Shown: one piece after another, positions 1 through 64,000 of the stretch
Layout of the letters: every line of letters begins with the position of its first letter
Position numbering within the stretch: the stretch's first letter is position 1
Assembly (NCBI GenBank): GCA_965197585.1
Contig: OZ240215.1
Location: 960,001-1,024,000, forward strand
Direction of reading: 5' to 3'
DNA length: 64,000 nucleotides
From: Dehalococcoidia bacterium
Lineage (GTDB): Bacteria > Chloroflexota > Dehalococcoidia > Plut-88900
The notes under the pieces: generated by a model
Databases searched by the model: none
What the model saw: the letters and a program-made list of their open reading frames with translations, nothing else
What the model was told of the DNA's origin: nothing
Made by a program: the position numbers and the translations under genes

Positions 1-1053
1 ACGATTGCATCTCTGAAGATGTATTACCGCAATCGCCAGGCCATCTTCTGGACGCTTGTCCTGCCCCTGATGTTCATAGTCATCTTCGGGCTGCTCAATT
101 TCGGCTCCTTTTCGAATGTCGACATGGGTGTCGTTGACGAGGCGGAGACCCAGGCTGCGGACATCCTGACCGGTGTGCTGGAAGACTCCGAGGTTGTCGA
201 GTTGTCGCTCGGGGCGAAGGATGCGGAGATGCAGGCCCTGGAAGACGGGGACCGGGACATAGTGATAGTCATCCCGCCGGGCTTCGGGGAGTCAGCCGCC
301 TCGCCCTCAGTTCAGGCCTTCTATGCTGAGGACCGGTTCCAGCAGGCCCAGGTCGGGCAGGGAATTGTGCAGGGAGTCCTGGATGAGATAACCCTCCGCA
401 GGGCGGGCGTCGAGCGCGGGCTAAGCATCGAGGCCCAAGCCGTCGATAGCAAAGGGCTGGAGTACGTCGACTTCCTGGTACCGGGCATCATATCCATGGC
501 CATCATGCAGATGGGCATATTCAGTGTTGTATTCTCGTTGATCCAGTTCCGCCAGCAGGGCGTGCTTCGCAGGCTGTACGCGACGCCCATCAGGCCTTAC
601 AACTTCCTGATCGGCCAGGTGTTCACCCGGCTCCTGGTATCCATAGTCCAGGTTGCAGTGTTGCTGGGAGTCAGTGTGCTGATATTCGACGTGAAAGTAG
701 AAGGGAATCTCGGGTATCTGTTCGTGCTGGCCGTGCTCGGAGGGGCGTTGTTCATAGCAATCGGGTTCGTGGTGTCCGGGTTTGCGAAGAACGAGGAAGT
801 CGGGGCTCCGTTGGCAAACATCATCGCATTGCCTATGATGTTCCTCTCCGGGGTCTTCTTCCCTACGGACACACTGCCCGGCTTCCTGGAGGACATAGTC
901 CAGTACCTGCCGCTGACTTTCCTGGCAGACGGGATGCGGGAAGTGGCCATCCAGGGCGCAAGCCTTACGGAGATTCCCTGGGAGTTGTTGGGCCTGGTGG
1001 TATGGCTCGTGATAGCTTTCATAGCGGCTACCAGGGTTTTCAGGTGGGAGTGA
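1..1053 (+). CDS. ABC-2 type transporter permease (frame open from the window start; ATG at 19)
   Basis: Multiple TM segments, 'YVDFLVPGIISM', 'PMMFLSGVFFP', 'YLPLT' ABC-2 membrane motifs. Confidence 0.9.
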   Translation, partial: TIASLKMYYRNRQAIFWTLVLPLMFIVIFGLLNFGSFSNVDMGVVDEAETQAADILTGVLEDSEVVELSLGAKDAEMQALEDGDRDIVIVIPPGFGESAASPSVQAFYAEDRFQQAQVGQGIVQGVLDEITLRRAGVERGLSIEAQAVDSKGLEYVDFLVPGIISMAIMQMGIFSVVFSLIQFRQQGVLRRLYATPIRPYNFLIGQVFTRLLVSIVQVAVLLGVSVLIFDVKVEGNLGYLFVLAVLGGALFIAIGFVVSGFAKNEEVGAPLANIIALPMMFLSGVFFPTDTLPGFLEDIVQYLPLTFLADGMREVAIQGASLTEIPWELLGLVVWLVIAFIAATRVFRWE

Positions 1054-1075
1054 GCTTAAATCAGGAGGGTTAGGC

Positions 1076-1747
1076 ATGCATGATTTTCAGGGTCGGGAGA
1101 TATTCGAGTCAGTAGCGGAGATGGTGAATCCGAAGCACACGGTGGTCATGGTCCACGACATGCAGAACGACTTTCTGCACGATGACGGCATCTTCAAGAA
1201 GGCCGGAGAGAGCATCGACGTGTCGGGGTTCTTGGGCAACCTGGTGGACTTTGTGGCGAAGGCCCGAAGCCACGGGGTGAGGATTTGGCAGACCAACTTT
1301 ACCAGCCTGCCCAACCTGGGTGCCTACGATGATCCGCTGGCCAACAAGAGGTGGAACCTGGTCGGGGACCCGGCCAAGCACAAGTACGCCAACCCGACGG
1401 TGCTCGGGAGCTGGGGCTGTCAGACGATTGACGAGCTGAAGGCCCAGGAAGGCGACATAGTAATCAATAAGTACCGCACAAACACGTTTGTGCATTCTAC
1501 TTTCGAACTCATACTGCGAAGCCATGGGATAAAAACGTTCATCTCGACAGGCGTGGCGACGGAGGTCGGCATACTGCCGACGGCGTGGACGGGGACTCAG
1601 CTGGGCTTCTTCCCGGTGATACCGAGGGACCTGGTCGGGGCACGGGTGGCGGAGCTGCACAACGACGCGATGAAGTTCATGGAACGGCTGGTTTGGGTAA
1701 CGGACTCGTCGGAGATACTGGAGGCCTGGGAGCGGGGGTACGAATAG
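1076..1747 (+). CDS. Isochorismatase/cysteine hydrolase family protein
   Basis: 'HDMQNDF', 'INKYR', 'TGVATEVG' motifs; Gly at the usual catalytic Cys position; GGAGG RBS. Confidence 0.85.
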   Translation: MHDFQGREIFESVAEMVNPKHTVVMVHDMQNDFLHDDGIFKKAGESIDVSGFLGNLVDFVAKARSHGVRIWQTNFTSLPNLGAYDDPLANKRWNLVGDPAKHKYANPTVLGSWGCQTIDELKAQEGDIVINKYRTNTFVHSTFELILRSHGIKTFISTGVATEVGILPTAWTGTQLGFFPVIPRDLVGARVAELHNDAMKFMERLVWVTDSSEILEAWERGYE

Positions 1748-1786
1748 TGGGGTGGCCTGTTGTTAGGGCCTCTTCCGGCGCTAGGA

Positions 1787-1857
1787 ACACCCTCACTCTC
1801 CTCGGCGAGCCTACGGCCCTAGCCCTCTAACGCGCTGGTGCATCTACGGCCCATCAA
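1787..1857 (+). repeat. REP-like family C (CACCCTCACCCTAGCCCTCTCCCATCAA) carrying two 21-bp inserts
   Basis: Matches 4154-4183 and 48906-48948 after removing 1797-1817 and 1829-1849. Confidence 0.7.
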
Positions 1858-1993
1858 GAGACCTTTACGAAACTGCGGGTCGCGCCTTTGGTGTCAACCA
1901 GACCAGCTTATCCCCCTCCCCCCGCTCACACTTCGACGGGGCTCAGCACGAGCGGCCCCCCGGCCCCTTCGGCACGGGTCATACAAAGGTCAC
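1858..1993. mobile_element. Putative MITE-like remnant with GAGACCTTT...AAAGGTCAC ends, containing a family B repeat
   Basis: GAGACCTTTACGAAACT at 1858-1874 and imperfect inverted AAAGGTCAC at 1985-1993; the same left end recurs at 4184. Confidence 0.4.
1921..1960 (+). repeat. REP-like family B (CTTCGAnnnGCTCAGnnnGAGCGG)
   Basis: Similar to 5342-5380, 10347-10408, 10456-10499 and 47683-47745. Confidence 0.7.
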
Positions 1994-2475
1994 TATTCGT
2001 CAGGTGGTGGGGGCGTTTCATCAATGTCGGGGGGAGGGGTGAGGAGGGCTTCGCAACGAGCCTTTAGGGCCTCGTTCATTCTTTCGAAGCCTCGGCGGGT
2101 GGCGCCGCCGATGAGCCAAATGATCGGGATGACGAAGAAGCCGGATACCTCCTCGCCCTGTACGAAGCGGCAACGGGTGTCGTCTATGGGGTCGATGATG
2201 AAGTAGTGCTCCACGTCGAAGAGGCCGGGGAAGAGGATATTGCTCCTCCAGCTGAAGCCTCTTCCCTCTTCGACGAGTACAACACGGGGAGTTATCGTCG
2301 TGCCCTTGGCCCGAGGGGGTTTGATGAAGACCTCGATGCGCTCCCCTTCGACTATGTTGCCGGAGGCAAGGGGGAGGAAGGGGTTCCAATCAACGTATGA
2401 ATCGAGGTCTGAGAGTACGTCCCAAATGACGGACACAGGGGCCTCGATCTCGATTTCAGCGGCGATTATCCGCAA
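1993..2475 (-). CDS. SRPBCC/polyketide cyclase family protein
   Basis: 'EIEIEAPVSVIWDVLSDLDSYVDWNPF' and 'GFERMNEALKARCE' SRPBCC signatures. Confidence 0.85.
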   Translation of the reverse strand: MRIIAAEIEIEAPVSVIWDVLSDLDSYVDWNPFLPLASGNIVEGERIEVFIKPPRAKGTTITPRVVLVEEGRGFSWRSNILFPGLFDVEHYFIIDPIDDTRCRFVQGEEVSGFFVIPIIWLIGGATRRGFERMNEALKARCEALLTPPPDIDETPPPPDE

Positions 2476-2478
2476 GAC

Positions 2479-3291
2479 TTAGCGGCCCTTGTAGTTCGCC
2501 TTACGCTTGTCCCGGAAGGCGGCTACACCCTCGACGTGGTCCTCGGAGGTGAGGGTGATGGTCTCGAGGGCGGCGGACATTTGCATTGCCGTTTCCAGGT
2601 CCATGCTCAGAGCCTTGTATAGCATCAACTTGGATAGCCGTAGGGCGATGGGGGGGCCATCAGCGATCTTCCGGGCCATCTCCATAGTAGTGGCTTCCAG
2701 CTCTTCTTCAGGCACGAGCTTGTTGAGCATACCGAGACGATAGGCCTCGTCGGCCTGCAGGAAGTCGCCTGTGAACACCAGCTCGGCGGCCTTGGGAATG
2801 CCGAGGGTCTTGGCGTAGAGCCACATGCCGCCCCAGCCGGGGAAGAGCCCGACGCGGATGAAGGCTGCGAGGAATCGGGACTTGGGCGTACCGACTCGGA
2901 GGTCGCAGGCGCAGGCCAAGTCGAATCCCGCGCCGGCGGCTACACCGTTGATCATCCCTATGACCGGCTTCTGCATCCGGTGCACGCCAAGGACGATGTC
3001 CATGGCCTTGCGGAAGTTTCGGCGGATCGCCTCGGGGTTGGCCCCCCTGCCGTTGGCTGCGTTGCTGGACTCGTTGCCCGGGAGCTCGGAGACATCTGCA
3101 CCGGCTGAGAATGCCCTGCCGGCACCGGTAAATACCACGACGCCGACGGAGTCGTCATCACCCAGTTCCTTGATGGCCAGGCCCATCTCCTCTTCCATAT
3201 GGTCGGTGATGGCGTTTAGTTTTTGAGGGCGATTGAGGATGAGCTTGGCGATGCGGCCATCTCTTTCGATGAGAATGTCATCGTAAGACAT
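2479..3291 (-). CDS. Enoyl-CoA hydratase/isomerase family protein
   Basis: 'LNRPQKLNA', 'AFSAGAD', 'INGVAAGAG' crotonase motifs. Confidence 0.92.
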   Translation of the reverse strand: MSYDDILIERDGRIAKLILNRPQKLNAITDHMEEEMGLAIKELGDDDSVGVVVFTGAGRAFSAGADVSELPGNESSNAANGRGANPEAIRRNFRKAMDIVLGVHRMQKPVIGMINGVAAGAGFDLACACDLRVGTPKSRFLAAFIRVGLFPGWGGMWLYAKTLGIPKAAELVFTGDFLQADEAYRLGMLNKLVPEEELEATTMEMARKIADGPPIALRLSKLMLYKALSMDLETAMQMSAALETITLTSEDHVEGVAAFRDKRKANYKGR

Positions 3292-3466
3292 CTGTGGTCT
3301 CCTTATGGTTTAAGGCGTGAGAAGGTCAAACAGGAATGAAAAGGTCTTGCCTGGATGCAATGATAAGCGGGCGCGTCGGGTCGGGCAAGGGGTGGGGAGG
3401 TGGGATGGATGCAGGACTCGGCCCCGCTCATATTGGACGGGTCCGGCAGGCGCCGTCCCCCACTCC

Positions 3467-3491
3467 AGGGCGACCGGCCGATCTCCCCTAC
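3467..3491 (-). repeat. GTAG-type REP-like palindrome
   Basis: GGGCGACCGGCCGATCTCCCCTAC imperfect hairpin ending in CTAC; a relative is at 43523-43550. Confidence 0.5.
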
Positions 3492-3627
3492 AGGGGGGAG
3501 GGTATTCAGTTGTGGGGGAATGAGATGGGGGTGAGGTCGGTTAGGCAGTCTCCTTAGTTGGCTGAGAAGGGGGACGAGGTGAGGATGAGGGTTGCCAGCG
3601 CTCCCTCTGCGGCCCGGGACGGGGCGT

Positions 3628-3851
3628 GGGAAATCATCTGCGGGTAAGCGCAGGCATCCGCATCTACGCCGGTGAGGGCGGAGCGGGAAATCATCCGCGA
3701 CGTATAGCCGCAGGCATCCGCATCTACGCCAAGGGAGGCGGAGCGGGAAATCATCCGCGATAAAACGCGGGCATCCACGGTCGTGGGGCAAGCTCGCATG
3801 GGGTATGAGCCGTGGGTAATCATCCGCGGCGAGGGTACGCGGGCATCCGCA
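3628..3851. repeat. Four imperfect tandem units, core GGG(A/T)AATCATC(C/T)GCG-N-CGC(A/G)GGCATCC
   Basis: Unit starts at 3628, 3685, 3745 and 3814 (spacing 57/60/69). Confidence 0.85.
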
Positions 3852-3897
3852 GCGTTGTGGCGTTGCGGGGAAGTGGGCCGAGAGGGAGCGCTGGTCT

Positions 3898-4038
3898 TCA
3901 GGTACATCCTCGGTGGTCTAAGGGACTGGGAAGGGACACGAGGTTGGGAAAGGAGGGTGGGAGGAGGCGCGTGCCGGTTGCCGTGCGGTCCCATACCGCT
4001 CGGGTTCGACGGGGCCTTGTTAGGCTTGTGCGACTCAT
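3898..4038 (-). CDS. Putative 46-aa peptide (MSRTSLTRPRR...) downstream of an SOS-like promoter
   Basis: AAGGAG RBS just before the ATG and a promoter about 60 nt upstream; no recognisable domain. Confidence 0.35.
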   Translation of the reverse strand: MSRTSLTRPRRTRAVWDRTATGTRLLPPSFPNLVSLPSPLDHRGCT

Positions 4039-4097
4039 GGGACTCCTTGGTCCTTTCCTTTGGTAGGCCCGGCGTGGGGCGCCGGTACCTAGTGGGC

Positions 4098-4127
4098 AAT
4101 ATAGCACGAATGTTCATATCGAGTCAA
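4098..4127 (-). promoter_or_regulatory. Sigma70 promoter TTGACT-N18-TATATT with LexA-like box GAACATTCGTGC
   Basis: -35 at 4122-4127, -10 at 4098-4103, box at 4104-4115 resembling GAAC-N4-GTTC; homologous to 48977-49006. Confidence 0.65.
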
Positions 4128-4153
4128 GGGAGTGGGGGCACAGCTATCGGGGT

Positions 4154-4200
4154 GATCACCCTCACCCCAGCCCTCTCCCATCAGAGACCTTTGCGTAACT
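4154..4200 (+). repeat. REP-like family C half, truncated at its loop by GAGACCTTTGCGTAACT (IS-like end)
   Basis: Same junction as at 1857/1858. Confidence 0.6.
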
Positions 4201-4261
4201 CCTAGAACGGGGCCAGATTTAGCGTCTCAGTCAAACTGTCCAATCCTGAATCCCCAGCCCC

Positions 4262-4285
4262 AGATTCCTCGCGGGGCCTCGGAAT
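4262..4285 (+). repeat. REP-like family A (AGATTCCTCGCGGAGCCTCGGAATGAC), interrupted by IS481
   Basis: Matches the intact copy at 38524-38557 up to GGAAT. Confidence 0.85.
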
Positions 4286-5341
4286 TGTGGATGTCAGGTA
4301 ATTCGTTGACAGAATTAGGTGGATTTAAGGGTCTCCAAAGGGGTCTTTCCGTCCATTGCCTGGTGGGGTCTCTGAGTATTGTAGTAGATCAGGTATTGCT
4401 GAAGCTCGTCCTTCAGTTCCGAGACCGATTCGAAGGTTGTCCCCTCCAGCAGGTCCTCGTTCAAGGTTCTCCAGAACCGCTCTATCTTCCCGTTGGTCTG
4501 GGGCCTATAGGGTCGGGTGTAGCGGTGCTTTATGCCCAGCTCATTGAGCATCCGTTCCATGGGGTGGCCCTCGGTGTTCCTTGGGGAGGCCATCTCGGGG
4601 CCGTTGTCGGTGAGGATGGCCTCGAATTGGATGCCGTACTCCACGTTAAGGAAATTGATGGACTTCAGAGTAGCAAACATAACGGAGAGACTCTTGATGT
4701 CTCCGACCACTTCGGCCCAGGCCAGACGGGTGTAGGCGTCGATGAGGCCCACCAGGTAGTAGCGGTGCTTGGTGCCCACGATGGTATCCCGGCTGAGGTA
4801 GTGGCTGTCCAGGTGGCCCAGCTCTCCTGCCCGGGTCTTGATGATCTTGCGCTTCGACTGCTGCATCGGCTTTGTGAGCCTATTGAAACCGTGGCGTCTG
4901 GTGATGGCGTAGATGGTGGAGGGCTTAGGGGTGTTGTGTTTAAGGATGGGTTTGAGTATGGCATAGATCTCGTAACGGTTGGTACCGTTAAGGCGCTCGT
5001 TGATGACCTTCTGCTCAATGTAGGGCAGGGTGCGGCGGGACTTCCACCCGGGACCCCGCTTACGGGGGAGGAAGGCGTTGTCGGAGGGGGAGAGGAGGAA
5101 CCGGTTGTAGTACTTGGCGAAGGTCTGACGGCTAGTGCCGTGGAAGGAGTAGAAGTCCTGGGCGAAGCGGAAACGGGGATGCTTCCCTGCCTTGACCAGT
5201 TGATACTCATGGATGAGGAACCGCCACTTCTGAATGTAGTTACGTTCAAGGGTGAGGTCCTTGCTATTGTCTCGCATTCTCGCCTCCAGATTGGTGTTGG
5301 CCTCTTATACCAATCTGTCAACGAATTACCTAACACTTACA
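4286..5341 (-). mobile_element. IS481-family insertion sequence, copy 1 (1056 bp)
   Basis: TGT...ACA ends, about 27-bp imperfect TIR containing AGGTAATTCGTTGACAG; near-identical to 47810-48865; no matching TSD on the right. Confidence 0.92.
4315..5277 (-). CDS. IS481-family DDE transposase (rve integrase core)
   Basis: 'GHLD', 'LTDNGPE', 'RPYRPQTNGKIERFWRTL', 'YYNTQRPH' motifs. Confidence 0.93.
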   Translation of the reverse strand: MRDNSKDLTLERNYIQKWRFLIHEYQLVKAGKHPRFRFAQDFYSFHGTSRQTFAKYYNRFLLSPSDNAFLPRKRGPGWKSRRTLPYIEQKVINERLNGTNRYEIYAILKPILKHNTPKPSTIYAITRRHGFNRLTKPMQQSKRKIIKTRAGELGHLDSHYLSRDTIVGTKHRYYLVGLIDAYTRLAWAEVVGDIKSLSVMFATLKSINFLNVEYGIQFEAILTDNGPEMASPRNTEGHPMERMLNELGIKHRYTRPYRPQTNGKIERFWRTLNEDLLEGTTFESVSELKDELQQYLIYYNTQRPHQAMDGKTPLETLKST

Positions 5342-5481
5342 CTCCCGCAATAGACGGATCTGCGACAGGGTGAGCGGCCCCACCCCTGGGGATGGATTCC
5401 GGCTCTCGGCGCATGCCAAAGGCGTATCTTCGACATCTTCGTCCGGCTCTCGGTAGCGGGGATGATCCGCCTAAGTCGGAC
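5342..5481 (+). repeat. Cluster of a family B half-repeat and a family D repeat with nested 22-bp inserts
   Basis: Inserts at 5345-5366 and 5413-5434, the latter inside a split unit 5400-5412/5435-5443; hairpin TCCGCCTAAGTCGGA at 5466-5480. Confidence 0.7.
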
Positions 5482-5561
5482 AGGCTCCCCTCATGGGGAT
5501 GGGGTGGGGGTGTGCTATCATGTCGAGCGAAAAATCGGGAGCAAACGAGAAGGAGAAACAG

Positions 5562-7256
5562 ATGACCACGGCTGCAAAATTCGACGTTAGGCATCGGAGC
5601 AGAATTGTCGCGGACGGGCCGGACCGGGCGGCGGCTCGGGCGATGCTAAGGGCGGTCGGCGTCGGGGACAAGGAGTTTGAGCAGCCGTTCATCGGGGTGG
5701 CGAACACGGCGTCGGATGTTACGCCATGCAACGTGCACCTGGACAAGCTGGCGGAGCGAGTCAAGGCGGGTGTGAAGTCGGCGGCGGGTACGCCCTTCGA
5801 GTTTGGGGTGCTGACCGTGAGCGACGGGATATCGATGGGTACGGAGGGGATGAAGGCGTCGCTGGTGAGCCGGGAGCTGATCGCCGACTCCATTGAGTTG
5901 GTCTCCCACGGCGAATACTTCGACGGCCTCGTGACGATTGCGGGCTGCGACAAGAATCTGCCGGGGGCGATGATGGCCGCGGCACGGCTGAACATTCCGA
6001 CAGTCTTCCTATACAGCGGTACGATAATGCCCGGCAGATACGCCGGAAGAGACATCAGTATCCAGGATGTTTTTGAGGCCATAGGCGCGCATAGCAAGGG
6101 CCGGATCAGCGACTCCGATTTGAAGGACATCGAGTGTGCGGCGTGCCCGGGAGCGGGGTCGTGCGGGGGGATGTTTACGGCCAACACCATGTCCTCGACC
6201 ATCGAGGCTATGGGTATGGCACTGCCGGGGGCGTCGTCGGAGCCGGCGGTGGAAGAAGGGATATTGCAGAAGTCGTACGAGGCAGGCCGGACTGTGATGA
6301 GGCTGTTGGAACAGGGGATAAGGCCTCGAGACATCCTGACTAAGGAAGCGTTCGAAAACGGGATTGCAGTCGCTGTATCGATGGGCGGCTCAACTAACGT
6401 CGTTCTCCACCTACTAGCCATAGCTTACGAAGCCGGGGTGGACCTCAGCATCGAGGACTTCCACAGGATCAGCGAGCGCACGCCGTATATCGCGGACATG
6501 AAGCCAGGAGGCCGGTACCTCATGGTCGATCTGCACCGGGAAGGCGGCGTCCCGACGGTCATGAAGCGGCTCCTGGACGCAGGACTGCTGCACGGGAGTG
6601 CGATGACGGTTACGGGCAAGACTGTCGAGGAGAACTTGGCGGATGTGGAGATTCCGACCTCCGGCAAGGTAGTCCATCCCGTGGCCGAGCCCCTGAGTCC
6701 TCACGGTTCCATGGTGATACTGAAGGGTAATCTCGCACCCGAGGGAGCGGTGGTGAAGTTGGCTCATCCGGAGGATCTGAGCAAGGTCCACCGGGGCCGG
6801 GCGAGGGTGTTCAACAGGGAGCAGGACGCCTTCCGAGCCGTGGACAACCAGGAAATTGTGGCAGGAGACGTAGTCGTGCTGCGCTACGAGGGGCCCAAGG
6901 GCGGGCCCGGAATGAGGGAGATGCTCCACGTGACCGCCGCCATTGTAGGGCAGGGGCTGGGGGAGGACGTGGCTTTGATAACCGACGGCCGGTTCTCGGG
7001 GGCGACGCAGGGGTTCATGGTTGGGCACGTGGCTCCGGAGGCGATGGTCGGTGGGCCGATTGCGGTGGTTAAGGAAGGCGACACGATTGTCCTTGACATC
7101 CCCAACGCCCAGCTCAACCTGGACATTTCACAAGAAGATTTTGACCGGAGGCTGGCGGCGTGGGTCCCGATTCCGCCGAACTACACAACGGGTGCGCTGG
7201 CGAAATACGCCAAGCTGGCGACTTCCGCGTCTCAGGGGGCGGTGACGATGGGGTAG
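5562..7256 (+). CDS. ilvD: Dihydroxy-acid dehydratase
   Basis: 'PCN', 'SDGISMG', 'GCDKNLPG', '[10 protein letters not shown]', 'GGSTN', 'GPGMREM', 'TDGRFSG'; AAGGAG RBS before ATG 5562. Confidence 0.96.
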
Positions 7257-7348
7257 ATTGAGTCCCCGCCGATAAGGTATTAGAATAAGCTGGGTTTGCT
7301 GCCCGCAGACCGAGCGATGAGACCCTAAAGCTTGGAGGCCTGCCTCGT

Positions 7349-7600
7349 ATGACCTACATAATCGCCGAGCCCTGCATCGGAGTCAAAGACCTGGCCTGCG
7401 TTGAGGTCTGCCCAGTCGACTGTATCCACCCCTCCGACGGTGAAGGGTACGATATGCTGTTCATCGACCCCGACGAGTGCATCGACTGCGCAGCGTGCGA
7501 ACCCGTGTGCCCGGTGACCGCCATCTTCGAAGAGTCCGAGGTGCCGGAGTACTGGGCCCAGTACTACGACATCAACATCAACTTCTTCAAAAGCGACTAG
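7349..7600 (+). CDS. fdxA: Dicluster (7Fe-type) ferredoxin
   Basis: '[18 protein letters not shown]' and '[12 protein letters not shown]'. Confidence 0.9.
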
Positions 7601-7616
7601 CCCGGCCTTACGCCGG

Positions 7617-8021
7617 TCAATCGCGCCCGCGTCCTTTTGTGAGCGCTTGCGCGGCGTTGGCGTCGGGCTTACCCCACGCAATGATCAGCTTGAGGGGCGA
7701 ATCGGAGTTGTTGCGCATGCCGTGGTCTATGCCCTCGGGCACCAGAACGGCCTCGCCAGCCTGCACTTCCAGGGTCTCATCCCCGAACCACATCTCGCCG
7801 CGGCCTTCGAGGAAGTAGTAGAGCTCTTCTAGGGAATTTTCGCCTTCGTGAGTGTGGGCACCTTCACTGACTCCCGGGGCCAGCTCCCATAGCTGAAACT
7901 TGACCGGCAGGCGGGAGATCTCGTCGAAGAAGCCGCGCATGTCGATGTTACCGTCGCCGTGGTGGACCGGCCGAGAGATGATGCCGGTCGAGTCTTTCTC
8001 TTTCCAATAATTGGGAGCCAT
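7617..8021 (-). CDS. Cupin domain protein
   Basis: 'HTH...EELYYFLEGRG' and 'VPEGIDHGMRN' cupin metal motifs. Confidence 0.88.
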   Translation of the reverse strand: MAPNYWKEKDSTGIISRPVHHGDGNIDMRGFFDEISRLPVKFQLWELAPGVSEGAHTHEGENSLEELYYFLEGRGEMWFGDETLEVQAGEAVLVPEGIDHGMRNNSDSPLKLIIAWGKPDANAAQALTKGRGRD

Positions 8022-8049
8022 GCTGCCCTCCTTGGATGGGTATCGGGGT

Positions 8050-9135
8050 TTAGGCTTGAATCAGCCACTCGTCGTACGGGTCTCCAGCGGATAGCATAGC
8101 AGTCATTTTGACGTCCATGCCGAACTGTAATTCGTGTGCCAAGAGCCGCCAGCCCTGGAGCATTGCGTCTTCCATCTCCGGGGGCCGAGGGTTTGAAGGA
8201 GGGAAGAGGCGGGGATTTCGCTTGTGCTGGCGGACCTTAATCAGGGTGTCGCTGACGGTTTCAATATCGACTTCTTCGTGAAGGGACTCGCGGTCCCGCT
8301 TGATGAAAAGGGCAAAGGCCTGAGGGGCGGAGTCCACATCTTCCAAGTTGTAGTCCCGCATTATCTTGCGGGCTAGCTGGACATGGGTGACCCGGCTGGC
8401 GTGCTCTACAATCGCTCGGGCCCCGCTAACTCCGTACATTTCCAGAAGGGCGATGATGTGACTGGTGACATATTCCACGGAGTAGTTCCGAAGGGCGCGG
8501 GCAGAGCGTTCCTCCGTCCAGTCTTCCACCGGAAGCTTCGGTCCATTTGCCGGATCGAAGGCGGGACCGCGCTCGGTGGGGCTGAACTGGAGCCGTTCAT
8601 CGGGTTCGAGGTCCCGGTCGAAGATCTTGAAGTATCCCTCGTAGCAGGAATCGCCCTGCTGGGAGGGCTGGGTGAGGACGAACCCGAGCCTCGGGTTGCC
8701 CAGGGAAACGCCATTGTGAGCGTGCCACGCCCAGAAAGTTGCGCGCCCTGTCTTGGGAGCGTAGGCGGCAATGCTGACTGCGGGGGAGAAGGGGCTGTCC
8801 GACATGGCGTAAGGAGGCGGGTAGCGGACCCAGACCTTCTCGGGGGTCTCCTCTATGTAATGGACGTCAAGGCCGCCCAGGATGTTGGAGAAATAGTGGT
8901 ATTTCCCGGCCTTCACGGCGTCGGAGGGTTCCTTATCCAGGCCAAGCTTTTGGAGGCCGGGGAGGAAATAGTTGAGCTGGTGACGTCTCAGCATCTTAAA
9001 CTTCAGGGTAGCGACGGCGTCCTGGCCATGAGCGCGGATTGTGGCCAGCTCCAGAGCGGAACATATGGTCATGTACGTATCGTTGGCGAGTTGGCACTTG
9101 CCCATGAGGGACTTGTTCCATTCGGGGACGTGCAT
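8050..9135 (-). CDS. Conserved hypothetical protein, paralog 1
   Basis: 361-aa ORF with RBS, highly similar over its full length to 9169-10254. Confidence 0.85.
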   Translation of the reverse strand: MHVPEWNKSLMGKCQLANDTYMTICSALELATIRAHGQDAVATLKFKMLRRHQLNYFLPGLQKLGLDKEPSDAVKAGKYHYFSNILGGLDVHYIEETPEKVWVRYPPPYAMSDSPFSPAVSIAAYAPKTGRATFWAWHAHNGVSLGNPRLGFVLTQPSQQGDSCYEGYFKIFDRDLEPDERLQFSPTERGPAFDPANGPKLPVEDWTEERSARALRNYSVEYVTSHIIALLEMYGVSGARAIVEHASRVTHVQLARKIMRDYNLEDVDSAPQAFALFIKRDRESLHEEVDIETVSDTLIKVRQHKRNPRLFPPSNPRPPEMEDAMLQGWRLLAHELQFGMDVKMTAMLSAGDPYDEWLIQA

Positions 9136-9168
9136 AGTTGACCTCTCTTCAGATTGGGAGTTGAGGGT

Positions 9169-10254
9169 CTAGGCGCGAATCAGCCATTCGTTGTACGGGT
9201 CTCCTGCGGCGAGCATGGACATCATCTTGACGTCGAGGCCGAACTGAAGCTCGTGGGCCATGAGCCGCCAGCCCTGGGGCATAGCGTCTTCGATTTCAGC
9301 GGGCCAGGGTATGGAGGGTGGGAATAGGCGGGGGTTTCGGGTCTTCTGGCGGACCTTTATCAAGGTGTCGCTGACGGTTTCAATCTCCACTTCTTCGTCA
9401 AGCGACTCCCGGTCCCGCTTGATGAAGAGGGCAAGGGCTTCGGCGCCGGAGTCGGCGTCATCCAAGTTCATGTCCCGCATGAGCTTCCGGGACAGCTGTA
9501 CATAGGTAACCCGGCTAGCGTGTTCGACGATGGCGCGGGCCCCGCTTACCCCGTACATTTCCAGAAGGGCAGTCACGTGGCTGGTAACGTATTCGACGGC
9601 GTAGTTACGAAGAGCGCGGGCGGCGCGGACCTCGGTCCAGTCTTCAACGGGGAGCATGGGGGCGGTGGTCGGGTCGAAGGCAGGGCCTCGCTCGCCGGGG
9701 CTGAACTGGAGACGCTCTTCGGGTTCAAGGTCACGGTCGAAAATCTTGAAATATCCCTCGTGGCAGGCGTCTCCCTGCTGGGCGACCTGGGTGAGAACGA
9801 ACCCGAGCCTGGGGTTGCCCAGAGATACGCCGTTGTGGGCGTGCCATGCCCAGAAGGTGTAGTGCCCGACCTTGGGCCCAAACGCGGCGATGCCGACGGT
9901 CGGGGAGAAAGGGCTGTCGGACATGGCGTAGGGCGGCGGGTATCGGACCCAGGCCTTCTCGGGGGTCTCCTCGATGTAGTGCACGTCCAAGCCGCCGAGG
10001 ATGTTGGAGAAGTAGTGGTACTTCCCGGACTTCACCGCGTCGGAAGGGTCTTTGTCGATGCCGAGCTTTCGGAGGCCGGGGAGGAAATGGTCGAGCTGGT
10101 GCCGGCGGAGCATTTTGAACATAAGGGTTGCGGCGGCGTCCTGGCCATGGGAGCGCAGGGTGGAGAGCTCCAGGGCGTTGCATATAGACAGGTAGGTGTC
10201 GTTGGCGATCTGGCACTTTTCGATGAGGGACTTGTTCCATTCGGGGACTTGCAT
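9169..10254 (-). CDS. Conserved hypothetical protein, paralog 2
   Basis: 361-aa tandem paralog; many differences are synonymous, which supports coding status. Confidence 0.85.
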   Translation of the reverse strand: MQVPEWNKSLIEKCQIANDTYLSICNALELSTLRSHGQDAAATLMFKMLRRHQLDHFLPGLRKLGIDKDPSDAVKSGKYHYFSNILGGLDVHYIEETPEKAWVRYPPPYAMSDSPFSPTVGIAAFGPKVGHYTFWAWHAHNGVSLGNPRLGFVLTQVAQQGDACHEGYFKIFDRDLEPEERLQFSPGERGPAFDPTTAPMLPVEDWTEVRAARALRNYAVEYVTSHVTALLEMYGVSGARAIVEHASRVTYVQLSRKLMRDMNLDDADSGAEALALFIKRDRESLDEEVEIETVSDTLIKVRQKTRNPRLFPPSIPWPAEIEDAMPQGWRLMAHELQFGLDVKMMSMLAAGDPYNEWLIRA

Positions 10255-10346
10255 GGGTCACCTGCTTTGGGGTGGGGTGTGGGGGGGATGTTACAACATT
10301 TTTTGGAGGGGTGGGGGGTATCGGTTTGGCTGTCCGGGGGTCTCCT

Positions 10347-10499
10347 CCCGTTTGACGCTTCGAGAGCCTCACGCCTGAGACGGATCTGCGACAGGATGAG
10401 CGGCCCCGCACCTGGATTCGGGTGAGGAGTGTGAGGGTATGGCTGTCGGGGACCGCCCCCGCTCGACCCTTCGAGTGCCTCAGGGTGAGCGGCCCCGCA
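10347..10499 (+). repeat. Two family B REP-like repeats; the first carries a 22-bp insert (10371-10392)
   Basis: CTTCGAGAGCCTC[ACGCCTGAGACGGATCTGCGAC]AGGATGAGCGG versus the empty CTTCGAGTGCCTCAGGGTGAGCGG about 100 bp downstream. Confidence 0.8.
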
Positions 10500-10541
10500 C
10501 CCGGATTCCGGATGGAGGAGGAATGGACGGAGAGGCGGGGA

Positions 10542-12938
10542 TTAGGGCCGGAAACCGCGGAGGCGGAGAGCGTTGGTTAGGACCGATAGTGAACTGGCGG
10601 CCATGGCGAGGGCGGCGATGCCGGGGTTCAGCTGTAGCCCTATGAAGGGGAAGAGGACTCCGGCGGCTATGGGGATGCCGGCGGTGTTGTAGACGAATGC
10701 GAAGAAGAGGTTCTGCTTGATGTTTCGCATGGTGGCGGCGCTCAGCTTGATGGCCGTGACTACTTCCCCGAGCCGCGTGCCCATAAGGGTCACGTCAGCG
10801 GCCTCGATGGCGATGTCGGTGCCGGCGTCTATGGCTATGCCCACGTTGGCCTGGGCGAGGGCCGGGGCGTCGTTGATTCCGTCCCCGACCATGGCGACGG
10901 TCCTGCCCTGAGACTGGAGCTTCTTTATCTGATTCACCTTGTCCTGGGGCATAACCTCGGCGAGGACGGAGTCTATTCCGACCTGGTTGGCTATGGCCTG
11001 GGCGGCGTAGCGGTTGTCGCCGGTGATCATCACAGTGCGTATTCCCATGCGCTTGATTTCGCTTACGGCGTGGGCTGCATCTTCCTTCAAGGTGTCTGCC
11101 ACGGCTATTACCGCTGTGGGCATGCCGTCGATGGATGCGAACATGGGGGTCTTTCCGTCTTTGGCGAGGGCCTCGAATTGGGCTTCAAGGGCATCAAGTG
11201 GGATGCCCAGGTCCTGCATCAACGCTCGGTTCCCGACGGCGACGACGTGCCCATCCACCAGCGCACGTATCCCTTGGCCCGGCTTCATTTCGAAGTCCGA
11301 GGGCTCGGAGAGGGTGAGCCCGCGGCCTATGGCGGCGGAAGTAATGGCACGGGCCACGGGGTGTTCGGAGGAGCGTTCGGCGGAGGCGGCCAGGGCAAGG
11401 ACCTGATCAGACGTGAAATCAGAGATGGTATAGACGTCGGTGAGAGAGGGTTGGCCGAGGGTTAGGGTGCCGGTCTTATCGAAGACTATGGTATCGACGC
11501 TGTGGGCGGTCTCCAGGGCCTCGGCGGAGCGTATGAGAACGCCGAACTCGGCGCCTTTTCCCGTGCCCACCATGATGGACGTGGGCGTCGCCAGGCCGAG
11601 GGCGCAGGGGCAGGCGATGATGAGGACTGCGACGGCGGCGGCCAGGCTGCGGTTGAACTCTGAGTTCTCGGGGGCGAGGGTCCAGGCTGCGAAGGTAGCC
11701 AGGGCGACAAGCATTACGACAGGCACGAAATAACCGGCGACCACATCTACGAGGCGCTGAATCGAGGCTCGGGAGCCCTGGGCGTCACGGACCATGAGGG
11801 CAATCTTGCCAAGCAGCGTCTCCTCGCCGACCCGAGTGGCCTCCATCTTGAAAGCGCCTATGGTGTTGAGCGTAGCGCCAGTCACACGGTCACCGGGGCC
11901 CTTGTCGACGGGAATGCTTTCGCCGGTCACCATCGACTCGTCGATTGAGGTTGATCCGGAGACAATCAGGCCATCGACAGGCACCTTTTCGCTGGGTCGG
12001 ACAAGGAGGTGGTCGGCGACCCGGACCTCGGCGATGGGCACTTCCATCTCTTCGCCGTTTCTTATTACCCTCGCCGTACGGGCCTGGAGGCCAACAAGCT
12101 TGCGGATGGCCTCGGAGGTCTTGGCTTTGGCTCGGGCCTCCAGGAGCCGACCAAGGAGGATGAGGGAGACGATTATGGCCGCAGTGTCGAAATAGACTTT
12201 GCCTGAGGCCGAGTCGGGGAGGAGGTTTTCTGCAAAGGTCGCCACCGCACTGAAGAGGAAGGCTGAAAGAGTCCCGGCTGCGATCAAGGTGTTCATGTCG
12301 GCCATGCGGCGTCGGGCAGTCTTCCAAGCTGAGGCTAGGAACTGCCACCCTACCCAGAACTGGACGGGCACGGCGACCCCGAACTGGAAATAGTGGTTGG
12401 CAAGGAACCCGGGTTCCCATCTGAACAGATCGCCGCTGCTTCCGATGAACAGAATGACCGCAAATGGGGCCCCGACTGCGAATTTCAGCATCAGCAGGCG
12501 GAGAGCTCGGACGCGGGCGCGCTCATCGGATTCCTGGGCCTCTTCTATTCCACCTGCAACCCGTGCGCCGTAACCGATGCCCTTTATTGTGGAGATCATC
12601 TCGGCGGGGGTGACGTGTCGGGGGTCGAAGGAGATGGTGGCCTGCTCGGCGGCGAGGTTGACGTTGGCTTCGGAAATGCCGGGGACGGCTCGGAGGGTGC
12701 GGTCGATGGCCATGACGCAGGAGGCGCAGGTCATGCCGGAAATGGAAAGGCGGGTCAGGTCAAGGGCAGCGGGCGGGTAGTCCTCACCCGTCTCGTTTGA
12801 CCCATCGACACGTTCGAGATGGGCCGTATTCGGACTCAGGCCTGTAGCAGGTGCGGGAGCCCTCTTGCCGAGGAAAAACCACAAAAGCACAGCCCCGAGA
12901 GCCAGCGCTCCGAGGGACAATGTGAGATCGAGAGCCAT
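10542..12938 (-). CDS. copA: Copper-translocating P1B-type ATPase
   Basis: HMA 'GMTCASC', 'TGES', '[10 protein letters not shown]', 'DKTGT', 'SEHP', 'GDGINDAP', 'YN'. Confidence 0.95.
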
Positions 12939-12953
12939 TGCTGGGCCCGAGCC

Positions 12954-13157
12954 CTACATCTCTATGGCGGGCTTTTCGGAGCCGATGTGCTTAGCGGGGT
13001 CTTCTTCGAAGAAGAGCTTGCAGCCGGGAGCGCAGAAGTAGTAGGTCGTACCTTCGTACTCGCTGGTGGCCCTCGCCTTGGACACGTCCACCATCATGTG
13101 GCAGACCGGGTCCTGGGCCAGCTCGGGTTTCTTCTTGAAGATGGAAAGAATGCTCAT
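12954..13157 (-). CDS. YHS domain metal-binding protein
   Basis: 'DPVCHM...YEGTTYYFCAPGC...FEEDP'. Confidence 0.9.
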   Translation of the reverse strand: MSILSIFKKKPELAQDPVCHMMVDVSKARATSEYEGTTYYFCAPGCKLFFEEDPAKHIGSEKPAIEM

Positions 13158-13181
13158 TGTGGTGACTCCAATGGGTCCGGG

Positions 13182-13448
13182 TTAGTTGTCGGCCAGCTTG
13201 TATAGTTCCTTTAGCTCTTCGACTATCTGTTCCTGGCGGCCCTGCTGAATGCCGGGGATTACGCAAGTCTCCATGTGACTGCCGAGCATGAGCTGCTCCA
13301 GCTTTTCGATGGCCTTTCTGACGGCGTAGGTCTGCTTGAGGATGTCGACGCAGTACTTGTCCTCCTGGACCATGCGGCGTATGCCGTCGAGATGTCCGTC
13401 GATGTAGCTGAGGCGGCGGAGGCTGGCTTCTTTGGCGTCGGGTTTCAT
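13182..13448 (-). CDS. csoR: CsoR/RcnR-family copper-sensing repressor
   Basis: 'RRLSYIDGHLDGIRRM...YCVDILKQ...HMETC' C-H-C ligands; adjacent to copA; start chosen by GAGG RBS. Confidence 0.88.
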   Translation of the reverse strand: MKPDAKEASLRRLSYIDGHLDGIRRMVQEDKYCVDILKQTYAVRKAIEKLEQLMLGSHMETCVIPGIQQGRQEQIVEELKELYKLADN

Positions 13449-13467
13449 GTGAGACCTCTTGTATCCC

Positions 13468-13488
13468 ATACCCCCTGGGTGGGGGTTT
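13468..13488. promoter_or_regulatory. Putative CsoR operator ACCCCC-N5-GGGGGT
   Basis: C/G-tract inverted repeat with AT flanks, directly upstream of csoR. Confidence 0.7.
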
Positions 13489-13563
13489 CACGTGTATTTT
13501 AGATGAAAGTGGGCGTGGGGGGAAGGGGATAACTGGGAATAGAGGGATGTGAGTGGGCAAGTC

Positions 13564-14668
<1,105 letters not shown>

Positions 14669-14674
14669 AGCCTA

Positions 14675-14700
14675 ACTCTATCACCGTTGCGTCACACAAG
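14675..14700 (-). promoter_or_regulatory. Left-end half of the circle-junction promoter (extended -10 TGA-TAGAGT)
   Basis: Joining the ends gives TTGCTT-N17-TAGAGT. Confidence 0.65.
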
Positions 14701-14722
14701 ATCCCTCGCGGAGCCTCGGAAT
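14699..14722 (+). repeat. Middle fragment of a family A REP lying between IS110 and IS481
   Basis: AGATCCCTCGCGGAGCCTCGGAAT; the REP continues as GGAATGACAC at 15779. Confidence 0.88.
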
Positions 14723-15778
14723 TGTAAGTGTTAGGTAATTCGTTGACAGATTGGTATTCAATGGGTAAACCAATCTGGGGGCGAAGATGCGAGACAACAG
14801 CAAGGACCTCACCCTTGAACGTAACTACATTCAGAAGTGGCGGTTCCTCATCCATGAGTATCAACTGGTCAAGGCAGGGAAGCATCCCCGTTTCCGCTTC
14901 GCCCAGGACTTCTACTCCTTCCACGGCACTAGCCGTCAGACCTTCGCCAAGTACTACAACCGGTTCCTCCTCTCCCCCTCCGACAACGCCTTCCTCCCCC
15001 GTAAGCGGGGCCCCAGGTGGAAGTCCCGCCGCACCCTGCCCTACATTGAGCAGAAGGTCATCAACGAGCGCCTTAACGGTACCAACCGTTACGAGGTCTA
15101 TGCCATACTCAAACCCATCCTTAAACACAACACCCCTAAGCCCTCCACCATCTACGCCATCACCAGACGCCACGGTTTCAATAGGCTCACAAAGCCGATG
15201 CAGCAATCGAAGCGCAAGATCATCAAGACCCGGGCAGGAGAGCTGGGCCACCTGGACAGCCACTACCTCAGCCGGGATACCATCGTGGGCATCAAGCACC
15301 GCTACTACCTGGTGGGCCTCATCGACGCCTACACCCGTCTGGCCTGGGCCGAAGTGGTCGGAGACATCAAGAGTCTCTCCGTTATGTTTGCTACTCTGAA
15401 GTCCATCAACTTCCTCAATGTGGAGTACGGCATCCAATTCGAGGCCATCCTCACCGACAACGGCCCCGAGATGGCCTCCCCAAGGAACACCGAGGGCCAC
15501 CCCATGGAACGGATGCTCAATGAGCTGGGCATAAAGCACCGCTACACCCGCCCTTATAGGCCCCAGACCAACGGGAAGATAGAGCGGTTCTGGAGAACCT
15601 TGAACGAGGACCTGCTGGAGGGGACAACCTTCGAATCGGTCTCGGAACTGAAGGACGAGCTTCAGCAGTACCTGATCTACTACAATACTCAACGACCCCA
15701 CCAGGCAATGGATAGAAAGACCCCTTTGCAAACCCTTAAATCTCTCTACTGCTGTCAACGAATTACCTGACTTCTACA
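14723..15778 (+). mobile_element. IS481-family insertion sequence, copy 2 (1056 bp, variant ends)
   Basis: TIRs TGTAAGTGTTAGGTAATTCGTTGACAG / TGTAGAAGTCAGGTAATTCGTTGACAG; 5-bp TSD GGAAT at 14718-14722 and 15779-15783. Confidence 0.94.
14787..15770 (+). CDS. IS481-family DDE transposase
   Basis: Near-identical to the copy 1 protein, with a 7-aa C-terminal extension. Confidence 0.93.
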   Translation: MRDNSKDLTLERNYIQKWRFLIHEYQLVKAGKHPRFRFAQDFYSFHGTSRQTFAKYYNRFLLSPSDNAFLPRKRGPRWKSRRTLPYIEQKVINERLNGTNRYEVYAILKPILKHNTPKPSTIYAITRRHGFNRLTKPMQQSKRKIIKTRAGELGHLDSHYLSRDTIVGIKHRYYLVGLIDAYTRLAWAEVVGDIKSLSVMFATLKSINFLNVEYGIQFEAILTDNGPEMASPRNTEGHPMERMLNELGIKHRYTRPYRPQTNGKIERFWRTLNEDLLEGTTFESVSELKDELQQYLIYYNTQRPHQAMDRKTPLQTLKSLYCCQRIT

Positions 15779-15825
15779 GGAATGACACGCAAAGTGGGGG
15801 AGGCAAAGGCGAACGCGGTTTGCGT

Positions 15826-16173
15826 TTACTCGGGAGAGAGGAGTGCGGCGACGGCGTCGGGGTCTGGGGTGAGGTAGGTGAAACCGGCCTTTTCTGCGTA
15901 CATGCGGTCCACGTGGGAATCTCCGACATGGATTGCTCGGTCGGAGGGGAAGCGGGCGAGGACCTCGGGAAGCTCGTATTTCAGGGACGTGAATTCTACT
16001 TCGATGCCGTGAGTGCGCCAGAGGTTGGCCTGGTCGGAGTGGGTGCGGTCTGAACAGCTGCCGATGACGTGGCCGAGGGCCTTGGCCTGCTTTACGAGGG
16101 CCAAGGTGATGGGTCCCGGCGGATCTCCGACTTCCAATGTGCCGTCCACGTCGAAGCTGATTAGGTATCTCAA
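15826..16173 (-). CDS. Small HAD-superfamily hydrolase (start uncertain; TTG, possibly leaderless)
   Basis: 'LISFDVDGTL' motif I and 'HVGDSHVD' motif IV; TATCAT 7 nt upstream of the TTG. Confidence 0.78.
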   Translation of the reverse strand: MRYLISFDVDGTLEVGDPPGPITLALVKQAKALGHVIGSCSDRTHSDQANLWRTHGIEVEFTSLKYELPEVLARFPSDRAIHVGDSHVDRMYAEKAGFTYLTPDPDAVAALLSPE

Positions 16174-16201
16174 GGGAGGGTATGATACTACGGATGGGGC
16201 G

Positions 16202-16256
16202 GGGATGGATTCACGCCAAAGGCGCATCTTTGACCGGCTCGGGGGCCGGAATGACG
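16202..16256 (+). repeat. REP-like family D (GGATTCCGGCTCGGGGGCCGGAATGAC) with a 22-bp insert at 16213-16234
   Basis: Removing the insert restores a perfect ATTCCGGC/GCCGGAAT stem; twin at 30899-30953. Confidence 0.82.
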
Positions 16257-16304
16257 TGATAACGGGACGGTGGGTAGGGGAACAATTTCAAAAGGGAGAA
16301 AAAT

Positions 16305-16673
16305 ATGTCGATTGTACGTTTGTACCAAGGAGAGGATGGCCGTTCGCACTTCGAGGATATCGAGCCGGAGCTTGAGCCGTTGGAGGGTGGGTGGCCACAG
16401 GATGCTCGGGCGGTTATACATGGTGGGATAGTGGTGCAGCGTTTTGACCCAGAGCGGTCTAACCCGTGGCACCACGCCCCGGGACAGGTTGCCGTATTCA
16501 CGCTGACCGGGTCGGTTGAGATAGAAGTTGGGAATGGCGATAAACGGGTGATAGGTCCGGGTGACGTTCTGATTGCCGAGGATGTAGCAGGGGAGGGACA
16601 CTACACGCGGGAGGTCGGGCCCGAGGCCCGGATTTCGATATTCGTGCCTTTGCGGGAACATCCTGAAGTTTGA
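16305..16673 (+). CDS. Cupin-like protein
   Basis: 'DGRSHFED', 'WHHAP', 'GPGDVLIAEDVAGEGH'. Confidence 0.85.
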   Translation: MSIVRLYQGEDGRSHFEDIEPELEPLEGGWPQDARAVIHGGIVVQRFDPERSNPWHHAPGQVAVFTLTGSVEIEVGNGDKRVIGPGDVLIAEDVAGEGHYTREVGPEARISIFVPLREHPEV

Positions 16674-16744
16674 CAGGTCGGCGGCATAAGGATATTTTTC
16701 GGGGAGCGAGGAGCCCGTAAGCAGGATGAGCCAGGAGGGATGCA

Positions 16745-17800
16745 ATGGCGAGGATGGACTTTGGGATCGGGCTGGGGGCAGAGCTGCGGTTTGATGAAAT
16801 CGCAGAGCATTCAAGAATCGCCGACGAGGCGGGATACAGCCACCTGACATTCGTCGACCAGAGCAACGTGTCGAGAGAATGCTTCGGTATGATGACCATC
16901 GCAGCGATGAACACTCGCCGAATCCACATAGGGCAGGGTGTGTGCGACCCGTTTATGTACCACCCGGCGGTCATCGCTAACTTCACGGCCAGCGTGCGGG
17001 AGCTTACCGGGGGAAGGGCGTTCATTGGTCTTGGGGCGGGGACGAGGCAGGCCGGCAAGGCGACTCGGGGGCCGGTTAGCCTGAAGATGCAACGAGAGAC
17101 GGTAAACTTTCTGAAGTCCTACACCTCAGGAGGAGATGCGGAGCTGTGGGGCCAGACGTGGCACTCCGAATGGATCAGGAACACGCCGTTCAACGGACAA
17201 TCGATACCCGTGATCATGGGTCCCCTCGGGCCACGAGCTTTGCAGCTTGCCGGCGAAGTTGCCGATGAAATCATGATGTTTGGAGCAGGGGAGCCGGAGT
17301 TAATCAAGTGGAACCTGGAGCAGATCGAGACGGGGGCCAACCGGGCGGGCCGGGACTTCTCGAAGATCAAGACATGGGCTCGTACAGAGGTTTACGTTAC
17401 AGGGTCCAAGGAGGAGGCGAGACACGAGGTAGCTTCTTATGCGGCATCTTGCGCGAGCGAGCTGTACAAAGTGATATTCAAACGCAACACACCCGAGGCC
17501 CAGGACTTGTACCAGAGGCTCGAGAAGAAGAGCCCCGGTCTGGTGGATGAATACAAAAAGATCCACGAGGGTTTCAACCCCTACGAGCACGAGTCCTTGC
17601 ATGCCGAACACAAATACCTGGCGACGCAGAGGGTGATCGACTCCATCAACCTGACGGGACGCGTGGAGGACATAGACGAGAGAGTTTACGACCTGCACGA
17701 GCTAGGGATCAGCGGAGTCTCATGCGTCCAATATGCAATCATCGACCAGAAGAACAATATGCGGGAGATTTCCAACAGCATCATGCCCCAGTTCAGATAG
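16745..17800 (+). CDS. LLM-class (luciferase-like) flavin/F420-dependent oxidoreductase
   Basis: 'TRRIHIG', 'HPAVIA', 'GGRAFIGLGAG', 'GPRALQLAGEVAD'. Confidence 0.9.
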   Translation: MARMDFGIGLGAELRFDEIAEHSRIADEAGYSHLTFVDQSNVSRECFGMMTIAAMNTRRIHIGQGVCDPFMYHPAVIANFTASVRELTGGRAFIGLGAGTRQAGKATRGPVSLKMQRETVNFLKSYTSGGDAELWGQTWHSEWIRNTPFNGQSIPVIMGPLGPRALQLAGEVADEIMMFGAGEPELIKWNLEQIETGANRAGRDFSKIKTWARTEVYVTGSKEEARHEVASYAASCASELYKVIFKRNTPEAQDLYQRLEKKSPGLVDEYKKIHEGFNPYEHESLHAEHKYLATQRVIDSINLTGRVEDIDERVYDLHELGISGVSCVQYAIIDQKNNMREISNSIMPQFR

Positions 17801-17935
17801 ACTCTCGCATGATTACAACCAGAATGGGCCTAATGCCGCTACGCTACGGCGCCTGGTAATGTCTGGGGACGCCGAGACAGGACGCAGAGCCCATTCACGT
17901 GGGGCCTACCAACAGGACGAAATAGGAGAAATGCA

Positions 17936-18991
17936 ATGGCGAGAATGGACTTCGGGATCGGGCTTGGGGCGGAGCTGCGGTTCGATGAGATCGCGGACCA
18001 TGCGAGGGTTGCCGACGAAGGTGGTTACACTCACCTGACGTTCGTCGATCAGAGCAACGTGTCGAGGGAATGCTTCGGCATGATGACCATCGCGGCGATG
18101 AACACGCGGCGGATCCACATCGGCCAGGGTGTGTGCGACCCGTTCATGTACCACCCGGCGGTCATCGCCAACTTCACTGCGAGCTTGCGGGAGCTTACCG
18201 GAGGCAGGGCGTTCATCGGTCTTGGGGCGGGGGCGAGGGAGGCGGGGAAGGCGACCCGGGGGCCGGTTAGCCTGAAGATGCAACGGGAGACCGTAAACTT
18301 CTTGAAGTCATACACCTCGGGAGGAGATGCCGAGTTGTGGGGCCAGACGTGGCACTCGGAGTGGATCAGGAACACGCCGTTCAACGGTCAGTCGATACCC
18401 GTGATCATGGGGCCTCTCGGGCCGAGAGCGATGCAGCTTGCCGGCGAGGTCGCAGACGAGATTCTTATGTTCGGGGCAGGGGAGCCGGAGATCATCAAGT
18501 GGAACCTGGAGCAGATTGAGACAGGGGCCAATCGGGCGGGTCGTGACCCTTCCAAGATCAAGACCTGGGCTCGGACAGAGGTGTACATCACCGGTTCCAA
18601 GGAGGAGGCGAAACATGAGGTCGCCTCCTATGCGTCGTCGTGTGCGAATGGACTCTACCGCTCGATTTTCAAACGCAACACACCCGAGGCCCAGGAACTG
18701 TACCGGCGGCTGGAGAAGAAGAGTCCGGGCCTGGTGGACGAATTCAAGAACATACACGAGAACTTCAACCCCTACGAGCACGAATCGCTGCATGCCAAGC
18801 ACAAGCTCCTAGCGTCACAGAGAGTGATCGACGCCATCAACTTGTCGGGGCCCGTGGAGGACATTGACGAGAAGATATACGACCTTCAAGAACTGGGCCT
18901 GAATGGGGTCTCCTGCGTCCAGTACGCGATCATCGACCAGAAGAGCAACATGCGGGAGATTTCCAACAGCATCATGCCCCAGTTCCGGTAG
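17936..18991 (+). CDS. LLM-class oxidoreductase, tandem paralog
   Basis: Same length (351 aa) and motifs as 16745-17800. Confidence 0.9.
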   Translation: MARMDFGIGLGAELRFDEIADHARVADEGGYTHLTFVDQSNVSRECFGMMTIAAMNTRRIHIGQGVCDPFMYHPAVIANFTASLRELTGGRAFIGLGAGAREAGKATRGPVSLKMQRETVNFLKSYTSGGDAELWGQTWHSEWIRNTPFNGQSIPVIMGPLGPRAMQLAGEVADEILMFGAGEPEIIKWNLEQIETGANRAGRDPSKIKTWARTEVYITGSKEEAKHEVASYASSCANGLYRSIFKRNTPEAQELYRRLEKKSPGLVDEFKNIHENFNPYEHESLHAKHKLLASQRVIDAINLSGPVEDIDEKIYDLQELGLNGVSCVQYAIIDQKSNMREISNSIMPQFR

Positions 18992-18999
18992 ATGCCATC

Positions 19000-20337
19000 A
19001 TGACCACCACGAGACCGGCGTTCCTGACCGAGCCCTATGGCTCCTACTACCATAGTGAGGTGCCGGAGGAAGACGCGGAGCTTACGCACACGGGCCCCGG
19101 GACTCCGTGCGGCGAGTACCTGCGCAGGTTCTGGCAACCCGTGGCCCACTCGGATGAGCTACGGGACTTGCCGTTGCGGATTCAGATAATGGGTGAGGAT
19201 CTGGTCGCGTTCAGGGACAAGGGCGGGAAAGTTGGGGTGCTGGAACTGCATTGTCCGCATCGTGGCACTTCGTTGGAGTTCGGGGTGGTCGAGGAGAAGG
19301 GAATCCGGTGCTGTTATCACGGCTGGCAGTTCGACGTGGATGGCACGATCCTCGACACGCCGGGAGAACCTACGGGCTCGACGCTCAAGGACCGTCTGCG
19401 CCAGGGCTCGTACCCCGTACATGAGTACCGTGGGCTGGTGTTCGCCTACATGGGCCCGCCCGATAAGCGGCCCCCGTTTCCCGTGTATGACGTTTTCGAC
19501 AGGTCGGGGTTCCGGCTGGAGGTCGGGACCAAGAACGTAAAGCACTGCAACTGGCTGCAGATCATGGACAACGTAGTTGACCCGGTGCACGAGAGCTTTC
19601 TCCATGCCCGGGTGAGCAACGTGCAGTTCACGGATGTCGAGGGCCGGCCCATGGAAGGGCTGAAGGACGTCGGCGCATTCGACGTGATGGAGACGCCCGT
19701 GGGTCTGAGTTGCTTCCAGACTCGGCGTGTTGGGGAAGATATCTGGTCGCGGACTATCGAGTGGGTGATTCCCAACATTGCCCAGATACCCGATCCACGG
19801 GCTTTGCCTCCCGAATACGTGAATGGCCAGGAGATGCTCTGCGCACTGCCCCGCATTTTCCGTTGGCGGGTGCCCAAGAACGACACTGAAACCCTGGAAT
19901 TCACCTTCGTTCGGGTGCCGGAAGGCGAGGAGGACGAGTACACGAAGAACCCAGGATTTGCGGTAGCGGCCCAACTCGCCGGCCGGGCCCGGTCCTATGA
20001 AGACCGACAGCGGTATCCTGCGGACTACGATGCGCAGGTCGGGCAGAGGTTGATAGCCAGACACGCCCTGGAACACCTGGTGACTACGGACCGCGGTGTA
20101 ATCCAGATGCGAAAGATGATGCGGCAAGGGATACGGGCGGTGGCCCGGGGGGAGGACCCGAAGGGGCTGGATACCGAAGGCGAAGGCCCGGTCTCGACAT
20201 ATGGAAGTGACACGATTTTGCGGGTTGCAGCTGAGAGATCTGAGGACGAAGACAGGGAGTTGGTGAGGGAGACGGGGCTCAGGTTGGCGGCTGCGTTCTT
20301 GGAGAGGCCGCCGAGTCGGGTGGCGGGGAGCTGGTAG
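19000..20337 (+). CDS. Rieske non-heme iron oxygenase (phthalate 4,5-dioxygenase-like)
   Basis: 'CPHRG...CCYHGW' Rieske motif; 'DPVHESFLH' mononuclear Fe motif. Confidence 0.9.
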   Translation: MTTTRPAFLTEPYGSYYHSEVPEEDAELTHTGPGTPCGEYLRRFWQPVAHSDELRDLPLRIQIMGEDLVAFRDKGGKVGVLELHCPHRGTSLEFGVVEEKGIRCCYHGWQFDVDGTILDTPGEPTGSTLKDRLRQGSYPVHEYRGLVFAYMGPPDKRPPFPVYDVFDRSGFRLEVGTKNVKHCNWLQIMDNVVDPVHESFLHARVSNVQFTDVEGRPMEGLKDVGAFDVMETPVGLSCFQTRRVGEDIWSRTIEWVIPNIAQIPDPRALPPEYVNGQEMLCALPRIFRWRVPKNDTETLEFTFVRVPEGEEDEYTKNPGFAVAAQLAGRARSYEDRQRYPADYDAQVGQRLIARHALEHLVTTDRGVIQMRKMMRQGIRAVARGEDPKGLDTEGEGPVSTYGSDTILRVAAERSEDEDRELVRETGLRLAAAFLERPPSRVAGSW

Positions 20338-20464
20338 GCCCGACTCGCTCTTAAATCCTCGAAAAGAGGACCTTCAGCTCGCTCAGGGCTCCGGGATTGG
20401 GGGCGATCCTACCCTAGATTTAACCTTGCGGCTTCGGTGGGAGTAGACTCCTAGATTAACGCCT

Positions 20465-20493
20465 TAGTTCCCTCGCGGAGCCTCGGGATGACA
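20465..20493 (+). repeat. REP-like family A variant, no IS inserted
   Basis: TAGTTCCCTCGCGGAGCCTCGGGATGACA. Confidence 0.75.
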
Positions 20494-20504
20494 CAAAGAA
20501 GGGT

Positions 20505-21449
20505 CTAGTTTGGGGTGGTGGCGGGGCAGGGGGTGTTGGGTTCTAGCTCGGCGTAGAACTCGAGGAGGAAGTTGTCCGGGTCTCGGATGAAGAGGGAGTC
20601 GCGGGTGTCGGAGGTTGTTTCCCGTTCGATGGACAGCCTTGCTTTTTGAAGATTGAATTTGCTTTGGTCCAGGTCGGCGTTGCTCGACATTTCGAAGCCG
20701 GCGTGGTGGAGGCCCGTGGCTTCTGAGTCGGGGGTGGGGATGAGGATGATGTGCTCCCCGCCGGTCGTTCCGCCGAGCACGACGTAAGCGTCGGCGGGGC
20801 TGCCTCGGAGGACTTGAAGTCCCAGGATGCCGGTATAGAAGGCCAGGGAGGCTTCCACATCACCGACATTCAGGACGGCGTGGGTGATGCGTTTCGGATG
20901 GAAAATCGCTTGGCCGACGCGGCGCAGTTCCGGGTCTTCGTGGTAGTTTCGGGAGTCGACTGTGGTGAAGCGGGGTGGGTCGCCGGGGGTCCAGGGAGCT
21001 TCGCCGTAGCGGACGGTTCGGCCATCGCCGCGGAGTTTGCGCCACTCCTTGGTGGAATCGGAGTAGATTTCGATGCCGTTGCCATCGGGGTCACGGGTAT
21101 AAAGGCTGCGGGTAATGTCGTGGTCGGAGACGCGAAAAGTTGTACCGGCGTCAGCTGCAGCGCGGTAACCTTCGATCAAGTCGGCCTCACACTCAAGCTC
21201 GAAGGCAAGGTGATTGAGGGTGGGAGCGGAGGGGTGTCGGAATACGGCGATATCATGGTGGGTGTTGCCGTTGCTGAGGAAGCCCCCGACCGTGGGCCCC
21301 TGAAGGTCAGTCGGGGCGGCCTTGCGATAGACCTCCTCGATGCCGACGACATGGTTGTAGAAGTCGAGAGACCTTTCGACGTCGGTGACGAAGAGGTTGG
21401 CGTGCCCGAGCCTTCGGGCGCGGAAGAAGGGGGCCCTGACCTTGGTCAC
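20505..21449 (-). CDS. VOC family protein (catechol 2,3-dioxygenase-like)
   Basis: 'LGHANL', 'HHDIA', 'LNHLAF', 'SLYTRDPDGNGIE'; two VOC domains. Confidence 0.87.
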   Translation of the reverse strand: MTKVRAPFFRARRLGHANLFVTDVERSLDFYNHVVGIEEVYRKAAPTDLQGPTVGGFLSNGNTHHDIAVFRHPSAPTLNHLAFELECEADLIEGYRAAADAGTTFRVSDHDITRSLYTRDPDGNGIEIYSDSTKEWRKLRGDGRTVRYGEAPWTPGDPPRFTTVDSRNYHEDPELRRVGQAIFHPKRITHAVLNVGDVEASLAFYTGILGLQVLRGSPADAYVVLGGTTGGEHIILIPTPDSEATGLHHAGFEMSSNADLDQSKFNLQKARLSIERETTSDTRDSLFIRDPDNFLLEFYAELEPNTPCPATTPN

Positions 21450-22318
21450 CCGGTACGCTCCTCAAAGTCGCCGCCCCGCATTTCCAGGAACATGCGTCGG
21501 GCGTTTATGTAGGACCTTTCCGGCTCCTCCCAGCCCTCAAGCTCACCTAGAGAGAAGCTCGCGGCGGCGTCATCGGGGCTTTTGCCCAAGCGGAAATACT
21601 CCTTGCAGTGCTTCTTAAGGGCCCTGAAGTAGCGGTGAGTCCACCCGATTGCCTCCTTCTTGGCCACAGGTCCGTGCCCCGTGACCAGGGTTTCGATATC
21701 AATGTCGTTGCGGAGGCGTTTCGTAACCTTGATCCAGTTGGAAACGTGGCCGTCGGCGGCAAGGGGGACGAGGTATTGAAAGGCCACGTCTCCCGTGAAA
21801 AGAATCTTTTCATCTGGGAGGTAAATGAGGGTGTCGCCGAAGGTGTGGGCGGGGCCGGGGTGGATGAGCTCCACGGAGCGGTTGCCCAGGTGAACGGTCA
21901 TATTGCCTTCATAGGTGACGTTTGGAGGAGTCAACTCCAACTGACGCCAGTCGTCTTCGTACTGGGGCCAGCGATTGATGAGGACGTCTGGGTCGGTGCC
22001 CCGACGCATAAGGGAGTTGCGGCAACCATCGTGGCCGATGACGTTGGCCTCCGGGCGGTAGAACTGGTTGCCGAAGGCGTGGTCGGCGTGGTGATGGGTG
22101 TCGACGACATAGCGGACGGGCTTGTCGGTGACCTTGCGGACATCTTCGAGGAAAGTCTTGACCATGCCGCCGACCATCATGGCGTCGACTACAAGGCACT
22201 CCTCGTCGCCGACTATGAGGCCGGAGTTACAGATGTCCCAGCCTATGCCTTCCCGGATGTAGGCAAAGACGCCGTCGCCGATTTCTTGAAGGCCGGTCTT
22301 GTAGTCGTAGGTTGCCAT
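21446..22318 (-). CDS. MBL-fold metallo-hydrolase
   Basis: 'THHHADHAFGN', 'AHTFGD', 'GH' motifs. Confidence 0.9.
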   Translation of the reverse strand: MATYDYKTGLQEIGDGVFAYIREGIGWDICNSGLIVGDEECLVVDAMMVGGMVKTFLEDVRKVTDKPVRYVVDTHHHADHAFGNQFYRPEANVIGHDGCRNSLMRRGTDPDVLINRWPQYEDDWRQLELTPPNVTYEGNMTVHLGNRSVELIHPGPAHTFGDTLIYLPDEKILFTGDVAFQYLVPLAADGHVSNWIKVTKRLRNDIDIETLVTGHGPVAKKEAIGWTHRYFRALKKHCKEYFRLGKSPDDAAASFSLGELEGWEEPERSYINARRMFLEMRGGDFEERTG

Positions 22319-22476
22319 GTTCTTCTCCCGCGTTTTCGAGATGTAGTGTGAGGACATATTACTCTATGTGTGTGGGGTTATCGATAGGGAGTCATGTCAC
22401 AGCTATGCCAGCGGCCTCCCGTCCCCGTAGGTCTACGAAGACCGTGCCGAAGAAGGGAGTTGGTAAATGGCCGACG

Positions 22477-22507
22477 CTTAGATTTCTCGCGGAGCCTCGA
22501 AATGACA
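22477..22507 (+). repeat. REP-like family A variant, no IS inserted
   Basis: CTTAGATTTCTCGCGGAGCCTCGAAATGACA, with compensatory changes in the stem. Confidence 0.8.
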
Positions 22508-22635
22508 CGCAAAAGGTGGAATGACACGTAAACCGTGGAGTGGGTTGGGATGCAAGGGTGGGAAAGTGAGAATACATGATAATATGGGCCGAGCCGCGAG
22601 GCAGGAAATGGAAGCCTCGGGTACAGGAGTTAACA

Positions 22636-23487
22636 ATGGGTAAACTGGACGATAAAGTTGCGATAGTTACGGGCGCGAGCAGGGGGATCGGGGCGGAGAT
22701 CAGCCGGTTGTTCGCGCAGGAAGGCGCCCGGGTGGTATGTGTGGCGCGAACCCTCAAAGAGGGAGACCACATCCTCGAAGGCTCGCTGGAATTGACGTGC
22801 GCCCAGATCCGGGAGTCGGGAGGCGAGGCGACGGCTATTGCGGCGAACATCTCTCTGCCGGAGGACTGCGAGCGGCTGGTTGAGGAGACCAAAACGGCCT
22901 ACGGCCCCGCCGACGTGCTGGTCAATAACGCCGCCCTGACCTACTTCATCCCGATCAAGGACTTTCCCCTAAGCCGGTGGCTACGCACATGGTCGGTGAA
23001 CGTGCATGCACCGTTTCTCCTGAGCCAGCTTGTCCTGCCCGACATGATCGAGGCCAAGGGCGGCAGCATCGTGAACATATCCTCGAGTTCAGCCATTGGG
23101 CCCGGTCGAGGGCCGTATAACGATGAGTCAAAGGAAAATATAGGGGACACTACCTACGGGGCAGAGAAGGCGGCTTTGGAGCGGTTCACGCAGGGGCTGG
23201 CACTGGAGGTATTCGAGTACGGGGTGTCGGTGACGTGCCTCTCCCCGTCTGTGGTGGTGCCGACGCCCGGCACCCTCTACCACAAGCTCGTGTCGAGCAT
23301 GGATGACCCGAAGGGAGAGCATCCTGATCTGATGGCAAAGGCCACGCTACTTCTTGCCACCGAGCCCCAGGAGAAGATAACGGGCAGGGTTACCTACACG
23401 CAGGAGATATTGAAAGAATACGGGATGATGGGAGAGGGGCAGGGCGTGGGAGTTACCAAGCCGGGGTCGGGGTACAGCCAGATATAA
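22636..23487 (+). CDS. SDR family oxidoreductase
   Basis: 'TGASRGIG', 'NNA', 'YGAEK'. Confidence 0.92.
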   Translation: MGKLDDKVAIVTGASRGIGAEISRLFAQEGARVVCVARTLKEGDHILEGSLELTCAQIRESGGEATAIAANISLPEDCERLVEETKTAYGPADVLVNNAALTYFIPIKDFPLSRWLRTWSVNVHAPFLLSQLVLPDMIEAKGGSIVNISSSSAIGPGRGPYNDESKENIGDTTYGAEKAALERFTQGLALEVFEYGVSVTCLSPSVVVPTPGTLYHKLVSSMDDPKGEHPDLMAKATLLLATEPQEKITGRVTYTQEILKEYGMMGEGQGVGVTKPGSGYSQI

Positions 23488-23529
23488 GACCGGCGTTTCG
23501 AGGTACATACGAATGCTGAAATCGCCGAG

Positions 23530-24717
23530 ATGGCTACCTATAAGGGAAGAGTAGAGATGGCAGTAGCGCGCGGCAAAGTCGGGTCATTCCTGGAGGCGGC
23601 GCGGGATCTCGGGCCGTTGATCAGGAAGACGGCTGGGGAAGGCGATCTCAATCGAGAGCTTTCCAAGGAGGTGGCGGAGGCGATCACCGACGGCGGGTTC
23701 TTTCGAATGCTCGTGCCCCGGTCTCTCGGCGGATACGAGATGGAATATCCGGACTACCTGAACGTGGTACAGGCCTTTGCGGAGGCGGATGGCTCGACGG
23801 GGTGGTGCGTTAACCAGAACTCGGTGCTCCCCCTGCAGTCGGTCAAGATCCCGGAGGCTACGGCCCGGGAAATCTGGAGCGACGAGCGGGCTGTCCTGGC
23901 CAACGGCCCGCCGATGAGCACCGAGGCGACACCCGTCGAAGGTGGCTACCGTCTTACGGGCAGCTGGCGTTTCAGCAGCGGGTGTCATCACGCCAACTGG
24001 ATGATTGCCCTGGTCCCGAAGAACAAGATCGGGGCGAGGATGGGGTCCCGGAGCGGGGACGACCTTTTGCTCGTCATGCGCAAAGAGGAAGTGAAGCTGG
24101 TCGACGTGTGGGACGTGAACGGGCTCCGGGGCACGGGAAGCTTCAACTTCGAAATAGAAGACCTCTTCGTGCCGGAATCCTACACCTTCGACTGGGGAGC
24201 GCCGCCCTGGGATGATGGACCGCTGTACGCGATGCCGATGACGCTGATCTTTTGCTCGGGGTTCGGGTGCGTGGCGTTGGGGGTGGCGAGGGCAGCGCTG
24301 GACGCAGCCATCGAACTGGGGTGTACAAAGAAACCGGAGCGCGAGGGCGCGCTGCTCAGGGAGAAGGCGACGTTCCAACGGGCTTTAGGCCAAGCGGAGG
24401 CGACATGGCGGTCGGCGAGGGCGTTTTTGTTTGAGGCTGCGGAGGGGGCCTGGGAGTCGGTGTGTAAGACTGGGGCGCTCACCTTGGAAGAACGCATAAA
24501 GATACGATTAGCTAGCACGCACGCGATTCGGACGGGGGCGCAGGTGGCGGACATGGCGTACAACCTATGCGGGTCGGATGCGATTTTTGAACACAATCCG
24601 ATACAGCGTCGGTTCCAGGATGCCCACGTGATTACTCAGCAGATCCAGGGTAGGTTAGAGCACTACGAGAAGGCGGGTCAGTTCTTCCTGGGCATGGAGC
24701 CTAAGGGGGAGTTTTAG
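23530..24717 (+). CDS. Two-component flavin-dependent monooxygenase, oxygenase subunit (HsaA-like, ACAD fold); start may be 23557
   Basis: 'GSWRFSSGC', 'WDVNGLRGTGS', 'IQRRFQDAH'. Confidence 0.85.
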   Translation: MATYKGRVEMAVARGKVGSFLEAARDLGPLIRKTAGEGDLNRELSKEVAEAITDGGFFRMLVPRSLGGYEMEYPDYLNVVQAFAEADGSTGWCVNQNSVLPLQSVKIPEATAREIWSDERAVLANGPPMSTEATPVEGGYRLTGSWRFSSGCHHANWMIALVPKNKIGARMGSRSGDDLLLVMRKEEVKLVDVWDVNGLRGTGSFNFEIEDLFVPESYTFDWGAPPWDDGPLYAMPMTLIFCSGFGCVALGVARAALDAAIELGCTKKPEREGALLREKATFQRALGQAEATWRSARAFLFEAAEGAWESVCKTGALTLEERIKIRLASTHAIRTGAQVADMAYNLCGSDAIFEHNPIQRRFQDAHVITQQIQGRLEHYEKAGQFFLGMEPKGEF

Positions 24718-24731
24718 GGTCGGGGAGAGGG

Positions 24732-25913
24732 TTACCGGCGCACGCCGCCCGGGTTCAGGATTTCCCTGGCGATGAGGATTTTGTTGACCTCCTGCGCTCC
24801 TTCGCCTATGCGTCGGACTCTTGCTTCGCGATACCAGCGTTCGAAGGGCATTTCCTGGGTCACACCATAACCGCCGTGGACCTGAAGGGATCGGTCGACG
24901 ACGCGGGCCAGGACCTCTGCGGAATGGAGTTTGGCGATTGACGCCTCCTGCCGGAAGTCCTCTCCGGCGTCGTATTTCCAGGCGGCTTCCCATGTGAGCC
25001 AGCGACAGGTGCGGATTTCGACCTCGGAGTCGACGAGCATCCACTGGATCGCCTGTCGAGTGGAGAGGGGCGCGCCGAATGTCTCGCGGGTCTTCGAGTA
25101 TGCGACGGCCATCCTGTGAGCGGCAACCGAAACGCCAAGGTTTGCCGCCGAATAGGGGATACGGCCCCGGGCCAGCAGCTGGTTAGCAAGGATATCCCAA
25201 CCCCCATCCACCTCCCCGAGGACGTTGCGGCCGGGGACGCGCAAGTCCTGAAAGAATAGCTGGGCAGGCGTGTAGGCGCGGATGACGGGAATAGGAGTCA
25301 AGTCGAAGCCGGGCCACGAGTTCTCGACGACGAAGGCGGTGACGCCGCGTCGGGTCTCGGGGTTGGTGCGGGCGAAGACGACACCCCAGTCGCTCCAGAG
25401 CGCTCCTGATATAAAAACCTTGCTGCCGTTAATTACCCAATCGTCGCCGTCGCGGACGGCGCGGGTCTGGATGGCACGGGCGGGGTCGGAGCCACCGCTG
25501 GGCTCGGTGATGGCGAACCACGCCTTACGCTGGCCCTGAACGGTCGGGATGCCGTAGGTGTCGCGCAGGTAGTCGTTGCCGGCGAAGATAATCTCGGGTG
25601 GGGGCTCTCCCATGGTGCCGTATACGGGACAGTAGAGACCGGCGGCGTGCTGGACCATCTCCTCGTCGATGACGACCTGGGAGAAGAGCGAAAGGCCCCC
25701 GCCTCCGAACTCGGTGGGGACGCCGGTGCACCACATGCCCATGTCTTTGGCAACGGGGACCAGCCGGTCATATTCATCTTTGGGTAGATGTATGGAGTCG
25801 TGGGGGATCTGCTGCTCAAGGGGGACGATCTCGTTCCTGACGTAGTCCCGGACGGCGCCAGCGGCCATCCTGAGCTGTTCTGGAAGCTGGTAGCGTTCTG
25901 TGGAGTCGGACAT
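24732..25913 (-). CDS. Acyl-CoA dehydrogenase
   Basis: 'FAITEPSGGSD', 'NGSKVFIS', 'QVHGGYG', 'RIGEG'. Confidence 0.92.
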   Translation of the reverse strand: MSDSTERYQLPEQLRMAAGAVRDYVRNEIVPLEQQIPHDSIHLPKDEYDRLVPVAKDMGMWCTGVPTEFGGGGLSLFSQVVIDEEMVQHAAGLYCPVYGTMGEPPPEIIFAGNDYLRDTYGIPTVQGQRKAWFAITEPSGGSDPARAIQTRAVRDGDDWVINGSKVFISGALWSDWGVVFARTNPETRRGVTAFVVENSWPGFDLTPIPVIRAYTPAQLFFQDLRVPGRNVLGEVDGGWDILANQLLARGRIPYSAANLGVSVAAHRMAVAYSKTRETFGAPLSTRQAIQWMLVDSEVEIRTCRWLTWEAAWKYDAGEDFRQEASIAKLHSAEVLARVVDRSLQVHGGYGVTQEMPFERWYREARVRRIGEGAQEVNKILIAREILNPGGVRR

Positions 25914-25941
25914 TTCGGCTCTCCTGGGAGGGGTGCGGGTG

Positions 25942-26715
25942 TCAGCGGCCTTTGAAGTCGGCGGGACGTTTCTCTGCGAAGGCCCTCGGGCCTTCCTTGG
26001 CGTCCTCGGTGGTCATGAGAACCTGCTGTATGGCCTCTTCCATCCGGAGGCCGTGATCAAGGGGCATATACTGGGACCGGACGGCGAGCTCCTTGATGGC
26101 CCTGACGGCGAGGGGGCCGTTCTTGCAGACCACGTCGGCCATTCGCTCCGCCTCGTCCATGAGCCCCGATAGAGGGACCACCTTGTTGACGAGGCCGTAC
26201 TGGTAAGCTTCCTGGGCGGTGAGGCGTTCACCGGAGAGGAGGAGCCACATGGCGACTGGGTAAGGGAGCTGTCGCAGGGTGCGCTGGGTGCCTCCGTTGC
26301 CGGGCAGGATTCCGCGCTTTACCTCTGAGAGACCGAATTGGGCGTTCTCGGCTGCAACCCGGAGGTCGGTGGCGAGGAGGAGTGTCATGCCCCCGGCGAG
26401 GCAGTAGCCGTTAACGGCGGCAATAACAGGTTTCCAGACCTCAAGGCCACGGTTGAGAATCTGCTCATCCTGGGTCTGCCAGAAGCGCCACTTCTCTTGC
26501 TCTCGGGGGATTGTTTTTTTGAGGTCGGCCCCGGCGGTGAAGGCCCGGTCTCCGGCGCCGGTGATGATGGCGCACCAGACATCGGGGTCATCCCTGACGT
26601 CGACCCAAGCCTCGGAAAGCGCCAGGTACATCTCGGGGTCCATGGCGTTCATGACCTCGGGTCGGTTCAGGGTGATATAGGCAATTTTGCCTTTCTTTTC
26701 ATATATCAGGGACAT
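25942..26715 (-). CDS. Enoyl-CoA hydratase
   Basis: 'AFTAGAD', 'VNGYCLAGG', 'PGNGGTQR'. Confidence 0.92.
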   Translation of the reverse strand: MSLIYEKKGKIAYITLNRPEVMNAMDPEMYLALSEAWVDVRDDPDVWCAIITGAGDRAFTAGADLKKTIPREQEKWRFWQTQDEQILNRGLEVWKPVIAAVNGYCLAGGMTLLLATDLRVAAENAQFGLSEVKRGILPGNGGTQRTLRQLPYPVAMWLLLSGERLTAQEAYQYGLVNKVVPLSGLMDEAERMADVVCKNGPLAVRAIKELAVRSQYMPLDHGLRMEEAIQQVLMTTEDAKEGPRAFAEKRPADFKGR

Positions 26716-26741
26716 GTCGGGGCTCCTTGTGGGGGGTGGGG

Positions 26742-27152
26742 CTAGGGGCGGGGACGGAACTTGGGCAAAGTGATTTCTTCAGTCACGTCGTCCCAGACAA
26801 CTTCTACGGATAGGCCTGGGCGGATGTCGTCGTTATCGATCTCTACGAGGTTGGTTAGCAATCGAGGGCCTTCTTCAAGCTCGACGATAGTTACGTTGTA
26901 AGGCAGGTCGTCTTCGAAGGCTCTGCTATAGCGCTGGTGCACGACAATCCAGGAGTAAACGCTACCGCGTCCCGAGGCCTCGACCCAATCGTGGTCGGCG
27001 GACCAGCACTCGGGGCAAATGGGCGCGGCGTCCCTAAGATGTCCACACTTTGAGCAGCGTTGGAGAAGGAGCTTGTGTTGCTTGCAGCCCTCCCAGAAGG
27101 GTCGGTTGTCCTCGGTGAGCTCGGGCGGGGGTTTGGCGTAGTCGGTGGTCAT
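26742..27152 (-). CDS. DUF35 Zn-ribbon/OB-fold protein
   Basis: 'PFWEG', 'CSKC...CPEC', 'VELEEGPR'. Confidence 0.9.
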   Translation of the reverse strand: MTTDYAKPPPELTEDNRPFWEGCKQHKLLLQRCSKCGHLRDAAPICPECWSADHDWVEASGRGSVYSWIVVHQRYSRAFEDDLPYNVTIVELEEGPRLLTNLVEIDNDDIRPGLSVEVVWDDVTEEITLPKFRPRP

Positions 27153-27155
27153 GGG

Positions 27156-28286
27156 CTATCTCCGCAAGATCGCCGTGGCGTGGGTGTGCATGATTCCGCC
27201 CTGGCCGCTGACCAGGGCCGTCTCGGCGCCATTAACCTGCCGGTCGCCGCATTCGCCTCTAAGCTGCCGCACACCTTCGACGAGGAGCTGCATTCCAGCC
27301 ATGCCGCTTTCGGAGAGGAGGCCGCCGCCGGTGTTCATGGGTAGGGAGCCGTCGGGGCCCGTGCGTCCGTCGGCGACGAACGCTCCGCCCTCGCCCTTGG
27401 CACAAAAGCCGTAGTCCTCCAGGGTGATGATGGGGACGATGGTGAAGCAGTCGTATATCTCGCAGACGTCGATGTCTCCGGGCTCGATGCCCGCCATACG
27501 GAAGGCCTTTTCGCCGGAAATCTTGGCTCCGCTGGTGGTGAGGGTGGGACGGCGGGGGAGGTCCCAGGCGATATGGTGCTGGCCGATGCCCATGACGTAG
27601 ACGGGAGGCTTGCGGAGGTGTCGGGCCCGGTCGGCAGAGGTGACAACAACGGCAGCCCCGCCGTCGGAGACTAGGCAGCAGTCCAGGAGATGGAGAGGCC
27701 AGGTGACATAACGAGAGGCTTGGTGGTCTTCCAGGGTCAAGGGATCGCGCTTGTGCGCGTTGGGGTTCTTGGAGGCCCAGCCTCGTGTGGAAACAGCCAC
27801 GGCGCCAAGCTGCTCGCTGGTGGTCCCGAACTCGGTCATGTGACGTTGGGCGATCATGGCGTAGCCGCCGGGAGCCCCGATCATGCCGTAAGCGGCGTCG
27901 GTACCGACGGGTCGGCCGTAGGTGCCGGGATTGCCGGAAAGGGGGTTGTCGCCGTAGCAGCAGACGGCGGTGGTGATGAGACCCGCCTCGATGGCCATTA
28001 TTGCGTACTGGACGAGGCCGAGATTCGTCGCACCCGCCTGGTCGATTGTCGCCGCTATGACGGGCTGGATGCCGAGAGCCTGGGAGACCTTGTGTGCCCA
28101 TAGGCCCTTGAAGCCTGTCGGGGGGTACTTACAGAGGACGGCGTCGACGTCGTTCTTTTCAAGGCCGGCGTCCTCGATTGCGAGCTTGGCGGCCTCGACG
28201 GTGAATTGGAGGGGGGAGACGCCCGGGACGCGGCCAAACTTGGTGGTCGCCGCCCCGACGATACAGTACTTGTCTTTGAGGGACAT
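27156..28286 (-). CDS. Thiolase-family protein (SCP-x/Ltp2-like)
   Basis: 'LLDCCLVSDGG', 'EIYDCFT', 'NTGGGLLS'; paired with DUF35. Confidence 0.88.
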   Translation of the reverse strand: MSLKDKYCIVGAATTKFGRVPGVSPLQFTVEAAKLAIEDAGLEKNDVDAVLCKYPPTGFKGLWAHKVSQALGIQPVIAATIDQAGATNLGLVQYAIMAIEAGLITTAVCCYGDNPLSGNPGTYGRPVGTDAAYGMIGAPGGYAMIAQRHMTEFGTTSEQLGAVAVSTRGWASKNPNAHKRDPLTLEDHQASRYVTWPLHLLDCCLVSDGGAAVVVTSADRARHLRKPPVYVMGIGQHHIAWDLPRRPTLTTSGAKISGEKAFRMAGIEPGDIDVCEIYDCFTIVPIITLEDYGFCAKGEGGAFVADGRTGPDGSLPMNTGGGLLSESGMAGMQLLVEGVRQLRGECGDRQVNGAETALVSGQGGIMHTHATAILRR

Positions 28287-28357
28287 CAGCTTTGTCCTCC
28301 GTTTCGGAGAGGTGAGGGCGTTTGCGAATCTATTGTGCCATTAAGGGGGCCGGTTGG

Positions 28358-29614
28358 CTATTTCCGGGTGACCGGGACGAGGGGAGCGACGCCGTCGGTA
28401 TGGAGGACCTCAGCAGTCTCGGACGGGAGGCCCAGAAGGTTGTCGAGCACCCAATCGCTGTGTTCCGCAAAGAGAGGAGCACGGCGGCCCAAGTCGGCGA
28501 GGGGCCCAGAGGACTTGAAAGACACGCCGGGGTGCTTGAAGTCTCCGGCCTCGGGGTGGTGCGTGTGGTCGATGAAGCCACGGGCCTGGTATTGGGGATC
28601 GGCGAGGGCGTCGGTGGACTTGAGGACTGCCCCCGCCCTGATCCCTGCGGCCTGGAGATGGTGCATCACCTCCTGGGGCGTACGCTCGATGGTCCATTTC
28701 TCAATGAGCGAATCTAGCGTGTCCTGGTCTTGGAGTCGGGCCGACATAGTGGAAAAGCGGTCGTCGGTTTTCCAATGGGCGTTGCCGGTGGCATCGCAGA
28801 GGCTGTCGAACTCGGCATCAGAGGCTACGGCTATGACGACCCAGGCGTCGTCGTCCTTACACCGGTAGACGTTGTGGGGGGCCATGGAAGGGTGCCGGTT
28901 GCCGATGCGGGTCGGGGCCCGGCCCGTGAGCTGATATTCGAGAAAATACTCGCCGATCACGGCCATTGTCACGTCGCGAAGCACTATTTCAAGGCGCTTG
29001 CCCTGGCCTGTGCGTCGTCTCTTCCATATTGCGGCCATGATGGCGGTGGCAACATGGAAGGCGGAGGTCTGGTCGCTGTAGAAGTTGCCGGGCTTGCTGG
29101 GTGCACCGTCCTGGTAGCCGGTGACGTGGCACATGCCGCCCAACCCCTCCGTACCGGGCCCGAAGGATATGTGATTGCTCCACGGGCCGGGCCGCCCGAG
29201 GGCCGGCATGGCGACCATTATTAGGTCGGGGCGGAGGGTGCGAAGGTGATCGTAGGTGAGGCCAAGATTGGGCATGACACGGGGGCTGTAGTTTTCGATT
29301 ACTACGTCGCTGATGAAGACAAGCTCCTCGAACAAGGCCTTGCCGTGAGGGTCGGCGAGGTCCAGGGAGAGGCTGCGTTTGGCGCGGTTGACCTCGTTAA
29401 AGCCTGCATTCTTGTTATAGGAGCGCTCCTGCGACTTGTCGGAAGTGAAGATGGCCATGTTGCCGACGCTGCGGCCCCAGGGGAGTTCAATCTTGATGAT
29501 TTCCGCTCCAAGATGGGCGAGCACCCGAGTGGCTACGGGCCCGGCTATTACGTTCGTCAGGTCCAGAACGCGGACGCCGGTGAGGGGAAGGATGCGTTTT
29601 GCATCGGTGCGCAT
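28358..29614 (-). CDS. Family III CoA-transferase (CaiB/BaiF)
   Basis: 'PLTGVRVLDL', 'NRAKRSLSLDL', 'ENYSP', catalytic-position Asp in 'FYSD'. Confidence 0.9.
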   Translation of the reverse strand: MRTDAKRILPLTGVRVLDLTNVIAGPVATRVLAHLGAEIIKIELPWGRSVGNMAIFTSDKSQERSYNKNAGFNEVNRAKRSLSLDLADPHGKALFEELVFISDVVIENYSPRVMPNLGLTYDHLRTLRPDLIMVAMPALGRPGPWSNHISFGPGTEGLGGMCHVTGYQDGAPSKPGNFYSDQTSAFHVATAIMAAIWKRRRTGQGKRLEIVLRDVTMAVIGEYFLEYQLTGRAPTRIGNRHPSMAPHNVYRCKDDDAWVVIAVASDAEFDSLCDATGNAHWKTDDRFSTMSARLQDQDTLDSLIEKWTIERTPQEVMHHLQAAGIRAGAVLKSTDALADPQYQARGFIDHTHHPEAGDFKHPGVSFKSSGPLADLGRRAPLFAEHSDWVLDNLLGLPSETAEVLHTDGVAPLVPVTRK

Positions 29615-29616
29615 GG

Positions 29617-30843
29617 CTAGATAATACCTTGCTCCTGGAGGTGGGCAATCTCGGCGTCAGATAAGGCGAGGGTTTCGCGGAGAACCTCGGTGGTGTGCTC
29701 TCCTAGAATAGGTGCCCGGCTAGGCGATTCATCCTTGGCCCAAGGCGCCAGTGGCGTGCCGGGATATTTGAGGTTTCCCGCGACGGGGTGATCGGCCTCA
29801 CGGAAGAAGGTGCGGGCCTCGTTCTGGGGATCGGACATGACCTCTGGGATGGACTGGACCTTGGTGAATGGTATGCGCAGCTCTTGGGAGAGCGCGTAGA
29901 CCTCTTGGCGGGTCAGGTCTTTCATCCAGTCGACGACCAGTTCGTCAATCTCGTCGGCGTGGCCCGCCATTGCAGTCATCAGGTCATCCTCGGCGAGACG
30001 GTCGTTGCCCGTGAGCGTTGCGAGACCATCCGGGAATGAGGGGGAGTAGTGGATGTGCATCCAGCCGTCCTTGCAGGGGAGGAGGGTGGAAGGGTAGGGG
30101 GCGCGATGGCTGGTGTGGATGAGCCGAGTGCCCTGCCGGCGGGGGAGGACGTTCTCGCGCTCGAACAAGGAGTAGTAAGAGACGCCTTCGAATGTGGAAG
30201 CTATAGCCTCGACGGTCGAAACATCGACGTATTGCCCTTCGCCGGTGAGGTCTCGGTAGTTGAGGGAGGCGAGAACAGCCATGGCGGCGGAGATGCCCCC
30301 GTGGTACTCGGACTGGTAGCCACCGGCCTTGAGTGGTTCACGGTCGGAGTCGCCTGTAATGTACATGTATCCGCTGAAAGCATAGGCCACGATCTCCGAG
30401 CCCTCATATTGGTTGTACGGGCCCTCCTGACCGAAGTATGAGATGGAGGCCATTATCAGCGTCGAGTTGATCTCCGACAGGCTTTCGTAGCCCAGCCCCA
30501 GCCCCGAGAGATAGCCGGGTTTGAAGGACTCAATGATGACGTCTGACTCGGCGATTAGGCACTCTACGATGGGCCGGGCCTCGGGGCGGGCGATGTCAAG
30601 GGTGATGCTCTTCTTGCCCTGGTTGAGATAAAGGAAGGGGGCCGAGGTCTCGGGGTTGGGATCGTCGTGGAGGAAGGGGCCCAGGGACCGGGTGTCGTCT
30701 CCCGTGCCTGGAGGCTCGATTTTGATAACCTCGGCGCCGAGGTCCCGGAGCATCTTGGTGCAGTAGCCGCCTGAGAGCCCGAGGCTCAGGTCAAGGACTT
30801 CAATTCCTTGGAGGGGTCTTTCGGGTGGGGTGGGCGAATTCAT
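29617..30843 (-). CDS. Family III CoA-transferase (probable partner subunit)
   Basis: 'PLQGIEVLDL', 'NQGKKSITLD', 'APILGEHT'. Confidence 0.88.
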   Translation of the reverse strand: MNSPTPPERPLQGIEVLDLSLGLSGGYCTKMLRDLGAEVIKIEPPGTGDDTRSLGPFLHDDPNPETSAPFLYLNQGKKSITLDIARPEARPIVECLIAESDVIIESFKPGYLSGLGLGYESLSEINSTLIMASISYFGQEGPYNQYEGSEIVAYAFSGYMYITGDSDREPLKAGGYQSEYHGGISAAMAVLASLNYRDLTGEGQYVDVSTVEAIASTFEGVSYYSLFERENVLPRRQGTRLIHTSHRAPYPSTLLPCKDGWMHIHYSPSFPDGLATLTGNDRLAEDDLMTAMAGHADEIDELVVDWMKDLTRQEVYALSQELRIPFTKVQSIPEVMSDPQNEARTFFREADHPVAGNLKYPGTPLAPWAKDESPSRAPILGEHTTEVLRETLALSDAEIAHLQEQGII

Positions 30844-30898
30844 AGGTTGGGTGGGAGGATAGGCGATGGGTGGATGTTGTGCAAGCGGGGCAAATGGG

Positions 30899-30953
30899 GG
30901 GATGGATTCACGCCATAGGAGCATCTGCGACCGGCTCGGGGGCCGAGATGACG
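30899..30953 (+). repeat. REP-like family D with a 22-bp insert at 30910-30931
   Basis: GGATTC[ACGCCATAGGAGCATCTGCGAC]CGGCTCGGGGGCCGAGATGAC. Confidence 0.8.
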
Positions 30954-31023
30954 GTGTGATTGAAGAATGGGGCGGAGAGTATTACCCTTGTCGCACGTTG
31001 TTAACTTCGGAGGGAGGGCTGGT

Positions 31024-32415
31024 ATGGAGAACGTGATTTATTCGTCGGCGAAGACGTTGGCGGGGCTGGTTAGCAAGGGTGAGGTCTCGGCGGTGGAGTT
31101 GGTCGAAGGCTACATGAGCCGCATCGAAGAGGTGAACCCGAAGCTCAACGCGGTGGTGCAGTTCTGCACCGACCGGGCGATGGATGAGGCGAAGGCGGCG
31201 GACGAGTCCCGGGCCAAGGGCGACTCCCTGGGCGCCCTGCACGGAGTCCCGATGACGATCAAAGACTCCCTCGACACACAGGGTGTCATAAGCACGGGCG
31301 GGACCCTCGGCAGGGCCAAGTTCGTGCCCGAAGAGGATGCGACGGTGGTAAAGCGGCTTCGGGAGGCGGGAGCCATCCTGCTGGGGAAGACCAACACGCC
31401 TGAACTAACCCTGCACGGTGAGACGGACAACCTGATCTACGGACGCACCAACAACCCCTACGACTTGGACAGGAACCCGAACGGCAGCAGCGGCGGAGCA
31501 GCGGCAATAGTCTCCTCCGGCGGAGTGCCCTTTGACCTGGGCAGCGACACGGGAGGAAGCATCCGGGCACCGGCCCACGTCTGTGGGATTGCGGGGATCA
31601 AACCGACCTCCGGGCGGGTGTCGAGGACCGGGCACATCGTGCCGTGGGGAATGGGGGCGTTGGACGCGTTGACGACCATCGGACCGATGACTCGGTACGT
31701 TGAAGACCTGGACCTGGTCCTGCGAGTAATTGCGGGGCCGGACGGCCGGGACCCGGGGCTAGTGCCCATGCCTCTGCTTGACCCCTCCGAGGTCTCGATA
31801 AAGGGGCTAAGGGCGGCGTTCCATACCAACAACGGCAACATCGAACCTACGGCGGAAACGAATGCCATGGTCCAGGCTGTGGCCTCGGCGCTGGAGGAGG
31901 CGGGGGTGGAGATTGAGGAATCAGTTCCGGAAGCGCTGAAGCAGGCGACCCGGCTCTACGAAAGCATCGAATACGCCGATGGAGGCGCTTGGATTCAGAG
32001 GATGTTGGATGCCGCGGGAACGACAAAGGTCAGCGAGGAGATCGGGCGCAGGCAAGGCACTGTCGAACCTGTGTCGAGCGCCCAACTGATGCTGCTTCTG
32101 GAAGAGCTGGACGCTTACCGGTCGGACATGCTGGCCTATATGCAAAGTTACGACATCATCGTGTGTCCCACGGCGGCTTTCCCCGCTACGCCGCACGGGA
32201 CATGGAAGTTGGGCGGCATATACCGGGAGTACAGCCATACGTCGGCGTACAACCTCACGGGCTGGCCGGGTGGCGTGGTCCGGGCGGGAACTTCACCCGA
32301 GGGACTGCCTATCAACGTGCAGATCGTGGCTCGACCCTGGAGGGAAGACGTGGTCCTGGCAGTGCTCGCGCACGTTGAGGAGCGATTCGGCGGATGGGTG
32401 ATGCCGTCGGTATAG
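31024..32415 (+). CDS. Amidase signature family enzyme
   Basis: 'GVPMTIKD', 'GKTNTPE', 'GSSGG', 'GSDTGGSIR'. Confidence 0.93.
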   Translation: MENVIYSSAKTLAGLVSKGEVSAVELVEGYMSRIEEVNPKLNAVVQFCTDRAMDEAKAADESRAKGDSLGALHGVPMTIKDSLDTQGVISTGGTLGRAKFVPEEDATVVKRLREAGAILLGKTNTPELTLHGETDNLIYGRTNNPYDLDRNPNGSSGGAAAIVSSGGVPFDLGSDTGGSIRAPAHVCGIAGIKPTSGRVSRTGHIVPWGMGALDALTTIGPMTRYVEDLDLVLRVIAGPDGRDPGLVPMPLLDPSEVSIKGLRAAFHTNNGNIEPTAETNAMVQAVASALEEAGVEIEESVPEALKQATRLYESIEYADGGAWIQRMLDAAGTTKVSEEIGRRQGTVEPVSSAQLMLLLEELDAYRSDMLAYMQSYDIIVCPTAAFPATPHGTWKLGGIYREYSHTSAYNLTGWPGGVVRAGTSPEGLPINVQIVARPWREDVVLAVLAHVEERFGGWVMPSV

Positions 32416-32448
32416 CGGTCTGGGCCTAGACAAGAAGGAGGAGCAAGC

Positions 32449-33612
32449 TTGGAATACGGAGAGCAGTTCGGGCAGACCTTTCCGAAAGAGGAGTTCGAGA
32501 GACGGTTGTCGGAGGTGCGGCGCGGGATGGAGGAGAAGGGGCTGGACGCCTTGCTGCAGTTCTCTCCGGCCAACCTTTTCTACCTCACCGGATATAACAC
32601 GGCGGGCTTCAACAACTGGCAATGCCTGGTTGTTCCTCTTACCGGGGACCCTGTCCTGGTCCTCCGCCTGTTGGAGCGGCCCATCGCCCTGGCGACCGCC
32701 TGGAGCGAGTTGATTGAGACCTACCAGGACCACGAGGACCCCGAGGCCGCGGTAGCGCGCACACTGAGCGACCTCGGCCTTTCGAACTCGAGCCTCGGGG
32801 CTGAGCAGACGAGCCCATTCTTAACTGTTGGCTCGTACAACAAACTGGATGGATTAGTCGGCGGACGGCTGGTGGATGGAACGGGTATCGTTGAGTCGGT
32901 GCGGCTGATCAAATCGGAGCTGGAGTTGACCTATTTCCGGAGGGCTGCTCGGTGTACGGAGGCAGGGATGAAGGCCGCAATCGAAGCGATTGAAGAGGGG
33001 AAGACTGAGAATGACGTGGCCGCCGAGTCGTACCGGGCGATGACCGACACCGGCGGCGAATTCTTCTGCAACAGCCCGATTGTGACAGCCGGACCTAAAT
33101 CGGGTATAGCGCATACCACCTATCACCGGCGGACTCTGGAGCGAGGCGACCCAGTTGCCATCGAGATAGGGGCCACCTTCAACCGGTACACTTCACCCTT
33201 GTTCAGGACGGCTGCGGTTGGCGAAGCGACCCCCGAGCTGCAGCGGATGCACGACGCCTGCAAGGAAGCCATGGAAGCGGCAATCGAGGCGATAAAGCCG
33301 GGCGCGCGGTCTCGGGATGTCCAGGAGGCTTGCCAGAAGGTGATAGACGCTCGGGGTTTCGAGCCGCACTTCAGGAAGCGGGTGGGGTACGGGCTGGGGG
33401 TCGGGTATCCACCGACGTGGGGCGAGGGACACATCATCGATCTTAAGCACCACGACGAGCGAGAGCTTCGACCCAACATGGTATTCCATGTGGTTCCGGC
33501 ACTTCGAGAACACGGCGAGTACGGAGTCGGGACCAGCGAAACTGTGGTGGTCACGGAGTCGGGGCACGAGGTTATTACGGATTTTCCAACTGAGCTGTTC
33601 ATCAGGGGATAA
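32449..33612 (+). CDS. M24 Xaa-Pro peptidase/creatinase family hydrolase (DoeA-like)
   Basis: Creatinase N-domain 'ANLFYLTGY', 'RLIKSELE', 'GYGLGVGYPPTWGE'. Confidence 0.85.
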   Translation: MEYGEQFGQTFPKEEFERRLSEVRRGMEEKGLDALLQFSPANLFYLTGYNTAGFNNWQCLVVPLTGDPVLVLRLLERPIALATAWSELIETYQDHEDPEAAVARTLSDLGLSNSSLGAEQTSPFLTVGSYNKLDGLVGGRLVDGTGIVESVRLIKSELELTYFRRAARCTEAGMKAAIEAIEEGKTENDVAAESYRAMTDTGGEFFCNSPIVTAGPKSGIAHTTYHRRTLERGDPVAIEIGATFNRYTSPLFRTAAVGEATPELQRMHDACKEAMEAAIEAIKPGARSRDVQEACQKVIDARGFEPHFRKRVGYGLGVGYPPTWGEGHIIDLKHHDERELRPNMVFHVVPALREHGEYGVGTSETVVVTESGHEVITDFPTELFIRG

Positions 33613-33651
33613 ACGGATACACGTTACATAATGAGGAAGGAATAACGCACA

Positions 33652-34812
33652 ATGAGCTACGAAATCATTTCCGCAGACACACATCTCGACATAACGTGGT
33701 TACCTGGAGACATGTTTGTAGAGGGCGCCCCGGCGAACATGAAGAGCAGGATGCCCCGCGTAAAAGACACGGATGCCGGGCCCCGATGGATGGTGGAGGA
33801 CACCGATGTAGCGGGGGTCGGGGGTGGGGGTTTGACTGGCAACTTCAGCAAGTACGTGCGGGGGCAGTCCAAGCTGCTGGACAAGATGGACGACGTCGGT
33901 TTCTTCTCCGGCATCGACGAAGGGATATACCACCCGTCCGACGTTGACCTTCGAATCAAGGACCAGGAGATAGACGGCATCGACGCTGAGGTGATGTACG
34001 GAATTCTCGCTATTGGCGGAGGGGCCTTTTCGATACCGGGGTTCCAGGACCCGGCAGTCCTGGCGACGGTCTATGACGTTTACAACGCGTGGGTCGGCGA
34101 TTTCGTCAAGGCGAACCCGCAGCGGTTGGCGGCGTTGGGCTGCCTCAGTGTACATGACCCGGAGGACGCGGCTCGACAGTTGCGTCTGGCAGCGGAGTCG
34201 GGGTTGAGAGGGGCCGAGATCAATGTGAAGAAGATGACTAAGCCGATGTATCACGGGGCGTGGGACCCTCTGTGGGAAGCCTCGCAAGAGCTTGGTATGC
34301 CGGTGTCGTTCCACGCGCTGGGGCCTGAGCTCCGGGGCCCGGAGCCCGAGGACGAAGCCGAATATGGAACAATACACCAGGGGATGAGCACCGTGACGTT
34401 CCAGTTGTCCGGCGCGGAGATTGTGTTGGCTGTGATTCTGTCGGGGGCGTGTGAGCGGTATCCGGGGTTCAGGTTCGTACTTGGGGAGTGCGGAATTGGG
34501 TGGATACCCTACGTGGTCGAAAGGATGGATATGGAGTACGAGGACAAATTCTTCCGGCTGGGCCTGAACTTAAAGCCAAGCGAGTACTGGCGAAGGCAGG
34601 GATTCTCCACGTTCCAGTACGAGCACGTGTCGATGGACCAGGTGAACAGGATCGGGGTGGACAGCATCATGTGGGGGTCCGACTACCCGCACCCGGACGG
34701 CGTGTTCCCCGAGTCCCGCAAGGTGATCGAAGAGACCCTCGGGCACCTGGAACCGGAAGTGTTTCGAAAGATAGTCTGCGAGAACGCGGCTAACCTGTAC
34801 GGGTTTAACTAG
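33652..34812 (+). CDS. Amidohydrolase_2 family protein
   Basis: 'ISADTH', 'ECGIGWIP', 'WGSDYPH'. Confidence 0.9.
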   Translation: MSYEIISADTHLDITWLPGDMFVEGAPANMKSRMPRVKDTDAGPRWMVEDTDVAGVGGGGLTGNFSKYVRGQSKLLDKMDDVGFFSGIDEGIYHPSDVDLRIKDQEIDGIDAEVMYGILAIGGGAFSIPGFQDPAVLATVYDVYNAWVGDFVKANPQRLAALGCLSVHDPEDAARQLRLAAESGLRGAEINVKKMTKPMYHGAWDPLWEASQELGMPVSFHALGPELRGPEPEDEAEYGTIHQGMSTVTFQLSGAEIVLAVILSGACERYPGFRFVLGECGIGWIPYVVERMDMEYEDKFFRLGLNLKPSEYWRRQGFSTFQYEHVSMDQVNRIGVDSIMWGSDYPHPDGVFPESRKVIEETLGHLEPEVFRKIVCENAANLYGFN

Positions 34813-34835
34813 GCACGATTTAAACAAGGATAAAG

Positions 34836-34873
34836 CGAAGGCCCCACCGCTAGCGGTGGGGCCTTCGTCTTTT
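34836..34873 (+). terminator. Rho-independent terminator between convergent operons
   Basis: 32-bp perfect palindrome CGAAGGCCCCACCGCTAGCGGTGGGGCCTTCG followed by TCTTTT. Confidence 0.85.
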
Positions 34874-34909
34874 GCCTGAAGAATGCCTGCCCGGGATACG
34901 ATGGCCGAA

Positions 34910-36202
34910 TTAGCTGGTAGAGCCGTTGTGACGGGCGGTGAGTTGGGGGTCGGGGGGTTGTTTTAGGCAACCGTGGGCCCCGCCGAGGCGTCGGAAGTCG
35001 CGGGAGCGTCGGGCGAGGTGGTTGCGGAACCGTATCACACCAATGTCGAGCCCGGAGAGCTTCTGCGGCAGGTCAAGGTTGAGCCGCTCTTTCTTGAAGA
35101 CGACCAGGTCTTCCTTTTCGTTGATGGCCACTACCGCCGCAGGCTTGCGCCAGAAGTAGTACCAGACGTCCTGCCAGAAACGTCCGAGGAAGGTCTTGGG
35201 GGTCTTGCAGAGGGTGAAGGTCCACATGCGGGTGTTGTGCTCGTCCAGGGGAACGCCCCATCGCATGTGAACGAAGGTGCCGACGCAGACCCGAACCTTG
35301 CTGGGAAGCTCGGCGTTGTGGTTGTAGGTAGCCCAGGCATCCTCTCCCTTGGCAGTGGGAATTGAGCCCGAGACAGGGGCATCGGGGGATTTCAGCTTTC
35401 GCCACCAGGTCTTGCGGGGCCATTTGCCAAGGCCGGGATATTCCGCCTCTCCGAAGATTACGTTCTTCTGGTGGAGGGTTACGAAGTCGTCACCCTCTTC
35501 GACGATCTTCACGCCGCCGGTGTAGACGGGCTTGGGTCGCCAGAAGGGGAGCCGCCAGTCCACGAAGCGCCAGAAGTTGACGTTCCGGTGCAGATAAAAC
35601 TCATGGTAGTCGACGCCCTGGTTGACGGGCTCGGTCCAGTTGACCTCCCAGTCCTTGACCCGGGTGTAGCGGCGGTCGTTGAGGGTGGGGTCCTTGAACT
35701 CCCAGGGCAGGTCTTCTTCCAGGGGCACCGGCTCGGTCTGGCCCATCCAGATGAAGACGATGCCTCGCCACTCGGCGGTGGGATATTTGCGGGAGCGCAT
35801 CTTGCCGACCATCGGGGAGTCTTCAGTCTCGATGAGACCGGCTACGCACTTCCCCGTCTCGTCAAAGGTGTAGCCGTGATAGGGGCAAGTCACCGTACCC
35901 TTGAATTCGCAGAAGCCCCGAGACAAGCGTGCGCCTCGGTGGGGGCACCACTCGTTCAAGGCTACGACGTTGCCGTCTTTGCCTCGAAACAGGACCAGCT
36001 CGTCGCCGAGCATCTTGAGGTTGACCGGCTTTCGACCGAGCTTTTTCGACCAGACGCCCGGATACCAGTACTCCCGGAACCCGACCCTGGGAACATAGTC
36101 GAATGGCCCGACCTGGGACGCCCCGAAGACTTCGTCCCCTCTCTGGGGAGTCACCTCCGCGATGCCAATGTCTTCCTGGGTTCTCGGAGCAGTGCTTACC
36201 AT
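34910..36202 (-). CDS. Rieske oxygenase alpha subunit
   Basis: 'CPHRG...CPYHG', 'DYHEFYLH'. Confidence 0.88.
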   Translation of the reverse strand: MVSTAPRTQEDIGIAEVTPQRGDEVFGASQVGPFDYVPRVGFREYWYPGVWSKKLGRKPVNLKMLGDELVLFRGKDGNVVALNEWCPHRGARLSRGFCEFKGTVTCPYHGYTFDETGKCVAGLIETEDSPMVGKMRSRKYPTAEWRGIVFIWMGQTEPVPLEEDLPWEFKDPTLNDRRYTRVKDWEVNWTEPVNQGVDYHEFYLHRNVNFWRFVDWRLPFWRPKPVYTGGVKIVEEGDDFVTLHQKNVIFGEAEYPGLGKWPRKTWWRKLKSPDAPVSGSIPTAKGEDAWATYNHNAELPSKVRVCVGTFVHMRWGVPLDEHNTRMWTFTLCKTPKTFLGRFWQDVWYYFWRKPAAVVAINEKEDLVVFKKERLNLDLPQKLSGLDIGVIRFRNHLARRSRDFRRLGGAHGCLKQPPDPQLTARHNGSTS

Positions 36203-36229
36203 GTCATCCTGCTTTCAGTTGCATTTGCT

Positions 36230-37324
36230 TTAGCCGGCCGGGGTCGCGGCGGGGGCCCTGGCCACCATCATGCACTTGGACGAGTTGAAGATGTGGGTCT
36301 GCATGAAATCGACGATCTCGGGTTGGTATCCGGTCTCGGTCAGGGCGCCTGCAAGGCACACCCAGTTCAGCAGCTCCTGCTGTCCCGACTCCTCGATCTG
36401 GTCGAGGGAGAGGTTGGCCCACAGGTGCTGGTTGCCGTCCCGGAGCTCTTCGAAGCGGGCGAGATCGGCGTCATTGTCGGGCCAGAGGAGGTGGTTCTTG
36501 GGTGTAAGGAACGCGTGAGACCAGCTGGAGGAGCCGATCAGAACTGCCCGGTAAGGGCTTTCCAATAATGCCTTGGCAGTTGCCGCCCCGATATCGAAAC
36601 AGAGGCGGGGGGATGGGGCGGGAGGGTCGGGCTCCGCGCCTTCCTCGGCGTTCAAGAAGCTGCCGCCCCTGTTCCGCACGACGCTGGAGCCGTAGCAATT
36701 GACGTGGAAGGGGACAACCGGATAATCAAACCCCGTGCGGTCGTAGTCCAGGAACAGGAGGGTGTTCATGAAGGCGTGAGGGAGGCCGCTGAAGTGCAGG
36801 TTCTTGTAGGAGTAGGGCATCGGGTAGCCATACTCCAGCAGCTTGGTAGTCAGATATTTGGCGGCGTTGGGGTGGCCGCGGTGGGTGAAAGTCTTGTCGA
36901 TGGACTCGTCCCAGACGTTGAAGACCTGGGTGCCATCGGGGGTGAACCATTTTCTATGAAAAGGCTGCGTCTCGAATGCATCGCTGATGTAGATGGAGAA
37001 GGGAGGCACGAGGTCCTCTCGGAAGTTCTCGTACTGATCGTCGCCCCAGATCAGGACGAAGTCGGGGTTGAAATCGTCGATCTCCTTACGGAGGGCGCGA
37101 AAGGATGAGACGAGGCGGTCCCGGTGAGCGGCAGCAGAGGCCTCGGCGTTGGCCCCATTGGGTCCATATTCCTGCTGCATAGCCTCCGGCCAATTGGTTT
37201 CGATCTTCATGTCGGGGGGCGTACGGTCGCTCTCGACATGCTTGCGTAGCTGGGAATACATGCCCTCGTCGGGATAGATGAGGGGAGGGTAGTGGGTCGT
37301 GCCGACCAGAAGCAGTTCAGCCAT
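36230..37324 (-). CDS. LigB-like (class III) extradiol ring-cleavage dioxygenase
   Basis: 'THYP', 'PDFVLIWGDDQYENF', 'LPHAF', 'SSSWSH'. Confidence 0.82.
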   Translation of the reverse strand: MAELLLVGTTHYPPLIYPDEGMYSQLRKHVESDRTPPDMKIETNWPEAMQQEYGPNGANAEASAAAHRDRLVSSFRALRKEIDDFNPDFVLIWGDDQYENFREDLVPPFSIYISDAFETQPFHRKWFTPDGTQVFNVWDESIDKTFTHRGHPNAAKYLTTKLLEYGYPMPYSYKNLHFSGLPHAFMNTLLFLDYDRTGFDYPVVPFHVNCYGSSVVRNRGGSFLNAEEGAEPDPPAPSPRLCFDIGAATAKALLESPYRAVLIGSSSWSHAFLTPKNHLLWPDNDADLARFEELRDGNQHLWANLSLDQIEESGQQELLNWVCLAGALTETGYQPEIVDFMQTHIFNSSKCMMVARAPAATPAG

Positions 37325-37410
37325 GGGACCTCCGTGGGCCATACTAAAGGCAGGTTTAGGTGTAAGTTGAGTTTGTAGTATAGGGCATCTGGTTTGTCAA
37401 CCGGCGAGGC

Positions 37411-37459
37411 CCTCGCATCCACCGGACAACCACGAAGGTACAACCTTCGTGGTGCGAGG
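37411..37459. other. Intergenic hairpin
   Basis: ACCACGAAGGT-ACA-ACCTTCGTGGT with an outer CCTCGCA/TGCGAGG stem; no U tract. Confidence 0.5.
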
Positions 37460-37460
37460 A

Positions 37461-38429
37461 CTAAGGCTTGAGAAGCAACTTGCCTATAGTGGCCCGGCTG
37501 GCGAGTCGGATGTGGGTGTCCGGGGCTTGGGGGAGGGGAGTTATGGAGTCGATGGTGACGTTCAGGTCGCCGGCAGCTACCCAGGAAAGAATGTCGTTTA
37601 GACGCCACTCGAGCTCTTCCCGGGTCGATGAATAGTCGACGCCCGAGGGCCGGGTCAGGTAGAGGGAGCCGAGGGAGTTCAGGACTCGGGGGTTGAAGGG
37701 GGGTACAGGGCCGCTGGACTGGCCGCAAAGAACGAGGTAACCCCTGCGCCTTAGGCACTGAAGGCTTTGATCGAAGGTGGTCTTCCCGACGCTGTCGTAG
37801 ACGACATGAACTCCGACATCGCCGGTAATGCGCTTCACCTCTGCCTCAAAGTCCTGCTCGGTGTAGATGATGACCTCATCGCACCCCGCGGCCTTTGCCA
37901 CCTCCGCCTTTACGTGGGTCGAGACCGTGCCTATGACGGTCGCGCCCAGGCGTTTCGCCATCTGGACCATGAGAAGGCCGAGACCCCCGGCGGCGGCGTG
38001 GACCAGGCAGGTCTCGCCTTCCTTCAGGGGGTAACAGCTATGGACAAGATAGTGGGCAGTGGTCCCCTGCCCCATGACCGCGGCAGCGCTTTCGAAGGAA
38101 CAGACGTCGGGGAGGTTGATGACGCGTCGGATGGGGACGTTGGTCATCTCGGCGTAGGCCCCGAGAGCCCCGTAATACCCCACACGGTCCCCAATGCTGA
38201 AGTCGGTAATCCCATCTCCAAGTGCTGTTATCGTTCCCGCGCCCTCGGTTCCGGGGGTGTAGGGCAGCTTCATCGGGTACTCGCCGCTGCGCTGGTAGAT
38301 GTCCCGGAAGTTGACACCGATAGCTTCCTGTTTGATCTGGACTTGGCTGGGGGCGGGGGGTGGCAGCTCGAAGTCCTTGCATACCATGACCTCAGGGCCG
38401 CCCTGCTCTTCGACTCGGATGGCTTTCAT
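37461..38429 (-). CDS. qor: NADPH:quinone oxidoreductase (zeta-crystallin family)
   Basis: 'GVNFRD', 'VHAAAGGLG', 'VVYDSVGK', 'GSLYLTRP'. Confidence 0.88.
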   Translation of the reverse strand: MKAIRVEEQGGPEVMVCKDFELPPPAPSQVQIKQEAIGVNFRDIYQRSGEYPMKLPYTPGTEGAGTITALGDGITDFSIGDRVGYYGALGAYAEMTNVPIRRVINLPDVCSFESAAAVMGQGTTAHYLVHSCYPLKEGETCLVHAAAGGLGLLMVQMAKRLGATVIGTVSTHVKAEVAKAAGCDEVIIYTEQDFEAEVKRITGDVGVHVVYDSVGKTTFDQSLQCLRRRGYLVLCGQSSGPVPPFNPRVLNSLGSLYLTRPSGVDYSSTREELEWRLNDILSWVAAGDLNVTIDSITPLPQAPDTHIRLASRATIGKLLLKP

Positions 38430-38523
38430 GGGGGTATTCTAACATTCCGGTTTATGAGGGTATTGGAGGAAGTGGTAGGATGGTGCAAGAGGGTGAGACA
38501 TTAGGCCGATTCGTGCTTGGGAA

Positions 38524-38557
38524 AGTCCTAGATTCCTCGCGGAGCCTCGGAATGACA
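38524..38557 (+). repeat. Intact family A REP (empty target for both IS types)
   Basis: AGTCCTAGATTCCTCGCGGAGCCTCGGAATGACA. Confidence 0.88.
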
Positions 38558-38604
38558 AGGGTAAGGGCGTTGGCTCGATTCGGGTTTTGTAATGGAGGTA
38601 TCTC

Positions 38605-39363
38605 ATGGCTGACGATATGACCGGCAAAGTGGCATTGGTGACCGGCGGGGGCTCGGGGATTGGGAGGGCGGCGGTTCTGGCCTTTGCGAAGAGGGGTGCG
38701 ACGGTTGCGACCGTCGACTTGGATGAGGCCGGAGGCGCAGAGACAGTGCGGTTGGCGGGTGAGCTTGGGGCGAAGGTGGACTTCTGGCGGGTCGACGTGT
38801 CCAAGGCCGATGAGGTGGAGGCGATGGTATCGCACGTGGTGGCGAGCCACGGGCATCTGGACTACGCCTACAACAACGCAGGAATCGAGGGCCCGACGGG
38901 CAGCCTCGTCGACTGCTCGGAAGCCGACTTCGACAAGGTGATCTCGGTTAACCTGAAGGGCGTGTGGCTCTGCATGAAGTCCGAGATTCCGGTGATGGTT
39001 GCCGCAGGCGGAGGGGCGATAGTCAACACGTCGTCGATAAGCGGATTGAAAGGGAGCTCGCGGTTAGGGCCGTATACGGGGAGCAAGTTCGGGGTGGCGG
39101 GGCTTACGAGGTCGGCGGCGCTGGAGTTCGGAGGGCAAGGGGTGCGGGTCAACGCGATATGTCCCGGCACTATAGACACTCCGATGGTCGAGCGGCTCTG
39201 GGGCGCCGACCCGAACAAGAGCCGCCAACTCCTCGAAGGGACGCCGCTGCATCGGCAAGGAGATCCGGCGGAAGTGGCGGAGGTTGTGGTGTGGCTGTGC
39301 TCGGACGCGGCTTCGTACGTGAATGGGAACCTGATGAAGGTGGACGGGGGTTATCTGGCGTAG
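38605..39363 (+). CDS. SDR family oxidoreductase
   Basis: 'TGGGSGIG', 'NNAG', 'YTGSK'. Confidence 0.93.
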   Translation: MADDMTGKVALVTGGGSGIGRAAVLAFAKRGATVATVDLDEAGGAETVRLAGELGAKVDFWRVDVSKADEVEAMVSHVVASHGHLDYAYNNAGIEGPTGSLVDCSEADFDKVISVNLKGVWLCMKSEIPVMVAAGGGAIVNTSSISGLKGSSRLGPYTGSKFGVAGLTRSAALEFGGQGVRVNAICPGTIDTPMVERLWGADPNKSRQLLEGTPLHRQGDPAEVAEVVVWLCSDAASYVNGNLMKVDGGYLA

Positions 39364-39394
39364 GGGGCAGCGCTCCGGATTCGGGAGTGAGTGG

Positions 39395-39886
39395 TTAGCT
39401 GCTTAAGGTTTTCTCGTAGAAGAAGCTGAGCGGGTCGTCCCAGTAGTCTCCGAACGGCGGGATCTTGTAATAACCGTTCCGTTCGTAGAGGCCGATGGCT
39501 TCCGGCTGGGAAATACCGGTTTCCAGGCGCACCTTGGAAAATCCTCCAGCGACTGCCTGGTCTTCCAGGTGTTTGAGCATTTGTTTGGCGTAGCCCCGAC
39601 CTCGGAACTCGGGGCGAACGTACATGCACTTGATTTCACCGTAGCTCTCGTCGGCCCCGTTTGGGTCGCCGAAGAAGTGCACGCCTCCGCAAGCGGTCGG
39701 CGCTTCGTTTTCGTATAGAACGAAGAACTCGACCCGTTGGGCCACCAGTTTCTCGATGCTGTACCCGTGCTGGCTTTCCTCTGGATACAGCGGGTCCAGG
39801 TAGGCGTCCAACTCCCCGATGAGCGTGCGCGCCGCCTCAGTTCGGGGATCTTCTTGCCGGATGGTGAAAGACTTATCGGCAGTCAT
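39395..39886 (-). CDS. GNAT family N-acetyltransferase
   Basis: 'MYVRPEFRGRG', 'LETGISQPEAIGLYE'. Confidence 0.9.
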   Translation of the reverse strand: MTADKSFTIRQEDPRTEAARTLIGELDAYLDPLYPEESQHGYSIEKLVAQRVEFFVLYENEAPTACGGVHFFGDPNGADESYGEIKCMYVRPEFRGRGYAKQMLKHLEDQAVAGGFSKVRLETGISQPEAIGLYERNGYYKIPPFGDYWDDPLSFFYEKTLSS

Positions 39887-39942
39887 GTTCTCAGTCTAGT
39901 AATGCCGCATCAGACTGCCTCCTCTCACCAGCGAGTCCGGGG

Positions 39943-40389
39943 TCATCCGACTTCCGGGTGGGCGCTCCAGGAGGTGAAGGGCTGACTGCTCGCGGGAAGG
40001 GTGATGTCGGATATCTGTCCTGGGGCCAAATTGACCGGCGTTGTCGGGCCTAGCTCTATCCCGTTGGAGAGATGGACCTCTACCCTGACTCGGGTTAGAG
40101 TGGTCTCCGTGGTGTTTTCGACCGTGCCAACGAATGCGTTGGAGGTCGAGTCATACCGAAGAATCAGCCGGGCGCCGGCGCGAACCTCATCGAAGGTCTC
40201 GTTTAGAGAAAACTGGGTGCCGGATTCTTCTTCGCCATCGTCTTCACCGGATTCCGACTCGCTGCTGTGCTCACCATTCTCTGAGTTGTCACCAGCCTCG
40301 CCGGATTCCGGGTTGCTGCCGCCGCAACCGGCTAGAGAGATTGCCAGAACGAGACCGATTAATATTAAGACCATCCAATATCGGGTCAT
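39943..40389 (-). CDS. Putative lipoprotein (FxLYD-like Ig fold)
   Basis: Signal peptide with lipobox 'LAGC', acidic linker, 'GTVENT' beta-domain. Confidence 0.72.
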   Translation of the reverse strand: MTRYWMVLILIGLVLAISLAGCGGSNPESGEAGDNSENGEHSSESESGEDDGEEESGTQFSLNETFDEVRAGARLILRYDSTSNAFVGTVENTTETTLTRVRVEVHLSNGIELGPTTPVNLAPGQISDITLPASSQPFTSWSAHPEVG

Positions 40390-40555
40390 GGAACTCCTTC
40401 TTTGTGTTGACGGGATTACGCGTTTCGTGTTGCCCCAGTATCCGATGACAACACTGATGGGAGGGCGCATTCTAGGGCAGGCTTTCGACGCTGGCAAGTC
40501 CCTCGACAGCATACCTAGAGCTTCCACGTACCCTGGCCCCGAGGAAGTAAGGGGG

Positions 40556-42523
40556 TTACACAGCCCTCCCCGCCCGAGTCCCCTCCAGGATGGCGTCGTG
40601 GATGCGGCGGGGGGCCATTGCGTCGCCGACGAGCCGGACGTCATCTACCTTACCCTTTAGTGTCTTGTACAGGTCGTCCTGCGCCCGACGCAGACCCGCG
40701 TGGACTATGGTGGCAACGCCGTCCACGGTGCGCTCTTCGTTGTTGTAGATGTTGCGAAGGACGACCTGCTCCTCCCGGATCTCTTTTACCTCGGTGTTGG
40801 GGCTGAGGGTGACGTGGTTGGTGTAGAGACGCTGGTAGACCAGGGGTTTGACGCTGATGTCGATGTCCTCGCCGACGGTGAAGAGGTCGGAGACTACCTC
40901 AACCTTGCTGCCCTGCAAGGCCAATTGCTCGGCGACGGCGGGGCCCTTGTGATGACCGTCCTGATCGATTACCAGCACTTTGTCACCCCAGTCCACTTCT
41001 TTGGTCAGGGCCTCTTCAGTGGTCACCACGGGCCCCGACTCTGCGCCGGGAATGTCGGGGGGCAGGGCTACCGAGCCGGCGGCTATGATGACGGCGTCGG
41101 GGGACTCGGAGAGGATGGAGTCGGCGGTGGCTTCGGTGCCAAGGCGGATGTCGACACCCAGCTTTCGGGCCTGCTCTTCCAGCCAGATGGTGATTGCCCC
41201 GAAGTCCTCCCTGCCTGCGGCCTTGGTATAGGGGGTGATCTGTCCTCCCAGAACAGGCTTCTTTTCGAAAAGGACCACGTTGTGGCCGCGCTCTGCTGCG
41301 ACTCGGGCAGCTTCCAGGCCCGCAGGCCCGCCGCCAACAACTACGACCTTTTTCTTGCTCTTGGCGGGTTTTACGACAGCGAGCTCGGTCTCGCGGCTGA
41401 TGACCGGGTTGTGGATACAAGTGATGGGCTTGCCGTGGAAAAGACGCCCGATGCAGCCCTGGTTGCTGCCGATGCACGGCCGGATATCCTCGACCCTGCC
41501 CTCGCGAGCCTTGTTGGCAAGGTGGGGGTCGGCGATCATTGCCCGGGTCATGGCCACCAGGTCGGCCTTGGATTCGGAGACAATCCATTCGCCCTGCATG
41601 GGGTCGGTGATCCGGCCGGCGATTAGGATGGCGAGGCTGCTATGGCGCTTGACCTCGGCGGACCAGTCGACCCAGAGGCCTGTCTTGAACCACATCGCAG
41701 GCACGGCCTCCGACTGTCCCATCATGTACTCAGGCGTCGCACCGACGACGCTCAGGTAGTCGGCCTGGCCCGTGGTCTCGAGAATTTCGATTATATCGAG
41801 TTGGTCGGCACGGGAAAGGCCGCCCTTGGTCCTCTCATCCTCACCCCCGACCCGAAGGCCTACCACGAAGTCCTCTCCCACGTTTTCCCTGACCGACTCC
41901 ATGACTTCCTTTGAGAAGCGGATCCGGTTTTCGAGCGAGCCGCCGTAGGAATCGGTGCGCTGGTTGGAGAAGGGAGAGAGGAATTGCTCGGGGAGGTGGC
42001 CTGAGCCGATCATGATCTCGACACCGTCGAATCCACCGGCCTTGAGCCGGCCCGCGGCCTTTCCGTAGGCCCGGACTACGTCGTTGATCTGATCGATTTC
42101 CATCTCGTGAGGCGTCTCTCTGTGGACGCGCTCGGGGAGGCCGGAGGGAGCTAGAAGGGGCGTCCAGGACAGGTCGGAGGCGCCGCGTCGGCCCCGGTGA
42201 GAGATTTGGGCAAAGATTTTTGCGCCGTGCCTGTGGACGGCGGCTGACGCGTTGATGAGGTAGGGGATTACCTTGTCGTTGTAGAGCTCGACGCCACCCC
42301 AGTCGAAGGCGGGGGAGGAATCGTGGACGGCGGCAGAACCGTAGCAGATGATCAGGCCTGCACCGCCTCGGGCCTTCTCGGCCTGGTAGGCGTTGAGCGT
42401 GGGCCCTGGCATACCGTCTTCGGCGAGGACCGTCGCGTGGCCCGTGCTGACAATGCGGTTTCGTATGACGACGTTTCGCATGGTCAGTGGGCTGAACAGG
42501 TTGGGGAATGGGGTTGTTGCCAT
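40556..42523 (-). CDS. NADH:flavin oxidoreductase (OYE-like plus FAD domain; TMADH/DCR family)
   Basis: 'NQRTDSYGGSLENR', 'CIGSNQGC', 'CIHNP', 'VGGGPAG'. Confidence 0.9.
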   Translation of the reverse strand: MATTPFPNLFSPLTMRNVVIRNRIVSTGHATVLAEDGMPGPTLNAYQAEKARGGAGLIICYGSAAVHDSSPAFDWGGVELYNDKVIPYLINASAAVHRHGAKIFAQISHRGRRGASDLSWTPLLAPSGLPERVHRETPHEMEIDQINDVVRAYGKAAGRLKAGGFDGVEIMIGSGHLPEQFLSPFSNQRTDSYGGSLENRIRFSKEVMESVRENVGEDFVVGLRVGGEDERTKGGLSRADQLDIIEILETTGQADYLSVVGATPEYMMGQSEAVPAMWFKTGLWVDWSAEVKRHSSLAILIAGRITDPMQGEWIVSESKADLVAMTRAMIADPHLANKAREGRVEDIRPCIGSNQGCIGRLFHGKPITCIHNPVISRETELAVVKPAKSKKKVVVVGGGPAGLEAARVAAERGHNVVLFEKKPVLGGQITPYTKAAGREDFGAITIWLEEQARKLGVDIRLGTEATADSILSESPDAVIIAAGSVALPPDIPGAESGPVVTTEEALTKEVDWGDKVLVIDQDGHHKGPAVAEQLALQGSKVEVVSDLFTVGEDIDISVKPLVYQRLYTNHVTLSPNTEVKEIREEQVVLRNIYNNEERTVDGVATIVHAGLRRAQDDLYKTLKGKVDDVRLVGDAMAPRRIHDAILEGTRAGRAV

Positions 42524-42583
42524 TGTCAGGGTTCCTCCGATAGAGGTGTCGATTCGATGTCGACGGTATGCCGAGTTAGCCGG

Positions 42584-43444
42584 TTAAACCAGGGCTACGG
42601 GGTTCCAAGGGGTGCCCGATGCCTCGGTGAGAGGGAGAGGCGCGCCCACGAACATGAATTCGTAGACCTGGTCTCGGGCCAGCTCCTCCAGGTTCATATT
42701 CTCCAGCAGGTAGATGCCGAGGTCTCGGAGGGCGAAGCGATGGAGCATGCTGGCACCATACCCGTCGACAGCCCCTTGCACTTCGATGGTCGGCTGGTCC
42801 GCCCCGATGGCGCAAACGTCTCTTTCCTTGAGCCACGGGGCAAGGGAGCCGTCAGGGCCGGGGACGCCGGAGCTCCAGAGGGCGTAGTCGCTGTAGAAGA
42901 CGGTGTGCCAGCCGGTGCGGAAGAGGAGGATGTCTCCCGGCTCGATGGCTATGCCCTGAGACGCAGCGACGGCGTCCATCTCTTCGCCGGTCAAGACTTC
43001 GCCGGGGCCCATGTGCTCGGTTCCCCGGTACCGGGGAACATCCAACATGATCCCGCGTCCGACCATGGTCTTCACCTGGTCGATGCCAATCTTGCGAACG
43101 CCGGCTTTGAAGACCTGCTCCTCCGAGTAGCCGTTATAGAACTGTCCCTCGGCCCAAGTGTGCCCGAGGGAGTCGATGTGGGTGCCGGAATGGGTATCGA
43201 TGGTAAGGACGTCTTCGGTGAAGCTGACGTCGGGGCCCGGGGAGGTGAAGGTGACCTTCCAAGTCTTGTGGAAGGGAACGTGCTGGTGGCCGTTACGCTC
43301 CAGGGGCACGGCGAGGCTGTAGGCCTTGCCCTTCTTGATCAGTTTGGCGGCCTTGAGCATCACGTCGGGAGTAAGGAGGTTGAGAGCCCCGACACTGTCG
43401 TCGGCGCCCCATCTTCCCCAGTTAGATACGGCAGCTTGAGTCAT
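42584..43444 (-). CDS. Cyclase family protein (kynurenine formamidase-like)
   Basis: 'NWGRWG', 'HSGTHIDSLGH', 'GDILLFRTGW'. Confidence 0.88.
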   Translation of the reverse strand: MTQAAVSNWGRWGADDSVGALNLLTPDVMLKAAKLIKKGKAYSLAVPLERNGHQHVPFHKTWKVTFTSPGPDVSFTEDVLTIDTHSGTHIDSLGHTWAEGQFYNGYSEEQVFKAGVRKIGIDQVKTMVGRGIMLDVPRYRGTEHMGPGEVLTGEEMDAVAASQGIAIEPGDILLFRTGWHTVFYSDYALWSSGVPGPDGSLAPWLKERDVCAIGADQPTIEVQGAVDGYGASMLHRFALRDLGIYLLENMNLEELARDQVYEFMFVGAPLPLTEASGTPWNPVALV

Positions 43445-43522
43445 GGCATTGCCTCCGGTTGAAGTGTGATAGTGGAATTGAGGATATTCTAACATCGCCC
43501 GCCTTTGTAAAGGGGCAGGCAT

Positions 43523-43550
43523 GGGGCGGCGGTTCTCGAACCGCCCCTAC
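43523..43550 (-). repeat. GTAG-type REP-like palindrome
   Basis: GTAGGGGCGGTTCGAGAACCGCC on the minus strand. Confidence 0.55.
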
Positions 43551-44158
43551 GGGAGGGAGCCTCCAAGGAAGGACTTGAGCATGATGTGCGCCATCGGTAG
43601 GAGCATGATCGGGGCAAGCAGGTAGGTCTTCCTTGTCTTGAAGCCGAAGGCAATTTCGTAGAAGGCACGTGGTAGGAAGGACACGAAGACATAGGCGAAA
43701 AGCCCGATGAAAAGGGTGTGCGGCACTGACCAGAGGCCGTGATAGGTCTCAGTTAGAAAAATGCTGAAGGCCGCCGTGGCCCCTGCCGAAATGGTCGCTA
43801 TGAAGGCACTAGCGATTGTAATTCCGACGCCCGACTCCCTGGGTATCTCGATGGAGGCAGAGCGGTAGAAGAAAGCCATGAGAGCGGTGGCGAGGGGCAG
43901 GAGGATGAGGTCGCCGACCATAAAGGCCGGGCTGCGGAGGAAGACGCTGGTTATGACTTCGAGGCGCCAGGCGATGAGGAGAAGCGAACCCCACCCGAGA
44001 ACCAGAATCATCAGCCCGACAATGAGCGGGTGAAGGGACATCAACCGGGCGAGAGGATCACCTGCTAGGAGGGCTCTCGGACCGGCTCTTTTCTTTTCTT
44101 CAGACTCGGGGTGGGGCGGTCGCTTGGGGAGGTCGAACCTCGAGCAGCGTGTTGTCAT
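43547..44158 (-). CDS. Hypothetical membrane protein (start uncertain)
   Basis: About five hydrophobic segments. Confidence 0.7.
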   Translation of the reverse strand: MTTRCSRFDLPKRPPHPESEEKKRAGPRALLAGDPLARLMSLHPLIVGLMILVLGWGSLLLIAWRLEVITSVFLRSPAFMVGDLILLPLATALMAFFYRSASIEIPRESGVGITIASAFIATISAGATAAFSIFLTETYHGLWSVPHTLFIGLFAYVFVSFLPRAFYEIAFGFKTRKTYLLAPIMLLPMAHIMLKSFLGGSLP

Positions 44159-44168
44159 CGGGGGTGCG

Positions 44169-45464
44169 TCAGACCACGGCTTTGATCATATCCATGTCTC
44201 CATCCTTGAAGCGGCTGTGTCGGAGAGCATGGATGTCAACGGAAGATTCCCCGTCGGCTATTAGCTCGGCGGTGACCTTGCCTGCGATCGGCCCGATGCC
44301 TATGCCCCGACCGCTGAACCCTGTGCAGAAGTAGAACCCCTTTGGAGAATCAGCTTCTCCTATAACGGAAAGGGCGTCGGGAGTAGCGTCGATGCGGCCC
44401 GACCAGTAGTGGTTGATCTTCAGGTCCTTCAGATCGGGGAACATGGACTTGAAGGTGACCAGGGCCTTGTCGATAACCTTCCTGTTGGGCTCGGGCTCGA
44501 CGCCCACGGTGTGAGCGAAGGGGTGTCGGCGGGATGGGGAGCCGGGCAAGCTTCTCAGGATGTCCTTTATCAGCGCACTCCCGACATGAAGACGGAACAT
44601 CTCTCGGTTCCTGCGGAAGTTTGGCATGAAAAGACGGATGTGTTTGAAGCTGTCCAGGTCAACGTCGTAGTCCGTGCCACCGGACCCCGGTGCGATGTAG
44701 ACCTCGCCCGTTGGCCTCTGCCGGAAGGCGATCCGGGGCCCGATGACCGCCATATCGGTAACGTGGTCGGTAGGGTTAGTCTGCCCGACGCTCGCCCGCA
44801 CCATCCGGTAGGGAAGGGTTTGGCCGACCATGCGGGCCACTTTGTGAGACCATGCCCCGGCCGCGCAGACTACGTTCTTGGTGACGATTCTGTCCCTTTC
44901 GGTGACTACGGCGGAGACTTGGCCATCGGTCACCTCGATGCCCTCGACGGCCTCCATAGTCCTGAAAAGGGCGCCGTGCTCCCGTGCCCCGATGGCGATG
45001 GCGTTCGTTGCCTTGTTGGGCTGGGCGTGGCCGTCGCTCGGGGTATACATGGCCCCAAGCCACTCACCCCGCATGGCCGGAAGAAGCTCTTTCACGTCCT
45101 CGTTGGTCAGGAACTTGGTCTCGATGCCGAACTGCTCCCCGACTTTGAGCCACGCTCGGATTCTTCCGAGTATCTCCTCGTCTCCCGCCAGGGTTAGTGA
45201 GCCACCCTGGTTCCATTCCACGTCTGCATCAAGCTCGCGCTCCATCTCCTGCCATACTATGGCCCCGGCAATCATCAGGGGCAGCTCGCGGGCGGTACGG
45301 GCCTGCTGGCGTACGAAACCCCAGGCTCGGCTGGACTGCTCATCCCCGACCTCGCCTTTATCGACTACTACTACGTTGAGGCCCTTCTTGGAGAGGTAGT
45401 AAGCGGTGGCGCAACCGGCTATCCCGGCCCCGATTACGACTACGTCGGCGGTGCGAGTATTCAT
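44169..45464 (-). CDS. FAD-dependent oxidoreductase (D-amino acid oxidase family)
   Basis: 'IGAGIAG', 'EQSSRAWGFVRQQ', 'TGFSG'. Confidence 0.9.
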   Translation of the reverse strand: MNTRTADVVVIGAGIAGCATAYYLSKKGLNVVVVDKGEVGDEQSSRAWGFVRQQARTARELPLMIAGAIVWQEMERELDADVEWNQGGSLTLAGDEEILGRIRAWLKVGEQFGIETKFLTNEDVKELLPAMRGEWLGAMYTPSDGHAQPNKATNAIAIGAREHGALFRTMEAVEGIEVTDGQVSAVVTERDRIVTKNVVCAAGAWSHKVARMVGQTLPYRMVRASVGQTNPTDHVTDMAVIGPRIAFRQRPTGEVYIAPGSGGTDYDVDLDSFKHIRLFMPNFRRNREMFRLHVGSALIKDILRSLPGSPSRRHPFAHTVGVEPEPNRKVIDKALVTFKSMFPDLKDLKINHYWSGRIDATPDALSVIGEADSPKGFYFCTGFSGRGIGIGPIAGKVTAELIADGESSVDIHALRHSRFKDGDMDMIKAVV

Positions 45465-45474
45465 GCACGATCAC

Positions 45475-45915
45475 CTAGCCTTGGTTTTCTGGCGGGTAGA
45501 CTCGCTTGGCACACAGTTTATCGTTAGCCATTTCAAAGATTTCCACGTCATCCGGAAATAGGTGGCAGTAGCGTCTTACGTAGTGCTCTGCCAAAGTTTC
45601 ACCGGCTCGGTTTTTGTCAGTCTTCCGTAAGAAGAGCATCTTATTGTACTTATCGGATGTGGCAGAAAAGTAAAGCATTGCCTCGTTAGCCGTTGAGAAC
45701 TTGGCGCTAGGTGACCCTCCGCTTTTTAACCAACTGTACGATTTGCATTCAACCAGCAGGGCGTCGCTACCTAAATCGAACTTGTGCAACGCATTGTGCC
45801 GAGTATTTACACTGATCGTGACCTTATGCTCTGCCTCTAGGCAGTGCCCCTTGCATTCCTTCAAGTAGCGTTGAACACGACAAGTGAATTGTCTTCCCTT
45901 TTCGAAGTTGTTCAT
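45475..45915 (-). CDS. Hypothetical protein with a PD-(D/E)XK nuclease-like motif, low GC
   Basis: 'HKFDL...LVECK' and N-terminal 'G..F' helix; AT-rich codon usage. Confidence 0.6.
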   Translation of the reverse strand: MNNFEKGRQFTCRVQRYLKECKGHCLEAEHKVTISVNTRHNALHKFDLGSDALLVECKSYSWLKSGGSPSAKFSTANEAMLYFSATSDKYNKMLFLRKTDKNRAGETLAEHYVRRYCHLFPDDVEIFEMANDKLCAKRVYPPENQG

Positions 45916-46014
45916 CTATCTCCCCACTCTTTCAATTTATCTCGCACACAATACTCGCGCACAACAAGGGAATAGTGCCTCTATACGTCACGTATAGAAC
46001 AGCTAGTGAACTGG

Positions 46015-46043
46015 TTGACAATTCTATCATGTTCTAATAGATT
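46015..46043 (+). promoter_or_regulatory. Putative sigma70 promoter TTGACA-N17-TAGATT
   Basis: Consensus -35 and spacing, in an AT-rich intergenic region. Confidence 0.5.
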
Positions 46044-46130
46044 ATCCGATAATGCTGGTAGAATACATACGACAAAACCTCTTCACCTACCTACAGCACT
46101 CTCATTTAATAGCATGTTATTTATCATATT

Positions 46131-46292
46131 ATGCCAGTTATCATTTGTTTGGGCCTAATCTTGCTAGGTTTACTGGCCTTCACACAAGGCTGGTACTTCC
46201 GTGGTAACGCCCTGGTCGCTGCCGCCTTCATCCTTATGGGCCTCTCAGCTATATCCCGCGTCTTAGTCGCCGTGTGGCCCGCAGCTGCATAA
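46131..46292 (+). CDS. Putative 53-aa two-TM small membrane protein (not in the ORF track)
   Basis: MPVIICLGLILLGLLAFTQGWYFRGNALVAAAFILMGLSAISRVLVAVWPAAA. Confidence 0.5.
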   Translation: MPVIICLGLILLGLLAFTQGWYFRGNALVAAAFILMGLSAISRVLVAVWPAAA

Positions 46293-46313
46293 AAACGTCC
46301 CTTTTCAACCAAT

Positions 46314-46592
46314 ATGCGTATGAACAATCTTTGGGAACAAGCCTACCTTCCGGGCACTGGGGCTGAGCTTTATCAATGCGATGGCAAACTATGGCACTCT
46401 ATTGAATACCACGATCCGGACTACATGACCTGGATAAACGGACACCCAGGCACACCACAGCCTGAGGATGGGTTTTACTGCGACTCGTGTGTTTGGTATG
46501 CTGAACGAGAGGCCAAGAAGGGTAACAGACCCGAAGTTGCTCTCGGCCCGACCCTGGATGAAGAGCTAAAGCGACGACTCTTGTCTTCCTAA
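46314..46592 (+). CDS. Hypothetical protein (Cys/His-containing)
   Basis: 92-aa ORF with 'CDG..WH' and 'YCDSC'. Confidence 0.55.
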   Translation: MRMNNLWEQAYLPGTGAELYQCDGKLWHSIEYHDPDYMTWINGHPGTPQPEDGFYCDSCVWYAEREAKKGNRPEVALGPTLDEELKRRLLSS

Positions 46593-46628
46593 ATCCCGTG
46601 GTGTAAAGGTATCTATCCCTAGACAAAA

Positions 46629-47507
46629 CTACTCCCGGGGCTTTGACCTGGGGCCGAAGGGCTCGGGGATGAAGGGGCCGTCGCGGAGCTTGAGGAACTC
46701 ACGGAGACCGCCGCGGCGCTGGGCATCGTCCAGAGGCTGGTAGAAGTCTCGGCTGCGGGAGAGGTGAGCCAGGGCCTTCATCTCGTTGTTGAGGAGGAGG
46801 GCGTTGCGAAGACCCATCATGTTGAGGCCCTGGGTAGCGACCTGAAGGTTAATCTTCACGGTCTCGGGGGCGTTCATGGCGATGCGCTCGACTATGGAGA
46901 AGCAGCGGTCTATAAGCTGGTTGTGGGGCACGACTTCGTTGATCAGACCGATGCGGAGAGCTTCATGGGCGTCGATGTGGTCGCCGGTAAGGGCGTAGCG
47001 CAGGGCGTGCTTGTACCCGGCGTTGAGGACCCAGAAAAAATTGGTGTCGTCACCCATCCGGACCTCGGGCTGACCGAAGACGGCCTCGTCTGAGGCAAAG
47101 GTCATGTGACAGGCGAGGGCGTACCAGGAGGCTCCAGCGAGACACCAGCCGTTCACTGCGGCAATCACGGGCGTTCCCATGTCCCAAATCTGCAGGAGGT
47201 TCGCCTGCTCACCCTTGTCATGGTTCCGCTGAAACTCAATCTGCTCGGCGATGTTTGCGCCTTCGGGCAGTCCCGAGGGCCATTCCATTGGGCGTCCCGC
47301 TCCGATGTCGTATCCTGACGAAAAGGCCCGGCCCGAGCCGGTAATGACGACGGCGCGGACCTCGGGGTCAGCGTCTGCGGCGTAGAGGGCGTTGCTTAGC
47401 TCAGACGCTACCTCTTGCGAGATGGCGTTCAGGGTCTCGGGGCGGTTGAGGGTGATGAGGACACCCTTACGCTGCTTCTCGTAGAGGATAGTGTTGTATT
47501 CGGTCAT
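46629..47507 (-). CDS. Enoyl-CoA hydratase/isomerase family protein
   Basis: 'AFSSGYD', 'VNGWCLAG', 'FGQPEVR'. Confidence 0.9.
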   Translation of the reverse strand: MTEYNTILYEKQRKGVLITLNRPETLNAISQEVASELSNALYAADADPEVRAVVITGSGRAFSSGYDIGAGRPMEWPSGLPEGANIAEQIEFQRNHDKGEQANLLQIWDMGTPVIAAVNGWCLAGASWYALACHMTFASDEAVFGQPEVRMGDDTNFFWVLNAGYKHALRYALTGDHIDAHEALRIGLINEVVPHNQLIDRCFSIVERIAMNAPETVKINLQVATQGLNMMGLRNALLLNNEMKALAHLSRSRDFYQPLDDAQRRGGLREFLKLRDGPFIPEPFGPRSKPRE

Positions 47508-47602
47508 GAGGTGCTCCTTCTTTTGAACGGCTGATGAGGCAACACTATCGTGTCGTATTTGTGATGGTTGTGCAACACTTTATTTCCCGCCCCCCTGCCC
47601 CT

Positions 47603-47809
47603 CGTCGTTTCTGCGCAGGCAGGAACCCACCCTTTTCTCCCCCGTCATTCCGGCCGCCGAGGCGTGAATCCATCCTTGGGGAGGGGCCGCTCATCCTGAG
47701 CTTGCTGTAAGTCCGCTGAGGCGGATCGAAGGGTCGAGCGGGGGGAGGCCCAGTTTTGCCAATACATCGCCCTCACCCCCCGCCTCCACCCCAGCCCCCC
47801 TGTCATTCC
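47603..47809 (-). repeat. Cluster of REP-like repeats (CGTC-type, family D, family B with a 21-bp insert at 47704-47724, tail of family A)
   Basis: CGTCATTCCGGCCGCCGAGGCGTGAATCCATCC at 47643-47675; family B at 47683-47745; TGTCATTCC at 47801-47809. Confidence 0.72.
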
Positions 47810-48865
47810 TGTAAGTGTTAGGTAATTCGTTGACAGATTGGTATAAGAGGCCAACACCAATCTGGAGGCGAGAATGCGAGACAATAGCAAGGACCTCACC
47901 CTTGAACGGAACTACATTCAGAAGTGGCGGTTCCTCATCCATGAGTATCAACTGGTCAAGGCAGGGAAGCATCCCCGTTTCCGCTTCGCCCAGGACTTCT
48001 ACTCCTTCCACGGCACTAGCCGTCAGACCTTCGCCAAGTACTACAACCGGTTCCTCCTTTCCCCCTCCGACAACGCCTTCCTCCCCCGTAAGCGGGGTCC
48101 CGGGTGGAAGTCCCGCCGCACCCTGCCCTACATTGAGCAGAAGGTCATCAACGAGCGCCTTAACGGTACCAACCGTTACGAGATCTATGCCATACTCAAA
48201 CCCATCCTTAAACACAACACCCCTAAGCCCTCCACCATCTACGCCATCACCAGACGCCACGGTTTCAATAGGCTCACAAAGCCGATGCAGCAGTCGAAGC
48301 GCAAGATCATCAAGACCCGGGCAGGAGAGCTGGGCCACCTGGACAGCCACCACCTCAGCCGGGATACCATCGTGGGCACCAAGCACCGCTACTACCTGGT
48401 GGGCCTCATCGACGCCTACACCCGTCTGGCCTGGGCCGAAGTGGTCGGAGACATCAAGAGTCTCTCCGTTATGTTTGCTACTCTGAAGTCCATCAATTTC
48501 CTTAACGTGGAGTACGGCATCCAATTCGAGGCCATCCTCACCGACAACGGCCCCGAGATGGCCTCCCCAAGGAACACCGAGGGCCACCCCATGGAACGGA
48601 TGCTCAATGAGCTGGGCATAAAGCACCGCTACACCCGACCCTATAGGCCCCAGACCAACGGGAAGATAGAGCGGTTCTGGAGAACCTTGAACGAGGACCT
48701 GCTGGAGGGGACAACCTTCGAATCGGTCTCGGAACTGAAGGACGAGCTTCAGCAATACCTGATCTACTACAATACTCAGAGACCCCACCAGGCAATGGAC
48801 GGAAAGACCCCTTTGGAGACCCTTAAATCCACCTAATTCTGTCAACGAATTACCTGACATCCACA
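47810..48865 (+). mobile_element. IS481-family insertion sequence, copy 3 (1056 bp)
   Basis: Same TIRs as copy 1; 5-bp TSD ATTCC at 47805-47809 and 48866-48870. Confidence 0.94.
47874..48836 (+). CDS. IS481-family DDE transposase
   Basis: 320 aa, nearly identical to copy 1. Confidence 0.93.
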   Translation: MRDNSKDLTLERNYIQKWRFLIHEYQLVKAGKHPRFRFAQDFYSFHGTSRQTFAKYYNRFLLSPSDNAFLPRKRGPGWKSRRTLPYIEQKVINERLNGTNRYEIYAILKPILKHNTPKPSTIYAITRRHGFNRLTKPMQQSKRKIIKTRAGELGHLDSHHLSRDTIVGTKHRYYLVGLIDAYTRLAWAEVVGDIKSLSVMFATLKSINFLNVEYGIQFEAILTDNGPEMASPRNTEGHPMERMLNELGIKHRYTRPYRPQTNGKIERFWRTLNEDLLEGTTFESVSELKDELQQYLIYYNTQRPHQAMDGKTPLETLKST

Positions 48866-48948
48866 ATTCCGAGGCTCCGCGAGGAATCCGGGGGGCAGCG
48901 TCCTGTCCCCTCTCCCTTTGATGGGAGAGGGCTAGGGTGAGGGTGATC
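48866..48948 (-). repeat. Family A REP remainder followed by an intact family C palindrome
   Basis: ATTCCGAGGCTCCGCGAGGAATC; CCCTCTCCC-TTTGAT-GGGAGAGGG CTAGGGTGAGGGTG. Confidence 0.82.
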
Positions 48949-48976
48949 CTACTTGGCAAATTGTGACACGAACCCC

Positions 48977-49006
48977 TTGACTACATTGAAACATGTGTAC
49001 TATATT
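48977..49006 (+). promoter_or_regulatory. Sigma70 promoter TTGACT-N18-TATATT with LexA-like box AAACATGTGTAC
   Basis: Same layout as 4098-4127. Confidence 0.6.
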
Positions 49007-49667
49007 CACTCCCGACTAGCCAGTCACACACCCTAACCCCAAAGGAGGAACCCAAAACCCAAGGGGAAGCCCAGCCCCGGCCCCCGAGGACTCAACGTCT
49101 AAGCCCATCCCAAAGAGCGACGCGCGCCGCTCCATGGCTCAAGCAAACCACGCCATCTCCTCGTACAAAGGCCCCGGCTATCCCCTTCCCCCCGCCCCAG
49201 GCGATAGAAGACGCCCTGGTTCGTTAAGTTCCCATAGTGCCTTTCTGCCCTCTATCTCAACAGAGGGTCTCGTCCTTTTGGCAGCCGCCGGAGCCTCTTA
49301 ACCGCTCCCCAACGCTGCTCTGTCCGGAACGCCGCCGCTCCCCGCTCCAGGATGCGCCGGCGTATAGTGGCCCTGGCTGCGCCTCACAGCGTGGAACGTC
49401 CGCCCCTGGCGGACATTGCGGCCATTCTTTGAGGAGCCTGGCTCGAACTGTCGGCTCGAACCGGTCGCCCCGTGCGCCGAGCGCATGAGAACGCCAGCCG
49501 ACGCGTCCCAGCCCCCGGGCGCCGAGCTATAGATGCACTGAAACAGGGGCAGCGTCCAACGGGCGTCTTCCATCGCCAAACCCCAGCAAAACAACCGGAA
49601 CTTCAACCTCACAACCGAATATCGTAAGGGCCGTTGCCATACCCTTCATTCTGGGGGCGTCGGAGCG

Positions 49668-50900
49668 CTATTGCAGAAACCGCCAGTCGTAGGCGGCGGT
49701 GGAGATGATTTCCGGTCCGTCGGCAGTGATGATCATCTGCTCCCCGAGCTTGGCCGCCTCCCGTGCCCCGACCTCGCCCACGTAGCATTCCAGGGTCACT
49801 ACCATGTTCTCTTCCAGTGCCCCCGGCTCGTGACCGAAGCCGTGGGGCCGCCAGTCGGGGTAGGCGATGGCGGGCCATTCGTCGGACATGCCTGCGCCGT
49901 GGGACATGACCGGGTAGCGTTGTGCCTTGTACTTTTCCGGGAACTGGTAGGACTTTTCGGATATCTCCTGGTAGGTCATGCCGGGCCGGAACAGGTCCAT
50001 CGACTGTTGGATGAACTCGTATCCTGTCTTGTATACGTCCATCTGCTCGGGAGTGGGGTTGCCATCGCCGCAGAGGTAGGTCCGGGACACGCAGAGGAAG
50101 TAGCCCATCGGCCCGGCCATGTCGATGTCAAAGCCGACAAGTTCCCCCGGCCTGACGAGCCTGCCCGAGGAGTCTTTGAACCACGGGTTCATGTTTCCGC
50201 CTGCGGCAAGAAGCTTGCCGTCGGTGTGCTCACCGCCATACTTGAGGTTCGTGCCTGCGAGTATCGACCAGAGCTCATCCTCCGTGACGCCGGGCTTAAT
50301 AGCCCGGCGGGTGTTGTCGATGGCTACGTCGGCGATGGCTGCGGCCTGGCGCATCAGGGTGAGCTCGTCGGGGGTCTTGATGGAGCGGGCTCTCTCGATT
50401 GCTTCCCAGCCGTCCGCGAGGCGGATGCCGTGACGTTTGGCGGCCTCGAAACCCGTGGTGTCCAGTTTGTCCAGCCCGATTCGCTCGGAGGCGATGCCAA
50501 GCTCTTCCAGGACGCTCTTCACGCCCGCGGCCCAGAGCTCGACGGCCTCGTCCATGTAGACGCCGCAGGGGAAGAAGTCCCAGACCTGTCCGGGCCTGAC
50601 GCGCAGCTCGTCGGTGTCCTGGGCGCTGGACATGTCGCCGAAAAGGACGGGCGCGCCCTCGCGGGGGATGAGGGCATAGCGCTGGAAGCGGCGCAGGTTG
50701 TAAGCGCCGGAGGATCGGGAGCCGGTGGCGTAGCGCACGTTGACGGGGTCGAACATGAGAATGCCGCCGAGGTCCAGTCGGGCCATTTCGCCCTGGAGCC
50801 GGGCGAGGCGGTCTCTTTTGAGCCTTGCAATGTCGACCCGCTCCTCGAAATCGACCATCTGCTGCCCTACGAGGTCCTTTTGATGCGCTGCCTTAGGCAT
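49668..50900 (-). CDS. M24 family protein, DddP (DMSP lyase)-like
   Basis: 'DPVNVRYATG', 'NPWF', 'FDID', 'HGAGMSDEWP' DddP-type motifs; GGAGG RBS before ATG 50900. Confidence 0.8.
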   Translation of the reverse strand: MPKAAHQKDLVGQQMVDFEERVDIARLKRDRLARLQGEMARLDLGGILMFDPVNVRYATGSRSSGAYNLRRFQRYALIPREGAPVLFGDMSSAQDTDELRVRPGQVWDFFPCGVYMDEAVELWAAGVKSVLEELGIASERIGLDKLDTTGFEAAKRHGIRLADGWEAIERARSIKTPDELTLMRQAAAIADVAIDNTRRAIKPGVTEDELWSILAGTNLKYGGEHTDGKLLAAGGNMNPWFKDSSGRLVRPGELVGFDIDMAGPMGYFLCVSRTYLCGDGNPTPEQMDVYKTGYEFIQQSMDLFRPGMTYQEISEKSYQFPEKYKAQRYPVMSHGAGMSDEWPAIAYPDWRPHGFGHEPGALEENMVVTLECYVGEVGAREAAKLGEQMIITADGPEIISTAAYDWRFLQ

Positions 50901-50922
50901 GGTGTACCTCCTTGGCTCGGGG

Positions 50923-52089
50923 CTAGGTGTTATATGCGCCTGCTTGCCATGACCAGGTCTTTCTCCAGTTCCTGGGCACGTGGCGTAATCGATCGAAGCG
51001 GAAGGCTGATATATCCACGGCGCACTCTCCGTCGACAATCAGCTCCTTGACGGCGAGGCCCGTGGCGGGAGAAAGGCCGAACCCGTTGCCCGACGCCGAT
51101 ACGATGACGAAACCCTCTGGGTCACTGAGCTTGTCGATGATGGGGATGCTGTCCGGGGTCTGCTCTACGACTCCCGCCCAGGAGCGGAGGACTCGGGTGT
51201 CCTCCAGAGCTGGGAAGAGCTCGGCGAGACGGCGGGAGATGTTGCGGACCAGGGGCGTGTTGGGCTTGGGGGGCGACTCCTGGAGGGCCACGTCTATCCA
51301 TTCGTGGGGGCCGCCGCCGAATACCAGGTTGCCCCGGAGCGTCTGCCGTCCGTAGAGGCCGTTACCGGCTATATATGTGCTGAATCTCGGCTCTAACGGC
51401 ACGGTGGCGATGATCTCCACGCGGCCGGGAGCGACAGGAATGTGAACCCCGACCATGTCGCCAATGAGCCCCGACTGAGGCCCTGCAGCGCTTACCACCA
51501 CGTCGGCGGATACGGTACCCCGGGTGGTCTGGACGCCCTGCACACGGCCCCCCGACACGTCGATGCCCGTGACTGCGGTGTCCTGGTATATGCGACCGCC
51601 CCGGTCCTGGCAGGCCCAGGCGTAGGCTTGCACAGCGCGCTGGGGGTTGGCGTGTCCGGCGTTGGGAAAATACATGCCGCCCAAGGCCTTGTCTGTAAGC
51701 TCAGGAACTAAGGACCGCATTTCTTCGGGGTCCAGGGCCCGGGCCTCGACCCCGTATTTGGGGGCGTTGATGGACATGGCCCTGACGAGGTCCATCTCCT
51801 CCTCCCACATGGCGACCTGAAGACGCCCCTCGTGGATGAACTCGGTGGGGTAGCCAAGCTCCTCGTGGAGGGTGATCCAGGTCTCTCGGGCGCGGGTGGC
51901 CATGGGGATGGCAAAGGGCTCATCGGCGCGGGGACTCATGCTCCCGCCGTTGCGCGCCGAGGCCTCCTCGCCTATCAGACCCTTCTCAAGCACGACGATG
52001 TTAACGCCCGCATTTGCAAGGAAGTAGGCGGAGCTGAGCCCGGAAACCCCGCCCCCGATAATCGCAACCTCGGCGCTGTCCAGCTTCAA
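50923..52089 (-). CDS. FAD-dependent oxidoreductase (sarcosine oxidase beta/opine oxidase B-like)
   Basis: 'IGGGVSG', 'ASARNGG', 'RSWAG', 'GFGLSP'. Confidence 0.88.
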   Translation of the reverse strand: MKLDSAEVAIIGGGVSGLSSAYFLANAGVNIVVLEKGLIGEEASARNGGSMSPRADEPFAIPMATRARETWITLHEELGYPTEFIHEGRLQVAMWEEEMDLVRAMSINAPKYGVEARALDPEEMRSLVPELTDKALGGMYFPNAGHANPQRAVQAYAWACQDRGGRIYQDTAVTGIDVSGGRVQGVQTTRGTVSADVVVSAAGPQSGLIGDMVGVHIPVAPGRVEIIATVPLEPRFSTYIAGNGLYGRQTLRGNLVFGGGPHEWIDVALQESPPKPNTPLVRNISRRLAELFPALEDTRVLRSWAGVVEQTPDSIPIIDKLSDPEGFVIVSASGNGFGLSPATGLAVKELIVDGECAVDISAFRFDRLRHVPRNWRKTWSWQAGAYNT

Positions 52090-53586
52090 CTAGCCGCCAC
52101 CATTCGGGGATTCAAGCTTGATAGTGGGCCGTTTGAACCACTTAGGCCAGTCGTCACGGGTCTCTTCGGTTTCGTCGGTGGCCCACATAGACCGGAGGGG
52201 TAGGGGACGGGCGGGGGTGCGGTAAGTTGCTATCGGCACATCTGAGGCGTCGACGCCCGCGGCCTGGGCAGAAATGAGAGCGACCTCCTCGCGGCAGCAT
52301 CGGCCTTGGCAGTAGCCCATACCGGCCCTCGTAAGGCGCTTCAACCTGTCGAGGTTTACGGGGGCTTCTTCGAATAATGTGGCCAAACCTCTGTTCCCCA
52401 TGCGCCTCAAAGGCCAGCCGAGATATCGTGGCGGTGACACAGCCAGGAGGTCGGCCCTGCTCACCTCCTCGCAGAGGCAGACGGTTACGTCTTCGGTGCC
52501 TCTGCTGGAAAGGGAGGAACGCCAGGACTGCCAATATTGGACGACGGGTATAGATCCGGTTTGAGCCTCGGGCGTGAGTGTCTCGGCGTACGCGTCAATT
52601 ATTCCCGCTGCCGACATCCCGGCCCGTACACCTTGCCTTTCGGCGAGACTAGTGCCTGAGCTATTTACCTCAGCGATGCCGCAAACGTCCCCCGCCCCGA
52701 AGACACCCTCAATGCTGGTCTGCATGTTGGAGTCGAAGACCGGGATGTATCCACCGAGGTGGGAGTCGAATCGTAGGTCGCAGCCGGTAAGATAGGGGAG
52801 ATCAACGGAGGGGACGAGGCCAATGGCGAGGCAAACCGTGTCACAGAGGATTTCGTGGGTTCCGGATGGTGAAGATAAGACCAGGGCCTCGACCTCTCTT
52901 TGGCCGCGGGCCTCGACTACGGAGTGGGAAGTATAGAAGGGGACGCCGCGTGCCTTAAGGTCGTCGGCGAGGGCACCTGGAGAGCGGAGCTCGGGGCCCG
53001 GTTCTACGATGGCTGCCACCTCAATGCCGTGGTCAAGGGCGAGGGCAGCGCTCGCGAGGGCGAGGTCTCCAGACCCGAGAATCGCCACCCTGGTTCCGCT
53101 GAAAGCCTGGTACTTCTTAATAAGGGCGCACATGCCTTGCGCACCAACTACACCTACGAGATCGCGGCCGGGAAAGCTCAGCGACAGGTCTCGGGCGCCG
53201 GTTGCGAGGACCAGCCGGTCGTATTCGAGCATCCACGTTTCGCGGTCGTTGCCAAGGCCCAGGACGGGCTGCATTACGTGACGGCTGTTCTGCCGGTCTC
53301 TGAAGCTGCCCCAGACGTAGACGCCGGGCTGGACGTCGACTCCCGCCTCCTGGGCGCGGGCGATACCGGGGTTGGCAGCGACGGCACGCTGCAGCATGAG
53401 GCCCGGGTCCCGGACGGTGGGGGTCATACGCTGGCCGAAGAGGTAAGGAATGTCGAGCCCCATCATCGAGGAGTCGATAGGGTGCTCGTCAATGAGGCTC
53501 ACCTTGGCCCCGGCCTCCGAGGCTGCAAGGGCCGCAGCAATGCCCGCGAGCCCCGCACCAACCACGACCACGTGGGGATCAGACAT
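52090..53586 (-). CDS. FAD/NAD(P)-binding oxidoreductase with a BFD-like [2Fe-2S] site (OoxA/HcnB-like)
   Basis: 'VGAGLAG', 'ATGA', 'VCLCEEV', 'RAGMGYCQGRCC'. Confidence 0.87.
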   Translation of the reverse strand: MSDPHVVVVGAGLAGIAAALAASEAGAKVSLIDEHPIDSSMMGLDIPYLFGQRMTPTVRDPGLMLQRAVAANPGIARAQEAGVDVQPGVYVWGSFRDRQNSRHVMQPVLGLGNDRETWMLEYDRLVLATGARDLSLSFPGRDLVGVVGAQGMCALIKKYQAFSGTRVAILGSGDLALASAALALDHGIEVAAIVEPGPELRSPGALADDLKARGVPFYTSHSVVEARGQREVEALVLSSPSGTHEILCDTVCLAIGLVPSVDLPYLTGCDLRFDSHLGGYIPVFDSNMQTSIEGVFGAGDVCGIAEVNSSGTSLAERQGVRAGMSAAGIIDAYAETLTPEAQTGSIPVVQYWQSWRSSLSSRGTEDVTVCLCEEVSRADLLAVSPPRYLGWPLRRMGNRGLATLFEEAPVNLDRLKRLTRAGMGYCQGRCCREEVALISAQAAGVDASDVPIATYRTPARPLPLRSMWATDETEETRDDWPKWFKRPTIKLESPNGGG

Positions 53587-53665
53587 ATCGCATCCTGCCA
53601 GACCTGATATAGGAAACGCCGGGTAATGGTAGGACGGGGGTGGGGTGGGGTCAAGGGGGAGGGAA

Positions 53666-56128
53666 TTAGGTTAGCACACCGGCAGCAGCGACTTCGGCTA
53701 TCTCTTCGTCGGTCATTTCCAGGATGTTCTTGAGGACGTGTTCGTTGTGCTGCCCTAGCTGCGGTGAAGGTTTTTTGTAGAAGGCAGGAGTGTCGGAGGC
53801 GATGAACTCCGTACCGTCGAAGGGGTAGAGGCCCATTTCCGGGTGGTCCATGTAGATGTAGTGGCCTCTGTGTGCGAGCTGTTTGTCGGAGAAGAGGTTC
53901 TCGCAGCTGTTGACTGCACCCGCCGGTACGCCGGCCTGCTGAAGAGTCTCCATCAGGGTTACGGGGTCGAAACTGCGGCTCCAGCCGGAGATGTGCCGGT
54001 CAAGCTCGTCTTCACGTGCCTTACGGCCTGCAAGGGTGTCGAACCTCGAGTCCACTGCCCACGTCGGACTACCCATCACCGAGACCAACACCTTCCACTG
54101 CTCATCTGTCTCCACAGCTATGGCGCACCAGGTGTCGGGTTCGCTGCAAGGGTAGACGGCGTGGGGGGCGGCGGTGGGGGAACGGTTCCCATCCCGTTGC
54201 TGCTCGCGCCCGTTTGCCGAGTAGTCGAGAAGGGCCGGGGCCAGGATCTGGAGTGCGCCCTCAAGCTGCGAGAGATCCAGGTACTGCCCGTGCCCCGTGC
54301 GCTCCCGGTAGTCCAGGGCTGCAATGAGAGCGGAAGCGCCGAACCTGGCAAGAAAGAAGTCGGTGTAAGCGCCGTAGGGTGGCACGGGAGTGCGGTCGGG
54401 CCAGCCGCAGTGGTGAACGAACCCGGCAAGGGAGCCGAGCATTGGGCCGAAGCCTGCTTGGCTATCGTAAGGCCCCCCTCTCCCGAGCATGGAGGCGCTG
54501 TACATGACGATGCCGGGGTTTATCTTCTTGAGGTCTTGGTAGCCAAGCCCATAGCGTTCCAGAGTGCCGGGGGAGAAGTTCTCGGTGACGACGTCGGCCC
54601 AGCGGACTAGTCGATGAATAACACTTTTGGCTTCCGGATTCGAGAAATCTACGCTTATTCCGAATTTGTTGGAGTTGTAGTTGGCGAAGTAGCCGCTCCT
54701 GTTTATTCCCCACTCCCCATCTGCGAAGGGAGATGCCGTTCGAAGCACTTCGACTCGGCGGAGCGATTCCACTCTAACCACCGTTGCGCCATGGTCGGCG
54801 AGATAGCGGGTTGTGAGAGGCCCGACGGCAACCCAGCAGAAATCCAGCACTTTCAGCCCTTCGAAGGGGCGGGTCTTGGTTGTTTGCTGGAAGCGCCGTT
54901 CCCCTCTTGGGTGGGTGTCATTACCAAGGATTTCTTTATTATGCTCACCGAGATAGGGGGCGCGGCCTCTCGGGCCCAGGGAGGAGGCGGAGGACTTTAT
55001 GAAGGAGCCGGGGTAGCGGAAGGAGCGCCCTTCTTTCGCGTGATCTATATCGGTGAAGAAATTGCGGGCGGCGAGCTGAGGGTCGGAAAAAGCGTCGTCA
55101 GCGTTGCCCACGGGGAACATGAGGATGCCGCGATCAGATGCGCCCTGGTAGAGTTCCCGCTTCGTGTGAGTTAAAAAGAATGCAGCCATTGCGCCCTCGA
55201 CGCTCTCGAGTACCTCTTCGGACAGCTTTCCCGCGTCGACTTCCCGCCAGTCTGCCGGGGCTTCGGGGATGGGCCTAAATCCCTCGCTAGCCATCCACCG
55301 GAAGAGAGAATTCGTGCGCTCTCCGAGTACGCCGCCCATTACGAAATAGGATACGAAGCCGTCCTTGGCGGGCCAGGTGGTCCGCAGCTGTCGCTCACCC
55401 CCCATGCCCCGGTAACTGCCTCGACGGACCACATTAATGTGGTTGAGGCCCCAGGTTGCGGGAGCCTCCGAGAGGACGCGGGCCACGGCTTGCTGACCTG
55501 AAACGTCGACGTGCTGCCCCTTGCCGGTGGCGAGCCTGTGGTAGTGAGCGACCATTGCACCGATCGCTCCTGATGCCCCAGTCAATGGGCCAAACTGGGG
55601 CTGGGTCACCCGCAGAGGCGGCCTGTCGGGGTCTCCGGTGAGGAAGGTGAGGCCGCCGAGGGCCATGCCGACAAGGTCGGGGCCCAAGAACCGGGAATAG
55701 GGACCCGTCTGGCCGAAAGGAGTCATGGAGACCATGACGAGGGACGGATTTATTTGCCGCAGGTCTTGATATCCGAGGCCGAGGCTGTCCATATAGCCCG
55801 GGGCAAAGCCTTCGAGCAGGAAGTCGGCGTCTGAGGTGAGGTCTTTCAGCTTTGCCGCGCCCAACTCGGACGTGATGTCCAATGTGACGCTGCGCTTTCC
55901 GGCGGCGAAGGCCCACCAGACCAGACTGCGCTCGGGGTGCGGGTCGTCTTTGTAGAAGGGGCCGAGCCTGCGAACGGTATTGCCGTCCGGGGGCTCGATG
56001 GCGATGACCTCGGCACCGAGATCGGAGAGTATTTTGCCGGCAAGGATGCCATTTTCGCCGGCTAGATCGAGGACTCGGTAGGGGGATAAAAGGCCGGAGC
56101 CTTGGTTTTCGGGCGGGGGTGTGGGCAC
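53666..56128 (-). CDS. Fused double-domain family III CoA-transferase
   Basis: Two CaiB/BaiF repeats ('RVLDL...APYLGEHN' and 'KVLDF...SPQLGQHN'). Confidence 0.9.
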   Translation of the reverse strand: MPTPPPENQGSGLLSPYRVLDLAGENGILAGKILSDLGAEVIAIEPPDGNTVRRLGPFYKDDPHPERSLVWWAFAAGKRSVTLDITSELGAAKLKDLTSDADFLLEGFAPGYMDSLGLGYQDLRQINPSLVMVSMTPFGQTGPYSRFLGPDLVGMALGGLTFLTGDPDRPPLRVTQPQFGPLTGASGAIGAMVAHYHRLATGKGQHVDVSGQQAVARVLSEAPATWGLNHINVVRRGSYRGMGGERQLRTTWPAKDGFVSYFVMGGVLGERTNSLFRWMASEGFRPIPEAPADWREVDAGKLSEEVLESVEGAMAAFFLTHTKRELYQGASDRGILMFPVGNADDAFSDPQLAARNFFTDIDHAKEGRSFRYPGSFIKSSASSLGPRGRAPYLGEHNKEILGNDTHPRGERRFQQTTKTRPFEGLKVLDFCWVAVGPLTTRYLADHGATVVRVESLRRVEVLRTASPFADGEWGINRSGYFANYNSNKFGISVDFSNPEAKSVIHRLVRWADVVTENFSPGTLERYGLGYQDLKKINPGIVMYSASMLGRGGPYDSQAGFGPMLGSLAGFVHHCGWPDRTPVPPYGAYTDFFLARFGASALIAALDYRERTGHGQYLDLSQLEGALQILAPALLDYSANGREQQRDGNRSPTAAPHAVYPCSEPDTWCAIAVETDEQWKVLVSVMGSPTWAVDSRFDTLAGRKAREDELDRHISGWSRSFDPVTLMETLQQAGVPAGAVNSCENLFSDKQLAHRGHYIYMDHPEMGLYPFDGTEFIASDTPAFYKKPSPQLGQHNEHVLKNILEMTDEEIAEVAAAGVLT

Positions 56129-56150
56129 GGTTTCCGCCGCCTCCTGCCGG

Positions 56151-57254
56151 TTAGAGGCCCAGGGCGTTGCCGAGCTTGCGCTTGTGGTCCTTAGGGTCGC
56201 CGAGGTAGCCGTAGAGGGTCCGGGACATCTGGGAGTGAAGCGTAAGTCCGTAGCCCTTGTCGATGCCTATGCCGGCCAAAACCTCGTGGGCGGCATCGCA
56301 GGCCTTTACATAAGCCTCAGATGTGACGGCTTTGGCCATGTGTATCGAGGTCTCGGCGTCCCGGCCCGTGTCCAGCTTCCATAGGGCCTCGTAGGTGGTC
56401 CAACGGGCGGCGTCCAGGTGGTTGACCAGGCGGACTATGTGGTCCTGCACCCTCTGAAATCTGCCTATGGGTCTGCCGAATTGCACCCGGGTGCGGCTGT
56501 GGTCTACTGCCATATCAAAGACGGTCTGCATTCCGCCAACCTGGTAGGCGCACAATATGGGAAGGGCCTTCAATACAGCCCGCTCGAGTGCAGACCAGCC
56601 TTCGCCCAGCAACGCCGACGCGGGGACTTCCACATTGTCGAAGGTGACCTCGTTCATGGAGGTCATGAAACCGTCCAACGCCCGAACGGCGACGCCCGTG
56701 GCCCGGGCATCTATGATTGCGAGAGATACATATCCGCCATTTCGAACGGTACAGAGAAGGTGTGTGGCAGACTGTGCGTCCTGCACAAATAGTTTGGTCC
56801 CGTAGAGGTTGTGCGAACCGTTATTCGAAGTGAGCGACATACCGACGGACTCGGGGGTCCAGCCGTAGTCGGGTTCGGTGACGGCGAGGCCAACGGCATA
56901 GTCCCCGGCAGCGATCTTGGGGAGAATCTCGCTCTTCTGCTCTTCCGTTCCTGCCTCGGCGATAGTTAGAGCGGCTAGGACGCCGGACGAGAAGAAGGGC
57001 CCGGTCACGGGCCCGCGGCCAAGCTCTTCGAAGACGACGGCGGCGTCGGTGAAAGAATTGCCTGAGCCGCCGTATTCGACGGGGATGAGCATGCCGAGCC
57101 AGCCCATGTCTCGGGCGCGGGCCCAGAGCTCGGGGGTGATTTCTCGGTGGGTGTCTTCAAGCTCGATGAGGGTCTCTTTGGGAAACTCCCGCTGTACGAA
57201 GTCCCGGGTAACCCTTCGGAGAAGTTCCTGCTCTTCGGTGAGGGATAGGTCCAT
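56151..57254 (-). CDS. Acyl-CoA dehydrogenase, short subunit of a heteromeric pair
   Basis: 'RVQFGRPIGRFQ', 'AGIG'; lacks the C-terminal catalytic segment. Confidence 0.87.
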   Translation of the reverse strand: MDLSLTEEQELLRRVTRDFVQREFPKETLIELEDTHREITPELWARARDMGWLGMLIPVEYGGSGNSFTDAAVVFEELGRGPVTGPFFSSGVLAALTIAEAGTEEQKSEILPKIAAGDYAVGLAVTEPDYGWTPESVGMSLTSNNGSHNLYGTKLFVQDAQSATHLLCTVRNGGYVSLAIIDARATGVAVRALDGFMTSMNEVTFDNVEVPASALLGEGWSALERAVLKALPILCAYQVGGMQTVFDMAVDHSRTRVQFGRPIGRFQRVQDHIVRLVNHLDAARWTTYEALWKLDTGRDAETSIHMAKAVTSEAYVKACDAAHEVLAGIGIDKGYGLTLHSQMSRTLYGYLGDPKDHKRKLGNALGL

Positions 57255-57284
57255 CTGGAATCCAGGCGCTAGGAGTCCAGCCCG

Positions 57285-58517
57285 TCAGGCCAGGGCCCCG
57301 GCCTTCTCCTTGACGGACCTGCCGATGCCGATTCGACGTGACATAATGACGCGTTGGATGTCGGCGGTTCCGGCGGGGTGCAGGTTGGCGATAGAGTTTC
57401 GCTGGTCGAGCTCTATGGCGGTCTTCAGAATGGCCCAGCGGTCATCCTTGACGAGGGCGTAAGGGCCAAGGATATCCAGGATAGTCTCAGCATTTTCCAG
57501 ACCGGCGATTTTATCGTAATAGGAAAGCTGGGAGCCTTCATAAGAGCGAGGTTGTTTGGCGTTGGCAAGCCAGAAGTTGCGCACCCCGAACAGGCGAACG
57601 ATCTCTGAGCGTATGTATATGTCAGCGATACGGAGGCGTATTTCGGGGTCGGCGTTAAGGGGTTTGCCGCCGCGTCGGGTCTCCTTGCAATACTCGATGA
57701 ACCGGTCGACGAGGGTATTGCGCTGGACTGCGCCTCCACCCCCGTGTTCCAGCTCAAGGTGAGTGGTTGCGACCTGCCAGCCGTTGTTCTCACCGCCGAC
57801 GAGGTTGAAGGCCGGGACCCGTACGTCCTCGAAGTGGATAGTATTTTTCCTGCCGGTGCCGGCCCCGCCTTCGTTTCCGGTGCCCAGCAGGTCCATGGGT
57901 AGAATCGAAACACCGGGAGCATCCATTGGGATGATGAACCAGGAGAGGTTTTCGTGGCGCGGGGCTTCGGGATTGGTCTCGCAGAGGACCCAGGCCTGCT
58001 CTGCCCCGTGGTCGCTGCCGACGAAAATCTTCCCGCCGTTGATGACATACTCGTCGCCGACTCTGGTGGCGTTGGTCTTGACACCAGCGAGGTCGGATCC
58101 GGCTTCGGGCTCGGTGAGGAGCTGCCAGGTGCGGACTTCACCCTTGAAGATGGGTGGAAGGAAGTGGGCCTTCTGCTCCTCGCTGCCCCAGACAAGTATG
58201 GATGCGCCTCCGAGCTGGCCGCCGCTGTCGTAATAGGGTGGAAGGGTTAGTCCGGCGCTCCCAAGCTCCTCTTCGATGATAATGGCGTGGTCGATGCTCA
58301 GGCCCCCGCCGCCGTACTGAGTCGGGGATGTGGGCCAGAGCCACCCCTTCTGCCCGAGAGCCCGGCCTATCCTGCGCCGCTTCTGGTACTGGTCGTAGGA
58401 GAGGTCATGGGAGTCGACGGGGAACTCCAGTTCGTCGAGCCCGGAACTCTCCAGAAGAGAGCGGACTTCTTTGCGGAAGGCTTCCTGCTCGGGGGTATAT
58501 TCAAGCTCGAAGTTCAT
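57285..58517 (-). CDS. Acyl-CoA dehydrogenase, long subunit (FadE/ChsE-type)
   Basis: 'LTEPEAGSDLA', 'GWQVATTHLELEH', 'GTADIQR'. Confidence 0.88.
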   Translation of the reverse strand: MNFELEYTPEQEAFRKEVRSLLESSGLDELEFPVDSHDLSYDQYQKRRRIGRALGQKGWLWPTSPTQYGGGGLSIDHAIIIEEELGSAGLTLPPYYDSGGQLGGASILVWGSEEQKAHFLPPIFKGEVRTWQLLTEPEAGSDLAGVKTNATRVGDEYVINGGKIFVGSDHGAEQAWVLCETNPEAPRHENLSWFIIPMDAPGVSILPMDLLGTGNEGGAGTGRKNTIHFEDVRVPAFNLVGGENNGWQVATTHLELEHGGGGAVQRNTLVDRFIEYCKETRRGGKPLNADPEIRLRIADIYIRSEIVRLFGVRNFWLANAKQPRSYEGSQLSYYDKIAGLENAETILDILGPYALVKDDRWAILKTAIELDQRNSIANLHPAGTADIQRVIMSRRIGIGRSVKEKAGALA

Positions 58518-58609
58518 GGCTGGACTAGCCGGTATTATTGGGGGTGGGGGGTGGGGGTGTCAATTAGGGGAGTATAATTGCATGTCCATTCATCAGGATA
58601 GAAGGTGTA

Positions 58610-59380
58610 ATGATTAAGGCATTTTGGCTCTTGGGTATTTTAGCTCTGCTGTTGGGGATTGTATTAACCGGTTGCGAATCGGATGCGCAGCGCATACGGG
58701 CTACGAACGAGGCTCTTGACCCTCCCGTCGCCACAAATACTCCCGTACCAAGACCTACGGCCACAAGTACACCGTTAGTAGCCGAGATACATTCATTAGA
58801 CCTTCAAGATGGAGACTGCATAAATTCCACACTTCCCGAGGGCATCGATGTAGAGTCAGTGGATATTGTTACCTGTGATGAGCCTTGGCAGTACCGAGTC
58901 CTCAATACCATTGAGGTTGCGCGGTCAGGTAGTTACCCAGGAGAAGAGGTCTTCACTCGAGAGGCTCTTGCCAATTGTGACAAACGATCCATCTGGTGGC
59001 TATACCCAACCAGGGAGTCTTGGAACCAAGGTGATAGAGTGGTCAGTTGTCTTCAAGAAAGCTTTGGGTTGTCCACCAGTGATCCAGCTAAGCTAGACCG
59101 GATGGTTGGGTATCAGGCATTGCGCGCTGGGGAGTGCTATAACGATGTTCCTGAATCAGACTATTTCTTAGCCGAGGTAGTAAGCTGTTCGGGTGAGTGG
59201 GAGTACCGCGTTACCAACCGGTTTGAAATTACACGCTCTGGCTCTTTCCCAGGTGAAGACTTCATTGATCAAGAAGCCTATGAGCGCTGTGAAGAGCCGT
59301 ATGACTTTTATCTGTTCCCCAGTTCCGAAACCTGGACATACGGGGATCGGGTGGTGCTGTGTATCGAAGAGGGATCCTAG
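58610..59380 (+). CDS. Lipoprotein with repeated Cys-containing (septum-formation-like) domains
   Basis: Lipobox 'LTGC', P/T linker, two repeats ending 'PxxExWxxGDRVVxC'; lower GC. Confidence 0.75.
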   Translation: MIKAFWLLGILALLLGIVLTGCESDAQRIRATNEALDPPVATNTPVPRPTATSTPLVAEIHSLDLQDGDCINSTLPEGIDVESVDIVTCDEPWQYRVLNTIEVARSGSYPGEEVFTREALANCDKRSIWWLYPTRESWNQGDRVVSCLQESFGLSTSDPAKLDRMVGYQALRAGECYNDVPESDYFLAEVVSCSGEWEYRVTNRFEITRSGSFPGEDFIDQEAYERCEEPYDFYLFPSSETWTYGDRVVLCIEEGS

Positions 59381-59401
59381 TGTCTGAATCTCAGGGATAA
59401 T

Positions 59402-59722
59402 ATGATATGGGTTAGCACTGACTTAGTCCAAAGAGAGAAAGGAAATGGACTTAAATTGGGAGGCTTGGATGAGGAAGTAGTATCAAAGCTCAAACGCAGG
59501 GCCGCCCAGAACAACAGATCTCTAGAAATCGAGGCCCGCCACATACTCGAAATGGCGGCAGAGTCTGAAGAAAAGGTTGTTGAGGCCGACATGAAGGAGA
59601 GAATGAGGGCATTCCGAGCCAGGGCCAGAGAACTGCGTAAGCTGACCCGCGGCACGAGTCAGGTACCTTCAGAGGTAATTATCAGGGAGGCCCGGGACTT
59701 TGGATACGGGCCCGCATCGTGA
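59402..59722 (+). CDS. FitA-like ribbon-helix-helix antitoxin (start uncertain)
   Basis: 'GLDEEVVSKLKRRAAQNNRSLEIEARHIL' and C-terminal 'SEVIIREAR'. Confidence 0.72.
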   Translation: MIWVSTDLVQREKGNGLKLGGLDEEVVSKLKRRAAQNNRSLEIEARHILEMAAESEEKVVEADMKERMRAFRARARELRKLTRGTSQVPSEVIIREARDFGYGPAS

Positions 59723-59812
59723 AGACTTAATGGGAAGGCCGTTTTTCTCTGCTAGAATTGATGCTTACAGCCTTGTAAACTAACCCACAGATTATTCAGG
59801 AGACACTCACAC

Positions 59813-60967
59813 ATGCGTTTTGCCGCCGTAAGCACCATGATCGACCCCAAGAAGCGCTACACCCAGGCGCAGCTTTTGGACACGCTGCGTGAGCAGGTGG
59901 TTGTGGCGGAGGATATGGGGTTTGAGGCGTACTGGCTTGGGGAGCACCACTTCGGGCCGCACGGGATGGGGAACGTACCTAACCCGATATTGGTCGGGGC
60001 CGACCTGGCAGCCCGTACAAAGCGGATCAGGATTGGACAGCTGGCGAACATCGCCGTCTGGTGGCACCCGCTAAGACTGGCCGAGGACCTGGCCGTTCTC
60101 GATAACCTTACCAAGGGTCGAATAGAGGTCGGTTTCGGGCGGGGAATCTGGCCTTACGAGGGCCCCCAGTTCCACCCCAACGCCGACCCCCGCAAGGGTG
60201 ACGAGAATCGGGAGCTTTTTAAAGAGGTAATCGACGTCGTCAAGAAGGCCTGGACTGAGGATTTCTTCTCCCACAAGGGCCCGAACTTCCAGTTTCCGGC
60301 GGACGACACTAGCTTCTCTCACCCGAAATTTGCGCCAAACCCCGAATGGCAGGATGGAAACCGGGTCCTCAAGCTCAACGTGACGCCGAAGCCGTACCAG
60401 AAGCCTCACCCGCCTCTCTGGATGACCGTATCGACTGACAGGTCCGTAGCCTTTGCAGCGAAGCTGGGGCTGAAGCCCTGCTACTGGCAGCCGCCGCCAC
60501 TGCGCCTGCGGGAGAGATTCAAGCTGTATGCGGAGATGCGCTCGGAGATTGAGGGTCGGCCGTTCAGGATGGGAGAAAACCAGGCGGTGATGAGGCACAC
60601 CTTCGTGGCCAAGGATGCGGAGGAGGCTCGACGCGTCGCCGGAGAAGGGATCATGTTCAGCTTCACCTACAACGACCCGTTCCGCGGGCTGCAGGTGTTT
60701 ATGAACCCCGGCGAAGAGGTAACCCCGGACATGAAGATGGACTGGGACTTCCTGAGTAGCCGACACTTGCTTGTCGGGAGCCCGGACGAGGTAGCCGAGA
60801 AGATCCACGAGCTCCAGGAGGTCTGCGGGCTGGAATACCTGGTTGTTAACTACGGTCACGGCTGGCTTCCCAAAGAGGATGCAATGCGAAGTCTTGAGAA
60901 CTTTGCGGCCAAGGTGATGCCCCAGTTCCAGAAGACACCTGACCCAGTGCCGGTCGCCGCGTCCTGA
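59813..60967 (+). CDS. LLM-class flavin-dependent monooxygenase
   Basis: 'WLGEHHF', 'HPLRLAED', 'PKPYQKPHPPLW'. Confidence 0.92.
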   Translation: MRFAAVSTMIDPKKRYTQAQLLDTLREQVVVAEDMGFEAYWLGEHHFGPHGMGNVPNPILVGADLAARTKRIRIGQLANIAVWWHPLRLAEDLAVLDNLTKGRIEVGFGRGIWPYEGPQFHPNADPRKGDENRELFKEVIDVVKKAWTEDFFSHKGPNFQFPADDTSFSHPKFAPNPEWQDGNRVLKLNVTPKPYQKPHPPLWMTVSTDRSVAFAAKLGLKPCYWQPPPLRLRERFKLYAEMRSEIEGRPFRMGENQAVMRHTFVAKDAEEARRVAGEGIMFSFTYNDPFRGLQVFMNPGEEVTPDMKMDWDFLSSRHLLVGSPDEVAEKIHELQEVCGLEYLVVNYGHGWLPKEDAMRSLENFAAKVMPQFQKTPDPVPVAAS

Positions 60968-60983
60968 AAAGCGAAGAATAACC

Positions 60984-62171
60984 ATGACTTTAAACGGAAT
61001 AGCGTCGGTTTTTCAGAAAACTAGGGCCGAGATCGACATCGGCGCGCTGGCGCACAACTACAATTACCTGAAGAGCCGAATCGAAGAAGGCCTCAAGGTG
61101 ATTGCCGTGGTCAAGGCCGACGCATACGGCCACGGCGCCACAACGGTGGCTAGAGCCTTGGAAGGCATGGGTGTCGACGCCCTTGCTGTCGCCACAATCG
61201 ACGAGGCGGTAGCTCTCAGGAAAGAGGGCATCGGGAGTCCGATCATCGTGTTCGGGGGGGCGCTGCCGGGTGAAGAGGCAGCAGCTCTCCACTACGATTT
61301 ATTGCCTGCAGTCCACAGCATCGAGGCCCTCGGCAGGCTTTCTCAGTCGGCTAAGTCACTGGGCATGGAGGCGGGTTATCACCTGAAGGTTGACACTGGG
61401 ATGGGACGTGTCGGGATCGACTACCGGCACCTTGGTATGTTCCTGGACCATGCGATGGAGCTTCCATCGGTGAAACTGGAAGGCGTGCTCACCCATCTCT
61501 CCTCCGCCGACGAGGATTCCAGCGACTACTCCTCGCTGCAGTTAGAGAGGTTCAGGTCGGGTCTAGAGGAGATCTACTCTCGGAATATCGAGGTCGGGAT
61601 GGTGCATGCGGCAAACAGCGCCGGAGTGCTGTTCCACCCGGAGTCGTGGTTCGACGCTGTCCGTCCCGGGGTCGCCCTGTACGGCATCAATCCCAGCTCC
61701 AACTGGCAGGACCCCGAGCTAAGGCCCGTGCTCTCCTTCAAGAGCAGTGTGTCGCTGATCAAGAATGTTCCTGCGGGGAGCCCATTGAGCTATGGCAGGA
61801 CATTCGTCACGGCAAGGGACAGCGTTATCGCCAGCGTGCCCGTGGGGTACGCCGACGGATTGAGCTTTCTGCTGTCGAACCGGGGGTCGGTGATCGTGCG
61901 GGACACGCTGGCGCCGATAGTCGGGCGGATTACGATGGACACGACGCTAGTAGACGTGACGGACGTGCCGGACGTGAGCTTCGGAGACGAGGTTATGTTG
62001 ATCGGGGAAGGAAACTCAGTTTCCATGACCGCGGAGGGAATCGCCGAGACAATAGGGACGATACCCTACGAAGTGCTGTGTAACATAAGCAAGCGGGTGC
62101 CGAGGGTGACGGTGGGGTCGGCGCTTCCAATGCACGACAAGAGCGGGGAAGCGTTGACGATCTCCGGATAG
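60984..62171 (+). CDS. alr: Alanine racemase
   Basis: 'AVVKADAYGHG' PLP-Lys, 'HLKVDTGMGR', 'SYG', 'GYADG', 'TIPYE'. Confidence 0.93.
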   Translation: MTLNGIASVFQKTRAEIDIGALAHNYNYLKSRIEEGLKVIAVVKADAYGHGATTVARALEGMGVDALAVATIDEAVALRKEGIGSPIIVFGGALPGEEAAALHYDLLPAVHSIEALGRLSQSAKSLGMEAGYHLKVDTGMGRVGIDYRHLGMFLDHAMELPSVKLEGVLTHLSSADEDSSDYSSLQLERFRSGLEEIYSRNIEVGMVHAANSAGVLFHPESWFDAVRPGVALYGINPSSNWQDPELRPVLSFKSSVSLIKNVPAGSPLSYGRTFVTARDSVIASVPVGYADGLSFLLSNRGSVIVRDTLAPIVGRITMDTTLVDVTDVPDVSFGDEVMLIGEGNSVSMTAEGIAETIGTIPYEVLCNISKRVPRVTVGSALPMHDKSGEALTISG

Positions 62172-62189
62172 CGGGAAGGAGACAGGAAC

Positions 62190-63347
62190 ATGAGGTTTGC
62201 GGCATTTACTACCGTAGCGGACGCAGCAGGTGAAGCCACAACTGCAGCGGACTTGCTGGACAATCTGAGGGAACAGACCATATTGGCGGAACAGATGGGG
62301 TTCGAGGCAATGTGGCTGGGCGAGCACCACTTCGGACCCTACGAAACTGGCGACATTCCCAACCCCATCCTGCTCGGTGCGGACCTGGCGGCACGGACGT
62401 CGAAGATTCGAATCGGGCAGATGGCGAACATCGCCCCCTGGTGGCACCCGATACGCCTCGCCGAGGATGTAGCGATCCTGGACAACCTGACGCGTGGCAG
62501 GGTGGATGTGGGGTTTGGTCGGGGGATATGGCCGTATGAGGGCCCTCAGTTCCACCCGAACGCCGACCCCAGGAAGGACAAGGAGAACCGCACGCTGTTC
62601 TGGGAGATCATTGAAATCGCCAAGGAGATATGGACAAACGAGTACTTCTCCTACGAGGGTGAGAACTTCACTTTCCCGGCGGCGGAGACTCAGTTCAAGC
62701 ATCCCCTTTACCCGCCTAACGACGTGTGGCTGGATGGGGACAAGGTCACGAAACTCCGGGTTACCCCCAGGCCCTACCAGAAGCCGCACCCACCCCTTTG
62801 GATGACCGTATCCACTGACAGATCTGTGACCACCGCGGCGGAACTGGGTTTGAAGGCCTGCTACTGGCAGCCGCCTGCACTCAGAATCAAGCAGCGCATG
62901 GAGCGATATGCAGAAGTAAGATCGGAGAAGGAAGGACGACAATTCACCTTTGGTGAGCATCAGGCGGTGATGCGCACTACCTACGTGTCGACATCCATGG
63001 AGCAGGCTCGACGCGAGGGAGAAGCCGGAGTGATGTCCGGATTCATCTACAACGACCCCTTCCGCGGACGTGAAGTGTTCGCGAATCCCGAAGAGGAACT
63101 GGAACCCGGCACCAAGATGGACTGGGACTTCCTCGAGCCCCGATCCTTGCTGGTAGGCTCACCGGACGATGTCATAGAGAAACTGCACGAGTTACAGGAA
63201 GTGTGCAAACTGGACTATCTCCTCGTCTCCTATTCCCACTTCGGCATTCCGACTAACAAGGTGCTCAAGAGCCTGGAGCTCTTTGCCACAAAAGTAATGC
63301 CGTGGTTCTCCAAGAAGGAAGCCGAGACCCCGGTGGCCGCATCCTGA
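62190..63347 (+). CDS. LLM-class flavin-dependent monooxygenase, paralog of 59813-60967
   Basis: Shared 'GRGIWPYEGPQFHPNADPRK', 'CYWQPP', 'YNDPFRG'. Confidence 0.92.
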   Translation: MRFAAFTTVADAAGEATTAADLLDNLREQTILAEQMGFEAMWLGEHHFGPYETGDIPNPILLGADLAARTSKIRIGQMANIAPWWHPIRLAEDVAILDNLTRGRVDVGFGRGIWPYEGPQFHPNADPRKDKENRTLFWEIIEIAKEIWTNEYFSYEGENFTFPAAETQFKHPLYPPNDVWLDGDKVTKLRVTPRPYQKPHPPLWMTVSTDRSVTTAAELGLKACYWQPPALRIKQRMERYAEVRSEKEGRQFTFGEHQAVMRTTYVSTSMEQARREGEAGVMSGFIYNDPFRGREVFANPEEELEPGTKMDWDFLEPRSLLVGSPDDVIEKLHELQEVCKLDYLLVSYSHFGIPTNKVLKSLELFATKVMPWFSKKEAETPVAAS

Positions 63348-63378
63348 CCGTCGGGACTGAAGTCCCGGGAGCCTGAAA

Positions 63379-64000
63379 ATGACATCACAACGCCAACTGA
63401 TAGACTGGCACACCCATACGTGGAAGCCGGAGCACATGACGGCCCAGGCCCGCTCCGACATGAAGGTCCACGGCGTCATAGGTGGGGAAGCTACGCCGGA
63501 AGACCACAAGAAGTCGGTGGTGGATGGAGGGGCGGAGAAGTTCGTCGTGATCAACGCGCCTGTTCGCGCCTACAAGAAGATACCCAACGACTTCATCGCA
63601 GACTACGTGGCGCAGTACCCGGGCCGAGCCGTAGGGTTCGCCTCCGTCGACCCCAATGACCCCACTGCCGCGGAGGAGTTTGAGCGCAGCGTCACCGACC
63701 TTGGATTGCAAGGACTGAAGGTATCGCCGGTGTACCAGGGCTTCGATCCCTGGAGCCCTGAGGCGTGGGAGCTTTACTACCTGGCCAACAAGTACGACGT
63801 TCCGTTGATGTTCCACATGGGCGGCATGTACGACCCCAACGGGACCCTGGAATGGGGCCATGTCTTGAGGCTGGACAAGGTCGGGAGAGCGTTTCCGGAC
63901 CTGCGAATAATCGTTGCCCACTTCGGGCAGCCGAATATGCAGGAAACCGCAATGCTGATGCGGAAAAATAAGAACGTTTTCACTGACCTGTCGGCGAGGT
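63379..64000 (+). CDS. Amidohydrolase_2 family protein (runs off the window; not in the ORF track)
   Basis: Manual translation: MTSQRQLIDWHTH...GLKVSPVYQ...PLMFHMG...FPDLRIIVAHFG. Confidence 0.87.
   Translation, partial: MTSQRQLIDWHTHTWKPEHMTAQARSDMKVHGVIGGEATPEDHKKSVVDGGAEKFVVINAPVRAYKKIPNDFIADYVAQYPGRAVGFASVDPNDPTAAEEFERSVTDLGLQGLKVSPVYQGFDPWSPEAWELYYLANKYDVPLMFHMGGMYDPNGTLEWGHVLRLDKVGRAFPDLRIIVAHFGQPNMQETAMLMRKNKNVFTDLSAR

Follow-up and report, generated by a model that had tools for sequence, protein, structure and literature searches.

Copies of the unit in the window

The window, a stretch of 64,000 nt from a Dehalococcoidia bacterium (contig OZ240215.1, positions 960,001 to 1,024,000), carries short palindromic repeats of families A to D, and copies of a 22-nt unit are found within some of them. 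All eight insert strings listed in a preliminary description lie at the coordinates it gave. We searched the whole window, with filters off, using R1, a covariance model trained on 52 distinct units, all taken from genomes other than this one, with no window sequence included. This search returned 48 matches at E ≤ 10, headed by 16213–16234, 30910–30931, 10371–10392, 5413–5434, 5345–5366 and then 1830–1850. The five core units, claimed to be related, are therefore the five best matches in the window. By R1 score four units are firm, and two (5345–5366 and 1830–1850) are borderline but supported by their context.

Two type-1 units reside in family-D hairpins on the plus strand. The first (u4, 16213..16234; R1 E = 1.3e-8) occupies a filled 49-mer, GGATTC-unit-CGGCTCGGGGGCCGGAATGAC (16207–16255, plus strand), and the same 27-nt copy is found empty in a relative (L040). 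The second (u5, 30910..30931; E = 4.8e-8) has its host at ∼30900–30952, a copy assigned to repeat family D12 with 89% identity to that at 16201–16256, and is situated in a divergent intergenic region with a CoA-transferase gene on one side and an amidase gene on the other. Another plus-strand unit (u2, 5413–5434; E = 2e-5) lies in a family-D-like copy starting at 5390 and is followed by a second tail, ATCTTCGTC (5435–5443), so that the feature spans 5413..5443. This is the pattern of unit-in-unit nesting or of tail duplication, and a unit with an extra 9-nt tail also occurs in L008, L014, L019, L093 and L114. On the minus strand, a 28-nt family-D copy (47644..47671, GGATTCACGCCTCGGCGGCCGGAATGAC) retains only ACGCC at the insertion point, a single case in which a filled copy may have been deleted imprecisely or an empty copy may have diverged.

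Family B carries its own unit subtype (...GGATCTGCGAC), represented by u3 (10371..10392, plus strand; E = 7.8e-7) where the loop meets the 3′ arm of a hairpin spanning ∼10344–10410. The same combination of host and subtype occurs in L078 and L092, and an empty family-B copy (CCGCTCGACCCT tcgagtgcctc AGGGTGAGCGGCCCC; 10456..10499, plus strand) aligns with filled copies in repeat family D8. A decayed member of this subtype (u1, 5345..5366, plus strand; E = 0.06; repeat family D6, 85% identity to 10368–10415) has lost the left arm of its host, where the end of an IS481-like element is found instead. The family-C copies were compared in alignment A1, where a decayed type-1 unit with the tail CATCTACGGC (d2, 1829..1850, plus strand; E = 0.079) forms a 21-nt block missing from two empty copies, and where the copies at 4157..4192 (plus strand) and 48906..48945 (minus strand) are empty. 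The unit d2 occupies the canonical family-C site, CCCTCT(C)-insert-CCATCA, which is also filled in L016, L030, L046, L050 and L106. Family A, the target of an IS and a member of the same superfamily as D, is represented by an empty 27-mer (AGATTCCTCGCGGAGCCTCGGAATGAC; 38530..38556, plus strand) and by further empty copies near 20466–20492 and 22480–22506 (all repeat family D4); in related genomes it hosts the unit in 22 filled copies (class H2).

Of the more divergent copies in the preliminary description, d2 is indeed a decayed type-1 unit, d3 belongs to another type, and d1 is of doubtful homology. The minus-strand copy (d3, 47704..47726), in the loop of the family-B part of a B–D composite (∼47644–47745), is of type 2: aligned with such units from L057 and L103, it agrees at 18 of 22 positions. 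The block at 1797..1817 (d1, plus strand) is a real second insertion of 21–22 nt in the family-C copy holding d2, as alignment A1 shows, but it is absent from the R1 matches and aligns weakly with the unit; it may be another hairpin cassette, and L016 carries a hairpin cassette of 23 nt, a different one, near this position. The claim that removal of the unit restores the host is borne out for family C by alignment A1, for family B by the filled and empty copies at 10344–10410 and 10456–10499, and for family D by the exact empty 27-mer of L040, no clean empty family-D copy being present in the window.

The window units are decaying, with 1–4 mismatches apiece. Used as a pattern, the consensus of the preliminary description gave five window matches at ≤3 mismatches (0.56 expected; five were reached in 0 of 100 shuffles) and three exact matches (0.00 expected), although the argument is circular, since the pattern was derived from those very copies. 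Chance likeness of GC-rich, low-complexity strings has the short length of the unit, and nothing else, in its favour. Against it stand 187 observed matches (block shuffles gave 2.2 per replicate at four mismatches, 0.2 at three and none below), the window counts, the R1 matches and the occurrence of the unit in at least 123 stretches. The shuffles, R1 and the public scan refute this explanation, whose probability is practically negligible.

Anatomy, hosts and junctions of the unit

The type-1 consensus is ACGCC-NNA-GGCGCATCT-N-CGAC (22 nt), with the layout A-[CGCC-NNA-GGCG]-CA-[TC-TNC-GA]-C: a 4–5-bp hairpin with a free loop, followed by a tail containing a 2-bp mini-palindrome. At the positions left free by the search pattern, conservation across 134 distinct copies is high (G 0.97, C 0.93, C 0.85, C 0.93), while the loop is free. 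The tail helix (15–16/20–21) pairs in 67 of 67 distinct sequences, as TC:GA, CT:AG or CC:GG; this level of covariation was reached by 0 of 500 shuffles and may stem from just two or three events. A sister unit, type 2, reads CCGCC-NNN-GGCGG-ACTTTCAGC (also written CCGCC-NNN-GGCGG-ACTTNCAGC) and is found in several hosts. The unit lacks terminal inverted repeats, and there is no target duplication beyond a 1-nt ambiguity. Its ends are fixed, and across many different repeats the module is wholly present or absent as exactly 22 nt. No Rfam family matches it.

In the (G/A)GATTC...GAATGAC superfamily (137 distinct copies), the length is 25 nt (31 copies) or 27 nt (26 copies) without a unit and 47 nt (30 copies) or 49 nt (21 copies) with one, a difference of exactly 22 nt; two units give 69 nt and four give 112–113 nt. 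Empty copies dominate: of 81 host copies found outside the search pattern, 63 are empty at ≤29 nt and five contain a type-1 unit. The hosts had been described as unrelated, which holds for families B and C, but family D, family A and the commonest host outside the window all belong to this one superfamily.

There are at least eight junction types. These include CCGGC-unit-TTTC, GATTC-unit-CTCGCGG, GCCTC-unit-AGG and GTCCG(C/T)-unit-CGTG; further GATTC-side junctions with the right flanks CCGATCGG, CTGCCTCC, CCGACTAC and CGGCTCGG; CTCTC-side junctions with CCTTAGGG, CCATCA or CCGTCG; and the self-insertion junction GGCGC-unit-ATCT. The rule that the unit follows a C and ends in C is true of the five core units in the window, but other copies have C, T or G before them: of 40 copies unselected by a C-anchored pattern, 18 are preceded by C, 16 by T and 6 by G. 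A target defined merely by a preceding C, or by T in 16 of these 40, is barely specific, which counts against a model of insertion.

Each host subfamily has a single, fixed insertion point, though several subfamilies contain both candidate sites. Unit variants follow the host: G occupies position 18 in 16 of 21 H1 copies (G and T only counted), T does so in 16/17 H2, 18/20 H3 and 17/19 H4 copies, and the loop is ATA in 15 of 21 H3 copies (chi-square p ∼1e-7 for the dependence of both on host family). Between L008 and L041, which are 85% identical, the 95-nt block that one has and the other lacks takes in the entire D element as well as the unit it holds; a further unit is orthologous in the two loci, with all three loop bases different and the rest identical save for the 9-nt tail duplication of L008. 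No truly orthologous site was seen filled in one close strain and empty in another. Independent insertion at each site, as originally proposed, is not supported, given the fixed insertion points, the host-linked variants and the L008/L041 block; most copies are therefore probably passengers of already-filled repeats; with one fixed point per subfamily, most need no insertion of their own. Two left-flank flavours exist in the CTGCCTCCGCAGG subfamily of OY764147.1, each found both empty and filled (11 rows), which points to recurrent gain, loss or exchange.

Nesting, distribution and strand polarity

Units also sit inside other units, always at one point, with double and triple composites recurring across different hosts, and they form head-to-tail arrays of 2–8 copies. 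In OY762251.1, paralogous copies of one larger repeat hold arrays of 2, 4, 4, 6 and 8 units. We examined 130 distinct left-junction matches (∼415 kb), and in 87 the tail ends exactly 22 nt on. Longer matches that are real units are all nested composites of 34–56 nt.

One public scan placed the type-1 unit in at least 123 stretches, and 103 of those listed are labelled Dehalococcoidia, Chloroflexi or Chloroflexota. Among 20 listed matches with other labels, eight have the full GGCGC (∼0.6–1.6 expected), and no two non-Chloroflexota-labelled matches have a flank in common. Conservation of the unit spans species and, apparently, phyla too. The genes recurring beside units are catabolic paralogues only. 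At the Chloroflexota loci practically every unit seen lay within another repeat; this would likewise be predicted if the unit were a module of mosaic repeats.

Of 98 units, 93 lie on the locally G-rich strand, as do 45 of 48 empty hosts. The strand bearing the unit has a positive GC skew at 55 of 60 loci (mean +0.118), and in the window the plus strand has a skew of ∼+0.06 to +0.17 regardless of gene orientation, except at 44–52 kb, the segment that contains the sole minus-strand composite. In most cases the strand richer in G is the leading one, and as such the lagging-strand template. Since the empty hosts are also strand-polarised, the polarity of the unit could be inherited from them.

Origin of the unit and its likeness to known elements

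Our preferred explanation, with a probability of about 0.55, is that the unit represents a discrete insertion module of 22 nt, devoid of genes, that was inserted rarely and then spread by its hosts. A trans-acting enzyme recognising its two small structures would paste it in one orientation, immediately 3′ of a C (occasionally a T) and with no duplication of the target, into DNA able to extrude as a single-stranded hairpin; besides the unit itself, the targets would be other short palindromic repeats, in either their arms or their loops. To judge from the strand polarity, insertion may occur on the lagging-strand template. Such events would be rare, with at least eight putative founding junction types and few entries per host family, and later multiplication of already-filled repeats would be the source of most present copies. 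Local head-to-tail duplication would yield the arrays, with some exchange or repeated gain and loss between copies. The fixed ends, the self-nesting, the lack of terminal inverted repeats and duplication, and the strand polarity all fit insertion into single-stranded hairpins.

The proposed co-occurrence with a RAYT/Y1-type transposase did not emerge from the ∼415 kb of loci and window: among 3,682 ORFs (≥60 aa), a phmmer search with Escherichia coli RayT gave a best E of 0.16 and none had the HUH...Y...N/Q pattern. With no transposase found there, the HUH/Y1 kind of enzyme is an inference, as are its single-stranded substrate and enzymatic insertion as the origin of the 22-nt difference.

It is possible, but on balance unlikely, that the 22-mer is not mobile and is a building block of composite hairpin repeats, much as E. 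coli BIMEs contain extra motifs; the repeats would recombine, undergo conversion among themselves or switch template at stalled forks, bringing the block into different hosts, and only the composites would multiply. The shared left and right ends of the host superfamily offer homology for such exchange, and the confinement of the unit to repeats at the Chloroflexota loci, the link of unit variants to host family and the L008/L041 difference agree with it, as do a chimera in L002 (D left flank, unit, B right flank) and other 23–28-nt cassettes at the same host sites (CCCGTATCAAGTACGGGGTGACGTTC in L027, L020 and L101; another in L030). However, the right flanks of the filled subfamilies (CCGATCGG–CCTTAGGG, AGGGTGAG) are non-homologous, yet the boundary is identical to the base; families B, C and H5 have nothing in common with the GGATTC superfamily; and neither the self-nesting at a fixed point nor the unshared flanks in non-Chloroflexota-labelled records is favourable to a building block.

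A selected functional site retained in repeats, whether bound by a dimeric protein or acting as a structured signal, seems distinctly improbable; function would explain the conservation and the hosts would do the spreading, with the IHF site of some BIMEs as an analogue. The two small palindromes (CGCC-N3-GGCG and TC-N3-GA), the conservation of sequence rather than structure alone, the breadth of that conservation, the orthologous unit retained in L008 and L041 despite its changed loop and a polarity like that of known polar chromosome motifs are in keeping with a site. This is opposed by the inconsistent position and orientation relative to genes (the orientation combinations at 63 loci number 19, 14, 14 and 15, with one undetermined), by the presence of the unit in just ∼5 of 81 unselected host copies, by nested copies and arrays of up to eight that are hard to read as sites, by the decay of the window copies and by the lack of an Rfam match. 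That the units were left by a larger transposable element, as its excision footprints or solo ends, is highly improbable. A defined head and tail with 21–34 nt of ‘cargo’ tolerated between them would suit such an origin, but the unit ends (ACGCC... and ...ATCTNCGAC) bound nothing beyond nested units in any of the 130 left-junction matches, so the suggested match to the ends of a larger element found no counterpart there. Neither the IS481-like nor the IS110-family elements in the window have ends related to the unit, and single-strand transposons are described as excising precisely (PMC5027513).

The insertion module we favour was thought to resemble no named element, but SDR5 precisely inserted in HIP1 (PMC4390886) and GTAG-23 REPs inside small palindromes of Thermomicrobium roseum, a member of the Chloroflexi (PMC3733652), had already been described. 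The REPIN paper (PMC3116915) groups SDRs with other short interspersed palindromic sequences whose origin is unknown. The SDRs of Nostoc punctiforme and its relatives and the unit are both very small, gene-less modules located precisely inside other repeats. Elhai et al. 2008 (Genome Res 18:1484) reportedly found SDRs to be 21–27 nt long, several families having hairpins, and to be nested, with the mechanism unknown. They belong to another phylum, and their sequence is different as far as can be told from descriptions rather than consensus sequences.

REP elements, like the unit, consist of a short hairpin and an unpaired tag, with stems down to 5 bp and tandem clusters known, and a Y1/HUH enzyme acting in trans on single-stranded DNA has been proposed to mobilise them (PMC6006769). 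In contrast, the hairpin foot of the unit lacks GT[AG]G (GTAG-23 being compared by description, not consensus): its opposite strand reads GTCG-N-AGATG-hairpin, where the G-N-AG position is GTAG in only ∼13% of copies. Units also occur as singletons or one-polarity head-to-tail arrays, never as inverted dimers, and no RAYT was found among the 3,682 ORFs of loci and window. The accessory motifs of E. coli BIMEs are short, variably present and found only in combination with palindromic units, as the unit is with its hosts, but they lie between palindromic units whereas the unit lies inside stems. To our knowledge, BIME motifs neither nest in themselves nor form arrays, and they are not shared across phyla, as the unit apparently is.

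Gene-less derivatives of IS200/IS605 are known as PATEs. IS200/IS605 elements are described as excising and inserting on the lagging-strand template, strand-specifically and without duplication; like the unit they have no terminal inverted repeats, and their hairpin recognition and orientation bias are comparable (PMC5027513). They differ in having separate left- and right-end hairpins, a specific 4–5-nt target and a length of ≥100 nt, whereas the unit packs one 4–5-bp hairpin and a 2-bp mini-palindrome into 22 nt, has a preceding C or T as its sole target feature and is accompanied by no tnpA in the loci and window. Very small, nested, gene-less modules comparable to the unit are thus already in print (SDR5 in HIP1 and the T. 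roseum REPs), and this conserved 22-base hairpin-plus-tail module looks like one of the smallest mobile pieces of DNA known.

Unit copies in the window and their fold

Eight strings had been listed in the preliminary description as copies of a small hairpin unit, and all eight are present in the window where it had placed them. We refer to them as u1 (5345–5366), u2 (5413–5434), u3 (10371–10392), u4 (16213–16234), u5 (30910–30931), d1 (1797–1817), d2 (1829–1850) and d3 (47704–47726, minus strand). The consensus drawn from them gives five matches with at most 3 mismatches against 0.56 expected, and three exact matches against 0.00, in a test that is circular. As an independent test, a covariance model (R1) was trained on 52 distinct units from other genomes only and run unfiltered on the whole window. 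Its top six of 48 window matches (E ≤ 10) were u4 (E = 1.3e-8), u5 (4.8e-8), u3 (7.8e-7), u2 (2e-5), u1 (0.06) and d2 (0.079). The family-C host repeat at 1780–1885 carries two additional 21–22-nt blocks when aligned with its empty counterparts, at 4157 and 48906 (alignment A1). The second of these blocks is d2, a decayed unit, with a canonical unit at the equivalent site in five stretches of other genome records (L016, L030, L046, L050 and L106). The first is d1, a genuine insertion in family C whose kinship to the unit is not demonstrable with R1 or by alignment. The remaining string, d3, is assigned to a sister form, type 2 (CCGCC-NNN-GGCGG-...), with which 18 of 22 aligned positions agree. 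Close to it, a family-D copy of 28 nt (47644–47671, minus strand) retains ACGCC alone at the insertion point, a single case that may represent imprecise unit loss.

The type-1 unit (ACGCC-NNA-...-N-CGAC) folds as a 4-bp hairpin, CGCC-NNA-GGCG. Across 134 distinct copies, positions that the search pattern left free are yet fixed (G10 0.97, C11 0.93, C13 0.85 and C19 0.93), and variation is free at loop positions 6–7 and position 18. A second helix, positions 15–16 with 20–21, forms a mini-palindrome in the tail and pairs in 67 of the 67 distinct type-1, type-2 and window sequences counted. Pair 15–21 is T-A in 54, C-G in 11 and T-G in 2, and pair 16–20 is C-G in 57 and T-A in 10. This covariation was matched by none of 500 shuffles, and all slid controls collapse; the changes may go back to no more than two or three events (type 2; CC:GG tails). 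Positions 1 and 13 are mostly an A/C mismatch, and the altered forms mostly pair (A-T 8, C-G 5, G-C 1). DNA folding of filled hosts gave z below −1.7 in only three of eight folds, so thermodynamics alone says little.

The window is 60% G+C and densely coding, with catabolic paralogues (luciferase-like monooxygenases, family III CoA-transferases, enoyl-CoA hydratases, acyl-CoA dehydrogenases, Rieske oxygenases and amidohydrolases), three IS481-like copies, one IS110-family transposase gene, and no tRNA or tmRNA genes. The IS481-like element (~1,056 bp, one rve-domain ORF of 320–327 aa) lies at 4286–5341 (−), 14723–15778 (+) and 47810–48865 (+), with a further copy at positions 1–744 of L041 (CBDFLQ010000007.1). 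It appears to target the REP-like family-A hairpin, because it sits in the 3' arm of that hairpin (…CCTCGGAAT|…|GGAATGAC). A 5-bp duplication, GGAAT, accompanies copies 2 and 3, and the L041 copy, 96–98% identical to those of the window, adjoins GGAATGAC. Copy 1 is bordered by family A at just one end, and at the opposite end by a truncated family B that carries u1, a layout suggestive of rearrangement. Elsewhere, ~60-nt tandem repeats (CGCAGGCATCCGCATCTACGCC...GGGAAATCATCCGCGA) occupy 3606–3776 in a 1-kb non-coding stretch (3292–4314), and two adjacent paralogous 361-aa ORFs without a Pfam match (8050–9135 and 9169–10254, minus strand) share ~81% DNA identity.

Host repeats, insertion boundaries and spread

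A single superfamily, (G/A)GATTC...GAATGAC, takes in family D, family A and the host most often seen elsewhere; 137 distinct copies of it were examined. Empty copies measure 25 nt (31 copies), 27 nt (26) or 28–29 nt (6), and singly filled copies 47 nt (30) or 49 nt (21), a gain of 22 nt each time. Insertion is at GGATTC|C... or at GGATTCCSGC|TTTC, with one alone used in each subfamily, and L040 carries the exact empty form of the family-D host in the window. Further hosts are family C (CCCTCTC|CC...), family B (GCCTC|AGG...) and the hairpin H5 (GTCCGY|CGTG...). There are at least eight junction types, plus insertion in the unit itself, and the left flanks (GATTC, CCGGC, CTCTC, GCCTC, GTCCG(C/T), GGCGC and CGAC) have only their last base in common. 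The difference between filled and empty hosts is exactly 22 nt, apart from a 1-nt C/C ambiguity.

By host class, 176 copies divide into H1 (27), H2, the filled family A (22), H3 (21), H4 (21), H5 (7), family B (3), tandem (32), nested (10), other (13, mostly host variants) and copies in records with a non-Chloroflexota label (20). Among 81 host copies that had not been chosen by pattern, 63 are empty and five have a type-1 unit, with a few more bearing type-2 tails.

Other hairpin-plus-tail cassettes of ~23–28 nt also occupy host sites of the unit (L027 947–997, L020 3780–3856, L101 57–109, L030 1895–1940 and the family-C site of L016), examples being CCCGTATCAAGTACGGGGTGACGTTC following GGATTCCSGC and CCGCCCCGAGGGACTCGGGGCAGGCT at the family-C site. 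The opposite strand of the CCCGTATCAAGTACGGGGTGACGTTC cassette looks like a CGTC-tagged REP. Within a GAGATYGCCATC...CTCGCRATGAC hairpin (L006, L009, L043 and L055) lies another cassette, CGCC-NNN-GGCGGACT-N-CGCTC, which recurs many times in non-coding islands of OY762251.1. In L052, L064, L080 and L121, GTATCCGTGTTGG... interrupts a filled H1 host in its right arm, directly behind GCCGGA, and is apparently a further IS that has entered the repeat; an ORF cluster near these interruptions gave a weak HTH_29 match only.

The presence of the unit in unrelated hosts had been read, in the preliminary description, as independent, hairpin-targeted insertion, and the alternative is that hosts and units multiplied together. 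Insertion itself is suggested by units inside units at a fixed point (GGCGC|ATCT) and by a type-2 unit in a type-1 loop. In the CTGCCTCCGCAGG subfamily of OY764147.1, whose 11 rows comprise four empty, five single, one double and one composite copy, both of the two left-flank flavours occur empty and filled, and repeated gain, loss or exchange is therefore needed. The variants of the unit nevertheless follow the host, against insertion afresh at every site. Counting G and T only, H1 copies mostly have G at position 18 (16/21) and those of H2 (16/17), H3 (18/20) and H4 (17/19) mostly T, a link with host significant at p = 1.2e-7 (chi-square), and the loop is ATA in 15 of 21 H3 copies (p = 4e-7). 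All three family-B copies belong to a single subtype, with a TGA loop and a G at position 18, and a ...GGATCTGCGAC tail is common to u3, the family-B copies of relatives and the truncated u1. L008 and L041, which are 85% identical, both retain a family-C unit, in which all three loop bases differ between the two, and are set apart by a 95-nt block, a whole D element with its unit, that is in L008 but not in L041. Because variants follow the host, the family-B subtype is constant and the D element is gained or lost together with its unit, we conclude that most copies probably spread as passengers, and independent insertion at each site is not supported.

Further signs of insertion come from composites and arrays. 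Double and triple composites of the same make-up recur across hosts H2, H3 and H4, and OY762251.1 has head-to-tail arrays of 2, 4, 4, 6 and 8 units at one site in paralogous copies of a larger repeat. A chimera in L002 (about 2050–2100, minus strand) joins a family-D left flank, a unit containing a type-2 unit, and a family-B right arm, which suggests recombination between units in different hosts. No larger element bounded by unit ends, as an excision scar would imply, was found in the sample, where 87 of 130 distinct left-junction matches end at 22 nt. L030 (OZ220734.1, labelled Dehalococcoidia) is syntenic with 44.6–50.6 kb of the window at 79–82% identity; the intergenic repeats of the two differ, and the comparison gave no call of a filled/empty orthologous pair. 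Together with the IS481-like copy of L041, this synteny places the window in a relative of these Dehalococcoidia genomes.

Strand polarity and comparison with known systems

The strand reading ACGCC...CGAC is the locally G-rich strand in 93 of 98 units and, in the empty state, in 45 of 48 hosts (skew over ±1.5 kb with the repeat masked, in the window and loci of at least 3,900 nt, non-Chloroflexota records excluded). Taken by locus, GC skew on the strand of the unit is positive at 55 of 60 (mean +0.118), a count that leaves out loci that are non-Chloroflexota, short or matched on both strands, as well as three that overlap. Across the window, the skew of the plus strand is +0.06 to +0.17 irrespective of gene orientation, except at 44–52 kb, where it drops to about 0 and then −0.05, and which holds the sole minus-strand B-D composite. 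The same segment (44000–52000) has an IS481-like copy and an AT-rich stretch with small ORFs (45916–46628), and may have arisen by local inversion or been acquired. By position alone on five chromosomes, adjacent units are same-stranded and follow no simple two-arm pattern. There was no orientation bias relative to flanking genes, as delimited by crude stop-to-stop ORFs. The leading strand, which acts as the lagging-strand template, is usually the G-rich one. Since the hosts are as polarised as the units, the polarity argues for a single-strand, replication-linked process that acts across the whole repeat system, and not on the unit alone.

Elements of the IS200/IS605 family excise and insert on the lagging-strand template (PMC5027513). 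The unit resembles them in being strand-specific, in lacking a target duplication and in an orientation that, if the G-rich strand is the leading one, fits the lagging-strand template, a likeness and not membership: IS200/IS605 elements have a specific 4–5-nt target and distinct left and right hairpins, whereas the unit has one hairpin and a 2-bp palindrome. For canonical REPs, PMC6006769 places a 5' GT[AG]G at, or 1–2 nt from, the hairpin foot, and PMC6006769 and PMC3733652 add a flanked RAYT gene and the usual arrangement as inverted dimers. The complement of the unit, GTCG-N-AGATG-CGCC..., instead has its conserved GTCG 6 nt from the stem, and its G-N-AG reads GTAG only with A at position 18 (frequency 0.13 in 134 distinct copies). 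In contrast to REPINs, which are inverted dimers, units are singletons or head-to-tail arrays, with one polarity in 93 of 98. Nor does the unit fit a MITE, which has terminal inverted repeats and a target-site duplication of at least 2 bp, as its ends (ACGCC and CGAC) are not mutual inverted repeats and any duplication is at most 1 nt. It does not fit a CRISPR array with unique spacers either, as its arrays have a 22-nt period without spacers. The unit thus works like a single-strand hairpin element, and is outside REP/RAYT and IS200/IS605 by their defining features.

By description there is also a likeness to the SDR elements of Elhai (2008), which are reportedly gene-less repeat modules of 21–27 nt, precisely inserted in other repeats or nested. 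The unit is likewise gene-less, 22 nt long, and found at its eight or more junction types and within itself. One of these elements, SDR5, is precisely inserted in the palindromic repeat HIP1 of cyanobacteria (PMC4390886), and in the Chloroflexi, REPs inserted within small palindromes are noted for Thermomicrobium roseum (PMC3733652). A literature search found no account of such repeats in Dehalococcoidia or SAR202, the latter judged by titles and abstract openings.

An enzyme of the RAYT type was sought among 3,682 ORFs of at least 60 aa in ~415 kb around units, where phmmer with E. coli RayT, a single query of low sensitivity, gave a best E of 0.16, and a regular expression for the HUH...Y motif matched none of the 3,682. 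For recurrent neighbours, 1,265 ORFs of at least 100 aa were clustered and Pfam was run on 18 representatives. The families found were short-chain dehydrogenase, amidohydrolase, luciferase-like, CoA-transferase, ECH, M24, arginase, ABC and M20 only, with a weak HTH_29 match in one cluster member. ORFs in repeat islands (L009 1640–3139) were rejected as genes, their translations being Arg-rich nonsense.

Distribution and wider reading

A pattern scan of genome contigs, which required a leading C, matched at least 123 stretches. Among those listed there are 141 matches, 134 of them distinct, and at least 103 of the stretches carry the label Dehalococcoidia, Chloroflexi or Chloroflexota. A relaxed scan of the loci and the window (at most 4 mismatches) gave 187 hits, or the 176 distinct copies classed by host, with 121, 38, 10, 6 and 12 hits at 0, 1, 2, 3 and 4 mismatches; a block-shuffle control gave 0.2 hits at 3 mismatches and 2.2 at 4 per replicate. 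No Rfam family matched at the gathering threshold in the window or in 10 repeat-rich loci, and the 8-unit array had no match in plasmid and phage collections.

In records with other labels, the full GGCGC is present in 8 of 20 among the matches listed, against about 0.6–1.6 expected; a single bin with the label Sumerlaeota supplied four of these matches, and their flanks differ from each other. Near-perfect units occur in L031, L051, L053, L073 (CAZGKP01), L049, L037, L104 and L026, from bins labelled Sumerlaeota, Calditrichia or 'bacterium', on contigs of ~50% G+C with unit flanks that differ from one another. In L031, L073 and L104 the unit is preceded by ...TCCG, like the H5 host of Dehalococcoidia. 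These units represent either cross-phylum spread or mis-binned (short) contigs.

The widest reading, to which we give a probability of roughly 0.3, is that 21–28-nt 'hairpin cassettes' (type 1, type 2 with its compensatory tail, and one or more other cassettes at the same host sites) are true gene-less mobile elements. Such cassettes would transpose as ssDNA on the lagging-strand template, have a 4-bp hairpin and a 2-bp mini-palindrome as their sole defining features, be able to carry cassette cargo, occur in several phyla, and owe their movement to an enzyme that has so far not been connected with substrates of this kind. If this tentative reading is true, they would rank among the smallest bacterial mobile DNAs, and would give a system for solving the long-unexplained SDR-type elements. 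Nested repeats of very small size were on record by 2008 at the latest, and to our knowledge nobody knows how they move. Here the material includes several complete long-read Dehalococcoidia chromosomes with many hosts both empty and filled, and the exact 22-nt insert, the covarying mini-palindrome of the tail and the placement of more than 90% of copies on the G-rich strand are clues to mechanism that make the question of movement testable. In a large uncultured clade, the intergenic DNA is filled with these repeats and variable arrays of them, which will have consequences for assembly, alignment and the prediction of promoters.

What the first reader, a model, noticed from the sequence alone, without database searches (positions are those of the whole stretch)
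4281..48870. All three IS481 copies abut the same base of REP family A
Seen: each 1056-bp copy abuts ...CCTCGCGG(A/G)GCCTCGGAAT. Copies 2 and 3 have a 5-bp GGAAT/ATTCC duplication and the REP resumes with GAC on the far side. Both orientations relative to the REP occur. Of the unoccupied REPs, 20465 (GGGAT) and 22477 (GAAAT) lack GGAAT, while 38524 has it. Established: REP targeting is known for some IS3 (IS1397) and IS110 elements. Inference: this IS481-type DDE transposase is strictly REP-specific, perhaps through its unusual N-terminal region.
Basis: partly seen in the sequence, partly recalled or inferred. Interest (0 to 1): 0.7.

Follow-up and report, generated by a model that had tools for sequence, protein, structure and literature searches.

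The report
REP-junction-specific IS481-type insertion sequence
A small jumping gene in this Dehalococcoidia genome, and its relatives in several other bacterial phyla, almost always lands at one exact base of a short repeated palindrome found between genes, which gives it a harmless multi-copy landing pad.

Summary
The 1056-bp element is a single-ORF DDE (rve) insertion sequence whose best family match is IS481. The genome holds 21 copies. All 21 abut GGAAT, 19 have a perfect 5-bp GGAAT duplication, and 20 have GAC beyond it. Same-genus relatives show orthologous empty sites. They also show that copy 1 lost its duplication through a 181-bp deletion next to the IS.

The target is the junction between the (C/T)GTC tag and the A-T-initiated stem of CGTC-type REPs (Di Nocera 2013). 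I pooled 116 complete elements with at least 43% amino-acid identity, from Dehalococcoidia, Coxiellaceae, Nitrospinota, Alphaproteobacteria and metagenomes. Of these, 95 are canonical (xxxAT^GAC with a 5-bp duplication), and 16 more carry canonical half-sites or a tag on one flank. Only one shows no motif. All tag-site elements fall in one well-supported transposase clade. Sister clades use other targets, including the classical IS481 NCTAGN.

"Strict REP specificity" is not shown. Non-REP sites with the same short motif are used, REP-A folds weakly, and the hairpin enrichment disappears among intergenic sites.

REP targeting by an IS481-family element was already reported in Pseudomonas fluorescens SBW25. 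This is therefore a new variant of a known kind, notable for its cross-phylum conservation.

The parts
4286..5341 (-). IS copy 1 (1056 bp, 99.7% identical to copy 3). The transposase ORF is at about 4318-5277 (-). The REP side is canonical, but the far side lacks the duplication.
   Evidence: G003 has the intact empty site plus 181 bp that are missing here.
4264..4285 (+). REP-A hairpin abutting copy 1. It ends in GGAAT at 4281-4285.
14723..15778 (+). IS copy 2 (96.4% identical to copy 3). The transposase ORF is at about 14787-15743 (+).
14701..14722 (+). REP-A with an imperfect left arm, abutting copy 2. The first copy of the GGAAT duplication is at 14718-14722.
   Evidence: The site is empty in G005 and G008.
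15779..15786 (+). Second copy of the GGAAT duplication (15779-15783) followed by the GAC tag (15784-15786).
47802..47809 (-). GTC tag (47802-47804) followed by the ATTCC duplication copy (47805-47809). This is the tag side of the REP split by copy 3.
47810..48865 (+). IS copy 3, used as the reference. The inverted repeats are about 27 bp, beginning TGT and ending ACA. The transposase ORF is at 47874-48836 (320 aa).
48866..48887 (-). REP-A hairpin abutting copy 3. ATTCC at 48866-48870 is the second duplication copy.
   Evidence: In G002 the same site is occupied by the IS in the opposite orientation.
38532..38556 (+). Unoccupied REP-A with a perfect target: GGAAT at 38549-38553 and GAC at 38554-38556.
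20468..20492 (+). Unoccupied REP-A variant ending GGGAT then GAC.
22482..22506 (+). Unoccupied REP-A variant ending GAAAT then GAC.

Best explanation
This is an active or recently active insertion sequence from a distinct clade of the IS481 family. It is 1056 bp long, has about 27-bp inverted repeats running TGT...ACA, and carries one 320-aa DDE/rve transposase with an N-terminal bipartite helix-turn-helix region.

Its transpososome captures a short, conserved DNA motif at one end of CGTC-type REPs. The motif is the last five stem bases (here GGAAT) followed by the unpaired tag GAC(A/G). On the other strand this reads (C/T)GTC followed by ATTCC. The staggered cut spans exactly those five stem bases. 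The IS therefore ends up between stem and tag, flanked by a 5-bp duplication, in either orientation.

REPs are intergenic and present in roughly 100 or more copies per genome, so they act as a neutral multi-copy landing pad. The tag and the A-T at the stem base are conserved in CGTC REPs of many phyla. That would let the same IS clade use the equivalent site (GCAAT^GAC, GGGAT^GAC, AGAAT^GAC and others) in Alphaproteobacteria, Coxiellaceae and other hosts.

Shown here: the exact position, the duplication, the empty sites, the clade-wide conservation, and the fact that the REPs exist independently of the IS.

Inferred: the transposase itself reads the motif in double-stranded DNA, probably through its conserved N-terminal DNA-binding region, rather than reading a hairpin or a host protein.

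Copies without matching duplications come from later rearrangements: a deletion next to copy 1, and recombination between copies elsewhere.
For: Own genome:
- There are 21 copies. 16 are at least 99.2% identical, 2 are 96.4% and 3 are about 89%.
- 21/21 abut GGAAT, 19/21 have a perfect 5-bp duplication, and 20/21 have GAC beyond it. Orientation is 14 opposite to 7 same.
- The targets have three different stem sequences (REP-A, REP-B, REP-C) but the same ATTCC...GGAAT^GAC frame.

Insertion is real:
- The copy 2 site is empty in G005 and G008, with a single GGAAT then GAC.
- The copy 1 site is empty and intact in G003.
- The copy 3 site is hit in the opposite orientation in G002.
- Flanks share only short repeats.

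REPs are independent of the IS:
- The hairpin-plus-tag pattern occurs 84-205 times in same-genus genomes G004-G007 and 86-134 times in G011, G016 and G019 of other genera. All of these have no transposase match at E<=1e-60. The reversed-pattern control gives 0-1.
- The own genome has no Y1/RAYT transposase.

The pattern is clade-wide:
- 119 elements were examined: 21 own, 61 of 77 genome loci, and 37 of 44 metagenome loci at >=43% identity. 3 were incomplete.
- Of the 116 complete elements, 95 are canonical (duplication with <=1 mismatch plus the GAC tag), 6 are stem|IS|stem, 6 are tag|IS|tag, 4 have the tag on one flank, and 5 are 'other'. Only L114 among the 'other' has no motif.
- On 94 unique canonical sites, position -5 is G in 89, -3 is A in 84, -2 is A in 92, -1 is T in 90, and +3 is A or G in 91.
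- All 41 tag-site rows fall in one clade with SH-aLRT 100. Relatives at 30-38% identity form separate clades with other targets. One targets a GGGGACGGT-type palindrome centre. Another uses NCTAGN with a 6-bp duplication.

Sequence rather than structure:
- 32 of 94 canonical sites lack a perfect closing stem of >=4 bp. Several of these are half-REPs or non-REP DNA.
- REP-A folds at only -1.4 to -2.4 kcal/mol, z 0.4-0.7.

Transposase:
- The N-terminal 60 residues are the most conserved part of the protein.
- They are modelled confidently as helix 9-29, HTH 39-62, a basic linker, then HTH 85-128.
- This region resembles transposase HTH DNA-binding domains such as Mos1, Tc3 and MuA, at Z 5-7.

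REP class:
- The tag, the A-T stem start and the CCA-type tail match the published definition of CGTC REPs (PMC3733652 section 6).
Against: - All sites are seen after selection. Insertions into genes may have been purged, so the true sequence preference could be broader or narrower.
- GAC at +1 to +3 is part of my definition of 'canonical', so its 94/94 frequency is circular. The non-circular figure is that about 107 of 116 elements have GAC/GTC at the expected offset on at least one flank, allowing a 1-bp slip. About 3% would be expected by chance.
- Perfect closing stems are still far commoner at occupied sites (62/94) than in shuffled controls (6.8%). Among all GGAATGAC sites in the own genome, hairpin sites are over-used (p=0.001). 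A contribution of structure or of a REP-bound factor is therefore not excluded.
- 84 perfect REP targets remain unoccupied.
- The NCBIfam IS481 score (184 bits) is below the curated cut-off of 224.
- The catalytic domain of the AlphaFold model is poor (pLDDT <50).
- No biochemical evidence exists.
Confidence: 0.72

Rival explanations
1. Structure-specific targeting. The transposase recognises the extruded REP hairpin or cruciform, or a hairpin in single-stranded DNA at the replication fork, and cuts at its base. The conserved letters simply belong to the REP.
For: - 62 of 94 canonical sites have a perfect closing stem of >=4 bp, against 6.8% of shuffled controls.
- REPs with quite different stem sequences are used within one genome.
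- Hairpin sites are over-represented among all GGAATGAC sites (16/21 against 84/219, p=0.001).
Against: - REP-A, the main target, folds no better than shuffles: -1.4 to -2.4 kcal/mol, and 120-156 of 200 shuffles fold at least as well.
- 32 of 94 sites lack the stem. These include half-REPs (L027, L028, L032, L050) and non-REP DNA (L043, own 1155045, own 2483388).
- The other base of the hairpin (ATTCC preceded by CTA, CTG or CCA) is never used, although it is structurally equivalent.
- Occupied sites show no strand bias relative to replication beyond that of the REPs themselves: 14:7 against 61:23.
- The hairpin enrichment is not significant among crude intergenic sites (p=0.31).
Confidence: 0.12
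2. Host-factor tethering. An unknown protein binds the CGTC tag and stem base of REPs, and the transposase is recruited by that protein. This is the mechanism proposed for ISAba32-type IS1202 elements next to XerCD sites.
For: - The tag and A-T stem base are conserved in REPs across phyla without any known reason (PMC3733652, abstract and section 6).
- A related-superfamily precedent exists. A 5-6-bp-duplication subgroup of IS1202 sits 5 bp from xrs sites, and its authors argue that sequence alone is not what is recognised (bioRxiv 10.1101/2022.12.17.520857, passages).
Against: - No candidate factor was identified here.
- The same exact position is used in hosts from four phyla, which would need a conserved partner in all of them.
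- Non-REP sites with only the short motif are used.
Confidence: 0.12
3. No real specificity. Either the IS and its flanks were copied together by segmental duplication or misassembly, or insertion is random and only REP insertions survive.
For: - Three sites (genome 1222982, 2784835, 3333464) share 47-188 bp of flank, because they lie in copies of a larger composite repeat.
- Purifying selection against insertions in genes must exist.
Against: - No pair of copies shares its full 600-bp flanks on both sides.
- Empty orthologous sites exist.
- Survival alone cannot place 95 of 116 elements at one exact base with a 5-bp duplication.
- The same rule holds in unrelated assemblies and in metagenome contigs.
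Confidence: 0.02
4. The IS makes or moves the REPs. Either the REPs are footprints or miniature derivatives of this IS, or its transposase is the missing mobilising enzyme of CGTC REPs.
For: [quoted passage not shown] The own genome has no Y1/RAYT gene.
Against: - REPs are abundant (84-205 pattern matches) in seven related genomes with no transposase match at E<=1e-60.
- By eye, REP sequences do not resemble the IS inverted repeats.
- REPs outnumber IS copies several-fold.
Confidence: 0.02

Closest known systems
IS481-family element of Pseudomonas fluorescens SBW25 (mBio 2024, PMC11708052; section 8 read)
   Same: It is an IS481-family DDE element. [quoted passage not shown] Some copies lack a duplication because of rearrangement.
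   Different: The SBW25 element is about 1.3 kb with 49-bp inverted repeats and a 4-bp duplication. It was reported from one genome (5 insertions) and sits in the Pseudomonas REP/REPIN system. The element here is 1056 bp with about 27-bp inverted repeats and a 5-bp duplication. It targets CGTC-type REPs, and the rule holds for a whole clade across phyla. I could not test whether the two transposases are closely related.
Canonical IS481 and relatives (target NCTAGN, 6-bp duplication)
   Same: Same family by best HMM. Single-ORF DDE transposase with TGT...ACA ends and sequence-specific insertion. Relatives at 30-33% identity recovered here show CTAG-type 6-bp duplications and form a sister clade.
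   Different: The target motif and the duplication length differ (5 bp, xxxAT^GAC). The attribution of NCTAGN to IS481 comes from the search listing, which shows only that four papers contain both terms, and from recall.
REP-targeting IS of other families: IS1397/ISKpn1/ISPsy8 (IS3), IS621/ISPa11/ISPpu9/ISPpu10 (IS110), ISRm22 (IS4) (Tobes & Pareja 2006, PMC1525189, passages and Table 2)
   Same: 100% or near-100% association of copies with REPs. REPs serve as a safe multi-copy target.
   Different: These are different transposase families. For IS110 the chemistry also differs: target choice is guided by a bridge RNA according to PMC11208160, of which I saw only the listing and abstract. That paper lists five families, and 'IS481' occurs 0 times in it.
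ISAba32 subgroup of the IS1202 family at XerCD (xrs/dif) sites (bioRxiv 10.1101/2022.12.17.520857, passages)
   Same: Only one subclade of a DDE IS family distantly related to IS481/IS3 makes 5-6-bp duplications and sits at a fixed 5-bp distance from a short, partly palindromic, conserved chromosomal site. Copies without duplications are explained by recombination between copies.
   Different: The target there is a recombinase-binding site, insertion has a fixed orientation (IRL towards the site), and a bound host protein is suspected. Here both orientations occur and the target is a REP.
CGTC-tagged REPs (Di Nocera et al. 2013, PMC3733652)
   Same: The target repeats match in four respects: a (C/T)GTC tag at one end, a stem beginning with complementary A-T, a CCA/CTA/CTG tail, and roughly 100-200 copies per genome.
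   Different: The paper reports CGTC REPs in five phyla, not including Chloroflexi. It found only 'a few fortuitous associations' with transposase genes. REP-A here has only a 5-bp perfect stem around a 12-nt interior.

Membership tests
IS481 family | DDE transposase with an rve (integrase core) catalytic domain | tested here: met
   Pfam rve_3 6.8e-23, rve 5.8e-10, rve_2 1.2e-7. Invariant D157, D224 and E266 in the clade alignment. Naming these three as the DDE triad is my inference.
IS481 family | Matches the curated IS481 transposase model better than those of sister families | tested here: inconclusive
   NCBIfam NF033577 IS481 is the best hit (3.8e-54, 184 bits, covering residues 37-316) but falls below the curated cut-off of 224. 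IS3 scores 82 bits and IS21 scores 51. The best plasmid relatives are about 31% identical and are annotated 'IS481 family transposase'.
IS481 family | One long ORF without programmed frameshift (unlike IS3), about 1 kb, terminal inverted repeats TGT...ACA, short duplication (family description recalled from ISfinder/TnPedia) | tested here: met
   A single 320-aa ORF in 1056 bp. Inverted repeats of about 27 bp and a 5-bp duplication.
IS481 family | Groups in a tree with elements that show the classical NCTAGN target | tested here: met
   The quick IQ-TREE of 69 rows places the CTAG-targeting clade (SH-aLRT 100) and the present clade (SH-aLRT 100) as separate branches of one alignable family. 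The careful search was not finished and the deep forks are weak (61).
REP-targeting insertion sequences (functional class) | Most copies lie in REPs at a fixed position, with target duplication and demonstrable empty sites | tested here: met
   By the regex, 16/21 own copies abut a perfect ATTCC...GGAAT hairpin. By eye, 19/21 are in recognisable REP family members. Empty sites were found in relatives. 95 of 116 pooled elements are canonical.
REP-targeting insertion sequences (functional class) | Specificity for the REP as such (structure or whole element) rather than for a short motif | tested here: inconclusive
   Non-REP sites with the motif are used. Hairpin enrichment gives p=0.001 over all sites but p=0.31 among crude intergenic sites. 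REP-A folds weakly.
CGTC-tagged REPs (Di Nocera 2013) | Unpaired CGTC (or TGTC/CCTC) tag at one end | tested here: met
   Of 239 GGAATGAC sites, the next base is G in 103 (giving CGTC) and A in 76 (giving TGTC). 84 hairpins are followed by GAC.
CGTC-tagged REPs (Di Nocera 2013) | Stem begins with complementary A-T in the first and second positions | tested here: met
   All listed variants run ATTCC...GGAAT. In other hosts the arms are ATTGC...GCAAT and ATCCC...GGGAT.
CGTC-tagged REPs (Di Nocera 2013) | Stem of 8-9 bp and loop of 4-5 nt | tested here: inconclusive
   REP-B and REP-C variants have 8-bp stems with 4-6-nt loops. The dominant REP-A has only 5 perfect pairs around 12 nt.
CGTC-tagged REPs (Di Nocera 2013) | Short unpaired tail, mostly CCA, and high copy number | tested here: met
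   After the hairpin on the tag-less side: CCA 62, CTA 33, CTG 28. There are 84-205 pattern matches per same-genus genome, against 0-1 for the reversed control.

The most novel reading that the evidence does not exclude
The (C/T)GTC tag plus the A-T stem base of CGTC REPs is conserved from Chloroflexota to Proteobacteria with no known reason and no known enzyme. It may be a protein-recognition site. This IS481 clade may have evolved a DNA-binding module, its highly conserved N-terminal 60-130 residues, that reads the same site, either directly or by docking on the unknown REP-binding factor. If so, the IS is a natural probe for whatever creates, maintains or uses CGTC REPs. Its transposase, or a domesticated relative, could even take part in REP spread.
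Probability: 0.1. Interest if true: 0.8.

Novelty: new variant of a known kind. Interest (0 to 1): 0.58.

Why it matters
REPs of the CGTC class are widespread, but their function and their mobilising enzyme are unknown.

This work shows that a whole transposase clade reads one exact junction of these repeats in at least four phyla. That has several consequences:
- It gives a defined protein-DNA recognition problem that can be tested at the bench: an 8-9-bp motif and a 130-residue DNA-binding region.
- It extends CGTC-type REPs to Dehalococcoidia.
- It adds a well-sampled example of target specificity switching between subclades of one IS family (REP junction, GGGGACGGT-type palindrome centre, NCTAGN).
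- It explains how an IS can reach 21 copies in a 3.4-Mb genome with at most two of them outside REP sequence (whether those two lie in genes was not determined).

Such compact, sequence-specific DDE elements are also useful starting points for studying how target choice is encoded.

It is not a new kind of system. REP-targeting IS elements, including one from the IS481 family, are already in print.

Tried and rejected

2. Splitting GGAATGAC sites into coding and intergenic.
- Stop-to-stop frames of >=110 codons cover 94% of the genome, so they are useless for this purpose.
- A greedy longest-ORF caller is crude. It calls many IS flanks 'genic' because of spurious antisense frames. The intergenic-only test (p=0.31) is therefore only indicative.

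I stopped that step. Tag and tail figures come from the earlier. Folding was done only on window references.

4. Similarity between the IS inverted repeats and the target was looked at by eye only. It is not consistent across the clade, so I do not claim it.

5. AlphaFold on a 12-sequence alignment gave a poor catalytic domain (mean pLDDT 57). The fold search therefore tests only residues about 79-139. Matches at Z 5-7 to transposase HTH domains are 'middling' by the tool's own note.

6. The careful tree search did not finish in 300 s, so the quick tree was used. L119 was mislabelled by my inverted-repeat similarity heuristic. The placements of L120 and L114 are uncertain or exceptional.

7. 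Rows dropped.
- 14 genome loci shorter than 3100 nt, where the IS lies at a contig end: L013, L018, L051, L058, L061, L066, L068, L071-L077.
- L025 and L036, which are partial matches.
- L065 was left out of the protein alignment because of its 9 stop codons, and L064 was dropped with it. Both were kept for flank analysis.
- 7 of 44 metagenome loci at >=43% identity: L078, L112, L115, L116 and L137 run off their contigs, and no ends were found for L118 and L122.
- 6 loci with in-frame stops were left out of the tree.

8. Scripted misclassifications.
- The script mis-oriented L047 and L086. Their true orientation is opposite, so the split is about 51 same to 44 opposite rather than 53:42.
- L103 was classed tag|IS|tag by coincidence and is really stem|IS|stem.
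- L094 was classed one-flank tag by coincidence and is ambiguous.

9. Literature.
- No paper was found that links IS481-type elements to CGTC REPs or to Dehalococcoidia. Searches were.
- 'IS481' occurs 0 times in PMC1525189, PMC3733652 and PMC12306157.
- ISfinder could not be consulted.
- Supplementary tables of the papers were not opened.

Full report
**Observation.**
The window holds three copies of a 1056-bp element, at 4286-5341 (-), 14723-15778 (+) and 47810-48865 (+).
That 19-mer occurs six times in the window at up to 2 mismatches, against 0.02 expected.
- Copies 2 and 3 are flanked by a 5-bp duplication (GGAAT, or ATTCC on the other strand), with GAC (or GTC) just beyond it. Copy 1 has the REP on one side only.
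- The three unoccupied REPs are as described: GGGAT at 20471-20489, GAAAT at 22485-22503, and GGAAT followed by GAC at 38535-38553.

**What the element is.**
- It carries one 320-aa ORF with rve, rve_2 and rve_3 domains.
- The best NCBIfam model is IS481: 184 bits over residues 37-316, below the curated cut-off of 224. IS3 scores 82 bits.
- The ends are imperfect inverted repeats of about 27 bp that begin TGT and end ACA.
- The closest plasmid-borne relatives are only about 31% identical and are annotated 'IS481 family transposase'.
- In the large protein collection, 3306 of 4131 candidates match at E<=1e-20. The best 120 clusters (71-98% identity) carry only generic names such as 'integrase core domain-containing protein [Chloroflexi bacterium]'.

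**Genome-wide test.**
The window lies in a single-contig 3,429,519-bp genome (59.3% GC). Related records are titled Dehalococcoidia MAGs.
- BLAST finds 21 full-length copies. 16 are at least 99.2% identical to copy 3, two are 96.4%, and three are about 89%.
- 19 of the 21 have intact reading frames.
- Oriented by the IS, every copy abuts GGAAT/ATTCC. 19 of 21 have a perfect 5-bp duplication and 20 of 21 have GAC/GTC beyond it. 14 are in one orientation relative to the REP and 7 in the other.
- The two exceptions are copy 1 and a copy with one extra base at the junction (genome position 1679032).
- The targets are not all REP-A. Two are a REP with an 8-bp ATTCCGGC stem, one has an ATTCCTGC stem, and two (1155045, 2483388) have no left arm at all but still read GGGAAT^GAC.

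**It is insertion, not copying.**
- The 600-bp flanks of the 21 copies share only short repeats. Three sites lie in copies of a larger composite repeat and share 47-188 bp.
- In same-genus genomes, the copy 2 site is empty in G005 and G008, with one GGAAT followed directly by GAC.
- The copy 1 site is empty in G003. There the REP continues GGAAT|GACAG and is followed by 181 bp that are absent from our genome. Copy 1 therefore inserted at the usual base and then lost its far-side duplication through a deletion next to the IS.
- The copy 3 site is occupied in G002 by the same IS in the opposite orientation, which suggests an independent hit on the same REP.

**The repeats.**
- The strand that carries the tag reads (C/T)GTC, then a hairpin whose arms begin ATTCC and end GGAAT, then a short tail.
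- Of 239 GGAATGAC sites (84 expected from base composition), the next base gives CGTC in 103 and TGTC in 76.
- 84 unoccupied hairpins are followed by GAC. On the other side the commonest next triplets are CCA (62), CTA (33) and CTG (28).
- That paper lists five phyla for CGTC REPs, without Chloroflexi. It states that they 'apparently lack a dedicated transposase' and that links to other transposase genes were 'only a few fortuitous associations' (abstract and passages).
- The own genome has no Y1/RAYT gene (completeness 91.9%).
- The REPs do not depend on the IS. The hairpin-plus-tag pattern occurs 84-205 times in same-genus genomes G004-G007 and 86-134 times in G011, G016 and G019, all of which lack a transposase match at E<=1e-60. 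The reversed-pattern control gives 0-1.

**Relatives elsewhere.**
- A scan of one genome per species returned 77 loci. A metagenome scan with a 12-sequence alignment returned 80.
- I located IS ends by their inverted repeats and read the flanks.
- Pooled, I examined 119 elements: 21 own, 61 of 77 genome loci, and 37 of 44 metagenome loci with at least 43% identity. 3 were incomplete.
- Of the 116 complete elements, 95 are canonical, meaning a 5-bp duplication with at most one mismatch plus the GAC tag on one side.
- 6 have REP stems on both sides and 6 have tags on both sides. These are the two products expected when oppositely inserted copies recombine, or when paired REPs are hit twice. This explanation is inferred.
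- 4 have the tag on one flank.
- 5 are 'other': the two own exceptions explained above, L107 (6-bp duplication after CGTC), L106 (two different REP stems) and L114. L114 is the only element with no trace of the motif.
- The duplicated pentamer follows the host's REP. It is GGAAT in most Dehalococcoidia, with AGAAT, GGAAG and once ATGAT also seen. It is GCAAT in Bradyrhizobium, an alphaproteobacterial MAG and many soil contigs, and GGGAT or AGGAT in a Coxiellaceae MAG.
- On 94 unique canonical sites, position -5 is G in 89, -3 is A in 84, -2 is A in 92, -1 is T in 90, and +3 is a purine in 91. GAC at +1 to +3 is fixed by my definition, so it is circular. The non-circular statement is that about 107 of 116 elements have GAC/GTC at the expected offset on at least one flank.
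- Orientation is balanced, about 51 to 44 after correcting two mis-oriented rows.

**Clade structure.**
- In a quick maximum-likelihood tree of 69 transposases, all 41 tag-site rows fall in one clade with SH-aLRT 100. This clade also holds L114, L119 (incomplete, but with a REP stem on its one readable flank) and the long-branched L120.
- Relatives at 32-38% identity form another clade (SH-aLRT 100). Their flanks read GGGGACGGT|IS|ACCGTCCCC-like, in several cases with a 5-bp duplication.
- Relatives at 30-33% identity form a third clade (SH-aLRT 100) with CTAG-type 6-bp duplications, the classical IS481 target.
- Target choice therefore changes between subclades of one family.

**Sequence or structure?**
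- A perfect closing stem of at least 4 bp is present at 62 of 94 canonical sites, against 6.8% of shuffled controls. REPs clearly dominate.
- The remaining 32 sites include degenerate REPs, half-REPs that keep only the right arm and the tag, and ordinary DNA (L001, L043, L064, own 1155045, own 2483388).
- REP-A, the main target here, is a poor hairpin: -1.4 to -2.4 kcal/mol, z 0.4-0.7, with 120-156 of 200 shuffles folding at least as well.
- The structurally equivalent other base of the hairpin is never used.
- In the own genome, hairpin sites are over-used among all GGAATGAC sites (16/21 against 84/219, odds ratio 5.1, p=0.001). Among crudely called intergenic sites the difference is not significant (16:5 against 55:34, p=0.31).
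- Nearly all intergenic motif copies are themselves REP-derived.
- Occupied sites show the same strand bias relative to replication as unoccupied REPs: 14:7 against 61:23. The origin is near 2.65 Mb and the terminus near 1.06 Mb by GC skew.
- I therefore favour direct reading of a short double-stranded motif, with selection removing insertions in genes. Structure or a REP-bound host factor is not excluded.

**The transposase.**
- Across 12 clade members (55-84% identical to ours), the first 60 residues are the most conserved stretch. D157, D224 and E266 are invariant.
- AlphaFold models residues 6-145 with confidence: helix 9-29, helix-turn-helix 39-62, a basic linker at 70-82, and a three-helix unit at 85-128. 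The catalytic part is poorly modelled from this shallow alignment.
- The second unit resembles the HTH DNA-binding domains of Mos1, Tc3, SETMAR, ISCth4, MuA and TnsB at Z 5-7, which the tool itself calls middling.
- The N-terminus is therefore a normal bipartite DNA-binding region. What is clade-specific is the first 36-46 residues. They lie outside the NCBIfam model and do not align in the 30-38% relatives.
- Whether this region reads the target is untested.

**Comparison with what is known.**
- REP targeting is documented for the IS3, IS110, IS4, IS256 and IS5 families (PMC1525189, Discussion and Table 2).
- It has also been reported for an IS481-family element. [quoted passage not shown]
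- A parallel at subclade level is the ISAba32 group of the IS1202 family. It makes 5-6-bp duplications and sits 5 bp from XerCD sites (bioRxiv 10.1101/2022.12.17.520857, passages).
- I found no paper linking IS481-type elements to CGTC REPs or to Dehalococcoidia. ISfinder and paper supplements were not consulted.

**Verdict.**
It overstates strictness and leaves the mechanism open.
- This is a new variant of a known kind: a distinct IS481 clade with a 5-bp duplication at the tag/stem junction of CGTC-type REPs, conserved across at least four phyla.

Noticed in passing
window 5342 onward, compared with L173 (G003:C7, about 1103487-1103667): 181 bp that follow the REP in the relative G003 are missing next to IS copy 1. 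The missing stretch runs from the GAC tag onward and includes a further short repeat. This looks like an IS-adjacent deletion, which would explain why copy 1 has no duplication.
   Followed up: yes
L159 (G002:C6), orthologue of window 47700-47809: In a same-genus genome whose flank is 91% identical, the same REP junction carries the IS in the opposite orientation. This suggests independent hits on one site, or an inversion in place.
   Followed up: partly
metagenome loci L121-L139 and L143: A sister clade at 32-38% amino-acid identity has its own inverted-repeat type. It sits in the centre of GGGGACGGT/ACCGTCCCC-like palindromes that are often followed by T-runs, which look like terminators. 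Several cases have a 5-bp duplication. This is another palindrome-targeting IS481 subclade.
   Followed up: partly
window 4150-4263 and 48888-48950; genome positions 1222982, 2784835, 3333464: REP-A is often embedded in a larger composite repeat. The composite includes a second inverted-repeat unit of the type ...CCTGTCCCCTCTCCC...GGGAGAGGG... About 110-190 bp are shared between some IS sites.
   Followed up: no
window 8046-9464 and 16707-18197: Two pairs of direct repeats, each about 300 nt at 81-84% identity and spaced 1119 and 1191 bp apart. They are probably tandem paralogous genes.
   Followed up: no
relatives G018 and G019 (listing): In other Dehalococcoidia genera the tagged REPs occur as head-to-head pairs about 18 nt apart, and as single hairpins with a tag on both sides. 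This matches the head-to-head dimer organisation described for CGTC REPs.
   Followed up: no
window 47691-48959 (-): A 422-aa antisense open frame runs through the whole IS and into both flanks. It is almost certainly spurious and a consequence of high GC, but it confuses simple ORF-based gene calling near IS copies.
   Followed up: no
genome positions 2483388 and 3165181: Two of the three copies of the roughly 89% subfamily carry an in-frame TAA, and their transposase match begins only at residue 67. These are decaying older copies, and they still sit at GGAAT^GAC sites.
   Followed up: partly
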